Source of the DNA: Thermoanaerobaculia bacterium
GTDB taxonomy: Bacteria; Acidobacteriota; Thermoanaerobaculia; UBA5066
DNA length: 64,000 bases
Reading direction: 5' to 3'
Assembly (NCBI GenBank): GCA_038245905.1
Contig: JBBRRY010000004.1
Coordinates: forward strand, 78,274 to 142,273
Each line of letters starts with the position of its first letter. Within the stretch, counting starts at the first letter, position 1. Made by a program: the position numbers and the translations under genes. The notes under the pieces are model-generated. The model was given only the letters and a program-made list of their open reading frames with translations, searched no databases and had not been told where the DNA came from. Positions 1-64,000 of the stretch are shown here, in pieces.

Positions 1-2
1 AG

Positions 3-1406
<1,404 letters not shown>

Positions 1407-1445
1407 GCTACACCTCCGTCGCGGCTGAAAGGGTTGTGGTTCGGC

Positions 1446-2267
1446 TCACGTAAGGTTGCTTTTCTTAGAAGGTGAAGAGAGCAGGGCGGCGGCGCTCTCT
1501 TCCTTTCTAAGCAAATTTTCAATTCTTTCGGCGTCCTCGATCGTATCCACGCCGATCGAATCCGACACCGCGTCCAGAACCGCCATCGCCATCCCGGCCG
1601 CGAGCGCGCGGAGCTGCTCGAGGCCCTCCGCCCGTTCGAGGGGATGCGGCGGGAGACTCGTCCACCTTCTCAAGGCTTCTTTCCGATAGCCGTAAAGCCC
1701 GAGGTGCTTGAGTGTCGCGAGGCCCGGCTCGGCCCGCCGGCGATAGGGGAGAGGCGACCTCGAGAAGTACAGGGCGCGCCCGTCGTCTCCGCGCACGACC
1801 TTGACGTTGTTGGGGTTCGCGATCTCGTTCGGGTCACGGATGGGCAGCGCGACAGTCGCGAGCGGAAAGTCGGGATGGTCGAGGAGGAATCCCGCCACCC
1901 GGTCGATGTTCTCGGGATCCATCATCGGCTCGTCGCCCTGCACGTTCAGGACGACGGTCACGTCGAGGTCCTTTACGGCGGCGAAGACCCGGTCGGTTCC
2001 CGAAGGCAGGGCGGGATCGGTCATCACGGCCCTTCCGCCCGCGGACTCGACGACCCGGGCGATCCGCTCGTCGTCCGTCGCGACGAGAACGAGCGAGACG
2101 CGCTTCGCCTTAAGGGCCCTCTCGAGGACTCTCACGACCATCGGAATCCCGGCGATCGGATGGAGAGGTTTTCCTGGAAAGCGCTCCGCCCCGTAGCGGG
2201 AGGGGATGACGGCGACCGAGGAGAGGGGAGTGTTGGTCGCCAGCCGGTGCACGTTCGATAATAACAT
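1446..2267 (-). CDS. kdsB: 3-deoxy-manno-octulosonate cytidylyltransferase
   Basis: IPSRYGAERFPGKPL, SGTDR, NVQGDEP, ALYFSRS, LEQLRAL motifs; start codon uncertain (ATG 2267 chosen). Confidence 0.93.
   Translation of the reverse strand: MLLSNVHRLATNTPLSSVAVIPSRYGAERFPGKPLHPIAGIPMVVRVLERALKAKRVSLVLVATDDERIARVVESAGGRAVMTDPALPSGTDRVFAAVKDLDVTVVLNVQGDEPMMDPENIDRVAGFLLDHPDFPLATVALPIRDPNEIANPNNVKVVRGDDGRALYFSRSPLPYRRRAEPGLATLKHLGLYGYRKEALRRWTSLPPHPLERAEGLEQLRALAAGMAMAVLDAVSDSIGVDTIEDAERIENLLRKEESAAALLSSPSKKSNLT
1460..1516. repeat. inverted pair of the dispersed TTCWAAGMAA motif forming a hairpin
   Basis: TTTCTTAGAAGGTGAAGAGAGC...GCTCTCTTCCTTTCTAAGCAAA; representative of 14 exact motif copies in the window. 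Confidence 0.8.
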
Positions 2268-2400
2268 CGGCGCCCGTCGGCGAGTCAACGACCGCCGGTT
2301 CGCGCCCCGGTGTCCCCCAAAAGGTCGTCGTCACCGGCCCGGACCCGCGGGTCGATGACGACTTCAAGAGGATGGGGAGAGAGGGATTCGGGGGAGCCCG

Positions 2401-2835
2401 CTATCCGGCCACGGGTTGGGCGCGGCTTTGCGTGTCTTCGCTGGATTCGTCTTCGTCCACGAGGCCCGGGAGGGAAAGCGCGGTTGTTTCGAGCGCGCCC
2501 TCCAGCTCGCGGATGCCCTCGCGGGCCGCGACGCAGTAGGAGTTGGACTCGTCGTACCCGGAGGCGGCGACGACCTTCTCGTACGTGAGGAGGGCCTTCG
2601 TCGGTTCCACGAGCGCGAAGTGATACGTGTGCGCCACCGTCATGCGGGCCTGCAGGTCGTAGGGGTTGAGGCGCAGGATCTTCGCGAGAAACACGAGCGC
2701 GTCGTTGTAGCGCTCCTCTTCGAGCGCGACTTCGGCGCGGTGGCGGTAGAGCGCGACCTCTTCCTCGAGAGTGAAGTCCTCACGCGACGTGGCGCTGAAG
2801 GGCGACCGAAAGGACCGGAAAAGCTTTTCGATCAT
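2401..2835 (-). CDS. small TPR-repeat protein
   Basis: TPR-like helices (AEVALEEERYNDALVFLAKILRLNPYD); AGGAG RBS before ATG 2835. Confidence 0.65.
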   Translation of the reverse strand: MIEKLFRSFRSPFSATSREDFTLEEEVALYRHRAEVALEEERYNDALVFLAKILRLNPYDLQARMTVAHTYHFALVEPTKALLTYEKVVAASGYDESNSYCVAAREGIRELEGALETTALSLPGLVDEDESSEDTQSRAQPVAG

Positions 2836-2899
2836 TCGCTCTCCTGACCGTTCCCGAAAGTTGTGGGGGCCGATCCGTGACCCACGATATGTTGGGGAG

Positions 2900-2928
2900 A
2901 GCTTAAGACTGCGGAGCGCTAAAATCAA
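2900..2928 (-). promoter_or_regulatory. sigma70-like promoter for the TPR gene
   Basis: TTGATT-17 nt-TAAGCT on the minus strand, within an AT-rich intergenic region. Confidence 0.45.
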
Positions 2929-3078
2929 GAGAGATTCCAGAAAAAAGAAGGCTGAAAGGCGAATAACCCTTACTTCATTCGGTCATTGCTTCTACAACTT
3001 GACCAACAGCTGGTTTCGTTAGGCAGAACCTTCCCGCAGCCTAATTACATTCAAAGTCACTAAATTATTTATTATTAA

Positions 3079-4152
3079 TTACTTACGACGATTTGCGGCG
3101 TACTCGGCGGCCAGTAGGAAGCCTTCTCGGGACGCTGTCTCGGGGAAGCGCGAGGCGATTTCGCGGGCTCGCTCGGCGTGCGTCTCGACCATTTCGCGGG
3201 CGCGCTCGAGGGCGGAGAGGCGGTGGACGATCTCGAGGATCTGCTCTGGCCTCACGGAGTCGAATCCCTCCTCGGCAACGACCGCCTCCACGAGCTTGCG
3301 CTCGGCGCGCGTGGCGTGCGGCAGACAGAGGATGAGAGGCAGCGTGAGCTTTCCCTCCTTGAGATCCGAGAGGACCGGCTTGCCGAGGTCGACTTCCTTC
3401 GCCGTGTAGTCGAGGACGTCGTCCTGGAGCTGGAAGGCGATCCCGAGGGACATTCCGTACTCCCAGAGCCGGGCGCCCCAGGTCTCGGCCGTCTCGTCGT
3501 ACGCTTCCGACACGAGGAACGACGGGATCTTGCACGCGCCCGCGAACAGAAGGGCTGTCTTGCGGCGGACGATGTCGAGGTAGCCCTCGAGCGTGAGGTC
3601 GAGCAGTCCACGCCTCTCGGCACCGATGATCTCGCCTTCGGTCATGCGGAGCGTCACATCCGAAAGGAGGCGTAGGACGCGCAGATCGCCCTCTTCGAGG
3701 GCGATCTCCATCGATTTCATGTAAAGAAAATCGCCGAAGAGAACGGTCAGCTCGTTGCCCCAGCGGCGATTCACGCTTGGCCGGCCACGGCGCAGCTCGG
3801 CGTCGTCGATGATGTCGTCGTGGACGAGCGTCGCCGTGTGGATGAACTCGATCATCGCGGCGTAGTTCACGTCGCGCTCGCCGTCGTAGCCGAGGAGATG
3901 CGACCCCAGGAGGAGGAGCGCGGGCCGGATTCTCTTGCCCCCGCCCTCGACGAGATAGTCGCCGATGAGCGAGATCGTCGGAATCCCGGAGCGCGTCCGC
4001 TCCTGGAGGCGCGTCTCGACGAGCCGCAGCTTGCCTTCGATCGGCGCGAGAGCCGAAAGCAGACGCCGCCCGTTCTCCCGCTCTTCGGCGGGAAGGGTGG
4101 CGACGAGCAGGCGGTCTTTCAGTGAGGTCTGGAACATTTCGACGGGCTGCAT
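3079..4152 (-). CDS. polyprenyl diphosphate synthase (IspB/HepT family)
   Basis: GGKRIRP, first aspartate-rich motif HDDIIDD..RRG, second motif FQLQDDVLD, DLKEGKLTLP. Confidence 0.92.
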   Translation of the reverse strand: MQPVEMFQTSLKDRLLVATLPAEERENGRRLLSALAPIEGKLRLVETRLQERTRSGIPTISLIGDYLVEGGGKRIRPALLLLGSHLLGYDGERDVNYAAMIEFIHTATLVHDDIIDDAELRRGRPSVNRRWGNELTVLFGDFLYMKSMEIALEEGDLRVLRLLSDVTLRMTEGEIIGAERRGLLDLTLEGYLDIVRRKTALLFAGACKIPSFLVSEAYDETAETWGARLWEYGMSLGIAFQLQDDVLDYTAKEVDLGKPVLSDLKEGKLTLPLILCLPHATRAERKLVEAVVAEEGFDSVRPEQILEIVHRLSALERAREMVETHAERAREIASRFPETASREGFLLAAEYAANRRK

Positions 4153-4203
4153 CTTACAGCCCCCTCCGACCCGGATTACGCCCGTATGGGTGGGCAGGAT
4201 GCT

Positions 4204-4695
4204 CTAGCCCCGGAAGTTCGTGAACTGGAGGGGGATGCCGAAGTCGGCGCCCCGAAGAAGAGCGATGACGGCCTGTAGATCGTCCCTCTTCTTGCCCGAG
4301 ACCCGCAGCTGCTCGCCCTGGATCGCGACCTGCACCTTCAGCTTGCTGTCCTTGATCGCCTTGACGATCTCCCGGGCCTTCTCGGACTCGATGCCCTGGC
4401 GGATCGTGACCACCTGGCGCACGGTACCTTTCGTCGCGGGCTCGATCGTGCCGTAGTCGAGGGACTTCAGGGAGACGCCGCGCTTCACGAGCTTGGTCTG
4501 GAGAATGTCCGTCACGGCCTTCAGGCCGAATTCGTCGTTTGCCGTGAGAGTGAGCTCCTTGTCCTTGTGCTCGATCCCGGCGGCGCTGCTCTTCAGGTCG
4601 TAGCGCTGCGCGGTTTCCTTCTGAGCCTGCGCGACCGCGTTCCCGACTTCGGGAAGGTTGACCTCGGAAACAACGTCGAATGTGGGGTCTGCCAT
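4204..4695 (-). CDS. yajQ: YajQ family cyclic-di-GMP-binding protein
   Basis: PTFDVVSEV...QRYDLK...KVQVAIQGEQLRVSGKKRDDLQ...LQFTNFR is typical YajQ. Confidence 0.93.
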   Translation of the reverse strand: MADPTFDVVSEVNLPEVGNAVAQAQKETAQRYDLKSSAAGIEHKDKELTLTANDEFGLKAVTDILQTKLVKRGVSLKSLDYGTIEPATKGTVRQVVTIRQGIESEKAREIVKAIKDSKLKVQVAIQGEQLRVSGKKRDDLQAVIALLRGADFGIPLQFTNFRG

Positions 4696-4699
4696 GGCT

Positions 4700-5377
4700 T
4701 CACTCCGAGAGGATCTTCGTGCCCGCGGGGGGCGCGAGGGCGAAGTCCGAGTCGGGGCGCTTCGGCCCGGACATCTTCTGCGTAAACGTGAACGCCGTGC
4801 GGTTGCCGGCGGCGTCCACGAGGATGAGCCTCTTCACGTCGCCGGTCGCGGCGACGAGGAGCATGAGCGACTTCGGGTCGCCGCCGGCGCGCGGGGTGAG
4901 CGTGAGCTCGACGAGGCCGGTGTCCGTCGGGGCGGCGCGTGCGGAATAGCGCGCGAGGAGCTCCTCGGTCGACTCGAGGAAAACGAGCGGCAGGCGCGCG
5001 CGCTCTTCAGGCCGGAGGGTCCTGAGGACGAGCTGCCGGTCGGCCGCCACGTACTGGCGGGCAAACTTCCCGTCGAACGTGAAGACCTTTCCCTCAGGGC
5101 CGTCGTAGTCGAACCGCACGCGGTCGGGCGCCTGGAGGATGAGCCGGCCGGTCTCGGGCGCGGTTTCCGCGAAACCCGCGGGCGCGTACGTCTGGACGAA
5201 CGTGCAGTTGACCGAGGGAGAGGATGAGTATGCTTTTCGGATGCTCGCGAGAACGGCGTGCGCGTCGAGGGAGGCGGTCCCAACCGTACCCGGTGTCGCG
5301 GCCGGCTTCGCCGGCCGTGCTTCGAGGGTGAGAAAAACGAGGAGAAGACAGACGAGGGATTTCGCGGGCATATTCAC
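4700..5377 (-). CDS. lolA: outer-membrane lipoprotein carrier LolA family protein
   Basis: Signal peptide, F.Q...G.L....P.R.RFDY, C-terminal F...PP.G pattern. Confidence 0.75.
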   Translation of the reverse strand: MNMPAKSLVCLLLVFLTLEARPAKPAATPGTVGTASLDAHAVLASIRKAYSSSPSVNCTFVQTYAPAGFAETAPETGRLILQAPDRVRFDYDGPEGKVFTFDGKFARQYVAADRQLVLRTLRPEERARLPLVFLESTEELLARYSARAAPTDTGLVELTLTPRAGGDPKSLMLLVAATGDVKRLILVDAAGNRTAFTFTQKMSGPKRPDSDFALAPPAGTKILSE

Positions 5378-5402
5378 CTTCTAAGAAGCTCTTCTCTTTC
5401 TT

Positions 5403-6947
5403 TCAATGCCTGAAGTGTCTCTTCCCCGTGAAGACCATCGTGATGCCCGCGGCGTCCGCCGCGGCGATGACGTCGGGATCCTTGACGGAGCCGCCGGGTT
5501 GGATGACCGCCGTGACGCCCGCGCCCGCGAGAACCTCGAGGCCGTCCGGGAACGGGAAGAATGCGTCGGAAGCCGCCACGGCGCCTCTCGCTCGCTCTCC
5601 GGCTTTCGCAATTGCATCCCGGCAGGCGTCCACACGGCTCGTGCGCCCTCCCCCGATGCCGTACGTCGCGGACTCGCCCGCGACGACGATGCCATTCGAG
5701 ACGACGCCTCGGAGGACGAGGTTCGCGAAGCGCATCGCACGCGTCTCGGCGTCGGTCGGTGCGCGCTTCGTGACGACCTTCCACGCGCTTTCCTCGTCCG
5801 GCAGAAGGTCGCCTTCCTGTACGAGGAGGCCGCCGTCGATGCCGCGCGCCTCGAGGCGCGGGCGCGGCCCGTGCTCCGCCTCGACGGTCAGGACGCGGAG
5901 ATTCGGTTTCTTCGCGAGGACGGGCTTTGCGTCGTCCGTCACGGCGTGGACGACGACGACCTCGAGGAATCGCGACGTGAGCGTGCCGGCGGCCTCCGCA
6001 TCGAGCGTGCCCGTCCAGGCGACGACGCCGCCGAATCCCGCGATCGGGTCGGAGGCCCACGCGGCTTCGAACGCCTCGGCCATCGTGCGGCCCTTCGCGG
6101 CCCCCGCGGGGATTCGGTGCTTCACGATCGTGAGGGCGTTCGCTCCCACGATGCGTGACGTGTAGAGAGCGGCGTCGGCGTCGAGGAAGTTGTTATACGA
6201 GAGCTCCTTCCCCTGCACGAAGCGGTAACGTGAGAGGGCCGGCGCCGCCGCGGCCGCGTCGACATAGAGGGAGGCCTTCTGGTGCGGGTTTTCCCCGTAA
6301 CGGAGACCGGCTCCGAGCGAAAAGGTCAGCGACAGGCGCTCCGGAAACGTCTCGCCCGGCCCCGAGGAGAACCAGCGGGCGATCGCGGCGTCGTACGCCG
6401 CCGTGTGCCGGAAGACCTTCGCGGCGAGGCGGCGGCGCGTCTCGTCCGAGAGGGTCCCACCCGTCCGCAGGAGCTCCTCGGCAATCGCGGGATAGTCGGC
6501 CGGGTCGCACACGACGCCGACGTGCGCATGGTTCTTGGCCGCGGCCCGGAGAAGCGACGGCCCGCCGACGTCGATCTTCTCGATGGCCTCGGCGAAGGTC
6601 ACGCCGGCCCGCGCGACGGTCTCCTCGAACGGGTAGAGGTTCACGACGACGAGGTCGATGGGGGAGACCCCGTTCGCGGCCGCCTCGCCGAGGTCGCGGT
6701 CCAGGGAGCGGTCGAAGAGGATGCCCCCAAAGAGCTTCGGATGCAGCGTCTTCACCCGACCGCCGAACACCTCCGGGAAACCCGTGACGTCGGAAACGCT
6801 CGTGACCGAAAGATCGGACGCGGCGAGTTGCGCCGCCGTCCCTCCCGTCGAGACGAGGCCGAACCCAATCCCGGTCAGAACGTGCGCGAAATCCACGAGG
6901 CCGGTGCGATCCGAGACGGAGAGAAGCGCGATTCGGGTGTTACTCAC
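5403..6947 (-). CDS. purH: bifunctional AICAR transformylase/IMP cyclohydrolase
   Basis: ALLSVSDRTG, STGGTA, GRVKTLHP, LRYGENPHQ, SDAFFPF, QPGGS, RHFRH; GTG start at 6947. Confidence 0.96.
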   Translation of the reverse strand: MSNTRIALLSVSDRTGLVDFAHVLTGIGFGLVSTGGTAAQLAASDLSVTSVSDVTGFPEVFGGRVKTLHPKLFGGILFDRSLDRDLGEAAANGVSPIDLVVVNLYPFEETVARAGVTFAEAIEKIDVGGPSLLRAAAKNHAHVGVVCDPADYPAIAEELLRTGGTLSDETRRRLAAKVFRHTAAYDAAIARWFSSGPGETFPERLSLTFSLGAGLRYGENPHQKASLYVDAAAAAPALSRYRFVQGKELSYNNFLDADAALYTSRIVGANALTIVKHRIPAGAAKGRTMAEAFEAAWASDPIAGFGGVVAWTGTLDAEAAGTLTSRFLEVVVVHAVTDDAKPVLAKKPNLRVLTVEAEHGPRPRLEARGIDGGLLVQEGDLLPDEESAWKVVTKRAPTDAETRAMRFANLVLRGVVSNGIVVAGESATYGIGGGRTSRVDACRDAIAKAGERARGAVAASDAFFPFPDGLEVLAGAGVTAVIQPGGSVKDPDVIAAADAAGITMVFTGKRHFRH

Positions 6948-7542
6948 GGATGGAGAGCGGTCCTTTGGATTCGGGGTGCTGGCGGACGATCGAGGCGTCG
7001 CCTCCCGCGGCGTTCCAGATCCAGGCGAAGAGGCGGGTCGAAAGCGTGACAGTCGCGTCGTAACGCTCACGCGCGGTGGTCGCGGGGAGCGGCGCCGCGG
7101 CCAGGGTTTCGGGCGCGGCGAAGGGTTCCGCCGGATAGCCGAGGAAGCGGGAGGCCTTCGAGGCGTTGCCTGGCGCGCCTCCCTGCGGAGGCAGCGCGAG
7201 GGCGAACTCGTGGACGATCCCGCCCATCTGATAGACGATTTCGTCGAAGGCCGTATGCCGGCGAATGGCCTCGGCGAGCGCACGCGCGCCGCGGGCCGCG
7301 GCCGCGCGATGGGCGTTCGCGTCGCGCGTGCCGTGTTCTGCGGCCGCCGCGTCGCTCACGCCCTGCATGAGCCGGCGGCTGTGCCGCGCGAGCTGACGCT
7401 TGAAGTCCGGGGGCGCGAACGAGGAGGCGTCGGCCGCCATTCGGGCCTCGTCCGCGACGCTCCAGCGCACGAGCTCCGCCGCGCGCGCGCCGGACGCGAA
7501 GAGAACGGCGGCGAGACAGGCGGCGGACGCGTGGCGTTTCAC
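6940..7542 (-). CDS. hypothetical exported helical protein
   Basis: N-terminal signal peptide; overlaps the purH start; no confident family. Confidence 0.6.
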   Translation of the reverse strand: MKRHASAACLAAVLFASGARAAELVRWSVADEARMAADASSFAPPDFKRQLARHSRRLMQGVSDAAAAEHGTRDANAHRAAAARGARALAEAIRRHTAFDEIVYQMGGIVHEFALALPPQGGAPGNASKASRFLGYPAEPFAAPETLAAAPLPATTARERYDATVTLSTRLFAWIWNAAGGDASIVRQHPESKGPLSIRE

Positions 7543-7555
7543 GGTTTCTCCTCTT

Positions 7556-10534
7556 CTAGAAGATCTTCAGGATGTTCAGCGAAAGGACGACGCCCGTCTG
7601 CCCGCGGTTGCGGCCGGAGACGGGCGTTCCGGCATCGAGCCGGATCAGCGTCGCCCACGGCCCGGCGAACTCGCCCGAGATTCCCGCGCCGCTGAAGTAG
7701 GCCCAGTCGAGGCCCGCGGCCCGGTCCCTCACGCGCGCATCCTCGTAGATCGCCTCGAGGCGGAAGGCGCTCCCGATGACATAACCGTACGCGACCTTCG
7801 ACGTGACCGCTTCCTCGGCACGCAGGGCACCCGACCGGAAGCCGCGCAGCGACGTTCCGCCGAAGAAGCCGAAGGTGTACTTCGAGAAGCGATCCGTGTT
7901 GTCGGAGCCGACGTACCCGAGCGACGCGCGCACGCGCTGGAAGCGCGGCAGGTGGAAGTCTTTCTGAATCTCGGCGCCCCAGGTCGTGAAGACGTCCTTG
8001 CCCGGGTCGTAGTCCGGGTTACCCGCGAAGCCCCACGGATCCCACTGCGACCTCTTGTTCCACGCCCACCGGCCCGTAACCGCCCACCCGCGCCAGTCCC
8101 AGGCGAGCTGGCCCTCGAGGCGTGTGAGCCAGTGGTCCGATGGAATCGCGAACGCCGATGATGTTTCGACGTCGTCGACCGCGAAGTCCCGGTGCGACTC
8201 GGTGACCGTCCCCGTGAGCTTGATGTGGCGCGCGATCGGGACGCCCGCCTTGAACGCGGCCGCGAATGACCGGCTCTTCACCCGCTGCGCCTTGTCTTCC
8301 TCGCCGGAGACGAAGAGCGCGTCCGTGCCCCGAAGCGCGATGCCGAAGACGTCGACGCCGACGTCGACTGGCGAGCCGAAGAGCCTCGGCTGGCTCCACG
8401 AGGCCGCGAGCAGGACGCCGCCGAAGAGGACCTGGAACTGGTCATGGCGTTTGCTCGCGTCGAGGTCGATCCAGTAGACGCCGAGGAGGGGGAGCGGATA
8501 GTCGTATGCGCCATCGTAGAAAAGGCCGCCGAGCCCGAAGAGCTTGCCGTGTTTCGCGTCCTCCGTGACGCGGCGGCCGCCGTCCTTCGTCTTCTCGAGG
8601 TAACGAACACCCTTCTCGGTCTCACGCACCATCGTGTCCTTCGACGCGAAAGTCTCTTCGCGCGCCGCGCGGAAGGCGGGATCGTCGAGCCGGATGTCGG
8701 TGAGCACGCTTTCGCGCTCGATCACGGTCGTGCGCGAAAACGTTTTGAGGATCCACTGGCCCGTCGTGCGCGTCGGGAGGCGCAGCGGCGGCCCGCCGTC
8801 GGGTGCGGGCACATCCGTGAAGTCGGCCGTCTCGTCCACGGCCTGAATCTCGGCCGTGAGGTTCAGCTGCCGCGTCCGGACGCGGACGGCCGCGAACCCG
8901 TCTCGCGCGATCCACACGCGACCCGCGTACACGGGCTTGTCCGTCACGGCGACGCGCGGCTCGAAGTCGAGCGCCCAGCAGGGAATGCCCCGCACGGTCT
9001 CTTCGCCGACGAGCGCGTAGCGGTATGTGTCGTCGAGCGTGAGGGCGAGCGGCATGTCCGAGACCTTCTCGGGCTGCAGGAGCGGGAGCTCGGGGAGCTT
9101 TTTTCCCTTCCAGCGGACGCCGTTGAAGTACGCGTCGTGCCACGCCCAGTCGAAGCCCGAGCCCCTCTCGTAGAAGAACGGCCCGGCGAGCGTGAGGTCG
9201 ATCGTGTTGCCGAGGTTCGCGAAGCGAAAGCGCATCGAGAGCGAGTTCGTCGCCGAGAGCGTCTTCCAGCGCGCATCGCGGGCCGCCCGCCACGCCTGGT
9301 GCTGCGCGAGAATCTCCTCCGCCGTGATCCCGCGCGCGGCGGCGACCCCGACCGCGGCCTTCGGGGCCTCGGCCGGGGCTTTCTCGCGCGCCGTGAGGCG
9401 CACGGCGAGGGGACCATTCGCGAGCGAGAGGGTGAGGCGTACGGGGACCGCGCCTGCAGGGATCTCGAGCTTCCTCGAGGCCCCCGTCGCGAGCTCGAAA
9501 ATCTCCGCCAAGCCGTACGGCGTCGCATCCAGGGTGACCGTCACGGGCCCCGCCGGAGCGGGCGCGCCGCCCTTCGTGCCGGGAACGAGGACGACACCGC
9601 CCAGGTCGGCGCCCGAGACGACGCGGAATGCGTCGCGCGGCGTTCCGTCGGACGCCGCGACGGACACGGCGCGGGTGTCGGCGCCGAAGTCGCCCGCGAC
9701 CATGCGCGCGAAGCGCTCGAGCGTCGCGTCTTCGGCGGCCGACCACGCGGGTGTCGCGACGACGAACGGAAGGTTCTCGGACGCGAACCGCGCGGAAGCA
9801 GCGATGAGCGCGCCGGGCGTGCGGACGGAGGCACCGAGATCGACGAGCCCCGGCTTGCCGAATGCGACGGCGTCGATCGCTTTTCGGACCTCAGACGCAT
9901 CAACCTGTGCGATTTCGGTCACGCCGACCATGTCGAGATAGGCCGTGTTTTCTTCTGAAAGGAGGAGACGGTCGGCGGGTGCGATGAGCGGGCCCGAAGC
10001 GTCGGGTGCGGCCGCGAACGCAATCAGGGCGTGGGGAGCTGCGGCGCGCGCGCCCGCGGCCACCTTTCTAAGAAAATACGCCCGTGCCTTGGGGTCGCCG
10101 GAAACGGGCGTCGCGAAGTCGATGGATACGAGATCCGCCGTCCTTGCCTCTCTCAGAATCTCTCCGATCCCCGGCCAGAGGTCGTCCACGTTTGCCGCTT
10201 CGGCGGCTCGTACATCGGCCGGCACGGCCACATTGGGCAGCGCGAGCGCGAGCCCCCAGCGCCAGCCGGCGGTGTGGGCGTGCTCCGCGAGCTCGCGGAC
10301 GCCGGCGATCGCCGCCGGCCTGTCCACGCCCCGCGCGTCGGGGTCGAGTCGCAGCAAGAGGCCCGGAGCGTTCGGCGAATGGGCGGCGATCGGCAGGCCC
10401 GAGATGCGGGCGATCCTCGGGTCGCCGGGCGAGACCGCGAGCCACGGCGCCGCGTATGGGCGGGGCGTCACCCCCGCCGCGGCGTGAGAGAGGAGCGCCC
10501 CGAGGAGAGCGGCAAGAGCCCGGTGCTGCGTCAC
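7556..10534 (-). CDS. large exported protein with probable C-terminal outer-membrane beta-barrel
   Basis: Signal peptide; central LolA/RseB-like segment (YRYALVGEETVRGIPCWALDFEP..GRVWI); amphipathic beta-strands; C-terminal Phe. Confidence 0.65.
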   Translation of the reverse strand: MTQHRALAALLGALLSHAAAGVTPRPYAAPWLAVSPGDPRIARISGLPIAAHSPNAPGLLLRLDPDARGVDRPAAIAGVRELAEHAHTAGWRWGLALALPNVAVPADVRAAEAANVDDLWPGIGEILREARTADLVSIDFATPVSGDPKARAYFLRKVAAGARAAAPHALIAFAAAPDASGPLIAPADRLLLSEENTAYLDMVGVTEIAQVDASEVRKAIDAVAFGKPGLVDLGASVRTPGALIAASARFASENLPFVVATPAWSAAEDATLERFARMVAGDFGADTRAVSVAASDGTPRDAFRVVSGADLGGVVLVPGTKGGAPAPAGPVTVTLDATPYGLAEIFELATGASRKLEIPAGAVPVRLTLSLANGPLAVRLTAREKAPAEAPKAAVGVAAARGITAEEILAQHQAWRAARDARWKTLSATNSLSMRFRFANLGNTIDLTLAGPFFYERGSGFDWAWHDAYFNGVRWKGKKLPELPLLQPEKVSDMPLALTLDDTYRYALVGEETVRGIPCWALDFEPRVAVTDKPVYAGRVWIARDGFAAVRVRTRQLNLTAEIQAVDETADFTDVPAPDGGPPLRLPTRTTGQWILKTFSRTTVIERESVLTDIRLDDPAFRAAREETFASKDTMVRETEKGVRYLEKTKDGGRRVTEDAKHGKLFGLGGLFYDGAYDYPLPLLGVYWIDLDASKRHDQFQVLFGGVLLAASWSQPRLFGSPVDVGVDVFGIALRGTDALFVSGEEDKAQRVKSRSFAAAFKAGVPIARHIKLTGTVTESHRDFAVDDVETSSAFAIPSDHWLTRLEGQLAWDWRGWAVTGRWAWNKRSQWDPWGFAGNPDYDPGKDVFTTWGAEIQKDFHLPRFQRVRASLGYVGSDNTDRFSKYTFGFFGGTSLRGFRSGALRAEEAVTSKVAYGYVIGSAFRLEAIYEDARVRDRAAGLDWAYFSGAGISGEFAGPWATLIRLDAGTPVSGRNRGQTGVVLSLNILKIF

Positions 10535-11620
10535 TTACTTCCGGAAGGCCTTCGACGGAGCCCTGGGCTCCGGTGCGGGGAGCGCCACGGGAGCCGGTCC
10601 GGCTGGCACGACGACGTCGCCCGTCGGAAGACCGAGGTTCGCCCGGATCTTCTTCTCGATCTCGGCGGCGATGTCGGGGTTGTCGCGGAAGAACTGCTTG
10701 GAGTTTTCGCGGCCCTGCCCAAGGCGGATATCGCCGTAGCTGAACCAGGCGCCGGACTTCTCGACGATCTTCATCTCGATCCCGATGTCGATGAGCTCGC
10801 CCGTCTTCGAGATGCCCTCGCCGTACGCGATGTCGAACTCGGCGAACCGGAAGGGGGGAGCGACCTTGTTCTTGACGATCTTGACCTTCGTGCGGCTTCC
10901 GACGACGACCTCGCCGTCCTTGATGGCATTGATGCGCCGGATGTCGATACGGACCGACGAATAGAACTTCAAGGCCCGGCCGCCCGTCGTCGTCTCTGGG
11001 TTCCCGAACATGACGCCGATCTTTTCGCGGATCTGGTTGATGAAGATGAGGGTCGTGTTCGATTTCGAGACGACCGCCGTGAGTTTGCGCATGGCCTGCG
11101 ACATGAGGCGCGCCTGCAGGCCCACCACGGCGTCGCCCATCTCGCCTTCGAGCTCGGCCTTCGGAACGAGCGCCGCGACGGAGTCGATGACGACGACGTC
11201 GATCGCGGCCGACCGCACGAGCGCCTCGGCGATCTCGAGCGCCTGTTCGCCCGAGTCGGGCTGGGACACCATGAGGTTGTCGACGTCGACGCCGAGCTTC
11301 TTGGCGTAGTCGGGGTCCATCGCGTGCTCGGCGTCGATGAAGGCGGCGAGCCCGCCACGCTTCTGCGCCTCGGCGATGACGTGGAGGGTCAGGGTCGTCT
11401 TGCCCGAAGACTCCGGCCCGAAGACTTCGATGACACGGCCGCGCGGGATGCCGCCGATTCCCAAGGCGGCGTCCACGCCGATCGAGCCCGTCGAGATGCA
11501 CTGGATGACGGTGTGTGGCTTGTCACCGAGACGGACGAGAGCGCCTTTGCCGAACTGCCGGTCGATCTGCTGGAGCGCTTGCTCGAGTGCTTTCTGCTTT
11601 TCCTTGTTCACTTCGACCAT
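10535..11620 (-). CDS. recA: recombinase RecA
   Basis: GPESSGKTT Walker [37 protein letters not shown]. Confidence 0.99.
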
Positions 11621-11842
11621 TTGGTCTCCTTCAAGAAGAGAGGCGGATTATAGGAAGAGAAAGAGGAGGATTTTGATTTGGATTCGGATTTCGGATTCGG
11701 ATTTCTTAGAAGGGTGAATGAGGCTGAGGCGCTCGAAGGACGTCGAGGCGCCACACTCTGCACCGGCGCCACTCGACCTTCTAAGAAAATCTTCTCTGGG
11801 GGCGAAACGGCCTACGATGGCGTCGCCGAGCGGAAGGAACGT

Positions 11843-12388
11843 GTGAAAGTTAGGTCCGATATCTCCGAAACGCAAGGAATTCTTCGCCCGTGGCCCGAGG
11901 TTTTCGCGGCCTCGCGCGTGACGACCCTCGTCGCGACGTGGTTCGGGACCGGGCTCCTTCCGAAGGCTCCGGGCACATGGGGCAGTCTGGCCGCGATCCC
12001 GGCCGCCCATCTCGTCGCGACGATCTGGGGAGTCTCGGGCCTCATCGGCTTCGCGCTCGCGGTCACGTTTGTTGGCGTGCACGCGGCGGGCGAGACGGCG
12101 CGCCTCCGCGGCATCGGCGATCCGCCGGAAGTCGTCGTGGACGAGGTGGCGGGGCAGTCCATCGCGCTTCTGCCGGTCTACGCGCTCGTGCCGCCCGAGG
12201 CCACGCTCTTCCGGATCGGCGCCGTGCTCCTTGCGTTCGCCCTCTTTCGCGTTCTCGACGTCTGGAAGCCCGGCCCAATAGGCGCGCTCGAGCGATTGCC
12301 GCGAGGCTGGGGTGTGATGATGGACGACGTTCTCGGCGGTGCCGTTGCGGGAGCTTGCGTCGGCGCCGCGCTTCTCCTCTGGCGATGA
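11843..12388 (+). CDS. pgpA: phosphatidylglycerophosphatase A
   Basis: G.G..PKAPGTWGS, DPPEVVVDEVAG, FRVLDVWKP, GVMMDDVLGG; start uncertain. Confidence 0.9.
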   Translation: MKVRSDISETQGILRPWPEVFAASRVTTLVATWFGTGLLPKAPGTWGSLAAIPAAHLVATIWGVSGLIGFALAVTFVGVHAAGETARLRGIGDPPEVVVDEVAGQSIALLPVYALVPPEATLFRIGAVLLAFALFRVLDVWKPGPIGALERLPRGWGVMMDDVLGGAVAGACVGAALLLWR

Positions 12389-13272
12389 TCGAGAGCGCCC
12401 TCTCCGGCTTGCGCGCGGTCGTCCGCGAGAACGTCCCGCTTTCCGGCCGGACGACGCTCCGAATTGGCGGACCGGCCCGGTATTTCGTGGAAGTCCACGA
12501 CGCGGAGGCGCTAGCGGCTCTCCTCCGCGCGGGCCGCGCCGCAGGGCTGCCTGTTCTCGCGCTCGGGAAGGGATCGAACCTCCTCGTTCCCGACGCGGGA
12601 TTCCCAGGAGTCGTTTTCGCCCTCGCGGGCGACTTCTTGAGGACGCGGATCGAACCGCCGGAGGTCATGGCGGGAGGCGGGGTCTCGCTCATGTCGCTTG
12701 CCTCCCGGACGCAGAGGGCGGGCCTCTCCGGTCTCGAGAACCTGTCCGGCATTCCGTCCTCGCTCGGCGGGGCCGTGCGCATCAACGCCGGGGCCTACGG
12801 GTCGGAGCTGTTCGACGTCCTCGTGTCGGTCGACCTCGTCTCGGGCGGTGGAGAGCAACGCACGGATTCCGCTTCGGCGATCGCGCACGGCTACCGGTGG
12901 ACGGCGCTCTCGGACTGCGACGACGTCGTGACCGGGGCGCGCCTCCGCCTCACGCCGAACCCCCCCGACGAGATCGCATCGCGGATGGCGGAGGTCACCG
13001 CGAAGAGAAAAGTCGCCCTGCCGAAGCAGCCGAATGCCGGTTCGATTTTCAAGAACCCGCCGGGCCTCTTCGCAGGGAAGCTGCTCGAGGAGTGCGGTTT
13101 GAAGAGTCGCCGCATCGGAGGCGCCCAGATCTCGCCCGTCCACGCGAACGTAATCGTCAACGTCGGCGGCGCGACGGCGGCGGACGTCACGTCGCTCATG
13201 GAAGAGATGAAAAGGGCCGTGAAAGACAGGTTCGGGATCGAATTGGCAGCCGAAATCCGACTTCTCGGATAA
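12385..13272 (+). CDS. murB: UDP-N-acetylenolpyruvoylglucosamine reductase
   Basis: TTLRIGGPA, LGKGSNLL, NAGAYG, GSIFKNP, HANVIVN; ATG 12385 overlaps the pgpA stop. Confidence 0.94.
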   Translation: MIESALSGLRAVVRENVPLSGRTTLRIGGPARYFVEVHDAEALAALLRAGRAAGLPVLALGKGSNLLVPDAGFPGVVFALAGDFLRTRIEPPEVMAGGGVSLMSLASRTQRAGLSGLENLSGIPSSLGGAVRINAGAYGSELFDVLVSVDLVSGGGEQRTDSASAIAHGYRWTALSDCDDVVTGARLRLTPNPPDEIASRMAEVTAKRKVALPKQPNAGSIFKNPPGLFAGKLLEECGLKSRRIGGAQISPVHANVIVNVGGATAADVTSLMEEMKRAVKDRFGIELAAEIRLLG

Positions 13273-13302
13273 CGTATCGCTCGCGCTTCTGGAGGCCGCC
13301 CC

Positions 13303-14451
13303 ATGAGAAGACGTTCCGCACTCCTTTTTCTCCTGCTCGCGGCCGCTGCGCTCGCCGGGGCCTGTGGAAAGAAGGAGCTCCCCGACCTCGCGATCGGAGT
13401 GATCGCCGAGCTCACCGGCGACATTCCCGCCGTCGGCGCCTCGTGCAAGAACGCCGCCGAGATGGCCGTCGGGGAGATCAACGAAGCCGGCGGCGTGAAG
13501 GTCGCCGGGAAGGCGTATCGGCTCCGTCTCGTCGTGGAGGACAGCAAGGGAAACGCGGCGGAGGCCGGGGAGGCCTTGAAGCGCCTCGCCTCGGAAGACA
13601 AGGTGTTCGCGATCGTGGGTCCGAACGCGAGCACGGGTGCGATTCCCGCCGCCGAGGCGGCGGAGTCAACGAAGATCCCCATGATCACTCCCTGGTCCAC
13701 GAACCCGCTGACGACGGCGGGGAAGAAATGGGTCTTTCGCGCCTGCTTCACCGACGCGTTCGAAGGGCACGTCCTCGCGCGGTTCGCGACGGGATACCTT
13801 CACGCGGCGAAGGCGGCCGTTCTCTACGACCCGGACTCTCAGGCGCCGAAGAGCCAAGCGGAGCTCTTCCGGAAGGACTTCGAGGAGGCGGGAGGAAAAG
13901 TCGTCGCCTTCGAGACGTACAAGACCGGCGACAAGGATTTCGCAGCCCCGCTCGGCCGGATCGCGGCCGCCGCTCCCGACATCATCTTCCTGCCGAGCTA
14001 TTACAACGAGGTCCCTCTGCAGATGAAGCAGGCGCGCAAGATGGGGATCAAGGTGCCTTTCCTCGGCAGCGACAACTGGAGCAGCCCGGAGCTGGTCAAG
14101 CTGGTAGGCGGGGATGCCGAGGGAGCGACGTTCTGCAACCACTACGCGCCGGAAGTGCGCGTGGACGCTGTCGCGCACTTCGTCACGCCGTACAAGAACA
14201 AATACGGGCAGACGCCCGACGACGTGGCTGCCCTCACATACGACTCGTTCAAGCTCCTCGCGAAGGCCCTCGCGGGCGCTTCGGGGCTGAATCGCGAGGC
14301 GATTCGGGAGGCCCTGTCGAAGATCCGTGAGTTCGAAGGCGTTACCGGCAAGATGACGTTCAAGGAAGGTTCGGGCGACCCGGTCAAGAGCGCCGTGATG
14401 ATGAGGGTCGAAGGCGGCAAGCCGGTCTTCGTGACCACCATCGACCCCTGA
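13303..14451 (+). CDS. branched-chain amino acid ABC substrate-binding lipoprotein (LivK-like)
   Basis: Lipobox LAGAC; LTG...G...AEMAVGEINEAGGV; FRACFTD; no permease genes adjacent. Confidence 0.85.
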   Translation: MRRRSALLFLLLAAAALAGACGKKELPDLAIGVIAELTGDIPAVGASCKNAAEMAVGEINEAGGVKVAGKAYRLRLVVEDSKGNAAEAGEALKRLASEDKVFAIVGPNASTGAIPAAEAAESTKIPMITPWSTNPLTTAGKKWVFRACFTDAFEGHVLARFATGYLHAAKAAVLYDPDSQAPKSQAELFRKDFEEAGGKVVAFETYKTGDKDFAAPLGRIAAAAPDIIFLPSYYNEVPLQMKQARKMGIKVPFLGSDNWSSPELVKLVGGDAEGATFCNHYAPEVRVDAVAHFVTPYKNKYGQTPDDVAALTYDSFKLLAKALAGASGLNREAIREALSKIREFEGVTGKMTFKEGSGDPVKSAVMMRVEGGKPVFVTTIDP

Positions 14452-14510
14452 CCTTTTCGAAAGCCCCGCCTCGCAATCGCCGGAGCCGCGGCGCCCGTAC
14501 AATCTCGGGA

Positions 14511-15608
14511 ATGTCGAGCACCGCCGGAGTCTGCGCGCTCATCCTCGCCGGCGGGAGCGGCACAAGGCTGTGGCCCCGCTCGACGGACGAAAGGCCGAAG
14601 CCTTTCCTTGCGCTGTCGGGCGGAGAGTCGCTCCTTCGGGAGACCTGGCGGCGCGCCGCCGGCCTCGCCGGGAAGGACAACGTCTTCGTCTCGGGCCGCG
14701 CGTCGCACGAGGCGCTCCTCGTCGCAGAGCTCCCGGAAGTCCCGCGCGAGCGCCTTGTCCTCGAGCCCACGCGCCGCAACACTGCCCCCGCGATCGCCCT
14801 CTCGGCGCTGGCGGCCTCAGAGGACGCGCCCGACGTCGTTCTCGCCGTGCTGCCGTCTGACCAGGCGGTGCGCGATGAACCGGCGTTCCTCTCCGCTCTC
14901 CGCGCGGCCGTCTCGGCGGCGCGGACGCGCGAGGCGTTCGTCACACTCGGGATTCCTCCGACGCGGCCCGAGGCGGGCTTCGGATATATGGAAGTTGAAG
15001 AGCACAAGGAAGGGGAAAGCGATTTTTCTTTGAATGGGAAGAGTAGGAGCGAGGCCTCGCTCCTGCGGGTGGTGCGGTTCGTCGAGAAGCCCAGCCAGAC
15101 TCGCGCGGAGGAGTTTCTTGCGTCGGGGCGCTTCCTCTGGAACGCCGGCATCTTCGTATTCCGGACGTCCTGGCTCTTCGAAGAGATGGAGAGGGTCTGT
15201 CCGGATATCCTGAAGGTCGCCCGCCGCGCGCATGCAGCGAGAAAAGCGGCGGATTCTTCCTCCTTCAAAGAAATCTTCTCCTCCTCCCCGTCCGTCTCCA
15301 TCGATGTCGCCGTGATGGAGAAAGCACGAACCGTGCTCACAGTTCCGTGTGCCTGCGGCTGGAGCGACCTGGGTTCGTGGGAAGCCGTGTTCGAGTTCCG
15401 GGGCGGATCGTCCGCGCGGAACGTTCTCGAGGGCCCGGCCGATTCGGTGGACGGCTCGGGCAACCTCGTGCTGGCGGAGGCGAGGCCGGTGCGCGTCGTC
15501 GGCCTCTCGGACATCGTGGTCGTGGAATCTCCAGGCGGCCTCCTCGTCATGCGCCGGGGCGCGTCGGACGCGCTTCGCCGGAGCGTGGAAAAAGGGCTCA
15601 GGGGATGA
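14511..15608 (+). CDS. manC: mannose-1-phosphate guanylyltransferase
   Basis: ILAGGSGTRLWPRS, EPTRRNTAPAI, FVEKP, WNAGIF, WSDLGSW. Confidence 0.9.
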   Translation: MSSTAGVCALILAGGSGTRLWPRSTDERPKPFLALSGGESLLRETWRRAAGLAGKDNVFVSGRASHEALLVAELPEVPRERLVLEPTRRNTAPAIALSALAASEDAPDVVLAVLPSDQAVRDEPAFLSALRAAVSAARTREAFVTLGIPPTRPEAGFGYMEVEEHKEGESDFSLNGKSRSEASLLRVVRFVEKPSQTRAEEFLASGRFLWNAGIFVFRTSWLFEEMERVCPDILKVARRAHAARKAADSSSFKEIFSSSPSVSIDVAVMEKARTVLTVPCACGWSDLGSWEAVFEFRGGSSARNVLEGPADSVDGSGNLVLAEARPVRVVGLSDIVVVESPGGLLVMRRGASDALRRSVEKGLRG

Positions 15609-16561
15609 CCGTGGCGGCGCCTGTTCTCGCGTCTCTCTCCCGGCTCGTCGCGACCGTGCGGACCGCCTACCGCGGACCGGCGGCCGCCGTCGAGGACGCG
15701 GTCGTGTGCCTTCTCGCGCGCGGCCACCTCCTCATCGAGGACGTGCCGGGCGTGGGCAAGACGACGCTCGCCTCCGCGCTCGGCAAGGCGATCGGCGTCG
15801 GCATGCATCGCATCCAGTTCACGCCGGATACGCTTCCATCCGACATCCTCGGCCTCACGGTCTTCAACGTGCGGACGCAGGAGTTCGAGTTTCACCCGGG
15901 CCCCGTGTTCACGCCCGTGCTCCTCGCCGACGAGATCAACCGGGCGACACCGAAGACGCAGGCGGCGCTCCTGCAGGCGATGAACGAACGCGCCGTCTCC
16001 TCCGACGGTGTCACCCGGCCGCTGCCCGAGCCGTTCCTCGTCCTCGCGACGCAGAACCCTGTGGAGTATCTCGGGACCTACCCGCTTCCCGAGTCGCAGC
16101 TCGACCGCTTCCTCATGCGCATCTCACTGGGCTATCCGTCGTTGGAGGAGGAGCGCCGGCTTCTCGTGTCGGGCGGTGCCGACCGCATCCTCGCGACGCT
16201 CGCGCCCGCGCTCTCGCTCGAGGAGCTGGGGGCGGCCCAGGCCGCCACCGAGCGCGTCACCGTGGCCGACAAGCTCATGGATTACGTGCTCGCGATTGTC
16301 GGTCGCACGCGGAGCGGCAAGGACCTCCTTCTCGGCGTCTCGCCACGGGGCGCGCAGGGGTTTTTCCGCGCGGTGCAGGCTCGCGCGCTCGTCTCGGGCC
16401 GGCCCTATGCGACTCCAGACGACGTCAAGCGCGTCGCCGTCCCGACGCTCGCCCACCGCGTCCTCGCGTCGCAGCCGGGTGCCTGGGACGGCGGAGGAAG
16501 CGGCCAGCGCGAGCGCGACGCGATCCAGCGCATCCTCGACGAGACGCCGGTTCCCCTCTGA
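15605..16561 (+). CDS. moxR: MoxR family AAA+ ATPase
   Basis: HLLIEDVPGVGKT, RIQFTPD, LADEINRATPKTQ, ATQNP, PLPESQLDRF. Confidence 0.93.
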   Translation: MTVAAPVLASLSRLVATVRTAYRGPAAAVEDAVVCLLARGHLLIEDVPGVGKTTLASALGKAIGVGMHRIQFTPDTLPSDILGLTVFNVRTQEFEFHPGPVFTPVLLADEINRATPKTQAALLQAMNERAVSSDGVTRPLPEPFLVLATQNPVEYLGTYPLPESQLDRFLMRISLGYPSLEEERRLLVSGGADRILATLAPALSLEELGAAQAATERVTVADKLMDYVLAIVGRTRSGKDLLLGVSPRGAQGFFRAVQARALVSGRPYATPDDVKRVAVPTLAHRVLASQPGAWDGGGSGQRERDAIQRILDETPVPL

Positions 16562-16565
16562 AACC

Positions 16566-17585
16566 GTGGCTTTCGGCGCGCGCCTCCAGAAGCTCCTGCA
16601 TCCCGGAATCCTGGTCCGGGTCACGAACGTCGGACTCGGCTTCATCCTGATGACGCTCGTCGTCGCCGTCGCCGCGACGAACACGGGAAACAACGGCCTC
16701 TACGTCCTCGTCTCGCTTTTCCTTGGCGCGCTCGTCGTCTCGGGAATCGTCTCGCGCCGGAACGTGGAGAACGTCGCGCTAGAGCTGGACGGCCCCGCGG
16801 AGATCTTCGCCGGCGTCCCGGTGCGGTTCACGCTCCGGCTGACGAATCGGGGGCGGCTGCCGCGCCGCGCCCTTCTCGTGAAAATCTCGAGCGCGGCCGC
16901 CCCGATCCTCTTCGGGCGCCTGGATCCGGGACGGCCCGCCGAACGTGGCGTCGACCTGGTCTTCCCGAGACGCGGCCGCCGGTCCATCGAGTCGCTCCTC
17001 CTTTACAGCGGCTATCCGATCGGGCTCTTCCGAAAGGGACGGGTGCACCCGCTCGAGGACGAGCGCCTCGTCTATCCGGCCCCGGCGAACGTGTCTACCA
17101 TTCCCCCCGACCCCCGGGAAGCCGAGGGCGGCGACCCGCGCGACCGGCGCCGCGGGCGAGGCGCCGAGATCCGCAACCTCCGCGAGGCGGGCTTCGGCGA
17201 CGATCCGCGCGACGTCCATTGGCCGCAGACGGCGCGCCAGGGCAAATTCATCGTGAAGGAGCGTGCCTCCGAGGAAGGCCGGGACGCGCTCGTGGCTCTG
17301 GAAACGCATCGCCCGGCGGGCGCCGGCGCCGCCTGGGGCGACGCCTTCGAGAGGTCGGTGTCCGAGGCCGCGGGTCTCGCCCTGCTGCTCCTCACCCGCG
17401 GCAGCCGGGTGGGACTGCTGCTCGGAGGCTCCCTCGTGCCGCCGGGCTCGGGCCCGGCCCATCGCCGCGGCCTTTTGCGCGCGCTCGCGCTCGTCGAGCC
17501 GTCGACGGAGTCCGGGCGGCCGCCCGCCGTACCCGGTTCGGTCGCCGTCTACCGGGCGGGCCGCGGTCCGGAGCGCGCCGCATGA
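16566..17585 (+). CDS. DUF58 domain protein
   Basis: N-terminal TM (AATNTGNN), LRE...GDDPRDVHW..TAR; canonical position after moxR. Confidence 0.85.
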   Translation: MAFGARLQKLLHPGILVRVTNVGLGFILMTLVVAVAATNTGNNGLYVLVSLFLGALVVSGIVSRRNVENVALELDGPAEIFAGVPVRFTLRLTNRGRLPRRALLVKISSAAAPILFGRLDPGRPAERGVDLVFPRRGRRSIESLLLYSGYPIGLFRKGRVHPLEDERLVYPAPANVSTIPPDPREAEGGDPRDRRRGRGAEIRNLREAGFGDDPRDVHWPQTARQGKFIVKERASEEGRDALVALETHRPAGAGAAWGDAFERSVSEAAGLALLLLTRGSRVGLLLGGSLVPPGSGPAHRRGLLRALALVEPSTESGRPPAVPGSVAVYRAGRGPERAA

Positions 17586-19693
17586 GCGGAGGTCCCGGCG
17601 CAGCCGCCGAAATCCCGTTCCTCCGGGAACGGCTTCTGGCGCTCGGAAGCCTCGCGCTTCTCGCCCCGGTTCCGCTCTTTTTCACGAACGCCCTCGAGTT
17701 CGCGGTTCTCCTCGTCTACCTCGTTGTTCTTGCGCTCTTTCTGGCACGCGTGCGCCTCGGAAGTGTGCCGCGCCTCGGGAATCGCGTGCTGAATCTCGCC
17801 GGGTTTCTCTACCTTCCGGTCATCTACCTCGACGTGCGCTTCGGGAGTCAGACGCTCCTGAAGGCGATGCTCCACCTTCTCCTCTTCACGACGCTCTTCA
17901 AGCTCGCGGCGATTCGCAAGGAGCGCGACCTCTCGCTCGCGCTGATCCTGTCGGGCCTTCTCTTCGTCACGTCGGTCTCGACTTCGTTCCATTGGGCGAT
18001 CCTCCTTTATGTGCTGCTCGTGGCCTTCGTCGGCTGGAGAGTGCTCGTGAAGTGGGCCCTCTGGCGCGACCTCTCCGGGGCCCCCGAGGAATGGAGCCGC
18101 GACCGCACGGCGCGCGCTCTTCCCGGTCGCGGCCCGCTCGTCACATCGGTGATGTCCACGGTCCTCGTCGCCATTCCGCTCTTTCTGTTCCTTCCGCGCC
18201 TCAAGGCGCCCTACGTGAAGGGCGCCGAAGCGGGGCGCGAAATCACAACGGGTTTCTCGGAGAACGTTGATCCGGACCTGTTCGGCGCACTCAAGCAGAG
18301 CGACCGCGTCTTCCTCCGGATCACGAGCGAGGAGGCTCTCGACGAGAGCGGGGCGGCGCTGAGGCTCCGGACGCTCGCCCTCTCGCGGTGGGAGAACGGG
18401 GTGTGGAAGAGGCCGCCGGAACATTCCGCCGCCTCCGTCCGCTCCGGCTTCCAGGCGCTCGTCCCACTCGCTCCCCGCGGCCGCGGCGCCGGAGGAGGTA
18501 CGGCGATGACGGTCGACCTCACCCCGATCCAGACGCCCTACCTGCCCTATCCGCTCGTCGGCAACGCGCTGCGTCTCTCCGAGGCCCCGTTTCGCAGCCG
18601 GGCGTATGTCGAGCGCGATGCGGCCCGTAACCTCCGCCTGTCCTTCGAACCGGACCGCACGATCCAGTACACCGTGACCTACGGGAGGCACCCGATCGCG
18701 GACCTCGAGCCGGGCGACGTGGTCGAAGCCCGAACGCCGCCCGGCTCGGAGGCGCTGCGCGCTTTCGCACTCTCTCGACTCGACGGGATCGATCCCTCGA
18801 AAAATCCTGAGGCCGCCGCGCGCGCTCTCGAGTCGGTGCTCAAGGGCTGGACATACGAGCTGGATCTGCAGCCGCGCGGCCCGAACGCCGTCGAGGACTT
18901 CGTCCTCCACCGCCACAAGGGCCACTGCCAGACGTTTGCGACGGCGATGGCGCTGCTCCTCCGGGAGGTGGGCGTCCCCACGCGCTTCGTGACCGGATTT
19001 CTCGGCGGGGAGCTCGGCGCGTTCGGAAGGTACGTGCTCGTCCGCAGCCAGAACGTCCACGCCTGGGTCGAAGTCTGGTGCGGTGACGCGCGGGGATGGG
19101 TCACGTTCGACCCGACGCCTTCGGCCGGGCAGCCGGGGCTCGAGCGCGTGCCGCTCGCTCAACGTCTTCGCCAGGTGACCGACGGGCTCGAGTTCTTCTA
19201 CGACCGCTTCGTCCTTTCCTTCGGGCAAGGCGATCAGGCCGAGATCCTTCGAATGTTGCGGGAGGCGGCGGGCGGTGCCATTTCCGCCGTGCTCCGCGCC
19301 GGCGCGGGAGTGAGCCCCTTCCTCGGCCGCCTGTCGGCGGCCGCGCTCGTGGCGTCCGCTCTCCTTCTTGCGTCTCTGATGTTTCTCGGGCGCCGCGTGC
19401 TCCGCGTTTCCTGGAAAACGCGCGGTCTCGCGCCCGCGTCCGCAGCCTACCGCCGCCTCCAGAATGCGCTCCACCGGCTCGGCGCGCCGCTCCGCCCCTC
19501 GTCCGTTCCCGCCGAGACCCTCGCCGCTGCCGCGGCGCTCGGCCCGGGCGCGGAGCGGCCCGCCGAAGCGATCGTGCGCGCCTACGTCCGGGAGTCCTTC
19601 GGAGGGTTCGCGCCCGCGCCGGGGGAGGAAGGCCGGTTGCGGGGCCTGCTCGACGAGTTTCGCGAGGCGGCCAGACGGTCGCAAGTGCGATAG
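17582..19693 (+). CDS. membrane transglutaminase-like protein (TgpA/DUF3488 type)
   Basis: Multiple N-terminal TM helices; catalytic GHCQTFATAM, HAWVEV, WVTFDPTP. Confidence 0.9.
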   Translation: MSGGPGAAAEIPFLRERLLALGSLALLAPVPLFFTNALEFAVLLVYLVVLALFLARVRLGSVPRLGNRVLNLAGFLYLPVIYLDVRFGSQTLLKAMLHLLLFTTLFKLAAIRKERDLSLALILSGLLFVTSVSTSFHWAILLYVLLVAFVGWRVLVKWALWRDLSGAPEEWSRDRTARALPGRGPLVTSVMSTVLVAIPLFLFLPRLKAPYVKGAEAGREITTGFSENVDPDLFGALKQSDRVFLRITSEEALDESGAALRLRTLALSRWENGVWKRPPEHSAASVRSGFQALVPLAPRGRGAGGGTAMTVDLTPIQTPYLPYPLVGNALRLSEAPFRSRAYVERDAARNLRLSFEPDRTIQYTVTYGRHPIADLEPGDVVEARTPPGSEALRAFALSRLDGIDPSKNPEAAARALESVLKGWTYELDLQPRGPNAVEDFVLHRHKGHCQTFATAMALLLREVGVPTRFVTGFLGGELGAFGRYVLVRSQNVHAWVEVWCGDARGWVTFDPTPSAGQPGLERVPLAQRLRQVTDGLEFFYDRFVLSFGQGDQAEILRMLREAAGGAISAVLRAGAGVSPFLGRLSAAALVASALLLASLMFLGRRVLRVSWKTRGLAPASAAYRRLQNALHRLGAPLRPSSVPAETLAAAAALGPGAERPAEAIVRAYVRESFGGFAPAPGEEGRLRGLLDEFREAARRSQVR

Positions 19694-19696
19694 CGG

Positions 19697-21061
19697 TTAC
19701 GCGGAAGGGGGTTTCGGGAGGCCGAATTTCTCGATACGATAGCGGATCTGGTCGCGATTGAGGCCGAGGAGCCGCCCGGCCTGCGTCTGGTTGCCCGCGC
19801 TTCGCTTCAGAGCCTGAACCACGAGCGATCGTTCGAGCTGTTCGACGTCGAGGCCGCCCGGAGGAAGCTGGAAGCTCGGGGAGAGCGCGGCCAGAGGCGT
19901 CAGGAGGACGTCGCTCCGCTCAAGAATCTCGCCCTCCGAAAGCAGGACGGCCCGCTCCAGGACGTTCCGGAGCTCCCGGATGTTGCCCGGCCACGGATAG
20001 GCGTCGAGCGCATCGCGCGCGTCCGGCGCGAGACCGCGCACGTTCTTCTTGAACTCGCGGTTGAAGCCGTCGACGAAATGATTCGCGAGGAGCGGCACGT
20101 CGCCCTTCCGCTCGCGCAGCGGCGGCAACGGAACGGGGAGAACGCGGAGGCGATAGTAGAGATCCTCGCGAAATCGTCCCTCGCGAACCCCGTCTTCGAG
20201 ATTGCGATTCGTCGCCGCGATGACGCGCACGTCGACGCGCACGTCTGCCGAGCCCCCGACGCGCCGGAAAGCCTTCTCCTCCAGGAAGCGGAGGAGCTTG
20301 GCCTGCAATGCGGGCGCCATCTCGCCGATCTCGTCGAGGAAGGCGGTGCCTGCGTCGGCCTGCTCGAGAAGGCCCTTCTTCTGCCCCTTGGCATCGGTAA
20401 AGGCGCCCCTTTCGTGGCCGAAGAGCTCGCTCTCGAGAAGCGTGTCGGGAATCGCCGAGCAGGTGATGTTCAGGAAGGGACCGGTGCGGCGCTCGCTCGC
20501 GAAGTGAATCGCCTTGGCCGCGAGGTCCTTGCCCGTGCCGCTCTCACCGGTCAGGAGAACGGTCGAGGACGGACTTGCCGCGACCTTTCGGAGAAGCGCC
20601 TTCACCTCGAGCATCAACGGGGATTCGCCCACGATGCGGTCGAAGCCGTAGGGCGCGGACTCGCGGGCGCGCAGCGTGCGCACCTCACGGCGAAGTTGGG
20701 TCGTCTCGAGCGCCTTCTCGACGAGAGCGAGCATCTCGTCGAGGTCGAACGGCTTGTTCACGTAGTGAAAGGCGCCTCGCTTGATGGCGTCGATGGCACT
20801 CGAGACGCTCGCGTAAGCGGTCATCAGGATGACGACGGCTTCCGGATTGCGCTCCTTGATTTTCGGGATCAGCGTGACGCCGTCGGTATCAGGCAGGCGG
20901 AAGTCGAGGATGACGAGATCGACGTCCTCCCCGCAGCGCTCCAGGGCTTCGGCGCCGTCCTCGGCCTCCAGGACCCGGTATCCGGCGGCCTGCAAGCGCT
21001 CCTTCAGCGACCAGCGGATCAGCTTCTCGTCGTCGACGATGAGGATCCGCGGCGATGCCAT
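19697..21061 (-). CDS. sigma54-dependent response regulator (NtrC/AtoC family)
   Basis: Receiver domain, [38 protein letters not shown], Fis-type HTH. Confidence 0.95.
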
Positions 21062-21071
21062 GGCCGGAATT

Positions 21072-21482
21072 CTAGACGGGCGAGGGTGGCGCGGCTCCCG
21101 CCGGAGGAAGCGTGGAGCCCACGAGGCTGATCATGCGGTCGAAATCGAACGGTTTCGTGATGAAGTGCGCCGCGCCGAGGGAGGTCGCCCGCTCGGCCGT
21201 GCCGGGCGAATCGTAAGCCGTCATGACGATGACCGGACATGCCGGGCGCGAACCCTTGACGCGCTCGAGGACACCGAGGCCGTCCAGCTCGGGCAGCGAG
21301 AGATCGAGCAGCATCAGGTCAACGGGGTTCCCCGCGAAGACGGCGACGGCCTCGAGTCCGGTCTCGGCCTCGAGGACCGTGTACCCCGCGGCGAGGAGAC
21401 GCTCGCGCAGGGACCAACGGATGAGGCTTTCGTCGTCGACGACGAGGACGACCGGTTTGAGAGAGCTCGCCCCGGCGTTCAC
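21072..21482 (-). CDS. single-domain response regulator
   Basis: VLVVDDE...LLDLSLP...VIVMTAY...KPF; closely resembles the adjacent regulator's receiver domain. Confidence 0.88.
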
Positions 21483-21499
21483 GGGTATCCTCCGCGGAG

Positions 21500-22975
21500 G
21501 TGGAAGAGCGGGGCGCGGGAGGCCGGCCTCCGGGCGAGGAGCTGGCGGACATCGTGTACGCCCTCGACCAGTCCGCGATCGTCGCCCGCACGGACCAGCG
21601 CGGAATCATCGACTACGTCAACGAGAAGTTCTGCGAAATCTCGAAGTACTCCCGCGACGAGCTGCTCGGGCAGGACCACCGCATCATCAACTCGGGGTAC
21701 CACTCCAGGGCGTTCATCGCGGAGCTCTGGCGCACGATCGCGGGCGGCCGCGTGTGGCGGGGCGAGATGCGCAACCGCGCCAAGGACGGGAGCATCTACT
21801 GGGTCGACACGACGATCGTTCCCTTCCCGGACGCGGATGGGAAGCCCCACCGATACCTCGCGATTCGCGCGGACATCACGGCCCGGAAACGCGCCGAGGA
21901 TGAGCTGAGGCGCGCGGCGGCCATCATCGAGAGCTCGGACGACGCGATCATCGGGAAGACGCTCGACGGCACGATCACGACGTGGAGCGCCGGAGCGGCG
22001 AGGATCTACGGCTGGACGCGCGAGGAGATCCTGGGCGAGCCTGTCACGCGCATCCTGGCGGCGGACCGGACGGACGAGTTCCGGGGCCTGCTCGAGAGGA
22101 TCGGGCGCGGCGAACGCGTGGTTCACTTCGAGACGCGCCGGCTCCGGCGCGATGGGACCGAGTTCGACGTCTCGCTCACGCTGTCGGCCGTGAGGGACGA
22201 CTCCGGGAAGATCGTCGGCGCCTCGGCCGTCGAGCGCGACGTGTCCGAACAGCGCCGCGTCGAGGCCGAGCTCCGGGAGCAGGCGGCACTCGCGCGCCTC
22301 GGCGAGATGGCGGCCATCGTCGCCCACGAGGTCAAGAATCCCCTCGCCGGAATCGGCGGCGCCCTGCAGATCATTCGGGATCGCATGCCTGCCGAGAGCT
22401 CCGATCGGCAGATCATCGCGGAAATCCTCGCGAGGCTGGACGGCCTGAACACGCTCGTACGCGACCTTCTCGTGTTCTCTCACCCGCGTGCGCCCCAGCT
22501 GGCGCCGATGCTCATCCTGCCTCTTCTGGAGGAAGTCGCGGCCGAGATTCGCCGCGATCCCGGTTTGCGCGGTCTCCGGATCGAGATCGAGGGAGACAGC
22601 CGCCCGATCCGGGGCGACGTGGCTCTCCTCCGAAGCGTCTTCTTCAACCTCGCGATGAACGGGGCGCAGGCCGCGGGGCGGAAGGGCACGGTGCGTGTCG
22701 TCGTGGCCTCTCGCGAGGGGATCTGCGAGGTTCGGGTCATCGACACGGGGCCGGGCATCCGGGAGGAAATTCGAGGCAAGATCTTCGATCCCTTCTTCAC
22801 GACGAAACATCGAGGCAGCGGGCTCGGCCTCCCGGTCGTGAAACGCGTCGTGGAGGCTCACGGGGGCGAAATCGCCGTGACGTGCCCACCGGAGGGAGGC
22901 ACCGTGGCGACCGTGCGCCTGCCCCTCGATGAATCGACTTCCGGGAGCGGCCGGGGCGGAGGCCCCGGGGTCTGA
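21500..22975 (+). CDS. PAS-PAS sensor histidine kinase
   Basis: Two PAS/PAC domains, H-box AHEVKNPL, DTGPG, FDPFFTTK, GSGLGL. Confidence 0.93.
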   Translation: MEERGAGGRPPGEELADIVYALDQSAIVARTDQRGIIDYVNEKFCEISKYSRDELLGQDHRIINSGYHSRAFIAELWRTIAGGRVWRGEMRNRAKDGSIYWVDTTIVPFPDADGKPHRYLAIRADITARKRAEDELRRAAAIIESSDDAIIGKTLDGTITTWSAGAARIYGWTREEILGEPVTRILAADRTDEFRGLLERIGRGERVVHFETRRLRRDGTEFDVSLTLSAVRDDSGKIVGASAVERDVSEQRRVEAELREQAALARLGEMAAIVAHEVKNPLAGIGGALQIIRDRMPAESSDRQIIAEILARLDGLNTLVRDLLVFSHPRAPQLAPMLILPLLEEVAAEIRRDPGLRGLRIEIEGDSRPIRGDVALLRSVFFNLAMNGAQAAGRKGTVRVVVASREGICEVRVIDTGPGIREEIRGKIFDPFFTTKHRGSGLGLPVVKRVVEAHGGEIAVTCPPEGGTVATVRLPLDESTSGSGRGGGPGV

Positions 22976-22991
22976 GGTCGCGGCGAGAAGC

Positions 22992-23549
22992 TCATCCGCC
23001 TGCGGCGATCGCCTCGGCGGCGAAATGGGGAAGAGTTCGAGCCGGGTTGGCCCAGCGCGGCTCCTGCCGGTCGACCCATCCGCGTCGCAGCGCGAGCGCG
23101 ACGAGCTCGACCTGGCTGTGAACTTCCAGCCGGCGAAGGGCGTTCTGGATGTGATTGCGCACGGTCGCGTGGGACAGGTTCAGGCGGGCCGCGATGTTGA
23201 GAGCCGCGTAGCCATCGGCGAGGAGCGCGACGACTTCGTGCTCACGTTTCGACAGCGGGCACGAGGTCATGAGAGCTGAGGTGCCGCGCAGGAGGTAGAT
23301 CGTTCTCTCGCCGCGCGGCCCCGGCCCCGGGATCTTCAGAAGGGTAGCTCCCGCGATCGTGTCCAGCACGCCGCGCGAGAGGAGGGCCGTCAGATCGCAC
23401 CCGATCAAGGCGTCCTCGTGAACGCCCAGCATGCGTTCCGCGCCGGGGTTCATGTAGACGATTCTGTTCCTCCCGTCGGTGGCGAATGCGGGCGGCTCAT
23501 TGGCGGGCGAAACTCTCGGAAGGCCAGCGGCTTCAGGGGTCATGTTCAT
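22992..23549 (-). CDS. PAS-LuxR HTH transcriptional regulator
   Basis: Short PAS (FATDGRNRIVYMNPGAERMLG) plus LSKREHEVV...TVRNHIQN LuxR HTH; AGGAG RBS. Confidence 0.85.
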   Translation of the reverse strand: MNMTPEAAGLPRVSPANEPPAFATDGRNRIVYMNPGAERMLGVHEDALIGCDLTALLSRGVLDTIAGATLLKIPGPGPRGERTIYLLRGTSALMTSCPLSKREHEVVALLADGYAALNIAARLNLSHATVRNHIQNALRRLEVHSQVELVALALRRGWVDRQEPRWANPARTLPHFAAEAIAAGG

Positions 23550-23576
23550 GTGGCGCTCCTGACGACCCTTGACAGC

Positions 23577-23591
23577 GCAAGTGCGGTGCCA
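23577..23591 (-). promoter_or_regulatory. sigma54 -24/-12 promoter
   Basis: Minus strand TGGCAC-CGCAC-TTGC, an exact consensus match, 28 nt upstream of the PAS-LuxR start. Confidence 0.85.
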
Positions 23592-23755
23592 GCCGAAATC
23601 TCTCGATTTCCGGTTCTTTGGCGCGGAGTTTTCCCCGATCGCGGGAAATTTCCCGCGCGCCTCGCCTTCCCGCCGGCTGTCGGCGCACTGATTCAATTTG
23701 GGGATATGATTTTGGGGTCGTGCGGGGCTCTCATGGGCCTAACTTGGAGGAAAAA

Positions 23756-24103
23756 ATGAAGAAGACGACTGTTGCAGTGATTGCTCTCGTGGCGTTCTGT
23801 GCAGCCACCACGCTGCTCGCCAACCTCAACAACCAGAAAGCGTTCGTGACGACGTATCCCGACGCCAAGGCCTCCCTGGGCAAGTGCTCGACGTGTCACA
23901 TGAAGCCTCTCCCGAAGAAGGAAGATCACGAGATGAACCCGTACGGGAAGGATGTCCAGACGAAGGCCGTCGTCGACCCGAAGGCCGAGAAGAAGACCTA
24001 CAAGTTCGAGAAGATCGAGAGTCTCGACAGCGATGGCGACGGCGTGAAGAACATCGACGAGATCAAGGCCGGCACGAACCCCGGCGACCCGAAGTCCAAG
24101 TAG
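23756..24103 (+). CDS. small exported monoheme c-type cytochrome with acidic Ca-binding-like tail
   Basis: GGAGG RBS, signal peptide, CSTCH, NPYG, DSDGDGVKNIDEIKAGTNPGDP. Confidence 0.8.
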   Translation: MKKTTVAVIALVAFCAATTLLANLNNQKAFVTTYPDAKASLGKCSTCHMKPLPKKEDHEMNPYGKDVQTKAVVDPKAEKKTYKFEKIESLDSDGDGVKNIDEIKAGTNPGDPKSK

Positions 24104-24108
24104 GCCCC

Positions 24109-24570
24109 TTGGAACGCGAGGGGTTGGCGCCGACCACGCGGCGACTGTGGATCGACGTCCTGCTCGGATCGAGCTTCGTCGCCTGGGCGGGTGCCGTCGT
24201 CTACCCGATCGTGCGGTATCTGACGCCCGCCAAGGATGGCGGCGGCACCAACAAGGCGACGCTCACGGAAGCTCAGGAGAAGGAGATCCAGGCGAGCGGA
24301 TTCGTCATCGCGCGCCTTGGGAGCGACCGCGTCATCGTCCTGAAGGGCAAGGACCAGAAGCTGCGCGCGCTGTCGGCCAAATGCACGCACGAGGGCTGCA
24401 CGGTCCAGTTCGTGAAGGCCGACGGGATCGTCTGGTGCGCGTGTCACAACGGGAAATTCGCCCTGGACGGGCGCGTGATCTCCGGCCCGCCGCCGCGGCC
24501 GCTGGCGGCCTACAACGTGGAGGGCGATCTCAAGGGCGCCGTCACGATCTCGAAGGGAAGCGCCGCGTGA
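24109..24570 (+). CDS. Rieske 2Fe-2S protein
   Basis: Tat-like RR plus TM anchor; CTHEGC and CACHNG boxes; GPPPRPL; TTG start inferred. Confidence 0.92.
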   Translation: MEREGLAPTTRRLWIDVLLGSSFVAWAGAVVYPIVRYLTPAKDGGGTNKATLTEAQEKEIQASGFVIARLGSDRVIVLKGKDQKLRALSAKCTHEGCTVQFVKADGIVWCACHNGKFALDGRVISGPPPRPLAAYNVEGDLKGAVTISKGSAA

Positions 24571-27518
24571 GCGCGACGCCCGCCCCCCGCAACCTCGCCG
24601 ACCGCGCCTGGCAGGCGATCGACGAGCGCTTCCACCTCTCCGGCCTCGTCGAGTTCCTCTCGCACAAGGAAATCCCGGCCTCCCATTCGATCGTCTGGTA
24701 CTACCTCGGTGGGCTCTCGCTCTTCCTCTTCGTCGTCCAGATCGGCACGGGAATACTGCTCCTCATGAACTATCAGGTCGGGGAGAGCACGTCCTACGAG
24801 TCCATGAAGCACCTCGTGGGCCGCGTGCCGTTCGGCTGGCTTGTCCGGTCGATCCACTGCTGGTCGGCGCACCTCATGACCCTCGCGGTGATCGCGCACC
24901 TGTTCAGCGTCCTTTTCGTCAAGGCGTACCGCAAGCCGCGCGAGCTCACCTGGTACACGGGCTTCATGATGCTCGGGCTCGTCCTCGGCTTCGGTTTCTC
25001 GGGCTACCTCCTTCCGTGGAACGAGCTGAGCTACTTCGCAACGGCGGTCGGAACGGACTCGCTGAAGGCGGTTCCCTACATCGGCCCGTGGCTTCTGCGC
25101 GTCCTGCGCGGCGGCGACGAGGTTTCCGTCCAGACGCTCTACCGGTTCTTCGCGCTCCACGTGTGCATCCTGCCGCTCGCGATCGCGGGCCTCATCGGAG
25201 CCCATCTCCTCTTCATCCAGCGGCAGGGCATGGCCGAGCCGATGGAGACCGGCCACGCGCCCCTCGAGAAGAGGAGGGGGATGCCGTTCTTCCCGAACTT
25301 CGCGCTCCGGGACCTGCTCCTCTGGGTCATGGTCCTCAACGTCCTCGCGCTCCTTGCCGTCATCCTTCCGTTCGGATCCGGCATCCCCGGGATGGAGTGG
25401 GAGCTCGGCGAGAAGGCGAACCCGCTCAAGCCCGCGTACCCCGGCATCAAGCCCGAATGGTACTTCCTGTGGGTCTACCAGATGCTCAAGGAGTTCCCGG
25501 CGCACATCGCGGGCATGGAAGGGCCGCAGGCCTGCATCCTCCTCGCGAGCATCCTCGGCGGCATCGCGTTCTTTATTCCGCTCCTCGACCGCAACGCGGC
25601 GAAGGGCAAGCCGAGCCCGTTCTTCACGGATCTCGGCGTCGCGGGCCTCCTCTTCCTCGGGTTCCTGACCGTCAAGGCGTGGGACGTCGGCGTGACGGTC
25701 CCGAAGGGGCAGGACCCCACTGCCGATCCCGTCCTCGCGAACACGATCGCGCGGACGGCGGCGATCTGGATCATCGGGATCGGGATCACCGTGACGCTCA
25801 TACGCCGGCTGAAGTGGAAGCATTCCGCATTCGACTTCACGATCGCGGTCCTCCTGCAGGCCGCCCTCAACGGTTTCGCGCACCTTTCCTGGCTCGTCGC
25901 GGGCGGCATCGCGCTGGCCCTCCTCGCGGCGATGACGATCGTTCGCCGCGTTCGCGGCGGGGGAGCGATCGCCGCTCTCGTGCTTCTCGCGATCGTCGCG
26001 GCTCCGGTTCGCGCCGAAGACAAGGCGGCCGACAAGGCCGGCCACGTGGCCGAAGCCTCCTGGCCGGCGGACTTCCAGAAGATATATGCCGCGGAGGAGA
26101 AGGGCGTGCCCGTCCTCGACGACAAGGCCCGCGCGCGCTTCAAAGCCCTCCCGACCCACGCCCAGGAGCTGTTCTTCTCGGCCGCGAAGGCGGGGACTCT
26201 CTCCGGGGGCACGCATCTCGCCGCGCTCCTCGCCCTCGAGATCGACGACCGCAAGGTCGAGCTCATCCTCTCGGACAACTGCTTTCTCTGCCACTCGAAC
26301 CCCGACCTCCCGGACGAGATCCTCTTCAGGAGGCGCGACAAAGGCGACCCGCTCGTCCACCTCGAGATCCGCGAGGTCGTGAGCGACGTCCACGTCCGCG
26401 GCGGCCTCATGTGCGCGGGCTGCCACGGCGGCAAGCCCACGGACATGGAGATGTCGGCCGACATCGGCAAGCGGTGGCCGTCCTCCGAGGTCCGCCACAA
26501 GGACCGCTCGTGGATCCCGGAGTTCTGCGCGAAATGCCACTCGTCGAGCGAGTTCATGCGGGCCTACAACCCCTCGCTCCCCGTGGACCAGCTCCTGAAG
26601 TACCGGACGTCGAAGCACGGCCAGCTCCTCCTCGAGAAGAAGGATTCCAAGGCCGCTCAGTGCGTGAGCTGCCACGGCGTGCACGGCATCCGGCCGCCGG
26701 ACTCGACGACGTCCCTCGTCTACCGCGAGAACATCCCGTCGACCTGCGGCAAGTGCCACGCGGACGCCGCGTACATGAAGGGCTACATGAAGGAGGACGG
26801 CAAGACGCCGCTTCCGACAAACCAGCTCGAGCAGTACAAGAAGAGCGTTCACGGGATCGCCCTTCTCGTGAAGCACGACGTCGGCGCCCCGGCCTGCAAC
26901 AGCTGCCACGGCAACCACGCGGCGCTGCCTCCTCAGGTCGCGTTCGTCTCGCAGGTGTGCCGGAACTGCCACGCGGCGAACGGAAACCTCTTCGACGGCA
27001 GCCCGCACAAGAAGTCGTTCGAGAAGCACGGCTGGCCCGAGTGCCAGACCTGTCACGGCAAACACGACATCCAGCGTCCGACGGACGAGATGCTGAAGGA
27101 CGACCCGAAGGGGCTCTGCCACGCCTGTCACGCCCAGTACGGCCAGCCGAAGTGCGACGAGACGGCGCGGTATTTCTACAAGTCGATCACGGGCCTCGCC
27201 GAGTCGCACGCGGCGCTCAACCACGACGTCGACCGGCTCCTGGAGCGCGGCTTCGACGTCGACGAGCTCCGATTCCAGTCGAGCGCCGTCGCCGACGCGC
27301 TCCGAAAGACGCGCCTCGGCATCCACACGTTCGACCGGAGCGACTTCGCGCGCAACGCGGACGCGACGACGACGGCCCTCGATGCGCTCAAAGCCGGTGC
27401 GGCGAACGTGTGGAAGGAGTACCGGTTCCGCCGGAACGGACTGCTCCTCGCGACCGTCCTCATCTCGCTCTTCGGCGTGCTCCTCTACCTGAAGATTCGC
27501 CAGGTGGACCGGCGGTGA
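24567..27518 (+). CDS. cytochrome b (b6 + subunit IV-like) fused to a nine-heme cytochrome c domain
   Basis: Four heme-b His ligands, GYLLPW, PEWY; then CFLCH, CAGCH, CAKCH, CVSCH, CGKCH, CNSCH, CRNCH, CQTCH, CHACH and a C-terminal TM helix; GTG start overlaps the Rieske stop. Confidence 0.9.
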   Translation: MSATPAPRNLADRAWQAIDERFHLSGLVEFLSHKEIPASHSIVWYYLGGLSLFLFVVQIGTGILLLMNYQVGESTSYESMKHLVGRVPFGWLVRSIHCWSAHLMTLAVIAHLFSVLFVKAYRKPRELTWYTGFMMLGLVLGFGFSGYLLPWNELSYFATAVGTDSLKAVPYIGPWLLRVLRGGDEVSVQTLYRFFALHVCILPLAIAGLIGAHLLFIQRQGMAEPMETGHAPLEKRRGMPFFPNFALRDLLLWVMVLNVLALLAVILPFGSGIPGMEWELGEKANPLKPAYPGIKPEWYFLWVYQMLKEFPAHIAGMEGPQACILLASILGGIAFFIPLLDRNAAKGKPSPFFTDLGVAGLLFLGFLTVKAWDVGVTVPKGQDPTADPVLANTIARTAAIWIIGIGITVTLIRRLKWKHSAFDFTIAVLLQAALNGFAHLSWLVAGGIALALLAAMTIVRRVRGGGAIAALVLLAIVAAPVRAEDKAADKAGHVAEASWPADFQKIYAAEEKGVPVLDDKARARFKALPTHAQELFFSAAKAGTLSGGTHLAALLALEIDDRKVELILSDNCFLCHSNPDLPDEILFRRRDKGDPLVHLEIREVVSDVHVRGGLMCAGCHGGKPTDMEMSADIGKRWPSSEVRHKDRSWIPEFCAKCHSSSEFMRAYNPSLPVDQLLKYRTSKHGQLLLEKKDSKAAQCVSCHGVHGIRPPDSTTSLVYRENIPSTCGKCHADAAYMKGYMKEDGKTPLPTNQLEQYKKSVHGIALLVKHDVGAPACNSCHGNHAALPPQVAFVSQVCRNCHAANGNLFDGSPHKKSFEKHGWPECQTCHGKHDIQRPTDEMLKDDPKGLCHACHAQYGQPKCDETARYFYKSITGLAESHAALNHDVDRLLERGFDVDELRFQSSAVADALRKTRLGIHTFDRSDFARNADATTTALDALKAGAANVWKEYRFRRNGLLLATVLISLFGVLLYLKIRQVDRR

Positions 27519-27565
27519 CGGTGCGCGTGCGGACGGAGACGCGCGCCGGCTGACGGGGGACCGCA

Positions 27566-29107
27566 ATGGACGGCCGGCGCGTCGACCTGGAAGGCCGCGT
27601 GGCGCTCCTCGAGGGCGCCCTGAGAGACGTCTCCGCGCGTCTCGAGGCGCTCGAGGGCACGACGGAGCCGCCGGTCGCGGTTGCCGCTGCGGCCGCGGTG
27701 GTCTCCGCATCTCCGCTCGCGGCGCCCGCGGTCTCCGAGGCGGCGGAAGAGGGCGCGCCTGTCGCGAACGCGCTTACGCTCGCGGGGAGGAGCTTCCTCG
27801 TCCTCGGCGGCGCGTTCCTGCTGCGCGCGATCACGGAGGGCGGGCGCCTGCCGGTCTTCTTCGGCGCGCTTCTCGGTCTCGCTTACGCCCTCCTCTGGAT
27901 TGGAGCGTCGTGGCGGGCCGGAGCGCGCGGCGAGCGGACGAGCGCGAGCGTGCACGGCGTGACCGCGGCGCTCATCGCGTTCCCCCTGGTCGGCGAGGCC
28001 GCGACGCGGCTCGGCGCGTTCTCACCGGCCGTCGCCGCGCTCGCGCTCGCGGCGGTCGCGGCCGCGTTTTGCGCGTCGGGCTTGCTCACGCGCCTGGCGC
28101 TCCTCGTGTGGATCGGCGTCCTCGCGGGTGCCGCGACGGCGTCGGGCCTGTTCGTCGCGACGGGCGCGATCGGGACGTTCGTCGTCTTTCTTCTCGCGCT
28201 CTACGCCGCGACGCTGGCTCTCCGGCGGGCGCCGGGCGCCGCCCGGATCGAGTGGATTCCCGGCATCGCGGCCGCGGTGACCCTCGCCGTCGGCGCCTGG
28301 CTCTCGACGCGGGCTGCCGGTACGCCCGAGAGCTGGACCCCTGTCTCTCCGGTGGGAATCGCCACTTTCGCCGCCGCCCTCGTTCTCCTCGCGGTTGCGG
28401 GCGCGGCGCACGACGCAAGGTCGCGCGGCCTCGTGCCGACGGTGACGGACGTCCTGCAACCCGCCGGGGCCCTCACCGTCATTGTTGGGATCCTCTGGGG
28501 TGGCGCTGCCGTTGCCGTCTTCTGGAGCCTCCTCGGAATCGTGCTGTCGGCGCGGTCGCCTCGGGACGGGCGTGGCTGGATTGCGTGGCTTGCCGGAGGC
28601 GTCGTCTTCGGCTCGTCCATTCTCTCGGGTCTCTTCAAGGACGAGGTGCTGGCGTTCGTCGTCGCGCCGGGCGAATTCCCCTCCGCCACTGGGCCCGCGG
28701 TCTTCGCCGCGATCTCGGCTTTCGTCGCCTTCGCCGTCGCGGCCGCCGGGGCGCCGGACGTCCCCGTCCTCCGGGCGGGGCCGGCGCTCGTGAGCGCCGC
28801 ACTCGCGCTCGGCAGCGTTCTCGCGCTTGCCGTCGGGCTCGCGCCGTTCAACTCGACGCCGTCCGGCCTCGCTCTCGTCCGCACGGCCGTCCTTTGCGCG
28901 GGCGCACTCGCGGCGGCCTGGACGGCCCGCTGGCCGCGGCTCCTGACGCTCGCGATCCTCTCGCTTCCGATTCTCGCGGCCGCCGGAATCAAGCTCTTCA
29001 TCCAGGACCTGGGCGCCGGGCGACCCGTGACGCTCTTCGGGGCATTCGTTCTCTACGGCACGACGCTCCTCATCGTACCGCGCCTGCTCAAGGTCCGGCC
29101 ACGCTGA
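27566..29107 (+). CDS. polytopic membrane protein (DUF2339-like)
   Basis: N-terminal coiled coil (RVALLE...RLEALE), many TM helices, C-terminal KLFIQDL. Confidence 0.65.
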   Translation: MDGRRVDLEGRVALLEGALRDVSARLEALEGTTEPPVAVAAAAAVVSASPLAAPAVSEAAEEGAPVANALTLAGRSFLVLGGAFLLRAITEGGRLPVFFGALLGLAYALLWIGASWRAGARGERTSASVHGVTAALIAFPLVGEAATRLGAFSPAVAALALAAVAAAFCASGLLTRLALLVWIGVLAGAATASGLFVATGAIGTFVVFLLALYAATLALRRAPGAARIEWIPGIAAAVTLAVGAWLSTRAAGTPESWTPVSPVGIATFAAALVLLAVAGAAHDARSRGLVPTVTDVLQPAGALTVIVGILWGGAAVAVFWSLLGIVLSARSPRDGRGWIAWLAGGVVFGSSILSGLFKDEVLAFVVAPGEFPSATGPAVFAAISAFVAFAVAAAGAPDVPVLRAGPALVSAALALGSVLALAVGLAPFNSTPSGLALVRTAVLCAGALAAAWTARWPRLLTLAILSLPILAAAGIKLFIQDLGAGRPVTLFGAFVLYGTTLLIVPRLLKVRPR

Positions 29108-29208
29108 TCGCCCCGGCCGGGGCGCCCCGGCCGCCGGCCCCCGGGCCCGGGAGCCTGATCGGTTTGCACCATAGCCGCCGGACCCTTGGATACGGAGAAT
29201 CCATCTCC

Positions 29209-32187
29209 ATGTATCAGATCGTCCGCCGCCATCAGTTTTCGGAATCGACCTTCCTGTGGGACGTGTACGCGCCCGACGTGGCCCGTGCCGCCCAGCCAGG
29301 GCATTTCGTCATGCTGCGCCTCCGCGAGGGGGGCGAGCGCATTCCCCTGACGGTGGCCGACTACGACCGCGACTGGGGAACCGTGACGATCGTCATTCAG
29401 GCGATCGGCAAGACGACCCGCGAGATGATGGGGGCCTACCAGGAAGGCGACACGTTTCTCGATTTCGTGGGCCCGCTCGGCATGCCCAGCCACGTGAAGA
29501 ACGTCGGCCACGTCGTCCTCGTCGGGGGCGGCCTCGGCGTCGCGCCCGTGTTCCCGCAGCTCCGGGCCTTCAAGGAGGCCGGCAACCGCGTCACGGGAAT
29601 CATCGGCTTCAGGACGAAGGAGCTCGTGTTCTGGGAGGATCGGTTCAAGAAGTATTGCGACGATCTGATCGTCTGCACCGACGACGGCACCTACGGCCGG
29701 CCGGGGTTCGTGACGGCCGCGCTCGAGGACGTCCTCTCGAAGGAGAAGGTCGACGAGGTCGTGGCGATCGGTCCGCTCCCGATGATGAAGGCCTGCACCG
29801 AGGTCACGCGCCCGCGCGGCGTGCCGACGGCCGTGAGCCTCAACGCGATCATGGTCGACGGCACGGGCATGTGCGGCTCCTGCCGCGTCAGCGTCGACGG
29901 CGAAATCAAGTTCGCCTGTGTCGAGGGCCCCGACTTCGACGCGCACAAGATCGACTTCGGAGAGCTCATGCTCAGGCAGCAGCGCTTCAAGTCGCAGGAG
30001 ACGCGCGCGAACGAGGATTTCGCCCACACCTGCAAAATGGAGAAGCAGCTCTTCGAGGACGAGAAGCGCAACTACAAGAAGCTCAAGGACGTGACGCCGC
30101 ACGCGGTGCACATGGCCGAGCGGAATGCGGACGAGCGCGCACACAACTTCCTCGAGGTGAACCTCGGCTACACGATGGCCGACGCGCTGACGGAGGCCGA
30201 GCGCTGCATCCAGTGCCTCCGGCCCACCTGCGTGCAGGGCTGCCCGGTCGCGATCGACATCCCGCGCTTCATCCGCCACCTCCTCGTGCGCGACCTCGGG
30301 GGCGCCGCCGCGGCCATCCGCGAGATCTCCCCCTTCCCCTCCGTGTGCGGCCGCGTCTGCCCGCAGGAGAGCCAGTGCGAGGCGCTTTGCATCCTCACGA
30401 AGACCAAGACGATGGAATCCGTCGCGATCGGCCGGCTCGAGCGCTTCGTGGGCGACCACGCCCCCGTGACGGCGCCCCCACCACGCCCCGCGAGCGCCCC
30501 GATCGGAAAGGTCGCGATCGTGGGCTCGGGCCCGGCCGGCCTCGCCTGCGCGGGCGACCTCGCGCGCGACGGTGCGGACGTCACCATCTTCGAGGCTCTT
30601 CACATCATCGGCGGCGTCCTCCGGTACGGGATCCCGTCCTTCCGGCTGCCGCGCAACATCATCGACCGCGAAGTGAAGCAGCTTGAGGACATGGGCGTGC
30701 GGTTCGAGACGAACAAGGTCATCGGCAAGACGTTCACGATCCCGCAGCTCCTCTCGGAGCAGAAGTTCGACGCCGTGTTCGTGGGCACGGGCGCGGGCGC
30801 GCCCGCGTTCCTCGGCATCCCCGGCGAGTTCGCCGGGCAGGTCTACAGCGCGAACGAGTTCCTCACCCGTGTGAACCTCATGGGCGGCGACAACTTCCCG
30901 TACGAGGACACTCCCGTCACGCTCGGGCAGAAGATCGTCGTCATCGGCGCGGGGAACACGGCGATGGACTGCCTGCGCGTGTCGAAGCGCCTCGGCGCCG
31001 AACTGGTCCGCTGCGTCTACCGGCGCACGAAGGCGGAGGCGCCTGCCCGCATCGAGGAGCTCCGCCACGCCGAGGAAGAGGGCATCACGTTCCACTGGCT
31101 GCGAGGCCCGACCGAGATCGTCACGGACGACAAGGGCGGCGTGAAGGGGCTCGTCTGCCAGAAGATGGAGCTGGGACCCGCCGACGCTTCGGGCCGCCGC
31201 CGCCCCGTCCCCATCCCGGGCGAGATGGAGACGTTCGAGTGCGACACCGTCATCTACGCGCTCGGCACGCGCGCGAACCCCGTCATCGCGCGGTCCACGC
31301 CGGGACTCTCCGTGCGCGGCGAGGGCTACATCAACGTGGATGAGACGACCCAGGCCGCGAACATCCCCGGCGTCTTCGCTGGCGGCGACATCGTCACGGG
31401 CGCCGCCACGGTCATCCTCGCGCTCGGCGCGGGCCGGCGCGCGGCGCGCGCGATTCGTTCCTATCTCGGGAACCGCGTCTGGCCTCCCGTGATCCGCGAG
31501 GACTCGAAGATCCCGGCCGTGGCCGCGCCCGACGAGAGCGTCTGCAAGAAGTGCCGCCGGCCGATTGAGGCGGGCGAGGATTACGTCTGCTGCGCGGGGG
31601 AGCGCCTCACTTTCCAGTGCACGTCCTGCCACAAGGTGTCCGAGGGCTTCGCGTTCCCTTACGGCCTCTGCCCGTACTGCGGCGGCGCGTTCGAGACGCG
31701 CGCGGAGATCGCGGCCCCCGAGGGCGCCCTCGCCGAGGCCGTCCGGAAGGCCTACGAGATCGAGATCGGCGGAGTCCTCTTCTACGCCAACGGCGCGAAG
31801 GAGATGGAGAGGTCCGGTGCCGACCCGGAGGTCATTGCGCTCTTCAGCCGGCTCTCGGCGATGGAGCGAGAGCACATGGAAATTCTCGCGCGGCGTTACC
31901 ACCTCGAAGCGCCCGATCTCTCCGGCGACGGGCCGTCCCCGGCGCAGCTCGCGGTCTTCTCGGGCAGCGAGCCCTCGGCGACGGCCGACGGCGTCGCGCT
32001 GCTACGCCTCGCCGTCCACCTCGAGAAGCGCGCGGGCCGGTTCTTCCTGGAGACCGGGCGCAAGTTCTCCGAGGCCTCGCCCGAGTGGCGGCTCTACCGC
32101 GAGCTGGAGGCTGAGGAGAGAGAGCACGCGGAGCTCCTCGAAGGCGCCGCGATGCGGCTCAAGGCGGGGCGTCCGCTCGTCATCTAG
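29209..32187 (+). CDS. fused NfnA-NfnB (SudB-SudA-like) oxidoreductase with C-terminal Cys-rich and ferritin/rubrerythrin-like domains
   Basis: ERIPLTVAD, GGGLGVAP, MVDGTGMCGSCR, CVEGPDFD (NfnA); ERCIQC...CPV, CGRVCPQESQCE, GSGPAG, GAGNTAMD, AGGDIVTG (NfnB); then CxxC motifs and two ExxH motifs. Confidence 0.9.
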   Translation: MYQIVRRHQFSESTFLWDVYAPDVARAAQPGHFVMLRLREGGERIPLTVADYDRDWGTVTIVIQAIGKTTREMMGAYQEGDTFLDFVGPLGMPSHVKNVGHVVLVGGGLGVAPVFPQLRAFKEAGNRVTGIIGFRTKELVFWEDRFKKYCDDLIVCTDDGTYGRPGFVTAALEDVLSKEKVDEVVAIGPLPMMKACTEVTRPRGVPTAVSLNAIMVDGTGMCGSCRVSVDGEIKFACVEGPDFDAHKIDFGELMLRQQRFKSQETRANEDFAHTCKMEKQLFEDEKRNYKKLKDVTPHAVHMAERNADERAHNFLEVNLGYTMADALTEAERCIQCLRPTCVQGCPVAIDIPRFIRHLLVRDLGGAAAAIREISPFPSVCGRVCPQESQCEALCILTKTKTMESVAIGRLERFVGDHAPVTAPPPRPASAPIGKVAIVGSGPAGLACAGDLARDGADVTIFEALHIIGGVLRYGIPSFRLPRNIIDREVKQLEDMGVRFETNKVIGKTFTIPQLLSEQKFDAVFVGTGAGAPAFLGIPGEFAGQVYSANEFLTRVNLMGGDNFPYEDTPVTLGQKIVVIGAGNTAMDCLRVSKRLGAELVRCVYRRTKAEAPARIEELRHAEEEGITFHWLRGPTEIVTDDKGGVKGLVCQKMELGPADASGRRRPVPIPGEMETFECDTVIYALGTRANPVIARSTPGLSVRGEGYINVDETTQAANIPGVFAGGDIVTGAATVILALGAGRRAARAIRSYLGNRVWPPVIREDSKIPAVAAPDESVCKKCRRPIEAGEDYVCCAGERLTFQCTSCHKVSEGFAFPYGLCPYCGGAFETRAEIAAPEGALAEAVRKAYEIEIGGVLFYANGAKEMERSGADPEVIALFSRLSAMEREHMEILARRYHLEAPDLSGDGPSPAQLAVFSGSEPSATADGVALLRLAVHLEKRAGRFFLETGRKFSEASPEWRLYRELEAEEREHAELLEGAAMRLKAGRPLVI

Positions 32188-32197
32188 GACAGGCCGG

Positions 32198-34153
32198 CTA
32201 CTCCACCCGGCTGAGGTCTACGAGCCTCGAGTTCTTGCCCTGGAAGGCCATCCATTCCGGGTGGCGATCCAGGATCGGGCCGAGCCGACGCGAAAGAGCC
32301 GAGAGCTCCCACGGGAATCTGGTGTCGAGCAGGTAATCGAATCCGCGGGCTCGAAAAGCTCCGAGGATCTGTACTTCGGACGCGGCACTCGAGACTTCCT
32401 GCCGCCAGAGCCGATCCAGCGACAGGTCGTCCGTCGCGGCGGAGACGTCGTGTCCGAGCATGTAATAGATCTCGTTGTCGCCGGTCGTCACGATGCGCGC
32501 GGACCTCGGCACGTTCGTCGCGATCCACAGCTTCGCGTCTCCAGCCGAGTGCTCCAGGAGCGCGCGCTGGAGGGGAAGATCCCGGGCCCGGTCGAGGACC
32601 GCTTCCGGTGCCAGCCGGGAGGTTGCGACGACGGCGCCGAGGACGACGAGGCCGCTGGGCAGCAGGCGGAACGCCCGCACGCGTCTCGAGAGAAACCGCA
32701 ATACGAGCAGCGAGAGGAGGGTCCCGGACACGTTCAGAAGGACGAGGCCGGGACCCAGCAGGCGGAACTGCGTTCCTGGCCTCGCGACGACGAGGAAGCA
32801 GAGAAGGCTTCCGAGGGCGACAAAGAACAGCAGGAAGCACCGCCGGCGAAACGCGAAGCTCCTTGCCGGAGCGAAGAGGCCGCGCACGAGAAAGAGGGGG
32901 ATTGCGAGGGCGACGATGGCGAGCGTTCCTTCGTGCGCCAGACCCCCGAGTCGTTCCAGTCTCCAGGCGACGTGATCGTCTCGCAGCGACGGTGCCATCC
33001 CGTAGATGATTTCGCGCTGGCTGTTGCTCAGGGTGGTGAGAGGCGTGGCCCCGAGCGCGAGAGGATAGATAGCGCTTCCGGTGCCTCGGAGATTCCGGGC
33101 GAGAAGGGGAGTGGCGGCCAGCAGAACTCCCAGAAGCACACTTGCCGCGGCCGACGGGACTCTCCTGGGGGCGTCGAGGAACTGATACACGAGCCAGCCG
33201 AGAAGCAGCGGCAGCAGGGTGAATGCGACCGTGTACTTGGCAACGAACGCGGCGCCGAGGAAGACACCCGCCGCGACGTTCCTCCTCCACGAGCTTCGTA
33301 CTCCCGACAGGAGGACGGCCCCGCACAGCAGCCATGCGGCCGCGCCGCAGTCGTTCTTCGCGAGAACGCCGTACCGCCATAGGGAAGAGGTCGCGAGGGC
33401 GGCAAACCCGCCGATGAGCGAAACCGCGGGAGGGAACCGAAGCCGTTGCAAGAGAGCGATGACCGCGAGCCCGATGGCGACCCAACCCAGTGTCAGGTGC
33501 GTCCACTGCGCGAAGATCTGGATCGCCGGGAGGCCGGCCTCGCCTTTCCCGAGGAAGAACTGTGCCGGCCAGAGATACAGGTACTCCCAGAGAGAAGCCT
33601 GGAAGTTCAGCGGATGCTGCGGGTCGAATGCGATCGTTCCGCTGCGCAGCCAGAGGACCGGCGCGACGAGGTGATAGTAAAGCGGGTCGCCATGCCGTGC
33701 GAGATGCGTGGATTGAACGAAGCGAAGGCCGCAGTACGAGGCCAGGAGAGCGGTCAAGACGGCATGTCGTCGCGCGCGCGGCACGGGCGGAGCGCTCGGG
33801 AGCATGGCGAAAGAAAGGACACCGCCCAGGAGAAACGCGTTCGATGAGATGGGACCGTGAATACCGGCGACCAAGGTTAGGTAGGCCCACCACGCCGCGA
33901 AGAGGCTCCCAAGGCCCAGCGTCACGGCCCAGGCCTCCGCCCCGCGAAGGGCGTCCGGCGACGAGAGTCCGATCAGCCGGCTCGCCGCCCGTCCCCAGCC
34001 GGCTATCGCAATAACCCAGAACAGAAAAATGAGGAACAGGCCGAGCAGGCTCCTGAGACCGAAATCCTCCGTGGTCGAGGTGGGCACGTATCCGCCCACG
34101 GCGGCGAACCCCACCGCCGAAAAAGCCAGGGCTACCAAGATGCGGTTCTGCAA
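32198..34153 (-). CDS. polytopic membrane protein, probable GT-C glycosyltransferase
   Basis: Many TM helices, HGDPLYYHL loop, KND and AKYT motifs; sits in a glycan cluster. Confidence 0.6.
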   Translation of the reverse strand: MQNRILVALAFSAVGFAAVGGYVPTSTTEDFGLRSLLGLFLIFLFWVIAIAGWGRAASRLIGLSSPDALRGAEAWAVTLGLGSLFAAWWAYLTLVAGIHGPISSNAFLLGGVLSFAMLPSAPPVPRARRHAVLTALLASYCGLRFVQSTHLARHGDPLYYHLVAPVLWLRSGTIAFDPQHPLNFQASLWEYLYLWPAQFFLGKGEAGLPAIQIFAQWTHLTLGWVAIGLAVIALLQRLRFPPAVSLIGGFAALATSSLWRYGVLAKNDCGAAAWLLCGAVLLSGVRSSWRRNVAAGVFLGAAFVAKYTVAFTLLPLLLGWLVYQFLDAPRRVPSAAASVLLGVLLAATPLLARNLRGTGSAIYPLALGATPLTTLSNSQREIIYGMAPSLRDDHVAWRLERLGGLAHEGTLAIVALAIPLFLVRGLFAPARSFAFRRRCFLLFFVALGSLLCFLVVARPGTQFRLLGPGLVLLNVSGTLLSLLVLRFLSRRVRAFRLLPSGLVVLGAVVATSRLAPEAVLDRARDLPLQRALLEHSAGDAKLWIATNVPRSARIVTTGDNEIYYMLGHDVSAATDDLSLDRLWRQEVSSAASEVQILGAFRARGFDYLLDTRFPWELSALSRRLGPILDRHPEWMAFQGKNSRLVDLSRVE

Positions 34154-34205
34154 CGGTCGTTTGAGTTGCGCTCGGCTGAAGTATGCAGTTGCCGCCGGCG
34201 GCGGC

Positions 34206-35606
34206 TCAGTACGCGTTCTTGTGGGTAAAGCCCCACTTGACCGTGAGCCACAGGATCTTCACGTCGAGGCCGAACGACCAGTTCTCGATGTAGTAGAGGT
34301 CGTACTCGATGCGCTTCGAGAGGCTCGTGTTGCCGCGCCAGCCGTGCACCTGCGCCCAGCCCGTGATGCCGGCGCGGACCCGGTGGCGGAGCATGTACTG
34401 GGGGAACTTGTCCCGGAACGTGCTCACGAACTCCGGGCGCTCCGGACGGGGACCCACGAGAGACATCTCGCCCGTGAAGACGTTCACGAGCTGCGGCAGC
34501 TCGTCGAGCGAGGTCTTGCGCAGGAATGCGCCGACATGCGTGCGGCGCGCGTCGTTCTCTTCGGCCCAGCGCGCGCCGTCGTTTTCGGCGTCGACGCGCA
34601 TCGAGCGGAACTTCAACATCCGGAAGAGCCGCCCGTCGAGGCCCATGCGCTCCTGCGCGTAGAAGATCGGGCCGCGGTCTTCGAGCCAGATCGCGAGCGC
34701 GATGACCGGGAAGAGAACGGCGATCGCGACGAGGCCGAGGGCCGAGAGTGCGACGTCCATCGTGCGCTTCACGAGGGAATTCCAGCCCTCGAGCGGCATC
34801 TGGGTCAGGTTGATGACGGGCAGGCCGTCGAAGTCCTCGACTCCGGCCTTGAACGTCACGTACTGGAAAAGGTCGGGCACGACCTTCAGGTCGACCATCT
34901 CGTTGCCCACGTCCTTGAGGATCGTGAGCATCGTGCGGTGGGCCTCGACGGGCAGAGCGAGAAAGACCGTATCGACATCGTGGGCCCGGATCAGCGCCGT
35001 GACCTCCGCGGTGACGCCGAGGACCGCGAGTCCCCGATAGCCGTCCGCGCGCTTCGCGGGGTCGTCGTCCGCGAAGCCGACGGGTTTGAGGCCGGTCGCG
35101 GGATGGTCGAGCAGCTTGTCGGCGAGCGCGCGCCCGGTGTGTCCCGCGCCCACGATGAGCGTCCGGCGCACGCCGGCGCCCGTCGACCACATGTTCTCGA
35201 GGTATTTGCGGATCCCGAAGCGCACGAGCGAGACGAAGAGGACATCCAGGACGAGAAAAAGGACGAGCATCTGGCGGCTCGTGTACGTGAAGCCTCGCCA
35301 GAAGGAAAGAAGGCCGACGAGCAGGATCGTCCCGAGGGACGCCGCGACGATGACGGCGAGCACTTCGTCGATGGTCGAGCGGTCGCGGCGGATCTGATAC
35401 AGCCGGTGGAAGTAGAAAACGACTGGCCAGATCGCGATGAGGATCGGGATGAACGCGACGTAATTCTCGAAAGGCTGCGCGCCTTTCGGTGTCGGCCAGA
35501 CCGACTCGAAGCGGATGAGCCACGCCGCACCCAGCGCGAGCACGGTCGCGAGGACGTCGGCGGCCACGAAGAGGGCTTGAAGACGGCGGGTCTGGCGGCG
35601 AATCAC
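34206..35606 (-). CDS. undecaprenyl-phosphate glucose phosphotransferase (WcaJ-like)
   Basis: KRTMDV, KFRSM, SLDELPQL, MSLVGPRPE, GITGWAQV, DLYYIENWS. Confidence 0.92.
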   Translation of the reverse strand: MIRRQTRRLQALFVAADVLATVLALGAAWLIRFESVWPTPKGAQPFENYVAFIPILIAIWPVVFYFHRLYQIRRDRSTIDEVLAVIVAASLGTILLVGLLSFWRGFTYTSRQMLVLFLVLDVLFVSLVRFGIRKYLENMWSTGAGVRRTLIVGAGHTGRALADKLLDHPATGLKPVGFADDDPAKRADGYRGLAVLGVTAEVTALIRAHDVDTVFLALPVEAHRTMLTILKDVGNEMVDLKVVPDLFQYVTFKAGVEDFDGLPVINLTQMPLEGWNSLVKRTMDVALSALGLVAIAVLFPVIALAIWLEDRGPIFYAQERMGLDGRLFRMLKFRSMRVDAENDGARWAEENDARRTHVGAFLRKTSLDELPQLVNVFTGEMSLVGPRPERPEFVSTFRDKFPQYMLRHRVRAGITGWAQVHGWRGNTSLSKRIEYDLYYIENWSFGLDVKILWLTVKWGFTHKNAY

Positions 35607-36739
35607 ACGGGCTCCGGAGCGTCGATTCTAGCGTTCTCGGGCTCGTTTCCGGCCCGGCTCCTCGCCCTCCCGAGGGCGGCGAGGAAACGGCTTCGAAAAA
35701 CGTCCCGCGAGAAACGGGACGCGTTCCGGGTCAGGGCGACGGGATCGAGCGTCAGGCCGCGCAGCCGGTCGAGCGCCGTCAGGAGGCCCGTCGCGCCCGG
35801 CGAGTCGTACAGGACACCTGTCTCTCCGTCCCGGACGGTCTCCTTCGCCCCGCCGCGGCCGAGCGCCACGACCGGCGCGCCGCACGCCTGCGCCTCCAGC
35901 GGCACGATGCCGAAATCTTCCTCTCCGGGCATCAGGACGGCCTCGGCGGTCCGGTAGCACGCGCGCAGCATGTCGTCCTCTGGAGTGTCGAGGAATCGGA
36001 CCGTCTCACCGGCCCGGGCGGCGAGGCGCGCGCGCTCGGGCCCGAACCCCGCGATCGTGAGGGGCAGCCGGCGGGTGTTCGCGGCGTCGATCGCGTCCTC
36101 GAGGCGCTTGTATGGCGCGAGGGCCGACACGACGAGGAGACCGTTCCGGAGCGAACCGGGCGGCGGCGGCGTGTAGAAACCGGTGTCGACGGGCGGGAAG
36201 ACCACCTCCGCCTCGCGCCCCCAGAGGCGGGCGATGCGTCCCCTCACGTTCTCCGAGTTCGCGAGAAAGGCGTCGACGCGAGGCACGGCCGCGCGATCCC
36301 ATGCCCGGAGCGGTCCGCGAACGAGCCGCGCGGCCGCGGTCACGAGGGCCGGCCGGCCCCGGAAGTAGTCGTCGAACTGATCGTGGAGATAGCGGACCGG
36401 CGTGTGGCAGTAGCAGAGATGAAACGCGCCCGGAGCCTTCTTCGCGTTCTTGGCGACGCAGTGGGAGGTCGAGATTACGAGCTCGAAGTCCGACAGGTCC
36501 CATGTCTCGGCGGCGACGAAGAAGAGGGGGAGCAGCTTGCGGTAGTTGGCGCGCGGCGAGACGAGCTTCTGGAGGAACGTAGTCCGGATTTCGGCGGCCT
36601 CGATCTCCGGGGCCTGCGAACCCTTGAAGTGAAAAAGCGTGAAGACGGGCGCGCCGGGGAACATCCGCACCAGCTCGAGCAGTACCTTCTCGCCGCCGCG
36701 GGTGCCCGTCAGCCAGTCGTGGACGAGGGCGACCCTCAC
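35603..36739 (-). CDS. GT4 family glycosyltransferase
   Basis: VALVHDWL..GGEKV, YCHTPVRY, EDFGIVPLEAQACG. Confidence 0.9.
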   Translation of the reverse strand: MRVALVHDWLTGTRGGEKVLLELVRMFPGAPVFTLFHFKGSQAPEIEAAEIRTTFLQKLVSPRANYRKLLPLFFVAAETWDLSDFELVISTSHCVAKNAKKAPGAFHLCYCHTPVRYLHDQFDDYFRGRPALVTAAARLVRGPLRAWDRAAVPRVDAFLANSENVRGRIARLWGREAEVVFPPVDTGFYTPPPPGSLRNGLLVVSALAPYKRLEDAIDAANTRRLPLTIAGFGPERARLAARAGETVRFLDTPEDDMLRACYRTAEAVLMPGEEDFGIVPLEAQACGAPVVALGRGGAKETVRDGETGVLYDSPGATGLLTALDRLRGLTLDPVALTRNASRFSRDVFRSRFLAALGRARSRAGNEPENARIDAPEPV

Positions 36740-37830
36740 GACGAAAGCCTCGGTTTTTCGGAGGAGAGATTTTCTTTGAATGGAAAGAGAACGCCGTCGT
36801 AGATACCTGCCGTTCGTTCTGCGACGCGGGCCCACGTGAATTGCGCTACCCGGTCCCTCCCCCTTTTTCTAAGCAAATCTCTCCTCTCTTCATCTCCGAG
36901 CAGAATCTCCAACGCTGCGGCCATCGAACCGATGTCGTGCGGGTCGAAGAAAACCGCCGCGTCGCCCGCCGCCTCGCGGAGCGCCGGGAGGTCCGAGCAT
37001 GCCACGGGCGTGCCGGCCGCCTGCGCTTCGAGGACGGGCAGGCCGAAGCCCTCGGCGAAGGAGGGTTGGACGAGAACGCGGGCGCCCGCGACGAGCGCCG
37101 GCACGTCCTCGTCGGGCACCCAGCCGAGAGCCTTCGCGCCCGCGGGCAGCGTCCGGCCGGGGCCAACACCCGCGAGGACGAGAGACAGCGAAGGCGTCGA
37201 AACGCGGAGACGCGCGAATGCGGCAAGCAGCCCGTCAAGGTTCTTGTGCGGCTTGTCGTTCCCGAGGAAGAGAAGATAGGACTCGGACGAAGATCCCCCC
37301 CCCCTCCCCCTTTCAAAGAAATCTTCTCTTACGCCGTAGGGAAGGACCACGACCTTGCCTTCCCGCTCGGGTCCGAAAGCAAGAATTTCCCTCTTCGTCT
37401 CCTCGGACCCCGCGATGACCGCCGCCGACAGGCGGAGTGCGCGTCCCACCATCCAGCGCGCGTACGCCCGCTTCGCGAGCGCCCCGTGCTCGGGCCTCGT
37501 GAGGTGCATGAGGTCGTGGATGGTGACGACCGTCGCCTTCGGCGGAAAGAACGGAACGACATAGTGCGGGGCATGGAAGAGATCAGGCTGAATCGCCGAG
37601 ATCGCCCGCCTCACGGCGACCAGCTCCCCGAAGGAGTAATGGGGAGCGTCGCAGATCCTCGCGAGTACGCCCGTCGGAAGAAGAGCCTCCTCGCCGGGGA
37701 GCACGAGCGCATGAAGCTCGTAGCGGTCGAGCCCGGCGAGGCCGCCGAGGAGGCCGCGGATGTAAGTCCCGATCCCGAAGTCGCGCGCCTTGCGGGCGTC
37801 GACGAGGACCCGTTTCCTTCGTCCGGTCAA
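36736..37830 (-). CDS. GT4 family glycosyltransferase
   Basis: VDAR...GIGTY, VVTIHDL, PHKNL, EGFGLPVLEAQAAG; TTG start overlaps the upstream gene's stop. Confidence 0.88.
   Translation of the reverse strand: MTGRRKRVLVDARKARDFGIGTYIRGLLGGLAGLDRYELHALVLPGEEALLPTGVLARICDAPHYSFGELVAVRRAISAIQPDLFHAPHYVVPFFPPKATVVTIHDLMHLTRPEHGALAKRAYARWMVGRALRLSAAVIAGSEETKREILAFGPEREGKVVVLPYGVREDFFERGRGGGSSSESYLLFLGNDKPHKNLDGLLAAFARLRVSTPSLSLVLAGVGPGRTLPAGAKALGWVPDEDVPALVAGARVLVQPSFAEGFGLPVLEAQAAGTPVACSDLPALREAAGDAAVFFDPHDIGSMAAALEILLGDEERRDLLRKRGRDRVAQFTWARVAERTAGIYDGVLFPFKENLSSEKPRLSS
36761..36886. repeat. inverted pair of the dispersed TTCWAAGMAA motif
   Basis: GAGGAGAGATTTTCTTTGAA (36761-36780) and TTCTAAGCAAATCTCTCCTC (36867-36886) are 18/20 complementary. 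Confidence 0.8.
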
Positions 37831-38912
37831 CCGAGCGCCTCCTCGAAGAGGATGCGCATCTTCGCGGCGGCGGCGGTCCACGTGAAGCTCGCCGCGCGCC
37901 GCGGGCCCTCGACGGTCGCGCGGCGGCGGAAGCCGGCGTCGTCGTGCGCGCGCTCGAGGGCCCGGGCTATGTCCGGAACGCTCGTGGGGTCGGGCAGAAG
38001 GCCGGCGTCGCCCATGACCTCCGGCAGCGACGCCGCCGACGAGCCCACGACGGGGATGCCCTGCGCCATGGCCTCGAGGGGCGGAAGACCGAAGCCTTCG
38101 TAGAGGCTCGGGTACGCGAAGATCCGCGCGTCCCTCAGCCAACGGGCCCTCTCGCCCGCGCCGAGATAGCCCGCGAGCGTGACGCGATTCGCGTGCCTCG
38201 AACGCGCGACGTCCCCGGCGAAGCCTCCCATTCCCCAGCCGTCGCCTCCCGCGAGGACGAGGTCGGGAAAGTCCGGGCGGCGGTCCCAGATCGCCTCCAT
38301 CGCCGCGACGAGCCGGACGACGTTCTTGCGCGGCTCGAGCGTTCCCACGTAGAGAACATACGGACGTCCTGCGTGCGGAGCCTCGCCGTCCGCGCGCGGC
38401 GTCTCGGGCTCGACGCCGTTGTGGACGACGCGCGTCTTGCCGTCTGCGTCGGGGTACGCGGCCACGAGGTCCCGGCGCGTGGCTTCCGACACGGCGGCGA
38501 TCCGCCGCGCGCGGCGGACGGTCGCACCGATGAACGGCGTAAAGCCGAAGCGGTTCTTCAGCGAATGCCATTCGGGGAAGAGGATCGGCGTGAGGTCGTG
38601 CACCGTCGCGACCCCGGGGAGCCTGCAGGCGAGGGGAAGGATGCCGAGACTCCCGAGAAACGCGTCTGCCCCGGCGCGGCGAGCCGCCGGGCCGGCGGCG
38701 GTCTGCAGCCAGATCGTGCCCGGAAGCGCGGGGGAGGGCGCCACGGCCACTCGCCCCTCGAGACCGGGGGGCAGGTGGACAGGGCGAGGCGACAGGAGGA
38801 CGAAGCTGTCCCCGGGCCGGGCGTGAAGCCAGGCGGAGAGCAGCCCGTCGAGATAGCGCCCGACGCCGGTCGGACGCTCCTCGAGCGGGCGCGCGTCGAC
38901 GGCGATGCGCAT
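37827..38912 (-). CDS. GT4 family glycosyltransferase
   Basis: MRIAVDAR...TGVGRY, TVHDL, GTLEPRKN, EGFGLPPLEAMA. Confidence 0.9.
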   Translation of the reverse strand: MRIAVDARPLEERPTGVGRYLDGLLSAWLHARPGDSFVLLSPRPVHLPPGLEGRVAVAPSPALPGTIWLQTAAGPAARRAGADAFLGSLGILPLACRLPGVATVHDLTPILFPEWHSLKNRFGFTPFIGATVRRARRIAAVSEATRRDLVAAYPDADGKTRVVHNGVEPETPRADGEAPHAGRPYVLYVGTLEPRKNVVRLVAAMEAIWDRRPDFPDLVLAGGDGWGMGGFAGDVARSRHANRVTLAGYLGAGERARWLRDARIFAYPSLYEGFGLPPLEAMAQGIPVVGSSAASLPEVMGDAGLLPDPTSVPDIARALERAHDDAGFRRRATVEGPRRAASFTWTAAAAKMRILFEEALG

Positions 38913-38964
38913 GCTTCCATGTTATATTCCGCGGCTCCTCTTCGTTTGGGAGGAGCCTTTTCCC

Positions 38965-39513
38965 ATGGATCTGAACCTCGAAGCGGCTTTTGACGAGCCG
39001 ATTGTTCTTTCTCATCAGTTCGACTTTCCGGCCGCCGTTCTCGCGCGTCCGGAGCTCGTGTCGCTCTCTCACGTGTCCTTCACCGGCCGTCTCGAGCGCC
39101 AGGAGCCCGGCTTCGTCCTGAACGGTCACGTCGTTTTCGACGGCGTCACGGCGTGCGCGCGCTGCCTCGCTCACGTCCCTTTCCGCCGCTCGAGCGAGGC
39201 CTACTGGCACTTCGCTCCCGCGCACGCGAAGCCGCGGGACGAAAAGCCGGCCAAGGGCGACCCGGAGGACGGCCTCGAGCTCCTCGCGGCGGATCTCGAC
39301 GTCCTCTACTACGACGACCTCGTCGTCCCGTTCGACGCGCTCGTCGAGGAACAGGTGCAGCTCGAGCTTCCGCTCAAGGCGCTTTGCCGCGACGACTGCC
39401 GGGGGCTCTGTCCGATGTGCGGCGCCGACCGGAACCTCGACCCGTGCTCCTGCAAGCCTTCGGGGGACGAGCGCTGGAAAACGCTCCGGACTCTTCTCGA
39501 TCCCGGGAACTGA
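38965..39513 (+). CDS. yceD: YceD/DUF177 family protein
   Basis: CARCL and LCRDDCRGLCPMCG...CSC motifs; directly upstream of rpmF. Confidence 0.88.
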   Translation: MDLNLEAAFDEPIVLSHQFDFPAAVLARPELVSLSHVSFTGRLERQEPGFVLNGHVVFDGVTACARCLAHVPFRRSSEAYWHFAPAHAKPRDEKPAKGDPEDGLELLAADLDVLYYDDLVVPFDALVEEQVQLELPLKALCRDDCRGLCPMCGADRNLDPCSCKPSGDERWKTLRTLLDPGN

Positions 39514-39570
39514 AGCAACGACCTTTCTCGTCCTCGCCCTCGCAGCGTGTGACCGTCACAGGAGATCGCC

Positions 39571-39756
39571 ATGCCGAATCCAAAACATCGCCACAGCAAG
39601 ACGCGCCGCGACTTGCGCCGCGCCCACGACTTCCTGAAGCCCAAGCAGACCTCGAAGTGCACGAACTGCGGCACGGAGAAGCTTCCGCACCGCGTGTGCC
39701 CCTCCTGCGGGCACTACAAGGGCCGCGAAGTCATGAGCGGAGCCGAGAAGGCCTGA
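39571..39756 (+). CDS. rpmF: 50S ribosomal protein L32 (Zn-binding form)
   Basis: MPNPKHRHSKTRRDLRRAH...CTNCG...PHRVCPSCGHYKG. Confidence 0.97.
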   Translation: MPNPKHRHSKTRRDLRRAHDFLKPKQTSKCTNCGTEKLPHRVCPSCGHYKGREVMSGAEKA

Positions 39757-39757
39757 C

Positions 39758-40768
39758 TTGACGATCGCCGTCGACGCCATGGGGGGTGACCACGCCCCCC
39801 GCGTCAACGTGGAAGGCGCCGTCGCGGCTGCCGTCGATTTCGGCCTCGACACGCTGCTCGTCGGAAAACGGCGCGAGGTGGAGTCGGAGCTCCACAAGAC
39901 CGGCTACAGCGGGAGCCGCGTCGGCGTCGTCGAGGCGGACGAGGTCGTCCTTTTCGACGAGCCCGCCATCACCCCGATCCGCAAGAAACGCCGCGCGTCC
40001 ATCCGGATTGCCGCGGAATGCGTCCGGGACGGCCGCGCGAATGGAATGTTCACCGCGGGGCATACGGGCGCCGCGATGGTCGTCGCGAAGATGATCATGG
40101 GCGTCGTCGACGGCATCGACCGGCCGGCCCTCGCCACCGTGCTGCCGGGCCTCGACCGCAAACGGGTTCTCCTGGACATCGGGGCGAATCTGAGCTGTCG
40201 GCCCGAGCACTACCGCGAGTTCGCCCTCATGGGGCACTTCTTCGCGCAGGAGGTCCTCGGCATCGAGAAGCCGAAGATCGGCCTCATGTCCGTGGGCGAG
40301 GAAGAGGGCAAGGGCACGGATATCGTGAAGGAATCATTCCGTCTCTTGAAGGAGTCCGGCCTCCGATTCGTCGGCAATGTCGAGGGCCGCGACGTGTACG
40401 ACGGCGACGTTGACGTCATCGTCACCGACGGCTTCACGGGAAACGTCATTCTGAAGGTCTCCGAGAGCCTCGCGCACCTCGTCGAGGAGGCGCTCAAACA
40501 GGAGATCACGCGCAGCCTGCAGGCATCGATGGGGTTTCTGCTCTCGAAGGACGCCTTTCGCTCGTTCAAGAAGCGCCTCGACTACAGCGAATACGGTGGC
40601 GCACCCCTTCTCGGCGTGAACGGGGCCTGTTTCATCGGGCACGGGCGCTCGAACGTGAAGGCCGTACGCAACGCCATTCGCGCCGCCGACGACTTCGTCC
40701 GGCGCGGAATTCCCGAGAAAATCCGCGCGCGCGCCCTCACGTTCGCGCCGCCGCCGCTCTCCCGGTAA
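39758..40768 (+). CDS. plsX: phosphate acyltransferase
   Basis: IAVDAMGGDHAP, DRPAL, DIGAN, DGFTGNVILK, GGAPLLG, HGRS. Confidence 0.96.
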   Translation: MTIAVDAMGGDHAPRVNVEGAVAAAVDFGLDTLLVGKRREVESELHKTGYSGSRVGVVEADEVVLFDEPAITPIRKKRRASIRIAAECVRDGRANGMFTAGHTGAAMVVAKMIMGVVDGIDRPALATVLPGLDRKRVLLDIGANLSCRPEHYREFALMGHFFAQEVLGIEKPKIGLMSVGEEEGKGTDIVKESFRLLKESGLRFVGNVEGRDVYDGDVDVIVTDGFTGNVILKVSESLAHLVEEALKQEITRSLQASMGFLLSKDAFRSFKKRLDYSEYGGAPLLGVNGACFIGHGRSNVKAVRNAIRAADDFVRRGIPEKIRARALTFAPPPLSR

Positions 40769-40799
40769 CATTCCGGCTCCACGTACTCAGGGAGGAACG

Positions 40800-41780
40800 A
40801 TGTTTCACGCCACGATCGCCGGCACGGGTCGGGCCGTTCCCGAAAAGGTCCTGACGAACGCCGACCTGTCGAAGATGGTCGAGACGTCCGACGAGTGGAT
40901 CACGTCGCGGACGGGCATTCGCGAGCGTCGCGTGGTCCAGGAAGGTGACGTCCTCTCGGACTTCTGCGTGCGCGCGGCCGTTCCCGCGCTCGCCGACGCC
41001 GGGATTCTCGCGGCCGACCTCGACGTCGTGATCCTCGCGACCTGCACGCCCGACCACCCGATCCCCGGCGCGGCCCCGGTCGTCCAGCACAAGCTCGGCG
41101 CGACGAAGGCCGCAGCCTTCGACCTGAACGCCGCCTGCTCGGGCTGGCTCTACGGACTCCACGTGGCGGACGGGCTCATCCAGTCGGGCAAGGCGAAGAA
41201 CATTCTCCTCGTGGGCGCAGAGTTCCTAACGCGTTTCGTGGACTACACCGATCGCTCGACGTGCATCCTCTTCGGAGACGGGGCGGGCGCCACCGTTCTC
41301 AAGGCCACGAAGGCCGACCACGGCGTTCTCTCCACCGCGATCCGCTCGGACGGGGAGGGATCGCGGTTCATCTCGATGCCCGGCGGCGGCTCCAACTTCC
41401 CGCCGAACCGTCCCGGGTTCGACAAAGGACTCATGTACATCCAGATGAAGGGCGGCGAGACGTTCAAGATCGCGATCCGCAGAATGGTCGAGGTCTGCAA
41501 GGAAGTCCTCGCGGAGAGCGGCTTCACGACCGAGGACGTGAAATGGCTCCTGCCGCACCAGGCGAACGAGCGGATTCTGACCGCGACCGCCGAACGTCTT
41601 CAGATTCCTCCCGAGCGCTGCATGAACAACATCGGGCGCTACGGGAACACGAGCGCGGCCTCGATTCCGATCGCGCTCGACGAATACGCGCGCGACGGCC
41701 GGCTGAAGCGCGGCGACCTCATCCTCATCACGGCCTTCGGTGGAGGCCTGACCTGGGGCGCCGCGCTCGTCCGCTGGTAG
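40800..41780 (+). CDS. fabH: beta-ketoacyl-ACP synthase III
   Basis: TSDEWI..RTGIRERR, AACSG, PHQAN, GNTSAASIP, FGGGLTWG. Confidence 0.96.
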   Translation: MFHATIAGTGRAVPEKVLTNADLSKMVETSDEWITSRTGIRERRVVQEGDVLSDFCVRAAVPALADAGILAADLDVVILATCTPDHPIPGAAPVVQHKLGATKAAAFDLNAACSGWLYGLHVADGLIQSGKAKNILLVGAEFLTRFVDYTDRSTCILFGDGAGATVLKATKADHGVLSTAIRSDGEGSRFISMPGGGSNFPPNRPGFDKGLMYIQMKGGETFKIAIRRMVEVCKEVLAESGFTTEDVKWLLPHQANERILTATAERLQIPPERCMNNIGRYGNTSAASIPIALDEYARDGRLKRGDLILITAFGGGLTWGAALVRW

Positions 41781-41793
41781 CTCGAGCGTCGCT

Positions 41794-42726
41794 GTGAGCC
41801 TCGCCTTCCTCTTTCCCGGACAAGGATCGCAGTTCGCGGGCATGGGGAGAGACCTCGTCGACGCGTTCCCCGAGGCGAGGCGCGTGTACGAGCGCGCGGA
41901 CGCCGCGCTCGCGCCTTTTGGCCTGTCGATCTCGAAGATCTCCTTCGAGGGCAGCGACGAGGACCTCAAGCAGACGGCCGTTACCCAGCCGGCCATCGTG
42001 ACGCACGCCGTCGCTGTCTTCGAGGTCCTGAGAGCCCGGGGCGCCATGCCGTCGGTCGCGGCCGGCCACTCGCTGGGCGAATATGCCGCCCTCGTGGCGG
42101 CGGGCGCGCTCACGCTCGAGGACGCCGTCGTCCTCGTGAGGCGCCGGGGGCTCTTCATGCAGGAGGCCGTGCCGGCCGGGCAGGGCGCGATGGCGGCGGT
42201 GATCGGGCTCTCGCCCGAGGCGGTGTCGGCCGCCTGCTTGGAGGCCGCCTCCGCAACCGGGGAGGTCTGCTCGGCCGCGAATTTCAACTCGCCGGAGCAG
42301 ACGGTCATCGCCGGGAGCGCGGCGGGCGTCGCGAAGGCCGGAGAGATCCTCAAGGCGAAGGGCGCCAAGCGCGTTCTCCCGCTCCCGGTGTCCGCTCCGT
42401 TCCATTGCGCGCTCATGAAGCCGGCCGAGGAAAAGCTGGCTCCGTTCCTCGCCGCGGCCGCCTTCTCGGCGCTGTCGATTCCGGTCGTCACGAACGTGGA
42501 TGCCCGGGAGACGACCGACCCCGAGGTCGCGCGCGAATCTCTCCGCCGGCAGATCTGCTCACCTGTTCGCTGGGTCGAGTCCGTGCGGCGACTCGCCGCG
42601 CTCGCGCCGTCCGCGGTCGAGTCCGGGCCCGGGACGGTTCTCCAGGGGCTCGCGAAGCGCATCGAGAAGGAATGGCCCGTGAAGACGACGTCCACGGCCT
42701 CCGCGCTCGCGTTGATGGAGCCCTGA
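41794..42726 (+). CDS. fabD: malonyl-CoA:ACP transacylase
   Basis: FPGQGSQ, GHSLGEY, VSAPFH. Confidence 0.96.
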   Translation: MSLAFLFPGQGSQFAGMGRDLVDAFPEARRVYERADAALAPFGLSISKISFEGSDEDLKQTAVTQPAIVTHAVAVFEVLRARGAMPSVAAGHSLGEYAALVAAGALTLEDAVVLVRRRGLFMQEAVPAGQGAMAAVIGLSPEAVSAACLEAASATGEVCSAANFNSPEQTVIAGSAAGVAKAGEILKAKGAKRVLPLPVSAPFHCALMKPAEEKLAPFLAAAAFSALSIPVVTNVDARETTDPEVARESLRRQICSPVRWVESVRRLAALAPSAVESGPGTVLQGLAKRIEKEWPVKTTSTASALALMEP

Positions 42727-42771
42727 CCGGGCGGATCTGATAGAAGTCGGGATCGCGAAAGGAACAGGGAG

Positions 42772-43530
42772 ATGACCGTTTCGTTCTCACTCGAGGGGAA
42801 GATCGCGCTCGTCACGGGCGGCTCGCAGGGCATCGGCGAATCGATCGCGAAGGCGCTCGCCGCGGCCGGCGCCCACGTCGTCGTCGCGGCCCGCGGCGAA
42901 GAGAAGGCCGCTGCTGTCGCCGGGGCCATCGTGGCCGCGGGCGGGAAGGCCGAGGCCCTGCGCCTCGACGTCGGCGATCCGGCTTCCGTCTCGGCGGCGT
43001 TCAAGGCGGTCGCCCTGAAGCACGGGAAGCTCGACATCCTCGTGAACAACGCAGGCATCACGGACGACGGCTTGATCCTCCGCATGGCGAAAGAGTCCTG
43101 GGACAAGGTCATTGCGACGGACCTCACGGGGGTCTTCCTGTGCGCGCAGGAGGCCGCGAAGCTCATGCTCAAGAAGCGGGTTCCCGGACGCATCGTGAAC
43201 ATCACGTCCGTCGTGGGGCTCATGGGGAATCCGGGCCAGACGAACTACGCGGCGGCCAAGGCGGGCGTCGTCGGGTTCACGAAGGCCCTCGCGCGCGAGA
43301 TCGGCTCGAGGGGAATCACCGTGAACGCCGTCGCGCCGGGCTACGTCGAGACGACCATGACGGACGTCCTCAACGAAGACCAGAAGAAGGCGCTCGTGGG
43401 TCAGATCGTGCTCGGACGGCTGGGAACCGCGGACGACGTGGCCGGCGCGGTGGTCTATCTGGCCTCCGACGCGGCCGCGTACGTGACGGGCACCTGTCTC
43501 AATGTGAGCGGCGGGCTCTACATCGGATAG
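42772..43530 (+). CDS. fabG: 3-oxoacyl-ACP reductase
   Basis: TGGSQGIG, NNAGITDD, GNPGQTNYAAAK; position in the fab operon. Confidence 0.95.
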   Translation: MTVSFSLEGKIALVTGGSQGIGESIAKALAAAGAHVVVAARGEEKAAAVAGAIVAAGGKAEALRLDVGDPASVSAAFKAVALKHGKLDILVNNAGITDDGLILRMAKESWDKVIATDLTGVFLCAQEAAKLMLKKRVPGRIVNITSVVGLMGNPGQTNYAAAKAGVVGFTKALAREIGSRGITVNAVAPGYVETTMTDVLNEDQKKALVGQIVLGRLGTADDVAGAVVYLASDAAAYVTGTCLNVSGGLYIG

Positions 43531-43535
43531 AGCGC

Positions 43536-43868
43536 TTATCTGCGCTCGGCGGAGTGCTCCGTCCACGACAGCACCGCGAGCCTCACCGCGGTGTTCGTCG
43601 AGAGCCCAGAAGCCTTCGCTTGCCTTTGCAACGCGCGCCACGTCGAGTCTGAAATGCGGAGCGACCGAACTCTTCCCGGCTCGACCTTCGCGCCCTTCGG
43701 CGGCCGGCCGCGGCGCGTAATCCGCGCGACTTCAGGCCCGAATCGCTTCTCGATCCACGCCGCGTCCTTCGCCTGCGTGAGCTTGGCCTCTTCGAGCGAG
43801 ACGAACGTCTTCGGAAGCTCGGCGAGCGAGCGGTAGGTCTTCCGCGATCGTTTCTGCTTTCCTCTCAT
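43536..43868 (-). CDS. BrnA-like/RHH antitoxin
   Basis: RRGRPP followed by a ribbon-helix-helix-like segment (RSLRISDSTWRALQRQAK); ATG overlaps the toxin stop. Confidence 0.6.
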   Translation of the reverse strand: MRGKQKRSRKTYRSLAELPKTFVSLEEAKLTQAKDAAWIEKRFGPEVARITRRGRPPKGAKVEPGRVRSLRISDSTWRALQRQAKASGLSTNTAVRLAVLSWTEHSAERR

Positions 43869-44110
43869 GTCCGCCGCCTCCTTCGTCCGATCGGATACGC
43901 CGTGATGACGTGCGCCTCGTCCGGTCCGCTCAGCGTGAACGCGACGCGGAGAGCGCGCCCCGCGACCGTACCCTCGGCGATCCACCGCCCGCGCCTGCCG
44001 GATGCTGCAATGCCGAGATTCTTCGCGCCAAACACGGCCTCCGCTTCCCGCAGGCTCAGCCCGTGGCGCGCGACGTGCTCGGTGTTCTCCCGATGCCAGA
44101 CGAAGCGCAC
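43865..44110 (-). CDS. BrnT-like (RelE-fold) toxin
   Basis: RFVWHRENTEHVARHGLSLREAEAVF...G...GRALRVAFT...HVITAY pattern. Confidence 0.7.
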   Translation of the reverse strand: MRFVWHRENTEHVARHGLSLREAEAVFGAKNLGIAASGRRGRWIAEGTVAGRALRVAFTLSGPDEAHVITAYPIGRRRRRT

Positions 44111-44359
44111 GGTCCAAATTGTACTACGTTTTCGCAATCTCACGACGGCCGCCGCCCCGCGCGTCACAGGTGGCCGGACGCCGCGGGCCGTGGGTTTCTT
44201 GAATCCCGAGTCCTCTTGACGGACGGCAGAAAATCCTTGGAATCGTCCGATCCGGTACGGAGCGGCTTCATCGGATAGACTCATTCACGCTTGAATTCGA
44301 GTCCCGGCTGCCCTCAGAATGCCGGTCTCTAAGACGACAAAATTTTCGGAGGATCTCAG

Positions 44360-44605
44360 ATGGCTGATTCGGTGGAAGAAAAGGTCAAGGGCATCATCGT
44401 GGAGCAGCTTGGCGTCCAAGCGGACGAGGTGAAGCCTGATGCCTCGTTCGTGGACGATCTCGGCGCGGATTCTCTCGACACGGTCGAGCTCGTCATGGCC
44501 TTCGAGGAGGCGTTCGGCATCGAGATCCCGGACGAGGACGCCGAGAAGATCCAGAGGGTCAAGGACGCGGTCTCCTACATCGAATCGCACGCCAAGCCCG
44601 CCTGA
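44360..44605 (+). CDS. acpP: acyl carrier protein
   Basis: [18 protein letters not shown]. Confidence 0.98.
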
Positions 44606-44624
44606 CCCGAGTTTTCGCGAACGC

Positions 44625-45896
44625 GTGTCCGCGAATCCCGCATCCCTGCTCGACGGCCGAGGCCGTCGCCGCGTCGCCGTCACGGGCGTCGGCCTCGTGT
44701 CTCCCGTGGGCCTCACCGCGAAGGAGAACTGGGCCAACCTGACGGCCGGCGTGTCCGGCATCGGGATGATCACGCGTTTCGACGCCGCGGATTACGCCTG
44801 CCGCATTGCCGGTGAAGTGAAGGGTTTCGACCCGGGCGCGTTCCTCGAGAAGAAGGAAATCAAGAAGTTCGACACGTTCATCCACTACGCCGTCGCGGCG
44901 GCGAAGGAGGCCATGACCGATTCGGGCCTCGTCGTCACGCCGGAGAACGCCGAGCGCGTGGGCGTCTGCATCGGATCCGGGATCGGCGGCCTGCCGCTCA
45001 TCGAGGAGACACACAAGATCGTCCTCGAGAAAGGGCCCCGGCGCATCAGCCCGTTCTTCATCCCGGGTCTCATCGTCAACATGTGCTCCGGCCTCGTCTC
45101 GATCCAGACCGGCGCGAAGGGTCCGAATTCGGCCACGGCCACGGCCTGCGCGACGTCGGCGCACGCCATCGGCGACGCGGCAAACGTCATCCGCCGCGGG
45201 GACGCCGATGCGATGATCGCGGGCGGCTCGGAAGCCGTCATCACCTCGCTCGCCGTCGGAGGCTTTTCCGCGATGCGCGCCCTCTCGACGCGCAACGACG
45301 ATCCCAAGGCGGCCTCGCGGCCCTGGGACAAGGACCGCGACGGTTTCGTCCTCGGCGAAGGCGCGGGCATCCTCGTGCTCGAGGACATGGGCATCGCGAA
45401 GGCGCGTGGCGCGGTCATCTACGCCGAGCTCGCGGGCTACGGCATGTCAGGCGACGCGTATCACATCTCGGCGCCTTCGGAGGACGGAGACGGCCCGTTC
45501 CGCGTCATGCGCAACACGCTTCTCGACGCGGGCGTGAACCCGGAGGACGTCGCCTACGTCAACGCGCACGGAACGTCCACGCCGCACGGGGATCGCATCG
45601 AGACGATCGCCATCAAGCGGGTGTTCGGCGACCATGCCCGGAAGCTCTCCGTCTCCTCGACGAAGTCCATGACGGGGCATCTCCTTGGCGCCGCGGGCGG
45701 ATTCGAGGCCGGCGTCCTCGCGCTCGCGATGAGGCACAGCGTGATTCCTCCCACGATCAATTACGTGACGCCGGACCCCGATTGCGATCTCGATTACACG
45801 CCGAACACGGCGCACGAGAGGAAGCTCCCGATCGGCCTTTCGAACTCCTTCGGGTTCGGCGGGACGAACGCCAGCATTCTGCTGCGACTCGTCTAG
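44625..45896 (+). CDS. fabF: beta-ketoacyl-ACP synthase II
   Basis: [43 protein letters not shown]. Confidence 0.96.
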
Positions 45897-45939
45897 GCAG
45901 CCTCCTGCCGGGGCTTCCCGTCGCGGAGCCCCTGTTAAC

Positions 45940-48021
45940 ATGAGAACGCCGACGGAGGACATCGAGATTCGACGCGTCTTCGTGGTCGCGGCCGCCGCCC
46001 TTACGCTTGCGATTCTCGTGGCGGGATTCTTCGTCCTCCGCGGGAGGCGGCCCTTCGTCTCCAGGTTCGGAGCCGACGTCCAGCGGCTCGTGTCGCCGGC
46101 ACGAATCGGCGAAACCGTGGAAGTTCTCGCGAAGAGGCCGCATCGCGCGGGCACGACGGCGAACGCGGCGGCCGCCGACGAGATCGCGCGCCGCCTGACG
46201 GCGTCCGGGCTCAAGCCCTGGAGCGACGTCCACGAGGTCGAGCTTTGGGAACCCGTGGCGCTCTCGCTCGCCCTCACGAAGCCGGCGGCGAGGAACTTCG
46301 ACCTTCACGAACGCGCCCTCGCGGAAGATCCGGCGACGTCGGTGGCGAACGAGGAGCTGCCCTTTCTCGCCTACGCGCCGGATGGCGATGTCGAGGCGGC
46401 GGTCGTCTACGCGGGCTTCGGCGGCCCCGCGGACTTCGCCGTGCTCCGGAAGGCGGGCGTCGACGTGCGCGGCAAGATCGCGCTCGTCAAGGCACAGGGC
46501 GTCTGCCGCGGAATGAAGACTCTCGCGGCCGAGCGCGCGGGCGCCGCCGGCCTCCTGATCTACATCGAGCCGCGGGACCAGGGCATCGTGAAGCCTTCCT
46601 ATCCGCTCGGGCCGTCGACAAACCGCTGGGCGGCCTCCCGCGGAACGCTCCTCAAGTACTTCCTTCGTCCCGGCGACCCGCGCCGCGCGAAGGCTGCGGG
46701 AGTCGACACCCTGCCGAAGATTCCGGCGCTCGCGATCTCGCAGGACGTGGCCGAGGCGCTTCTCAAGGAGATGGGTGGACCGGCGCCACCCCCGGACTGG
46801 AAGGGCCTCCTCGACGCGCCCTATTCGCTCGGTCCGGGGCCGGCGCGCGCGCGGATGACCGTGCGTGGAAAGACGGTGCGCGCGTCACTGCGCAACGTCT
46901 TCGCGACGATTCCCGGAAGCGATCCGAAAGCCGCCCCGGTCGTCCTTGGCAGTCACATCGACGCCTGGGTCTACGGAGCGGTAGACCCGTCTTCCGGCAC
47001 GGCGGCCGTGCTCGAGGTCGCGACCGTTCTCGCGGCGCTCGCCGATCGCGGCTGGACGCCCTCGCGGCCAGTCGTGTTCGCGTTCTTCGATGGCGAAGAG
47101 TTCGGCATGCTCGGCTCGACGCGCTGGCTCGAGGCGCGGCTGGCGGGTGCCGAACTCCCCGCCCTTGCGTTCGTCAACGTGGACTCGGCGGTCCGGGCGA
47201 ATGACTTCTATGCTTCGACGACGCCCGGGCTCCGCGGTCCGCTCGCCGAAGTGCTCGCGCTCGTCAACGACCCCGATTCGGGTAAGTCGCTTCGGGAGAG
47301 CTCGGGCGAACCCGCCCTTCCGGGGTTTTCGAGCGACGCCGCGCCCTTTCTTGGATTCAGCGCCACACCCGTCGCGGAGCTGGGCTTCGGCCGTTGGTAT
47401 GGAAGCTACCACACGCTCTACGACACGGTGACGTGGCTGAAGCGCTTCGGCGACCCCGGCTTTCGTCGTACCGCGGCCCTCGCGCACGTCGGTGCGTTAT
47501 ACGTGGGCGCGCTCGCGACCCCACGAATCTTTCCCCTGCGTTTTTCGGAGATTTCCGACTTTACGAACCGCGAGATCCGCGAGATCCAGGCACGTCATCC
47601 GGCGTCGATCGCATGGATCCCCCAGGTGGCCCGGTCGCTCGCGAGCCAGATCGAGGGCTTCGAGAGGAGCGCGCGTGCCTGGGACGCCCGCGCGCTCGCG
47701 TCGCGGGGCCCGGGAAAGGACGCCGGGCGATTCGACCGGAGCGTCTCGCTCGCGCTCGGCGCATTCGGGGCGCCGGGTGATTCGTTCGGCCGGGGATGCC
47801 GCCTGTGGGGACCTTCGCTCGAGACGGGTTGCGGCACAACGGCGCTCGCGGAGCTCGAAGAGGCCATCGGCCGGAACGACCGCGCGGCGGCGGTGAGGGA
47901 GGTCGGGCGCCTCACGAACGCGTTTTCCACCGCGCGCGACCTGCTTCTTGTGGCAGAGCGGGCCGCCGAGGGCACCCGGCGTCCCCCTCGGTCGACGCCT
48001 GGGATCTCGCGCAATCAGTAA
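45940..48021 (+). CDS. M28 family peptidase with PA domain (glutamate carboxypeptidase II-like), membrane anchored
   Basis: PHRAGT, SHIDAW..GAVDP.SG, DGEEFG, NVD, YHTLYD; N-terminal TM. Confidence 0.88.
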   Translation: MRTPTEDIEIRRVFVVAAAALTLAILVAGFFVLRGRRPFVSRFGADVQRLVSPARIGETVEVLAKRPHRAGTTANAAAADEIARRLTASGLKPWSDVHEVELWEPVALSLALTKPAARNFDLHERALAEDPATSVANEELPFLAYAPDGDVEAAVVYAGFGGPADFAVLRKAGVDVRGKIALVKAQGVCRGMKTLAAERAGAAGLLIYIEPRDQGIVKPSYPLGPSTNRWAASRGTLLKYFLRPGDPRRAKAAGVDTLPKIPALAISQDVAEALLKEMGGPAPPPDWKGLLDAPYSLGPGPARARMTVRGKTVRASLRNVFATIPGSDPKAAPVVLGSHIDAWVYGAVDPSSGTAAVLEVATVLAALADRGWTPSRPVVFAFFDGEEFGMLGSTRWLEARLAGAELPALAFVNVDSAVRANDFYASTTPGLRGPLAEVLALVNDPDSGKSLRESSGEPALPGFSSDAAPFLGFSATPVAELGFGRWYGSYHTLYDTVTWLKRFGDPGFRRTAALAHVGALYVGALATPRIFPLRFSEISDFTNREIREIQARHPASIAWIPQVARSLASQIEGFERSARAWDARALASRGPGKDAGRFDRSVSLALGAFGAPGDSFGRGCRLWGPSLETGCGTTALAELEEAIGRNDRAAAVREVGRLTNAFSTARDLLLVAERAAEGTRRPPRSTPGISRNQ

Positions 48022-48028
48022 CGTCGTG

Positions 48029-50017
48029 ATGCGCCGCCCGAGCGCTGCCATCGTCCTCGTCTGCGGAGTGCTCGCGGCCTGCGGGTCTCGCAATCCGATC
48101 GCGCGGCGCGCCGCGCGTCTCGAGTCCCTCGTGGACGCCCGCCGGATCGAGAAGACCGTCGAGGCGCTGGCCCGCGTTCCACACCGGGCGGGGACTCCCG
48201 CGCAACGCGCCGCGGTCGCCGCCGTCGTGGAAATTCTCCGTGCGAACGGCCTCGAGACCGTCGTCGCCGAGCAGCCGGTGAATCTGCCGGAGCCCGTCGA
48301 GGCCTCGCTGGTCGTCGAGGGACCGTCGGAACACGCGTTCGACGTCACCGAGCGCGCGCTTCCGGGCGACCCCTACTCCAAGGCGGCCCCTCTCGAGATT
48401 CCCTTCTTCGCCTGGGCTCCCGACGGTGACGTGTCCGCGCGGGTCGTCTACGCGAATCACGGAGCGCGGGAGGACTACGACGTCCTGCGCCGGGCCGGCG
48501 TCTCCGTGAAAGGGGCCATCGTCCTCGCTCGCGCGCAAGGGATCTGCCGGGCGATGAAGTCGGTTCTCGCCGAGGACGAAGGGGCCATAGCGCTGCTCCT
48601 CTACCCAGAGCGGCGCGACCTCGGGATCGTGAAGCCCGATTTTCCCGCGGGACCCTACCTGAACCCGTGGACCGTGCAACGAGGCTCGATGCTGCGTTAC
48701 TTCCTTCGCCCCGGCGATCCGGACTGCGCGCCAGGCCGCGAGCTTCCGCGTCTCCGGCCCGCGTTGCCCGCGCTGCCCGTGTCGGAAACCGTCGCGGCGG
48801 ATCTGCTCGGTCGCGTGGAGGGGGCGGCCGCGCCCCAGGACTGGACCGGATGGCTGCCGATTCCCTATCGCCTGGGAACGACGAAGGAGGCCGTGCGCCT
48901 GCATACGCGATCGCGCACCGAGGCGCGCGTGCTCTTCAACGTCACGGCGACTCTCGCGGGACGCCGGCCAGGCGCCGCGGCGGTCGTCGTGGGGGGGCAC
49001 ACGGATGCTTGGGTGAACGGAGCCGTCGATCCCGTGTCGGGCGCCGCCGTCGTCCTCGAGACCGCGGCCGCGCTCTCGGCGCTCGTCCGGGAAGGCTGGA
49101 AGCCGGAGCGCGACATCGTCTTCGCGCTCTTCGACGGCGAGGAATACGGCATGCTCGGCTCGACTCGCTGGGTCGAGCAGCGTCTCGCCGCGCGGGCGGC
49201 GCCCCTGGGCGTGTTCCTTTACGTGGACTCATCGGTCCGCGCGCTCGATTTCATGGCGGACGCCTCCCCGGGGCTCGCCGAGTCTCTCGACGAGATCCTG
49301 GGGCGCGTCGTCGATCCGGTCTCGAATCATCTCCTTCTGGCGGTGCGCCCTGCCATGCAGCTTCCTGGCTTCAGCGGCGACACGTCGCCGTTCCTCGGTC
49401 TCGGCGGTGTGCCCTCCGCGCAGCTCGGATTCGGCCGGCGCACCTACGCGCAATACCACTCCGCGTACGACGACCCCTATCTCCTGGGCCGCATCCTCGA
49501 TCCCGGCTACGTGATGAGCGCCACGCTCGCGCGCATCCTCACGCTTTGGACGTCGGTGCTCGCCGAGTCGTCCGAGCCGCCCTGGCGCCTGTCCGAGGTC
49601 GCGGCGTTTCTGACGGACGAATTCGCGAAGCTGGAAAAGACGTCTGCCGCGCGCCTTTCGCGTCGCGGCGAGCTCTTCGCGGCGGTCGTGAGGCTGCGTC
49701 TCGCGGCGCGTGCGTGGGAGTCGATCGACACGGGGCGCCGCCGGGCGAGCGCGGAGAAGACGGAGCCTCTGCTGCTCGACGCAATGGGCGCGTTTCTCGA
49801 TCCGGCCGAGCGCGATTTCGCGCGCCGCAACCTGCTTTTGGGGCCGTCTGCCGAAACCGGCTGCGGAACGGACACGCTGCCGGGTCTCCGGCGGGCGCTC
49901 CGCGGCGACGGCTCGGTGGAAGCCGAGAGCGAGCGGCTCCTTCGCGCGCTGAAGACTTCCGAGGCGAAGCTGCGCGAGGCCGCGCGGATCGCCGCGGGGA
50001 GCAAGAGCGGGCCCTGA
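48029..50017 (+). CDS. M28 family peptidase paralogue, predicted lipoprotein
   Basis: Lipobox LAAC; PHRAGT, GHTDAW..GAVDP.SG, DGEEYG, YVD, YHSAYD. Confidence 0.88.
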   Translation: MRRPSAAIVLVCGVLAACGSRNPIARRAARLESLVDARRIEKTVEALARVPHRAGTPAQRAAVAAVVEILRANGLETVVAEQPVNLPEPVEASLVVEGPSEHAFDVTERALPGDPYSKAAPLEIPFFAWAPDGDVSARVVYANHGAREDYDVLRRAGVSVKGAIVLARAQGICRAMKSVLAEDEGAIALLLYPERRDLGIVKPDFPAGPYLNPWTVQRGSMLRYFLRPGDPDCAPGRELPRLRPALPALPVSETVAADLLGRVEGAAAPQDWTGWLPIPYRLGTTKEAVRLHTRSRTEARVLFNVTATLAGRRPGAAAVVVGGHTDAWVNGAVDPVSGAAVVLETAAALSALVREGWKPERDIVFALFDGEEYGMLGSTRWVEQRLAARAAPLGVFLYVDSSVRALDFMADASPGLAESLDEILGRVVDPVSNHLLLAVRPAMQLPGFSGDTSPFLGLGGVPSAQLGFGRRTYAQYHSAYDDPYLLGRILDPGYVMSATLARILTLWTSVLAESSEPPWRLSEVAAFLTDEFAKLEKTSAARLSRRGELFAAVVRLRLAARAWESIDTGRRRASAEKTEPLLLDAMGAFLDPAERDFARRNLLLGPSAETGCGTDTLPGLRRALRGDGSVEAESERLLRALKTSEAKLREAARIAAGSKSGP

Positions 50018-50020
50018 CGG

Positions 50021-53000
50021 TCAGTGGAAATCGTGGCTCGGGAGATCCGGAAGAGCCGGGAGCGGCCAGAATCGCTCGGCCCTCACGGAGACGTTTCCGC
50101 CTTCTTTCTGGAGCTTTCCCTCCACGACGAGGCCTCCCGACCCCACGATGAGGGCCCGGTGCTCCTTGAAGAGGTCGGGCCTGACGATGGCTTGCACGAT
50201 GCCGCTCTCGTCCTCGAGCGACAGGAAGACGAAGCCCTTCGCGGTGCCCGGGCGCTGCCGCACGATGACCGCGCCCGCGGCCTTCACGCGTTCGCCTTCG
50301 GGCACGCTCCGGAGCTCCATCGCCGACAGGATCGACCGCGCGGCGAGGGCCGGGCGCAGGTGTTCGAGGAGATGCGGCCCGGCGGTCAGGTCCGTCGCGC
50401 GGTAGTCGGCGATCGTCTCCTCCACGGCGGACATTTCGGGAAGAGGAGATTTCTGCGAAGAGGAAGAAAGAGGAAGATTTTCATAGAGGGTCCCGAGCGG
50501 ACGGGAAACTTCCGCCACCTGCCAGAGGGCGGTGCGGCGGGAGACGTCGAGGGACGTGAGCGCTCCGGAGTAGGCGATCAAAGTCGTCTCGTCCGGGCGG
50601 ATGCGGCATCGCCGCGAAAAGTCAGGAACAGTTTCGAAGAATCCCCTCTTCCGTTCTTCCTCGATGGCTCTCCCCGTCGCTTCTTTCAGGCCCTTCACGA
50701 AGCGCAAACCCAGCCGTATGGCGAGGGGCCCCTCCTCACCTTCTAAGAAATCTTTCTTTTCTTCTCTCTCCAACCCGCATTCCCAGCCAGAAGAATTCAC
50801 GTCGATCGGCAGGACCGGCGTCCCGTGGCGCTGGATGTCTTTCACGATCGTGGCTGGGTGGTAGAAGCCCATCGGCCACGCGTTCAGGAGGCACGCCGTG
50901 AACGCCGCCGGGTGATGCGCCTTCAGCCACGCGCTCGCGTACGCGATGAGCGCGAAGCTGGCCGCGTGCGATTCGGGAAAGCCGTAGAGCGCGAACGACG
51001 TGATGGACTTGACGATCTGATCCTGCGCGGGCCCCGTGATCCCGTTCTTCACCATCCCGGACCTGAGGCGCTCTTCGATCGACCCCATGCGCTCCTGCGA
51101 TCGCTTGAAGCCCATCGCGCGGCGCAGCTCTTCCGCCTCGCCGCCCGTGAAGCCCGCGGCGACCATCGCGATCTTCAGCAGCTGCTCCTGGAACAGCGGG
51201 ACGCCGAGCGTGCGCTTCAGGATCGGCTCGAGGCACGGGTGCGGGTATTCCACGGGCGCCTTGCCCTGCCGCCGGTCGAAGAAGGGATGCACCATGCCGC
51301 CCACGATCGGCCCCGGCCGGATGATGGCCACCTGGACGACGATGTCGTAGAAGATCTTCGGCAGATGGCGGGGTAGAGACGCCATCTGCGCCCGGCTTTC
51401 CACCTGGAAGAGGCCGATCGTGTCCGCGGTCTGGAGCATCGTGTAGACCCGGGCGTCGCCCGCGGGCAGGTGGGCGAGATCCACGTCGACACCCTCGTGT
51501 TCCTTGATCGCGGGCAGCATCTTCTCGATCGCGCCGAGCATTCCGAGGCCGAGAAGATCCACCTTCACGATCCCGAGGTCCGCGCAGTCGTCCTTGTCCC
51601 ACTGGATGACGACGCGCCCTTCCATGGCCGCGGGCTCGAGCGGCACGACCTCGGACAGCTTTCCCATCGCCACGACCATGCCGCCCGAGTGCTGCCCGAG
51701 GTGGCGCGGCAGGTTCTGGACACGCATGAAGAGCTTCCCGAAGTGGGCGACGCGCGGGTGCGCGGGGTCGAAGCCCGCGGCGGCCAGCTCGGCCGCGAGG
51801 TCGGCCGCGCCGTCGCGGTACTCGCCGAAGCTCCACTTCCCGAGGCGCTTGGCGATCGTGTCGACCTGCTCCGCCGAGAAGCCCAGGGCCTTCGCCATTT
51901 CGCGGGACGCCGAGCGGTCGCGATACGTGATGACGTTCGCCGTCATCGCGGCTCCTGCGGGGCCGTACGTCTTGTAGACGTGCTGGATGACCTTCTCGCG
52001 CGGATCGCCAGAGGGAAGGTCGAGGTCGATGTCGGGCCACTCGCCGCGTTCCTCCGAGAGGAAGCGCTCGAAGAGAAGCTCCATCTTGACGGGGTCGATC
52101 GCCGTGATCGAGAGCGCGTAGCAGACGGCGCTGTTCGCGGCCGACCCGCGGCCCTGCACGAGGATGTGCTCCTTCTTGCAGAAGTTCACGATGTCCCAGA
52201 CGATGAGGAAGTAGCCCGCGAGGTCCAGCTTCGCGATGAGGTCGAGCTCGCGCTGGAGCTGCGCCTGCGCCTTGCCCGTGAGCGGCCGGAAGCGGCCCCG
52301 CGCGCCCTCCCACGTGACGCGCCTGAGGAAGGACGACGGCGTCTCGCCCGGAGGCAGCGCGTACGCGGGGAAGCGGTAGCCGAGATCCGCAAGCGTGAAG
52401 GAGAGGCGCCCCGCGAGCGCGGCGCTGGCTTCGAGGACGCCCGGCAGATCCGCGAAGAGGGCTTCCATGTCGCGCGCGGACTTCATGTGGCGCTCGCGCC
52501 CGGCGTGCAGCTTCGTTCCCGCGGCGTCGAGGTGCGTGTGGTGGCGGATGCACGTGAGCGCGTCGAACAGGTCCTTGTCTTTCCGCTCCGCGTAGCGCAC
52601 GCCGTTCGTCGCGAGGACGCCCAGGCGCGCGGCGCCCGCAAGGTCCTGGAGCGCGCGGTTCACATGCTCCTCCTCCCGCAGGAGATGGCGCTGCAGCTCC
52701 ACGTGCACGCGCCCGGGAAACAGCGCGGCGAGGCGGTCCAGCTCGCGCGCGGCCCCGTCGAGCCCGCCGGATGCCAGCGCGCGCGTCACGACGCTCTCCT
52801 CGCCGCCCGTCAGCACGTGGAGCCCCTCCGCGTGCGCGGCGACCTCCTCCCACGTCGCGGCCGCCTGCCCCTTCGGCTTTCCCGCAGCGGCGGCGGTCAG
52901 GAGCAGGCAGAGGTTCCTGTAGCCCTTCTGGTTCTCGACGAGCAGCGTCAGGCGGGGAGGAGAAATTCCTGCTGGGAGGGGAGGGGGAACGAGGCCGCGA

Positions 53001-53446
53001 GGACCAGAGAGATTTTCTTTGAATGATGAAGAGATCGATTTGCCGCTTCTGCCCTCTCCCTCTCTATCTTTCAAAGAAATATTTCTTGATCGATGCATCT
53101 GAAGAACGACTTCCGCCCCGACGAGCGCCTTGACGCCCGCCGCCTTCGCGGACTTCCAGAAGCGCGGGGCGCCGGAGACGCCGTTCGTGTCGATGAGCGC
53201 GACAGCGGGGAGATCGAGCGCCGCCGCGCGATCGACGAGGTCTTCCGGCAGCGACGAGCCGTTCAGGAACGAGAACGCCGAGGCGACGCGCAGCTCGGCG
53301 TAAGCTCGCGCGCGCCGGGCGGGAACCGGCGGGCGTTCGAAGGCGCGCGCGCGCGCCTTCTCCTTGCGCGCGCCGGGCCCGTTGGGATGCAGGCCGCATC
53401 CGCCGTAAGGACCGATGAAGTCGCGGGTGGGAGGCCCTTCCGCCAT
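50021..53446 (-). CDS. dnaE2: error-prone DNA polymerase DnaE2 (ImuC)
   Basis: PHP domain, QGRGSAANS, PDIDLD, PRHLGQHSGG, YGFPESHAASFA, RQRPGTAKG, C-terminal SHDFH (SRDFH-like). Confidence 0.96.
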   Translation of the reverse strand: MAEGPPTRDFIGPYGGCGLHPNGPGARKEKARARAFERPPVPARRARAYAELRVASAFSFLNGSSLPEDLVDRAAALDLPAVALIDTNGVSGAPRFWKSAKAAGVKALVGAEVVLQMHRSRNISLKDREGEGRSGKSISSSFKENLSGPRGLVPPPLPAGISPPRLTLLVENQKGYRNLCLLLTAAAAGKPKGQAAATWEEVAAHAEGLHVLTGGEESVVTRALASGGLDGAARELDRLAALFPGRVHVELQRHLLREEEHVNRALQDLAGAARLGVLATNGVRYAERKDKDLFDALTCIRHHTHLDAAGTKLHAGRERHMKSARDMEALFADLPGVLEASAALAGRLSFTLADLGYRFPAYALPPGETPSSFLRRVTWEGARGRFRPLTGKAQAQLQRELDLIAKLDLAGYFLIVWDIVNFCKKEHILVQGRGSAANSAVCYALSITAIDPVKMELLFERFLSEERGEWPDIDLDLPSGDPREKVIQHVYKTYGPAGAAMTANVITYRDRSASREMAKALGFSAEQVDTIAKRLGKWSFGEYRDGAADLAAELAAAGFDPAHPRVAHFGKLFMRVQNLPRHLGQHSGGMVVAMGKLSEVVPLEPAAMEGRVVIQWDKDDCADLGIVKVDLLGLGMLGAIEKMLPAIKEHEGVDVDLAHLPAGDARVYTMLQTADTIGLFQVESRAQMASLPRHLPKIFYDIVVQVAIIRPGPIVGGMVHPFFDRRQGKAPVEYPHPCLEPILKRTLGVPLFQEQLLKIAMVAAGFTGGEAEELRRAMGFKRSQERMGSIEERLRSGMVKNGITGPAQDQIVKSITSFALYGFPESHAASFALIAYASAWLKAHHPAAFTACLLNAWPMGFYHPATIVKDIQRHGTPVLPIDVNSSGWECGLEREEKKDFLEGEEGPLAIRLGLRFVKGLKEATGRAIEEERKRGFFETVPDFSRRCRIRPDETTLIAYSGALTSLDVSRRTALWQVAEVSRPLGTLYENLPLSSSSQKSPLPEMSAVEETIADYRATDLTAGPHLLEHLRPALAARSILSAMELRSVPEGERVKAAGAVIVRQRPGTAKGFVFLSLEDESGIVQAIVRPDLFKEHRALIVGSGGLVVEGKLQKEGGNVSVRAERFWPLPALPDLPSHDFH

Positions 53447-53455
53447 GGGCCGGCG

Positions 53456-53484
53456 AGCCTAGACGCAAGTGAGACGTAAGTCAA
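53456..53484 (-). promoter_or_regulatory. sigma70-like promoter of dnaE2 with overlapping direct-repeat operator
   Basis: TTGACT-17 nt-TAGGCT; ACTTACG-N4-ACTTGCG at 53464-53481. Confidence 0.75.
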
Positions 53485-53490
53485 CGGTGG

Positions 53491-54114
53491 CTATTTCGAC
53501 GAGGGCGCGCGCTCCAGCGCGGTGAGCCGCAGAGAGAGGTCCGGCGCGGCCCAGAAGCCGAGGCCGCACTCCACGAGGCCCGCGCCGCGGAACTTCCTCC
53601 GGTACCACGCGGCCCGGCGCATCTTGAAGCCCACCGTGTCGCCCTCGATGCCGGTCTCGAGATCGTCGTCGGCCGAGAGGAAATCGAAATACGCGACGCC
53701 GCCGATCAGCTCGGGCAGGCCGTGGAGCCCGAGCAAGACCTCGCGCGTCGGCACGTAATGCAGTGCGTCCGAGCACACGACGAGGTCGAACGGCTCGTCG
53801 AAGCGCAGCTCGGCCAGCTGGCCCCACGAGCCCGGCCGGACGTTGCGCGAGCGGCCGAAGCGCTTGACGGCGTAATCGCTCGTGTCGAGGCCCAGGTAGC
53901 GAAGCTTCGGGCGCAGCTCGCGCAGTAGCGGGAACCACGCCCCTTCGCCGCAGCCCACGTCGAGCACGGACGCGAGCGGCCGCCCGAGGAGATGCTCCGC
54001 GACCCCGACGGCCATCGCAGCTTTCCGAGCGACGCCCGCGCGGCGCACGATGCATTTGCGCGGGTCGCGATACCACTTGCGGAAGTACGCCGCGTCGTAG
54101 AGCTTTCCCTTCAG
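53491..54114 (-). CDS. class I SAM-dependent methyltransferase
   Basis: VLDVGCGEG, LGLDTS, FDLVVC; the frame stays open upstream to YDAAYFRKWY, so the start is CTG 54114 or GTG 54048. Confidence 0.8.
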   Translation of the reverse strand: MKGKLYDAAYFRKWYRDPRKCIVRRAGVARKAAMAVGVAEHLLGRPLASVLDVGCGEGAWFPLLRELRPKLRYLGLDTSDYAVKRFGRSRNVRPGSWGQLAELRFDEPFDLVVCSDALHYVPTREVLLGLHGLPELIGGVAYFDFLSADDDLETGIEGDTVGFKMRRAAWYRRKFRGAGLVECGLGFWAAPDLSLRLTALERAPSSK

Positions 54115-54527
54115 ATGAGGCCGTCCTTCTTCCAGCGCGCGTAGGCCGCCTTCGTGAGCGCGGAAAGCTCCTTGAAGAGTGCGGCATCGGGTTCCTTGAA
54201 GTTGAAGCAGGCCTTCCCCTGCATGCGCTTTTTCAGCGCGGGAGGGACCATCTGGAGCAGGCCGTCGCTCATGTAGATCGGCATGAGGTGGACGCTCACG
54301 TACGCCTTGCCGATCCGCGTACAGACGAACCAGAGGCCCTTCGGAGCCTGCGGGAAGCGCGCGTTCGGCGGCGTGAGGAGGAGGAACTCGTCGGGCCCGT
54401 CCTTCGCCACCGTGAGTCCCTTCTTCTTCGTGAAGGGGTCGAGGACCTTCCGTAGCGCGGCGTGCGTTTCGCGGAACGCGTCCGGAACTCCGGCGGATGC
54501 TCCGGACTTCTTTCTGTCCGTCTTCAT
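54111..54527 (-). CDS. YdhG/DUF1801-like protein
   Basis: GKAYVSVHLMPIY...LKKRMQGKACFNFK pattern. Confidence 0.6.
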   Translation of the reverse strand: MKTDRKKSGASAGVPDAFRETHAALRKVLDPFTKKKGLTVAKDGPDEFLLLTPPNARFPQAPKGLWFVCTRIGKAYVSVHLMPIYMSDGLLQMVPPALKKRMQGKACFNFKEPDAALFKELSALTKAAYARWKKDGLI

Positions 54528-54534
54528 CGGAACC

Positions 54535-54861
54535 TCACGCCTTGACCATCACGAGGATCATCTTGAACGGCGCCGTCGCGCGCAGGCCGTGCGGCACGTT
54601 CGCGGGCAGGAGGAGGATGTCTCCCGCCGAGACTTGGTGGGGCGCGCCCGCGATCTTGACCTCCGCTGTCCCCTCGACCCCGAATACGAGCGCGTCGAAG
54701 GGGGCGGAGTGCTCGCTCAGGGCCTCGCCGGTGTCGAACGCGAATGCCGTCACCGTGCCTCCCGCGGCCTTCACGAGCGTGCGACTCACGACGGCGCCGG
54801 CCTGCAGGGCGACGAGGCCGGTCTGGGGAACGGAATCGGGCGGAAGGGGTTGATGGGCCAT
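54535..54861 (-). CDS. cupin domain protein
   Basis: VSRTL, FAFDTGEALSEHSAP, PANVPHGL; GGAGA RBS before ATG 54861. Confidence 0.85.
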   Translation of the reverse strand: MAHQPLPPDSVPQTGLVALQAGAVVSRTLVKAAGGTVTAFAFDTGEALSEHSAPFDALVFGVEGTAEVKIAGAPHQVSAGDILLLPANVPHGLRATAPFKMILVMVKA

Positions 54862-54911
54862 GGGCTCTCCTTGCGCGCGGACAATAGCGCTGCCGGCGGA
54901 AGGATGTCGGT

Positions 54912-56441
54912 CTAGTCGTAGACGCCGTCCGCGAACCACTCGCCGCCGGGCTCGTCGCGGAAGATGCGATAGAGGCCGCCACCCGAAAGCTCGACGTCCC
55001 AGTACGCGCGGAAGGCGGGCGCCTCCTGCCACCAGCCCTCCTCGAGGCGCCACGGCCCCGAGGCGACGCGCACGGGGCCGGCCACGTCGACGGCCGTCCG
55101 CCCGCCGCCGTCCGTGGGAGGAGTCGAGGCCAGCGCGCGCAGCGACGCGGGGCGCTCGCCTTCGAGAAGAACCTCGAGCGGCACGGCCGGGCGCAGCACC
55201 CGCACCGAAAGCAGCCCCCGCCCAGTCCGCGGAGTCCTGCGGACCGCGGGGGGAGGCGGGGGCGCGAACGGCACGAGGGCGAATCGCTCGGGGCAGTGGC
55301 CGTCCACCGCCTGCGGCGCGCCGGCGCGCCCCGGCCCCAGCAGCGCGAACAGCTTCGCGAGCGCCGTCGCGAGCCGGTCGGGCGAAATCTCGGCCGGCCC
55401 GAACAGCGTGAGCTGGCCCTTGCGCGGCGCGTCGGGATGCGCCGTGAGTGAGAAGCCCGTCACGGCGGCACCGGGCGGCCGGCCCTCGAGGCCGAGGCGC
55501 ACGAGGGTGACGAGCGTCTTCACGTCGCGCGTGGGCGCGGGCAGCTCGATCGTGCGCGTGTCGCAGCCCTCGGGCTCGAGCGTCAGCGACACGTCCAGCC
55601 GCGCGCAGCCGACGGCCTCGGCCTCGAGGCGCCGCGCGAGCCGCTCGAGTGCGCCCTCGGCCAGCGCGAGGAACGGTTCCAGCGTGACGAGCGGCCACTC
55701 CAGCTCCATGCCCTCCGTGAAGCCCGGCGGCGGCCGGCGCGGCACGAGGGGGCGCGGATCGCGCCCGCGCGCAATCTCGTGCAGCGCGTGCCCGCGCGCG
55801 CCGAGCCGGCTCGCGACGTCGGCCGCGGGCAGCTTCGCGAGGTCGCCCACCGACGAGAGCCCCCAGCGCGCGAGCGTCTCGACGATCTCGGCCTCGGGGT
55901 CCAGCTTCACGAGCGGCAGCGGCGCGAGGAACGCGGCCTCGCCGCCGGCGGCGACGACGACGGGGGAGTCCGGCAGCGTCGCGGCCACGCGCGCCGCGAG
56001 CTTGCTCGACGCGAGACCGCAGCGCGCGGGCAACGACTCGCGCTTCGCGGCGGCGATCAGCGCGCGCCCGAGGTCGCGCTCGTCGGGGAAGAGGCGCTCG
56101 AGGCCGTCCGCGTCGAGGTACACGACGCCGTCGCCCGCGTCCTCCACGCGCGGCGACACCGTGCCGGCGACGTCGAGGAGCGCCTCCTGTGCGGCGCGCT
56201 CGCTCTCGAGGTCGCGCGCGCGGGTCAGGAGGTCGGGCAGAAGCGCCCGCGCCTGCGGCAGCGTGAAGCCGGGGCGGATGCCGGCCTTGCGCGCCTTGCG
56301 CGTGGCGGCCACCACGTGCGCGAACGTTCCGTTCCCCTCGCACAGGATGACCGCCTCGTCCCGGAGCGCGGGCTCGCTGCGCAGCCGCGCGGCGAGCGGA
56401 AACAGCGGCACCACGAGACACGCGAGACGGGGAGGGGACAT
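54912..56441 (-). CDS. imuB: ImuB, inactive Y-family polymerase
   Basis: RLACL..P.FPL, GIRPG.TL.QA, SPRVE, beta-clamp-like QLTLF, GPWRLEEGWW...YW...WFADGVYD. Confidence 0.92.
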   Translation of the reverse strand: MSPPRLACLVVPLFPLAARLRSEPALRDEAVILCEGNGTFAHVVAATRKARKAGIRPGFTLPQARALLPDLLTRARDLESERAAQEALLDVAGTVSPRVEDAGDGVVYLDADGLERLFPDERDLGRALIAAAKRESLPARCGLASSKLAARVAATLPDSPVVVAAGGEAAFLAPLPLVKLDPEAEIVETLARWGLSSVGDLAKLPAADVASRLGARGHALHEIARGRDPRPLVPRRPPPGFTEGMELEWPLVTLEPFLALAEGALERLARRLEAEAVGCARLDVSLTLEPEGCDTRTIELPAPTRDVKTLVTLVRLGLEGRPPGAAVTGFSLTAHPDAPRKGQLTLFGPAEISPDRLATALAKLFALLGPGRAGAPQAVDGHCPERFALVPFAPPPPPAVRRTPRTGRGLLSVRVLRPAVPLEVLLEGERPASLRALASTPPTDGGGRTAVDVAGPVRVASGPWRLEEGWWQEAPAFRAYWDVELSGGGLYRIFRDEPGGEWFADGVYD

Positions 56442-57263
56442 TCAGCGCCCGTATGCGGACAGATAGCCAGAAAACGCAGCGGCGTTTTCTTTCTTCCCCT
56501 CTTCCTTTCTAAGCAAATCTTTCTTTCTTTCTTCTTCTTTTCCTTTCTTCCCCGCCTGAAGCGCATCCAGCAGCGAAAGATTCAGCAGGCTGGCCTTTCC
56601 TTCCAGATGCATTTCGCGCCTCTCGAGGTTTTTCTCCACCACGAGGTGGGAAGACAGGCCGTCGAGCAGGCTGCGGTCCCAGCCTGCCCGCGCGGCATCC
56701 GCCGCGAGGACGATGCGCGCCGCGGTGCCCGTGACGCGATAGGGCGCGAGGACGAACAGCGCGGTGTCGTGGACGCGCGCGCGGCGCGCGAGGCGCAGCC
56801 ACACGGCGTCGTCGAAGCGCCGGCGCGAGACGCGTGCGAGCCCGAGGTCGAGGATGACGAGGGCGAAGCCTGTGGCGAGCACCGTCTCCGTGGCCGCCAG
56901 CGCCATCTTCACTCCGTTGGGGCGCAGCCACAGCACGCGCGAAAGCTCGGCGCCCGCGGCAGCCGCGCCCTGGGGGTCGAAGTGGTCGCCGGGATCGACG
57001 AGAGCGGCGGTCTCGCCCGTCTGCGTCGTGGCCGCAAGCGCGGAGAGCGCGATCGAGAAGCGGCCGGAGGACGCGCGCCCGGACATCTCCACCAGCGCCC
57101 CGCGCGGCAGCCCGCCCCCGAGGAGGCGGTCCAGCCCCTCGCACCCCGTCGGCAGACAGGCCGGCGCGAACCGCCCGCGCGAGAGTGAAAGCGAAAGCCC
57201 CGCGGCAGTGGTCATCTGCGCGGCGATGTCCGGAGGAAGAACGGGACGAGGCAGCGCCGGCAC
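56442..57263 (-). CDS. imuA: ImuA/ImuA'-like RecA-fold protein
   Basis: LPTG..LDRLLGGGLPRGALVE with a degenerate Walker A (GRASSGRF); directly upstream of imuB. Confidence 0.85.
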   Translation of the reverse strand: MPALPRPVLPPDIAAQMTTAAGLSLSLSRGRFAPACLPTGCEGLDRLLGGGLPRGALVEMSGRASSGRFSIALSALAATTQTGETAALVDPGDHFDPQGAAAAGAELSRVLWLRPNGVKMALAATETVLATGFALVILDLGLARVSRRRFDDAVWLRLARRARVHDTALFVLAPYRVTGTAARIVLAADAARAGWDRSLLDGLSSHLVVEKNLERREMHLEGKASLLNLSLLDALQAGKKGKEEERKKDLLRKEEGKKENAAAFSGYLSAYGR

Positions 57264-57269
57264 GCCGTA

Positions 57270-57306
57270 AACGTATGTCCGAGCGTAGCGTAAGTCAAGC
57301 GTAAGT
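57270..57306 (-). promoter_or_regulatory. sigma70-like promoter of imuA with direct-repeat operator
   Basis: TTGACT-17 nt-TACGTT, 6 nt before the GTG start; ACTTACG-N4-ACTTACG at 57289-57306. Confidence 0.75.
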
Positions 57307-57386
57307 TTATGATGCCGCTACTTCATTGAGCGGGCGTGCTCCGGACCGCCAAATAGAATCCCATCACCCCTCGTTAAGGAGCTCAC

Positions 57387-59348
57387 ATGAGTGCGGAAAA
57401 CGCGTCGACGGCGAAGCCCGATCTCGACATTTCCCAGTCGCAGCAGGCGGCCATCGAGAAGCTCGCGAAGGATGAGAACGTCATCCTGCCGCCCATCTGG
57501 ATGGCGCGCGAAGCGGCGATCCGCAACGACGCCATCGAGCGCGCGCACGCCTTCAACGACCCCGACGATTTCTGGGCCGAGAAGGCGAAGGGCATCGACT
57601 GGATCGAGCCCTGGAAGGAAGTCTGCCGCTTCAATCCGCCGACGCACGAGTGGTTCATCGGCGGCAAGCTCAACGCCACGGTCAACTGCATCGACCGGCA
57701 CGTCTACGGTGACAAGCGCAACAAGGCTGCGCTCTTGTGGGTCGGCGAGGACGGCGAAGAGCACGCGTACACCTACAACCGCCTCTACCGCGAGGTGAAC
57801 CGCTTCGCGAACGCGTTGAAGCGCCTCGGCGTCTTGAAGGGCGACCGCGTCATCATCTACATGCCGCTCACGCCCGAAGGCATCGTCACGATGCTCGCCT
57901 GCGCGCGCATCGGCGCCGTCCATTCCGTCGTCTTCGCGGGCATGGGCACCCAGGCCCTGAAGTCGCGCATCGAGGATTGCGGCGCGAAGGTCGTCGTCTG
58001 CACGGACTTCACGTTTCGCCGCGGCAAGAAAATCTCGCTCAAGCCCACGGTCGACGAAGCCGTCCGCGACCTCACGTTCGTCGAGCACGTCGTCGTCCAC
58101 CGCCGCGGCTCGCGGCCCGGCGACGCGCCCTTCACGTTCGAGAGCGAGCGCGAGCACGATTTCTACGACGTCCAGAACGCGCGCGACATCCACTGCACGC
58201 CCGAGCCGATGGACGCGGAGGATCCGCTCTTCATCCTCTACACGTCCGGCACCACGGGGAAGCCGAAAGGCGTCGTCCACACGACCGGCGGCTACATGGT
58301 CGGCGTGAACTATCTCGCGAAGGCCTTCTACCAGATCGGTGAACGCGACATCTACTGGTCCACGTCCGACATCGGCTGGATCGTCGGCCACTCGTTCATC
58401 GTGTACGGACCGCTTTCCGTGGGGGCCACCGTGTTCACGCGCGAGGGCGTGCCCGACTATCCGAACGCCGACGTCACGTGGGAGCTCTGCGAACGCTTCG
58501 GCGTCAACCTCCTGTTCACGGCGCCCACCGCGATGCGCATGTTCATGAGCCACGGGCCCGAGGCGCCCGCACGCTACGACCTTTCACGCCTGCGCCTCAT
58601 CGCGTGCGCGGGCGAGCCGCTGAACCCCGAGGCGCACCTCTGGGCGCAGAGGAACCTGGTCAACCAGTCCGGCGGCATGGTCGTCGACAACTTCTGGCAG
58701 ACCGAAGTCGCCGCTCCCGTGCTCGGCACGCTCCCCACGTTCGAGGCGCGCCCCGGCAAGGTCGGAAAGCCCCTGCCCGGCGTCTTCGCTGACATCGTCG
58801 ACAAGGACGGCAACTCGCTGCCCGACGGCCACGGCGGCCTCCTCGTTCTCCGCCGGCCGCTGCCCTACATGCTCCGCACTGTGTGGGGCGACCACGCGCG
58901 GTACGAGAAATACTGGCAGCAGATTCCCGGCTGTTACACCTGCGGCGACATCGCCGTCCGCGACAAGGACGGCTGGTTCGCCGTCCTCGGCCGCTCGGAC
59001 GACGTCCTCAACGTCGCGGGCCACCGCATCGGCACGGCCGACGTCGAGGGCTCGCTCCTGCGCCACCCCGCCGTCGCCGAGAGCGCCGTCGTCGGCCTTC
59101 CCGACCCGATCAAGGGCGAGCGCATCAAGGCGTTCGTCGTCCTGAAACCCGGCACCACACAGGGCGCGGGCCTCATCGGCAGCCTCAAGGACCACGTGCG
59201 CCAGGATCTCGGACCCATCGCGCAGCCCTCCGACATCGAGATCGTCGCGTCGCTGCCCAAGACCCGCTCGGGCAAGATCGTGCGACGCTTCCTGAAGGCG
59301 AAGGAGATGGGCGAGGACCCAGGCGACCTCTCGACGCTCGCGGACTAG
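57387..59348 (+). CDS. acs: acetate--CoA ligase
   Basis: YTSGTTGKPKG, DIGWIVGHS, GEPLNPEA, WQTE, GRSDDV, PKTRSGKI. Confidence 0.93.
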   Translation: MSAENASTAKPDLDISQSQQAAIEKLAKDENVILPPIWMAREAAIRNDAIERAHAFNDPDDFWAEKAKGIDWIEPWKEVCRFNPPTHEWFIGGKLNATVNCIDRHVYGDKRNKAALLWVGEDGEEHAYTYNRLYREVNRFANALKRLGVLKGDRVIIYMPLTPEGIVTMLACARIGAVHSVVFAGMGTQALKSRIEDCGAKVVVCTDFTFRRGKKISLKPTVDEAVRDLTFVEHVVVHRRGSRPGDAPFTFESEREHDFYDVQNARDIHCTPEPMDAEDPLFILYTSGTTGKPKGVVHTTGGYMVGVNYLAKAFYQIGERDIYWSTSDIGWIVGHSFIVYGPLSVGATVFTREGVPDYPNADVTWELCERFGVNLLFTAPTAMRMFMSHGPEAPARYDLSRLRLIACAGEPLNPEAHLWAQRNLVNQSGGMVVDNFWQTEVAAPVLGTLPTFEARPGKVGKPLPGVFADIVDKDGNSLPDGHGGLLVLRRPLPYMLRTVWGDHARYEKYWQQIPGCYTCGDIAVRDKDGWFAVLGRSDDVLNVAGHRIGTADVEGSLLRHPAVAESAVVGLPDPIKGERIKAFVVLKPGTTQGAGLIGSLKDHVRQDLGPIAQPSDIEIVASLPKTRSGKIVRRFLKAKEMGEDPGDLSTLAD

Positions 59349-59370
59349 GGGATCTGAGCGGTTTGGGGTG

Positions 59371-59906
59371 TCAGCGTCGCTGCCGGTTCCCGTTGTCCAT
59401 GTCTGAGAAGATGAGCCAGCGACCGGCGGCGTCCTTCCGCAACGTCAGCGTGAACTTCCCGTCTTCGAGATCTCCCGCTCGCCGCGCGTACCCGCCGAGG
59501 ACGTAGGCGACGTCTCCCTGCGCGGCGAACGCGAACGCGCGCAGGGCGAGCGGCCCGCCGTGGCCGGCGTAGTGCTTTTCGATCGCGGCGCGCCCTCTCA
59601 CGGCCGGCTGTCCGCCCTGGAGAACGAACCCGTCCTCGGCGAAGAGCCGCGCGAGCCCCGCGGCGTTCTTAGCCCCCAGGCGGTCTCGTAGTCGGTCAGC
59701 ACGCGGGCCAGATCGGAGGGAAGAGCCACGCTCGGCAGATTCGCGGGAGGTGCGGGCAGAGGATCGGATGCTGGAACCGCCGTCACGGGTTCCGTCGCGG
59801 CGGCGCTGCCGGCAACCGTCGCCGCGAGCACGAGAGCGAGCGCGCGTGGCGCCTGATACGAGATGAAGCAGCTCAGGTAGCGGTGGGTGCACATCAGGGT
59901 CTTCAT
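59371..59906 (-). pseudogene. frameshifted exported SnoaL/NTF2-like (DUF4440) protein
   Basis: LARVLTDYETAWG in one frame continues as AKNAAGLARLFAEDG...RWLIFSDMDN in another; the shift is at the C5 run 59673-59677. Confidence 0.75.
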
Positions 59907-60371
59907 TCACTCTCCTTTGGAGGCCGGCCGGGCGATGACCGTCGAAAGCAGCGTGGCAACGAGCTCGCGCCCCATGGGCGAGACGCCGAACACGTCCGCG
60001 CGGGAGACGGTGAGCGTGCGCCCCGACCGGAGCACCTCCGCGCACGCGAGAAATCGCAACGCGGAGGTGGGCCGGAGAAGGTTGATCTTGAATTCCACGG
60101 CCAGAACGTCGTACCCGGGCGGAGCGAGGGAGAACGCCGCGTAACCGCACGCCGAATCGGCCACGCTCGCGAGGACTCCTGCGTGGAGATATCCGTTCTG
60201 CTGGCAGCGCGACGCGTCGAAGGACACGCCGATGTGCACCCGGCCAGGCTCGACGAGCTCGAGCGTCGCGCCGAGCGTCGCCATGAACGTCTGCTTCTCG
60301 AAGCTTGCCCGGACGAGAGCCTCGAAACGGGGATTCTTCGCCGCGAAGGCGGCCCCCGTCTCGTCAGGCAC
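59907..60371 (-). CDS. PaaI family thioesterase
   Basis: QQNGYLHAGV...ADSACG, EFKINLLRP. Confidence 0.9.
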   Translation of the reverse strand: MPDETGAAFAAKNPRFEALVRASFEKQTFMATLGATLELVEPGRVHIGVSFDASRCQQNGYLHAGVLASVADSACGYAAFSLAPPGYDVLAVEFKINLLRPTSALRFLACAEVLRSGRTLTVSRADVFGVSPMGRELVATLLSTVIARPASKGE

Positions 60372-61419
60372 GGCCCAGGCTCGCGAGGTCGATCACGAAG
60401 CGGTAGCGGACGTCGCTTTTCAGCATCCGCTCGTACGCTTCGTTGATCTCCTCGATGGCGATCACCTCGACGTCCGCGGTGATCTTCCGCTCCCCGCAGA
60501 AGTCCAGCATCTCCTGCGTCTCCGGGATTCCGCCGATCATCGAGCCGGCCAGCTTCTTGCTCCCGAAGATCAACGACATGGCGGCGAGGGAAGCGGGGTT
60601 CGGCGGGACACCGACGATCACCATCGCGCCCTCCGTCCGCAGCATCCCGAGATGGGCGTCGAGGTCGTGGGGAACTGAGATCGTGTCGATCAGGAGGTCG
60701 AACCGCCCCGACAGCTTCTTGAACGCGTCGGGCGCGCTCGTGAGCTCGAAGGCGTGGGCCCCGAGCCTCTTCGCGTCCGCTTCCTTGCCTTTCGACCGGC
60801 TGAGCATCGTCACCTCCGCGCCCATCGCGGCCGCGATCTTCACGGCCATGTGGCCGAGGCCGCCGAGGCCCACGACGCCCACGAGTGTGCCCGCGCCGCA
60901 CTTCCATTGCCGGAGGGGCGAGTACGTCGTGATCCCCGCGCAGAGGAGGGGAGCCGCCGCCGAGAGGTCCATTCCCTTCGGGACCTTCACGGCGTAGGTC
61001 TCCTTGACGACGACCTCCTTCGAGTACCCGCCGTACGTCTGCGTCTTGCGGTCCATCTCCGTGCCGTTGTAGGTGAACGCCGCCCCGGCGAGACAGAACT
61101 GCTCGCGGCCGCGCCGGCACGGATCGCAGGTGCCGCACGAGTCCACGAAACAGCCGACCCCTGCCGTGTCGCCCACCCGGAACTTCGTGACGGCGGAGCC
61201 GACCTCGGCCACGCGGCCCACGATCTCGTGGCCGGGGACCATAGGGAACGCGGCCGGACCCCATTCACCGCGGACCTGGTGGATGTCGGAGTGACAGACG
61301 CCGCAGAAGAGGATCTCGATCTTCACGTCGTCCGGCCCCGGCTCGCGGCGAGAGATGGAATGGGGGACGAGGGGAGCTTTCGCGGCGGGCGCCGCCCATG
61401 TGGCTACGTTGGAAGACAT
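60364..61419 (-). CDS. Zn-dependent NADP alcohol dehydrogenase (CAD/YahK-like)
   Basis: CGVCHSD, GHEIVG, four-Cys structural Zn site, GLGGLG, DVRYRFVID. Confidence 0.93.
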   Translation of the reverse strand: MSSNVATWAAPAAKAPLVPHSISRREPGPDDVKIEILFCGVCHSDIHQVRGEWGPAAFPMVPGHEIVGRVAEVGSAVTKFRVGDTAGVGCFVDSCGTCDPCRRGREQFCLAGAAFTYNGTEMDRKTQTYGGYSKEVVVKETYAVKVPKGMDLSAAAPLLCAGITTYSPLRQWKCGAGTLVGVVGLGGLGHMAVKIAAAMGAEVTMLSRSKGKEADAKRLGAHAFELTSAPDAFKKLSGRFDLLIDTISVPHDLDAHLGMLRTEGAMVIVGVPPNPASLAAMSLIFGSKKLAGSMIGGIPETQEMLDFCGERKITADVEVIAIEEINEAYERMLKSDVRYRFVIDLASLGRA

Positions 61420-61435
61420 CGTGGATTCTCCCTTT

Positions 61436-61675
61436 CTACTTGAAAGACTCCGCCGCGCTGGGAGACCAGCCAGCCTCGAGCACCGTGAACGCCACGACGT
61501 GCTTTTCTTTTTCCGCGTCGAGGCCGATGGAGCCGACGGTGCCGACGAACGCCGCTTCCGCCTGAGCGAGGGCCTGCGCGACGGGCGGAACGCTGCAGGT
61601 GCAGGCGCTCGCTTCCGGTGGGCTGGAAGCCAAGGCGACCGCGATCGCGAATGAAAAGAGCGAGAGAGTCCGCAT
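61436..61675 (-). pseudogene. short or truncated exported protein beginning A-C-T-C
   Basis: Signal peptide then ACTC...AAFVGTV (NTR/TIMP-like N-terminus), ending after about 79 aa. Confidence 0.4.
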
Positions 61676-61686
61676 CCGTTCTTCCG

Positions 61687-62097
61687 TCAACGCATGAAAA
61701 GCCGGATCGAGCCGCACACGGAAAGCAGCTGAGGCCCGCCCATGCGGCCGATGATGTTGCGAATCACGGACCCCATGACCTGCTTCGCTCCTGCGAGGCC
61801 GAGGTTCGCCGACTGCTCGACGATGAATCCCGCCTTGGCGAGCTTGAGCGGTTCCAGAAAGTAGCAGTCCATGCCGGCGTGCGCCAGCTCCACGACGACG
61901 TCCGCGAGGGCGTCGCGATGCGCGGCCGCATCCTCGGCCTCCTCGAGAGCAAGAAGAACCGAAAGCGTCTTCTTGCGGAGAGCCTCGGAGTGATAGAAGC
62001 GAAGGAAGGGCTTGGACGGCGGCCCGGACGGTTTTGAAGGCCGTGTTGCCGCCCGCTTCCCTTGCGGAGGAGATCCGCGCTTCGAGGAAGTGGCCAT
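61687..62097 (-). CDS. hypothetical protein
   Basis: 136-aa ORF with RBS-like GGGGA, collinear with neighbouring minus-strand genes. Confidence 0.6.
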   Translation of the reverse strand: MATSSKRGSPPQGKRAATRPSKPSGPPSKPFLRFYHSEALRKKTLSVLLALEEAEDAAAHRDALADVVVELAHAGMDCYFLEPLKLAKAGFIVEQSANLGLAGAKQVMGSVIRNIIGRMGGPQLLSVCGSIRLFMR

Positions 62098-62110
62098 GTC
62101 GGTCGTCCCC

Positions 62111-62593
62111 CTACCCGGGCCCGCTGTTCAGCGCGCCCGCAAACTCCTCTGGAGTGAGGGTCACCGCCTGGGCAAACCCGGCGATGGCGCGAATCGAGGA
62201 TGGCCGTATCGCGAACAGCGAGAAATCGGGCAGCTCGAAGATGTCGAGGGCCTCGGGAAACCGCGCTAGATAGGCCTTCCGGGCAGCAGCGTAGCCGCGA
62301 GCCGATTCCGGGACCTGCTCGGCCCGGCCTTGCACGGTGACGCGGGCCGTGGCCTGCGGAGCTTTGCCAGGGCTTTCCGGCGCGACGACCAGGAGGCTGA
62401 CCGCCGGACTCTCGAGCATGTCCCGCGTGTGGGACGAGAGCTCGCTGACGTGAATGACGAAACCAGATCCCTCCGGAAGAAGTGCAAAAGGAACCATGGA
62501 GACATAGGGCTCGGCTCCGTGAAGAGTCCCCAGGGAGGCGATGCGCTGGCCTTGGAGAAGCTGGCAGAGCGCCTGAGACTGCGCGGCGTTCAT
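62111..62593 (-). CDS. pyridoxamine 5'-phosphate oxidase-like split-barrel protein (HugZ-like)
   Basis: SLGTL...PYVSMVPF...SELSSHT...ARVTVQG...DFSLF..P...GF. Confidence 0.8.
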   Translation of the reverse strand: MNAAQSQALCQLLQGQRIASLGTLHGAEPYVSMVPFALLPEGSGFVIHVSELSSHTRDMLESPAVSLLVVAPESPGKAPQATARVTVQGRAEQVPESARGYAAARKAYLARFPEALDIFELPDFSLFAIRPSSIRAIAGFAQAVTLTPEEFAGALNSGPG

Positions 62594-62641
62594 GAAAGGA
62601 GTATAGCCACACCGGCGTCCCCTCCGCGGCAGGGGCGGGCT

Positions 62642-63091
62642 CTAGGTCGGGCGGTGCCCCGCGGCGCCGACTTCGAGCCGGAGGGCCTTGAGGGAAAAGT
62701 TGACGTCCCTGATGAACAAGACGAGTGAGCCGATCAGCGACGCCAGGCACGACGCGAACAGTCCCACGACAGGCGCCGCAAGAGACAGCCCGATCAGGGT
62801 GCTGACGAAGAGGACGATGATGAGTACAGCTGCAAGAAGGACGCTGACCGAAGCCGCAGCGATTGCGCCTCGAACGATACGCGCCCGCGTGAGAAGGATG
62901 TCCAGCTGTGCGAGAGCAGACTCGCGCTCGGAAGACTGGGCTGATCGGAGCTCCCGCGAGAGTTGCCGCGTGCGATCGATGATGCGGCCGAAGCGGTTCG
63001 TCATCGTGAGGAGCAGCAGGCCTACGCCCGAGATGAGAATGACGGGTCCGATTGCGACTTGAAGGATTGGAAGGAGATCGGGGAAATGCAT
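62642..63091 (-). CDS. DUF2721 family membrane protein
   Basis: AIGPVILISGVGLLLLTMTNRFGRIIDRTR...FIRDV pattern. Confidence 0.75.
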   Translation of the reverse strand: MHFPDLLPILQVAIGPVILISGVGLLLLTMTNRFGRIIDRTRQLSRELRSAQSSERESALAQLDILLTRARIVRGAIAAASVSVLLAAVLIIVLFVSTLIGLSLAAPVVGLFASCLASLIGSLVLFIRDVNFSLKALRLEVGAAGHRPT

Positions 63092-63177
63092 GATGGTTGA
63101 CGCTGCCCGAGGGGCGCGCCTCAAGCTCCCTGCGGGACGCCACTGCGGGCGTAAGGCCGGATGAAAGTCGTCATGGC

Positions 63178-63237
63178 CCCTGACGATATCAAGTCCGGTG
63201 GCGAGCGCAGCGAGTCCGCCGCAGCGCTTTGTTAGGG
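63178..63237 (-). mobile_element. integron attC site, R' degenerate
   Basis: Minus strand CCCTAAC-AAAGCGCTGCGGCGGACTCGCTGCGCTCGCCACCGGACTTGATATC-GTCAGGG; the mazF TAA stop lies in the inverse core. Confidence 0.75.
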
Positions 63238-63585
63238 GGCGCCCAGACCGAGGACTAGCCGAAGGCCGTGAGCAACAGTTTCCAGAGTTGTCGTGCGGAG
63301 CCTGCCTGCGCGAGAGCGAAGGAGAGAGCGATCGAGGGTGAACAGCTGCGATACATTGACGACCGAGGCCTTGCGAAGGCCTGCCTCTCCTTTTGAAAGC
63401 GGGACATTACCCGGAGCCTCTGCCAGACGGAGGTTTGAGGTGATGGCAGCGACGAGTACGGTGGCAATAGCACTGCGGTTGAACGCGTTGGCCTGAACGA
63501 CAAGTACAGGACGCGTACCCCCCGGGCCTGAGCCCACCGGATCCGGCAGGTCAACCCACCAGACCTCGCCGCGAGCTACTTCCAT
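63232..63585 (-). CDS. mazF: MazF/PemK family toxin
   Basis: RGEVWWVDL..P.GS.PG..RPVLVVQ..FN, ITSN, SVVNVSQL. Confidence 0.92.
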   Translation of the reverse strand: MEVARGEVWWVDLPDPVGSGPGGTRPVLVVQANAFNRSAIATVLVAAITSNLRLAEAPGNVPLSKGEAGLRKASVVNVSQLFTLDRSLLRSRAGRLRTTTLETVAHGLRLVLGLGAP

Positions 63586-63815
63586 GACTCAGAACCGAGG
63601 GCGCGTAGCTGCAGGCCCTTGAGGGCCGGGTCGAGTTTGGAAGGCTCTGACGAATAGACGCGATCGAGGCTCGCCGTTACAGCGTCATCACTGTGTCGGG
63701 CCAGGTACTCCTTGAGGGCGGAAGCATATAGCTCGCTTCTTGAGAGGCGAAAACGAGAAGCGTGCCGTTCGCCGGCCTTGAATATGGAGTCCGGGAGGGA
63801 GATGGCTGTCTTCAT
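63576..63815 (-). CDS. RHH antitoxin (ChpI-like)
   Basis: MKTAISLPDSIF...SRSELY..AL..YL; overlaps the toxin start. Confidence 0.85.
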   Translation of the reverse strand: MKTAISLPDSIFKAGERHASRFRLSRSELYASALKEYLARHSDDAVTASLDRVYSSEPSKLDPALKGLQLRALGSESWK

Positions 63816-63823
63816 ACGGCAAA

Positions 63824-63852
63824 AGTATAACTGCGGTTATACCGCTCGTCAA
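63824..63852 (-). promoter_or_regulatory. toxin-antitoxin promoter with inverted-repeat operator
   Basis: TTGACG-17 nt-TATACT; inverted repeat GTATAAC-CGCA-GTTATAC overlaps the spacer and -10. Confidence 0.8.
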
Positions 63853-63855
63853 GCC

Positions 63856-63942
63856 GCCCAACGATATCAAGTTCAGCGGCGAGCGCAGCGAGATGGGATG
63901 AGAAGGCCGGTCTCCCCAACGCAGTCGGAAAATCCGCTGCAA
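63856..63942 (-). mobile_element. second attC-like site (core intact, inverse core missing, longer loop)
   Basis: Minus strand TTGCAGCGGA...CTCGCTGCGCTCGCCGCTGAACTTGATATC-GTTGGGC; shares CTCGCTGCGCTCGCC and ACTTGATATCGT with the first site. Confidence 0.65.
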
Positions 63943-64000
63943 GGACATCACGGGCTCGAGGCCCAGAAGGGAGACCGGCCGTGGAGAAGCGTAGCACCGG

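Follow-up and report, generated by a model that had tools for sequence, protein, structure and literature searches.

Oriented doublets of an AT-rich sequence arm confined to one lineage of Acidobacteria

Several hundred copies of an asymmetric, AT-rich sequence of about 30 to 35 bp (here called an arm) are confined to one genus of sediment and soil Acidobacteria and one neighbouring genome. Here, we report the anatomy of the arms, their pairing rule, their translation within genes, their origin by substitution, their conservation, their restriction to the lineage, and the lack of the enzymes of known repeats. The work covers a 64-kb window (the whole stretch of DNA that was analysed) and the genome to which it belongs (G000; 96% complete; 68% GC). 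We give about an even chance to the reading that the arms are a lineage-specific recognition signal, in which they would be read singly in trans, made in place, kept by selection or molecular drive, and would work, or be generated, as oriented doublets. The literature searched held no description of such an element, in keeping with an earlier sequence-only reading of this DNA, which had not recognised the motif.

Copies, lineage and pairing rule

A pattern search of both strands found exactly 14 matches to the 10-mer TTCWAAGMAA in the window; 100 dinucleotide-preserving shuffles contained a mean of 0.08 and a maximum of 1. The sequence-only reading had located the same 14 copies on the same strands and had proposed enrichment throughout the genome, which a k-mer count bore out with 230 copies (116 plus, 114 minus); these are the two most over-represented 10-mers of the genome. 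The density here is one exact core per 16.5 kb and one arm site per 8 kb, and gaps between sites are near exponential (CV 1.18). All 19 genus genomes held 126 to 349 copies, versus 0 to 8 in 12 genomes of other genera. A looser core gave 80 to 253 copies in 16/16 genus genomes and 0 to 13 in 45 genomes of 14 other genera, except for G054, with 33. The arms of G054 occupy places orthologous to genus arms, and G039 carries decayed versions.

The 10-mer is the core of the arm, whose consensus is a pyrimidine run ending in CACC, followed by TTCTAAGAAA, ATCT and another pyrimidine run. Conservation in the logo is confined to about -12 to +30, and BLAST matches between arms are 30 to 35 nt long. Correctly placed partners were found for 326/430 strong arms; on whichever strand a pair is read, the purine-rich copy precedes the pyrimidine-rich one. 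Exact-core neighbours within 300 bp were 64 (-,+), 0 (+,-), 7 (+,+) and 8 (-,-), and a weight matrix with a 400-bp limit gave 175 pairs in rule order versus 14. Plotted as the sequence-only reading had advised, the distances between paired arms spread over about 50 to 270 bp (51 to 272 bp), with neither 10- to 11-bp (helical) nor 3-bp periodicity. There was likewise no arm-to-arm covariation (no position with |z| > 2.4 across 44 positions in 175 pairs). Because partners show no such agreement and no spacing periodicity, each arm appears to be read independently.

The DNA between arms is unrelated from pair to pair and is sometimes native coding sequence. Among 66 spacers compared, five had a second genomic match and one pair had extended similarity, in two paralogous kinase genes. 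Since the spacers are unrelated and the spacer in manC is conserved coding sequence, arm-spacer-arm does not appear to be a copied unit.

Sites in the window

Of the 14 copies, 12 fall within open frames, as previously noted; four of these (1461, 1505, 36771 and 56507) lie beyond the Pfam domains, in a C-terminal tail or at a gene junction. Pfam upheld the earlier gene names for a KdsB-type cytidylyltransferase, a ManC-type nucleotidyl transferase, GT4, DnaE2 and a RecA-like ImuA; the 992-aa ORF that had been called a barrel gene had no Pfam match. Five minus-then-plus pairs were counted again (1461/1505, 11702/11779, 15025/15264, 36771/36867 and 53014/53070; spacings, 44 to 239 bp). Among the earlier near-copies, a position-weight scan recovered those at 5379, 50450 and 50479 and left 50633 unflagged.

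The first pair has its left arm at 1447 to 1482 (minus strand; core, 1461 to 1470; PWM, 30.9), past the Pfam domain of the KdsB-type ORF, within the C-terminal tail, and its right arm at 1493 to 1528 (plus strand; core, 1505 to 1514; PWM, 35.7). This pair is absent at 4/10 orthologous genus loci. The 34-nt spacer between the two arms is a GC-rich hairpin. A single near-copy arm follows at 5367 to 5402 (plus strand; core, TTCTAAGAAG; PWM, 31.9), and a single arm at 10054 to 10089 (plus strand) lies antisense within the 992-aa ORF. The latter lacks the outer pyrimidine tract, and a version of its core (10066) occupies the same place at 13/13 genus loci. The next pair is intergenic. Its left arm (11688 to 11723, minus strand), upstream of recA, is present at 4/10 orthologous loci; its right arm (11767 to 11802, plus strand), upstream of pgpA, reaches a PWM of at least 16 at 9/10 orthologous loci, is degenerate at the tenth, and sits between diverging flanks.

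In manC, the arm at 15011 to 15046 (minus strand) lies in an insertion-prone loop that is short in outgroups; it is present at 14/16 genus loci; some loci have two or three tandem copies, and two have none. Its partner at 15252 to 15287 (plus strand) consists of native ManC codons rewritten by substitution (FxEIFSSSPSxSID), with length unchanged in outgroups, and the 229-nt spacer is conserved ManC coding sequence. The arm at 36757 to 36792 (minus strand), at the junction of two GT4 genes, is found at about half of the genus loci. Its partner at 36855 to 36890 (plus strand) lies on native C-terminal GT4 sequence (DEERRDLLRKRGR), and this arm (36867), or a version with one or two mismatches, is present at all 23 genus loci listed. 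A single arm between two GT4 domains (37300 to 37335, plus strand; core, 37312) is the surviving half of a pair, of which the partner and a 60- to 130-nt spacer are kept in about 18/24 other genus loci; it has 30- to 35-nt BLAST matches at many other places in genus genomes.

Two overlapping near-copy arms in dnaE2 (50436 to 50500, minus strand; cores at 50450 and 50479; PWM, 26.7 and 21.0) are likely the partners of the arm at 50729 to 50764 (plus strand; PWM, 44.5). The latter is read as DFLEGEE and lies inside an insertion present in 15/15 genus sequences versus 0/11 outgroup sequences. The PHP domain of DnaE2 contains a further pair (53000 to 53035, minus strand, and 53058 to 53093, plus strand); this N-terminal site is empty at two genus loci, and 0/10 scored outgroup loci reach a PWM of at least 16. 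The last arm is single (56495 to 56530, plus strand; PWM, 43.5) and lies at residues 250 to 253 of the ImuA-like ORF, in a C-terminal tail beyond the RecA-like domain, which ends at residue 135.

Origin, constraint and candidate explanations

Alignment of orthologues, a check advised by the sequence-only reading, showed both origins, substitution on existing codons and insertion-prone loops. In the order G038, G039, G054 and G000, the sequences at the manC site near the consensus at constant length; in the manC loop, G054 differs from G039 by five substitutions in 9 nt, which create the core. Compared with outgroups or other genus members, many copies are inserted sequence, for example at both sites in dnaE2, at the end of kdsB and in the GT4 linker; these would fit an ancient mobile phase and count against the recognition-signal reading. 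Some arms are conserved across the genus.

Genic arms are translated, and they use all six frames. The peptides LLRK, FKEIFS, FKENLS, DFLEG and DFFER were read from the ORFs as previously given, and the codons in the arms are indeed rare in this genome (AAA 12%, GAA 21%, TTT 11.5%, CTT 9%, TTG 2%, AGA 2% and TCT 5%; genome GC3, 0.88). At core position 4, the canonical T occurs in 0/55 and 0/39 arms in the two frames where it gives TAA/TAG, in 31/33 arms in the frame where A gives TGA, and in 56/87 intergenic arms. The earlier claim that the constraint is on the nucleic acid and not the protein agrees with this use of six frames, the frame-wise avoidance of stops, the retention of rare codons, and the intergenic arm conserved amid diverging flanks. 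Third-codon-position conservation at the 10066 arm is 0.87 versus 0.69 for the rest, a value reached by 0/200 control windows. At the pyrimidine-rich arm of manC it is 0.73 versus 0.72 and is reached by 131/276 control windows, which counts against the recognition-signal reading.

In that reading, each arm would be a recognition site, and a lineage-specific trans-acting factor, most likely a protein on duplex or single-stranded DNA, would read a single arm; we infer DNA rather than RNA as its target. The family would not have spread as a copied unit. Arms would instead be created in place wherever the host can bear them (between genes, at gene ends, in surface loops and on rewritable codons), and they may work, or be generated, as doublets, purine-rich first and pyrimidine-rich second, about 50 to 270 bp apart and with no fixed geometry. 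Upkeep would be by selection or by a molecular drive like that which builds DNA uptake signal sequences, and such a drive is perhaps the closest analogy. A ComEC gene is present in the genome. A partner at 50 to 270 bp is not a requirement of known uptake signals, and we know of no drive model that explains the strict orientation rule; both points count against this reading. The uptake sequences DUS and USS occur at about one per kb, and the arm density is roughly ten times lower than that, which also counts against it. These uncultured bacteria are not known to be competent or to show an uptake bias.

It is unlikely that the arms are an ancient, now immobile palindromic insertion family (RPE- or MITE-like), with arm-spacer-arm units inserted in frame, spacers since diverged and many units one-armed. 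This would accommodate the genus-wide dnaE2 C-site insertion, the sites that are filled or empty within the genus (dnaE2 N-site, kdsB end and upstream of recA), the 37312 arm as a remnant of a pair persisting elsewhere, the in-frame translation of arms, and their position in loops, tails and at domain boundaries (Pfam); RPEs are in-frame insertions in many genes, according to PMC10969869. However, the spacers share no similarity, the logo has neither sharp termini nor a target-site duplication, native codons have in places been turned into arms by substitution, pairs enclose native coding sequence, and spacers and flanks diverge while arms stay conserved. There is no depletion of the frames that would gain a stop from a ready-made canonical arm (55 and 39 arms versus 23 to 48 in other frames), and just 1/113 contigs has an arm <300 bp from its end. 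No candidate transposase was found, including between distant arms, and searches of this 96%-complete genome returned zero Y1/RAYT, serine recombinase, small GIY-YIG and TnpB genes. The sequence-only reading is supported in a DNA-level, genome-wide signal, which proves confined to one lineage; its suggestion of palindromic mobile element remnants is disfavoured by the unrelated spacers, the arms made by point substitution and the lack of a matching transposase, and its matS/SlmA/Noc-like palindromic site by the asymmetry of the arm and its action in oriented doublets.

Structure in RNA or single strands, which we consider improbable, would have partner arms pair as a long stem (an RNase III target, RBS-like sequestration or a cruciform) or, with a spacer hairpin, act as a bidirectional terminator. 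Partner arms are complementary by consensus, and a transcript of either strand has its purine-rich, A-rich arm 5' of the pyrimidine-rich, U-rich one, but arm-to-arm covariation is seen at 0/44 positions. Although 8/60 spacers fold unusually well (z < -2) and a hairpin lies between 1461 and 1505, most spacers are unstructured (mean z-score, -0.26), and the terminator scan gave one match at 1461/1505, at chance level (0.6 expected in shuffles), and none at 56507. Purine-rich arms peak 25 to 50 nt past stop codons (37 in the bin versus about 5 in flanking bins), and single genic arms favour the pyrimidine-rich form in mRNA (36 versus 16), a lean that could point to an RNA-level effect; against this, partnerless single arms are also conserved, and 236/323 exact cores are in ORFs, mid dnaE2 and manC included, a share that is approximate with the rough codon-score gene caller used. 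There is also a small chance that a machine which tracks along DNA or organises the chromosome binds the arms as oriented sites; a single arm would then be a polar barrier or a loading site, and a doublet would act both ways. Strict orientation with flexible, unphased spacing is easier to square with tracking than with rigid looping, each arm appears to be read on its own, and strand counts are equal (116 and 114), but the near-exponential gaps imply no regular domain size, and no lineage-specific ParB-like protein was found, two ParB_N genes being present in most genomes of genus and outgroups alike. Intragenic invertons, in which a master recombinase would flip inter-arm DNA and recode or switch off many genes, are highly improbable. 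The inverted repeats have a genome-wide consensus and flank 30 to 350 bp inside genes, the core forms a near-palindrome of 9 nt, the genome has four tyrosine recombinase genes, and intragenic invertons are described in bioRxiv 10.1101/2023.03.11.532203. Many spacers, however, encode conserved, essential protein segments; 102/175 pairs differ at core position 4, which would give a mismatch in a crossover region; none of the dnaE2 N-site spacers compared by eye is inverted between species; and no serine invertase gene was found. Contigs of the source run (contigs only, hence weak) bridge three pairs unchanged, with no strand-change joint at an arm among those shown.

Comparison with known systems

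Like the USS of Pasteurellaceae and the DUS of Neisseriaceae, the arms have a short lineage-specific core with a conserved flank in hundreds of strand-balanced copies, enter coding regions by substitution at weakly conserved positions and in every frame, prefer intergenic DNA and at times form inverted pairs (PMC2817400, PMC3630211); in coding regions, uptake sequences build up where conservation is poor (Findlay and Redfield 2009, PMC2817400). Unlike USS and DUS, three arms in four belong to an oriented doublet, whose members lie 50 to 270 bp apart around arbitrary DNA, and the arm is AT-rich and purine/pyrimidine asymmetric in a 68% GC genome.

The NTS/SRM repeats of the Ssn system are likewise asymmetric, about 30 bp long, found hundreds of times and clustered around genes, and they are read by a dedicated small protein and tied to transformation (Chenal et al. 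2025, PMC11893778). SRMs, however, form hairpins, and a GIY-YIG protein of about 94 aa, encoded by a gene that SRMs flank, cuts them as single-stranded DNA (PMC11893778), whereas the arm has no stem; no Ssn-type gene was found in this genome, in which the only GIY-YIG match is inside a 614-aa ORF. REPINs (RAYT-mobilised REP doublets) resemble the arms as hundreds of short repeats, mostly in inverted doublets of one orientation, with singletons as decay products and long-lived vertical inheritance (PMC3116915, PMC3337134). The arms differ in that no RAYT gene accompanies them, they are not hairpins themselves, their exact cores are mostly in ORFs (236/323 by the rough calls) where REPINs are extragenic, and their spacers stand outside any replicating unit.

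Like RPEs and other intragenic MITEs, the doublets are palindromic overall, translated in frame in many unrelated housekeeping genes, placed where proteins tolerate residues, and lineage confined (PMC10969869). An RPE, however, is a whole unit of about 150 bp with conserved sequence and encoded peptide; here, the 30- to 35-bp arms alone are conserved, native coding DNA lies between them, and substitution can give rise to them. Intragenic invertons also have inverted repeats around tens to hundreds of bp within coding genes (bioRxiv 10.1101/2023.03.11.532203). In contrast to these, no inversion was seen here (contigs only, weak), the arm cores often differ within a pair, and the spacers include conserved essential protein segments.

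Copy number, anatomy, and pairing of the arms

All 14 copies of the 10-mer core TTCWAAGMAA that the sequence-only reading had counted in the window were recovered, and dinucleotide-preserving shuffles gave a mean of 0.08 copies (maximum, 1). The genome-wide enrichment that it had proposed to look for is present, with 230 copies in the source genome, G000 (window, G000:C4:78274-142273; assembly, 3.80 Mb in 113 contigs; GC content, 67.8%; 96.4% complete). By variant, there are 109 copies of TTCTAAGAAA, 86 of TTCAAAGAAA, 32 of TTCTAAGCAA, and 3 of TTCAAAGCAA; the first two rank highest among the over-represented 10-mers of the genome, and TTCGAAGAAA adds 82 copies beyond the 230. The finding holds up as real; it is strongly non-random and lineage-specific.

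Alignment of 323 copies, including the G variant, gave conservation from about -12 to +30 only, with a logo that fades without a sharp end. In the logo, a run of pyrimidines, nearly always with C at -2, precedes the core TTC[T/A/G]AAG[A/c]AA, which is followed by A or T and more pyrimidines; in the fuller consensus from a listing of pairs, the inner flank ends CTCTTCACC and the outer flank starts ATCTTCTC. One arm, compared by BLAST with other genomes of the genus, matched over 30 to 35 nt (89 to 100% identity). Since the matches are this short and the conservation this limited, the unit is an asymmetric arm of 30 to 35 bp and not a long repeat; its palindromic content is a 9-nt near-palindrome only. 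The exact core occurs once per 16.5 kb in G000 and an arm site once per about 8 kb. No known RNA was matched in the window by Rfam or tRNA scans.

The tendency for a minus-strand copy to be followed by a plus-strand copy, first noticed in five pairs, holds genome-wide: where exact cores neighbour each other within 300 bp, the order is minus-then-plus in 64 cases and plus-then-minus in none, with 7 plus-plus and 8 minus-minus neighbours on the same strand. A weight matrix with a 400-bp limit, noisy because reversed-sequence controls score too, gave 175 minus-then-plus pairs versus 14 of the opposite order. Of the strong arms, 326/430 have a correctly placed partner. On either strand, read 5' to 3', the purine-rich form comes first and the pyrimidine-rich form second. 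Spacing, which had been put at 35 to 230 bp, has a core-to-core median of 115 bp genome-wide (5 to 95% limits, 51 to 272 bp). Neither a helical phase (10 to 11 bp; P = 0.07 to 0.73) nor a codon phase (3 bp; P = 0.29) was detected in the pair spacing, and a nominal 9-bp signal (P = 0.01) is uncorrected among 14 periods tried. Arm sites lie near-randomly along the contigs, without regular spacing (gap coefficient of variation, 1.18); they clump in 20-kb bins (index of dispersion, 2.6), largely because of the pairing. Only 1/113 contigs has an arm near its end, so the assembly is not broken by arms.

The exact core was found at 126 to 349 copies in 19/19 genomes of the genus and at 0 to 8 copies in 12 genomes from seven other genera of the order; the outgroups include two unpublished genomes (G019 and G024), whose omission alters no tally in kind and leaves 0 to 5 exact-core copies in the remainder. 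A looser core, TTCNNAGAAATC, occurred 80 to 253 times in 16/16 genus genomes (controls, 0 to 2) and 0 to 13 times in 45 genomes of 14 other genera, except for the neighbouring genome G054, with 33. With a longer pattern, G054 had 36 copies, including pairs, against 2 in its congener G039, an 18-fold difference within one GTDB genus (g10). Arms of G054 are orthologous to those of the genus at manC, dnaE2, and an HNH locus, and G039 has decayed versions of both arms at the dnaE2 N-site; the system therefore predates the genus. To judge from these copies, it seems to be decaying in the G054/G039 lineage. Within the genomes sampled, this core is restricted to the genus plus G054 and is not class-wide; lineages elsewhere may use dialects of their own.

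Arms inside genes and their origin

By our own rough codon-score gene caller, 236/323 exact cores are within open reading frames, in all six frames and evenly along the gene length. The genes and peptides that had been named for the window were confirmed, with one exception: the 992-aa open reading frame called a barrel gene matched no Pfam family at E <= 1e-4. This frame (window 7556-10534, minus strand) has a good coding score. The use of rare codons by the arms was likewise upheld (AGA, 2% of Arg codons; TTG, 2% of Leu; TCT, 5% of Ser; GC content at third codon positions, 0.88). Arm sites in the window proteins fall in the C-terminal tails of KdsB, ImuA, and GT4, the linker between two GT4 domains, insertions in the PHP and HhH regions of DnaE2, and a variable loop of ManC. 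The imuA-imuB-dnaE2 mutagenesis cassette (window 50021-57263, minus strand) is complete, with a RecA-like ImuA, an IMS-family ImuB, and DnaE2, and carries five strong arms (four in dnaE2 and one in the imuA tail) in addition to a weaker overlapping near-copy in dnaE2.

Genic arms are translated, and the variable base of their core follows the reading frame. T, the canonical base at core position 4, was seen in 0/55 arms in the frame where it would give TAA and in 0/39 where it would give TAG; A was seen in 0/33 arms where TGA would result, 31 of which carry T. Intergenic arms have T at this position in 56/87 cases. Arms are not under-represented in the frames at risk of a stop; this speaks against the idea that most genic arms came in as finished canonical copies.

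The sequence-only reading had posed substitution and insertion as alternative origins, and alignment of orthologues yielded both. At the dnaE2 C-site, 15/15 genus sequences have 8 to about 100 extra residues, containing either the purine-rich or the pyrimidine-rich arm or the two together around a variable spacer; 9/11 outgroup sequences have nothing there and 2/11 a three-residue difference without an arm. The dnaE2 N-site is empty in 2/13 genus sequences and holds nested extra arms in some, the pair at the kdsB end is absent from 4/10 loci, and the single arm at 37312, in the GT4 linker, is the remnant of a pair kept at about 18/24 other loci. No target-site duplication was found at the filled and empty sites examined. 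The pyrimidine-rich manC arm lies on native codons without a change in length. Along the series G038, G039, G054, and G000, the manC sequence approaches the consensus stepwise, with amino acid changes, and between G039 and G054 five substitutions in 9 nt of the loop create the core in G054. The arm at 36867 likewise lies on conserved C-terminal GT4 sequence (23/23 loci shown). In the manC loop, orthologues of window 14990-15075 (L113, L118, L119, L130, and L131) have two to three tandem purine-rich arms of roughly 33 to 36 nt; these encode Glu/Lys-rich repeats, and local expansion by tandem duplication is thus possible as well.

The arm at 10066 is kept in 13/13 genus loci, with a third-codon-position conservation of 0.87 versus 0.69, above all 200 control windows. 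Each manC arm is found in 14/16 loci, and the pyrimidine-rich one has no excess third-position conservation by a simple majority measure (0.73 versus 0.72). The intergenic arm at 11779, between recA and pgpA, is present in 9/10 loci and degenerate in the tenth, with variable flanks and a variable partner arm.

The DNA between paired arms bears on whether the family is, as the main rival explanation has it, an ancient palindromic element that is now immobile. The spacers of 66 exact pairs are mutually unrelated; the sole extended match, between two paralogous protein-kinase genes, covers 84 nt at 87% identity, and a second genomic match was found for only 5/66. The 229-nt manC spacer is native conserved coding sequence (the RFVEKP...WNAGIF segment), as is the kinase spacer between its two arms. 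Against random genomic pieces of equal length, spacer folding had a mean z of -0.26, with z below -2 in 8/60. With spacers that are unrelated, partly native, and without unusual folding, the family is not a MITE with an interior of its own. Insertion relative to orthologues without the copies, as Rickettsia palindromic elements (RPEs) and MITEs would show, is seen in dnaE2, in the GT4 linker, and at the end of kdsB; the manC arm was made by substitution without a change in length, and the 36867 arm lies on native GT4 sequence. We regard an ancient immobile element, the main rival, as rather improbable.

Across 175 pairs and 44 positions, arm-to-arm agreement was never above chance by more than z = 2.4, and the variable core position differs within the pair in 102/175; with no such covariation, the arms are not selected to pair with each other. 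Its lack speaks against an RNA stem or a cruciform, against recent fold-back copying, and against a recombination crossover requiring identical cores. Apparently, each arm is read independently. Our best reading, to which we give about an even chance, is that the arms are a recognition signal, which a putative trans-acting factor would read arm by arm and which selection or drive would maintain.

Candidate readers and movers

The Y1/RAYT transposase domain (PF01797) had no match in G000, in a search whose control matched 6/14 named genomes. No serine recombinase, TnpB-type domain, or small single-domain GIY-YIG protein (PF01541) was found in G000, the sole GIY-YIG match being inside a 614-aa open reading frame; the genome does have four tyrosine recombinases and a ComEC gene. 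An autonomous element was rejected on gene content: the genes between distant minus and plus arms are housekeeping genes, namely glnA, gcvT, a GT2 gene, an S9 peptidase gene, and a gene for a membrane protein without a Pfam match.

Sixteen genes have arms on both sides, and Pfam was run on 10 of them. One, a conserved 195-aa HNH_5 endonuclease gene (G000:C28:4641-8225; locus L210), is in a cluster of four to six arms in 12/12 genus loci, at about -770, -630, -280, and +690 from the gene start (L210, L211 to L221, and L223), and in G054, arms occupy the same two upstream sites. As a specific lead it was set aside: the gene is universal in the order (61/61 genomes), no arm-type repeats were found at the outgroup loci (11 of 15 examined), and 30 clusters are as dense. 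The association is probably chance. A ParB-like reader was rejected on the equal copy number of ParB_N in genus and outgroups.

A promoter role was likewise rejected, since recA already possesses a conserved TATAAT and, between the arm and the candidate pgpA -10 element, the distance varies among species; the arms upstream of recA are outside its promoter. At window 11620-11700, a sigma-70-type -10 TATAAT (minus strand) and an AAGGAGA ribosome-binding site of recA are kept across the genus. The core as a target-site duplication was discarded as well, because the cores of a pair are inverted rather than direct repeats and their palindrome is broken by the variable base.

No RNA run was listed among the sequencing runs that contain this DNA. 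Logan contigs of the probable source run, which drop minor variants, spanned the 11702/11779 pair, the 15025/15264 pair, and the single arm at 10066 without alteration. No inversion at an arm was seen among the joints shown for these assembled contigs, from which rare inversions would escape; a joint from 1482 to 15262 in two runs was an arm-to-arm alignment artefact. Literature searches returned eukaryotic or primer contexts for the core word among the matches listed and, supplementary files aside, ecology only for Thermoanaerobaculia with palindromic repeats.

A second repeat, of about 130 nt with two GC-rich hairpins, lies between or beside arms at the kdsB end (L132, G012) and at the dnaE2 C-site (L013, G008; L011, G006; L240, G039). 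Similar sequence occurs at unrelated loci, also in different genera, and no copy was recognised in the window.

Significance and comparison with known systems

A more specific reading, which we hold only tentatively and think rather doubtful, is a genus-wide code in which a putative machine would write facing doublets of 30- to 35-bp arms into arbitrary DNA, even into essential-gene codons. Such a machine would need, or itself make, a pair of sites in inverse orientation no more than a few hundred base pairs apart, and it might act on DNA (in uptake, recombination, repair, or chromosome organisation) or itself be nucleic acid-guided. If the doublet code is real, it would be a self-marking or DNA-handling signal without a described counterpart. 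If the arms do have a dedicated reader, they would represent a novel means by which a bacterial lineage marks and handles its DNA, and the mark would be strong enough to recode essential genes such as dnaE2, manC, and those for glycosyltransferases and to keep rare codons in place throughout the history of the genus. Such a reader, specific for 30 to 35 bp of duplex or single-stranded DNA, would be of biotechnological interest. The full carriers, the low-density G054, and the decayed relative G039 offer a clean natural test of selection versus molecular drive, and G054 and G039 a natural pair for a reader search by gene presence and absence. The arms also mislead gene callers and alignment tools and put low-complexity peptides into conserved proteins.

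DNA uptake signal sequences (DUS/USS) accumulate in coding DNA at poorly conserved positions (PMC2817400). The arms resemble them in having been written into genes through substitution, in several frames and where conservation is poor, and in having lineage dialects. They differ in density and arrangement: DUS/USS occur about once per kilobase and single copies are sufficient, whereas the arms are far sparser (one core per 16.5 kb) and 326/430 are in oriented doublets. Hosts of DUS/USS are naturally competent and preferentially take up motif-bearing DNA; on this point, G000 has a ComEC gene. With RPEs the arms share in-frame residence in housekeeping genes (PMC10969869); RPEs and MITEs, however, are conserved as whole units with defined ends (TIRs) and usually a target-site duplication, and here there is one related spacer pair among 66, no sharp end, and no duplication at the filled and empty sites compared. 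REPINs are also doublets in one orientation, but they need a RAYT, encoded by a single-copy gene flanked by the repeats, are extragenic, and have an imperfect palindrome in each repeat; G000 is without a RAYT, and 236/323 cores are in open reading frames. The Ssn/SRM system (PMC11893778) needs a small GIY-YIG gene and a hairpin, and G000 has no small GIY-YIG gene. Intragenic invertons (bioRxiv 10.1101/2023.03.11.532203) need flipping, and none was seen at arms in assembled contigs. Intrinsic terminators, TRIT included, have a stable hairpin and a U tract at gene 3' ends, whereas most arms are inside open reading frames and the spacers are mostly unstructured; a subset of arms after stop codons may act as terminators. 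The arm family is outside every known family tested.
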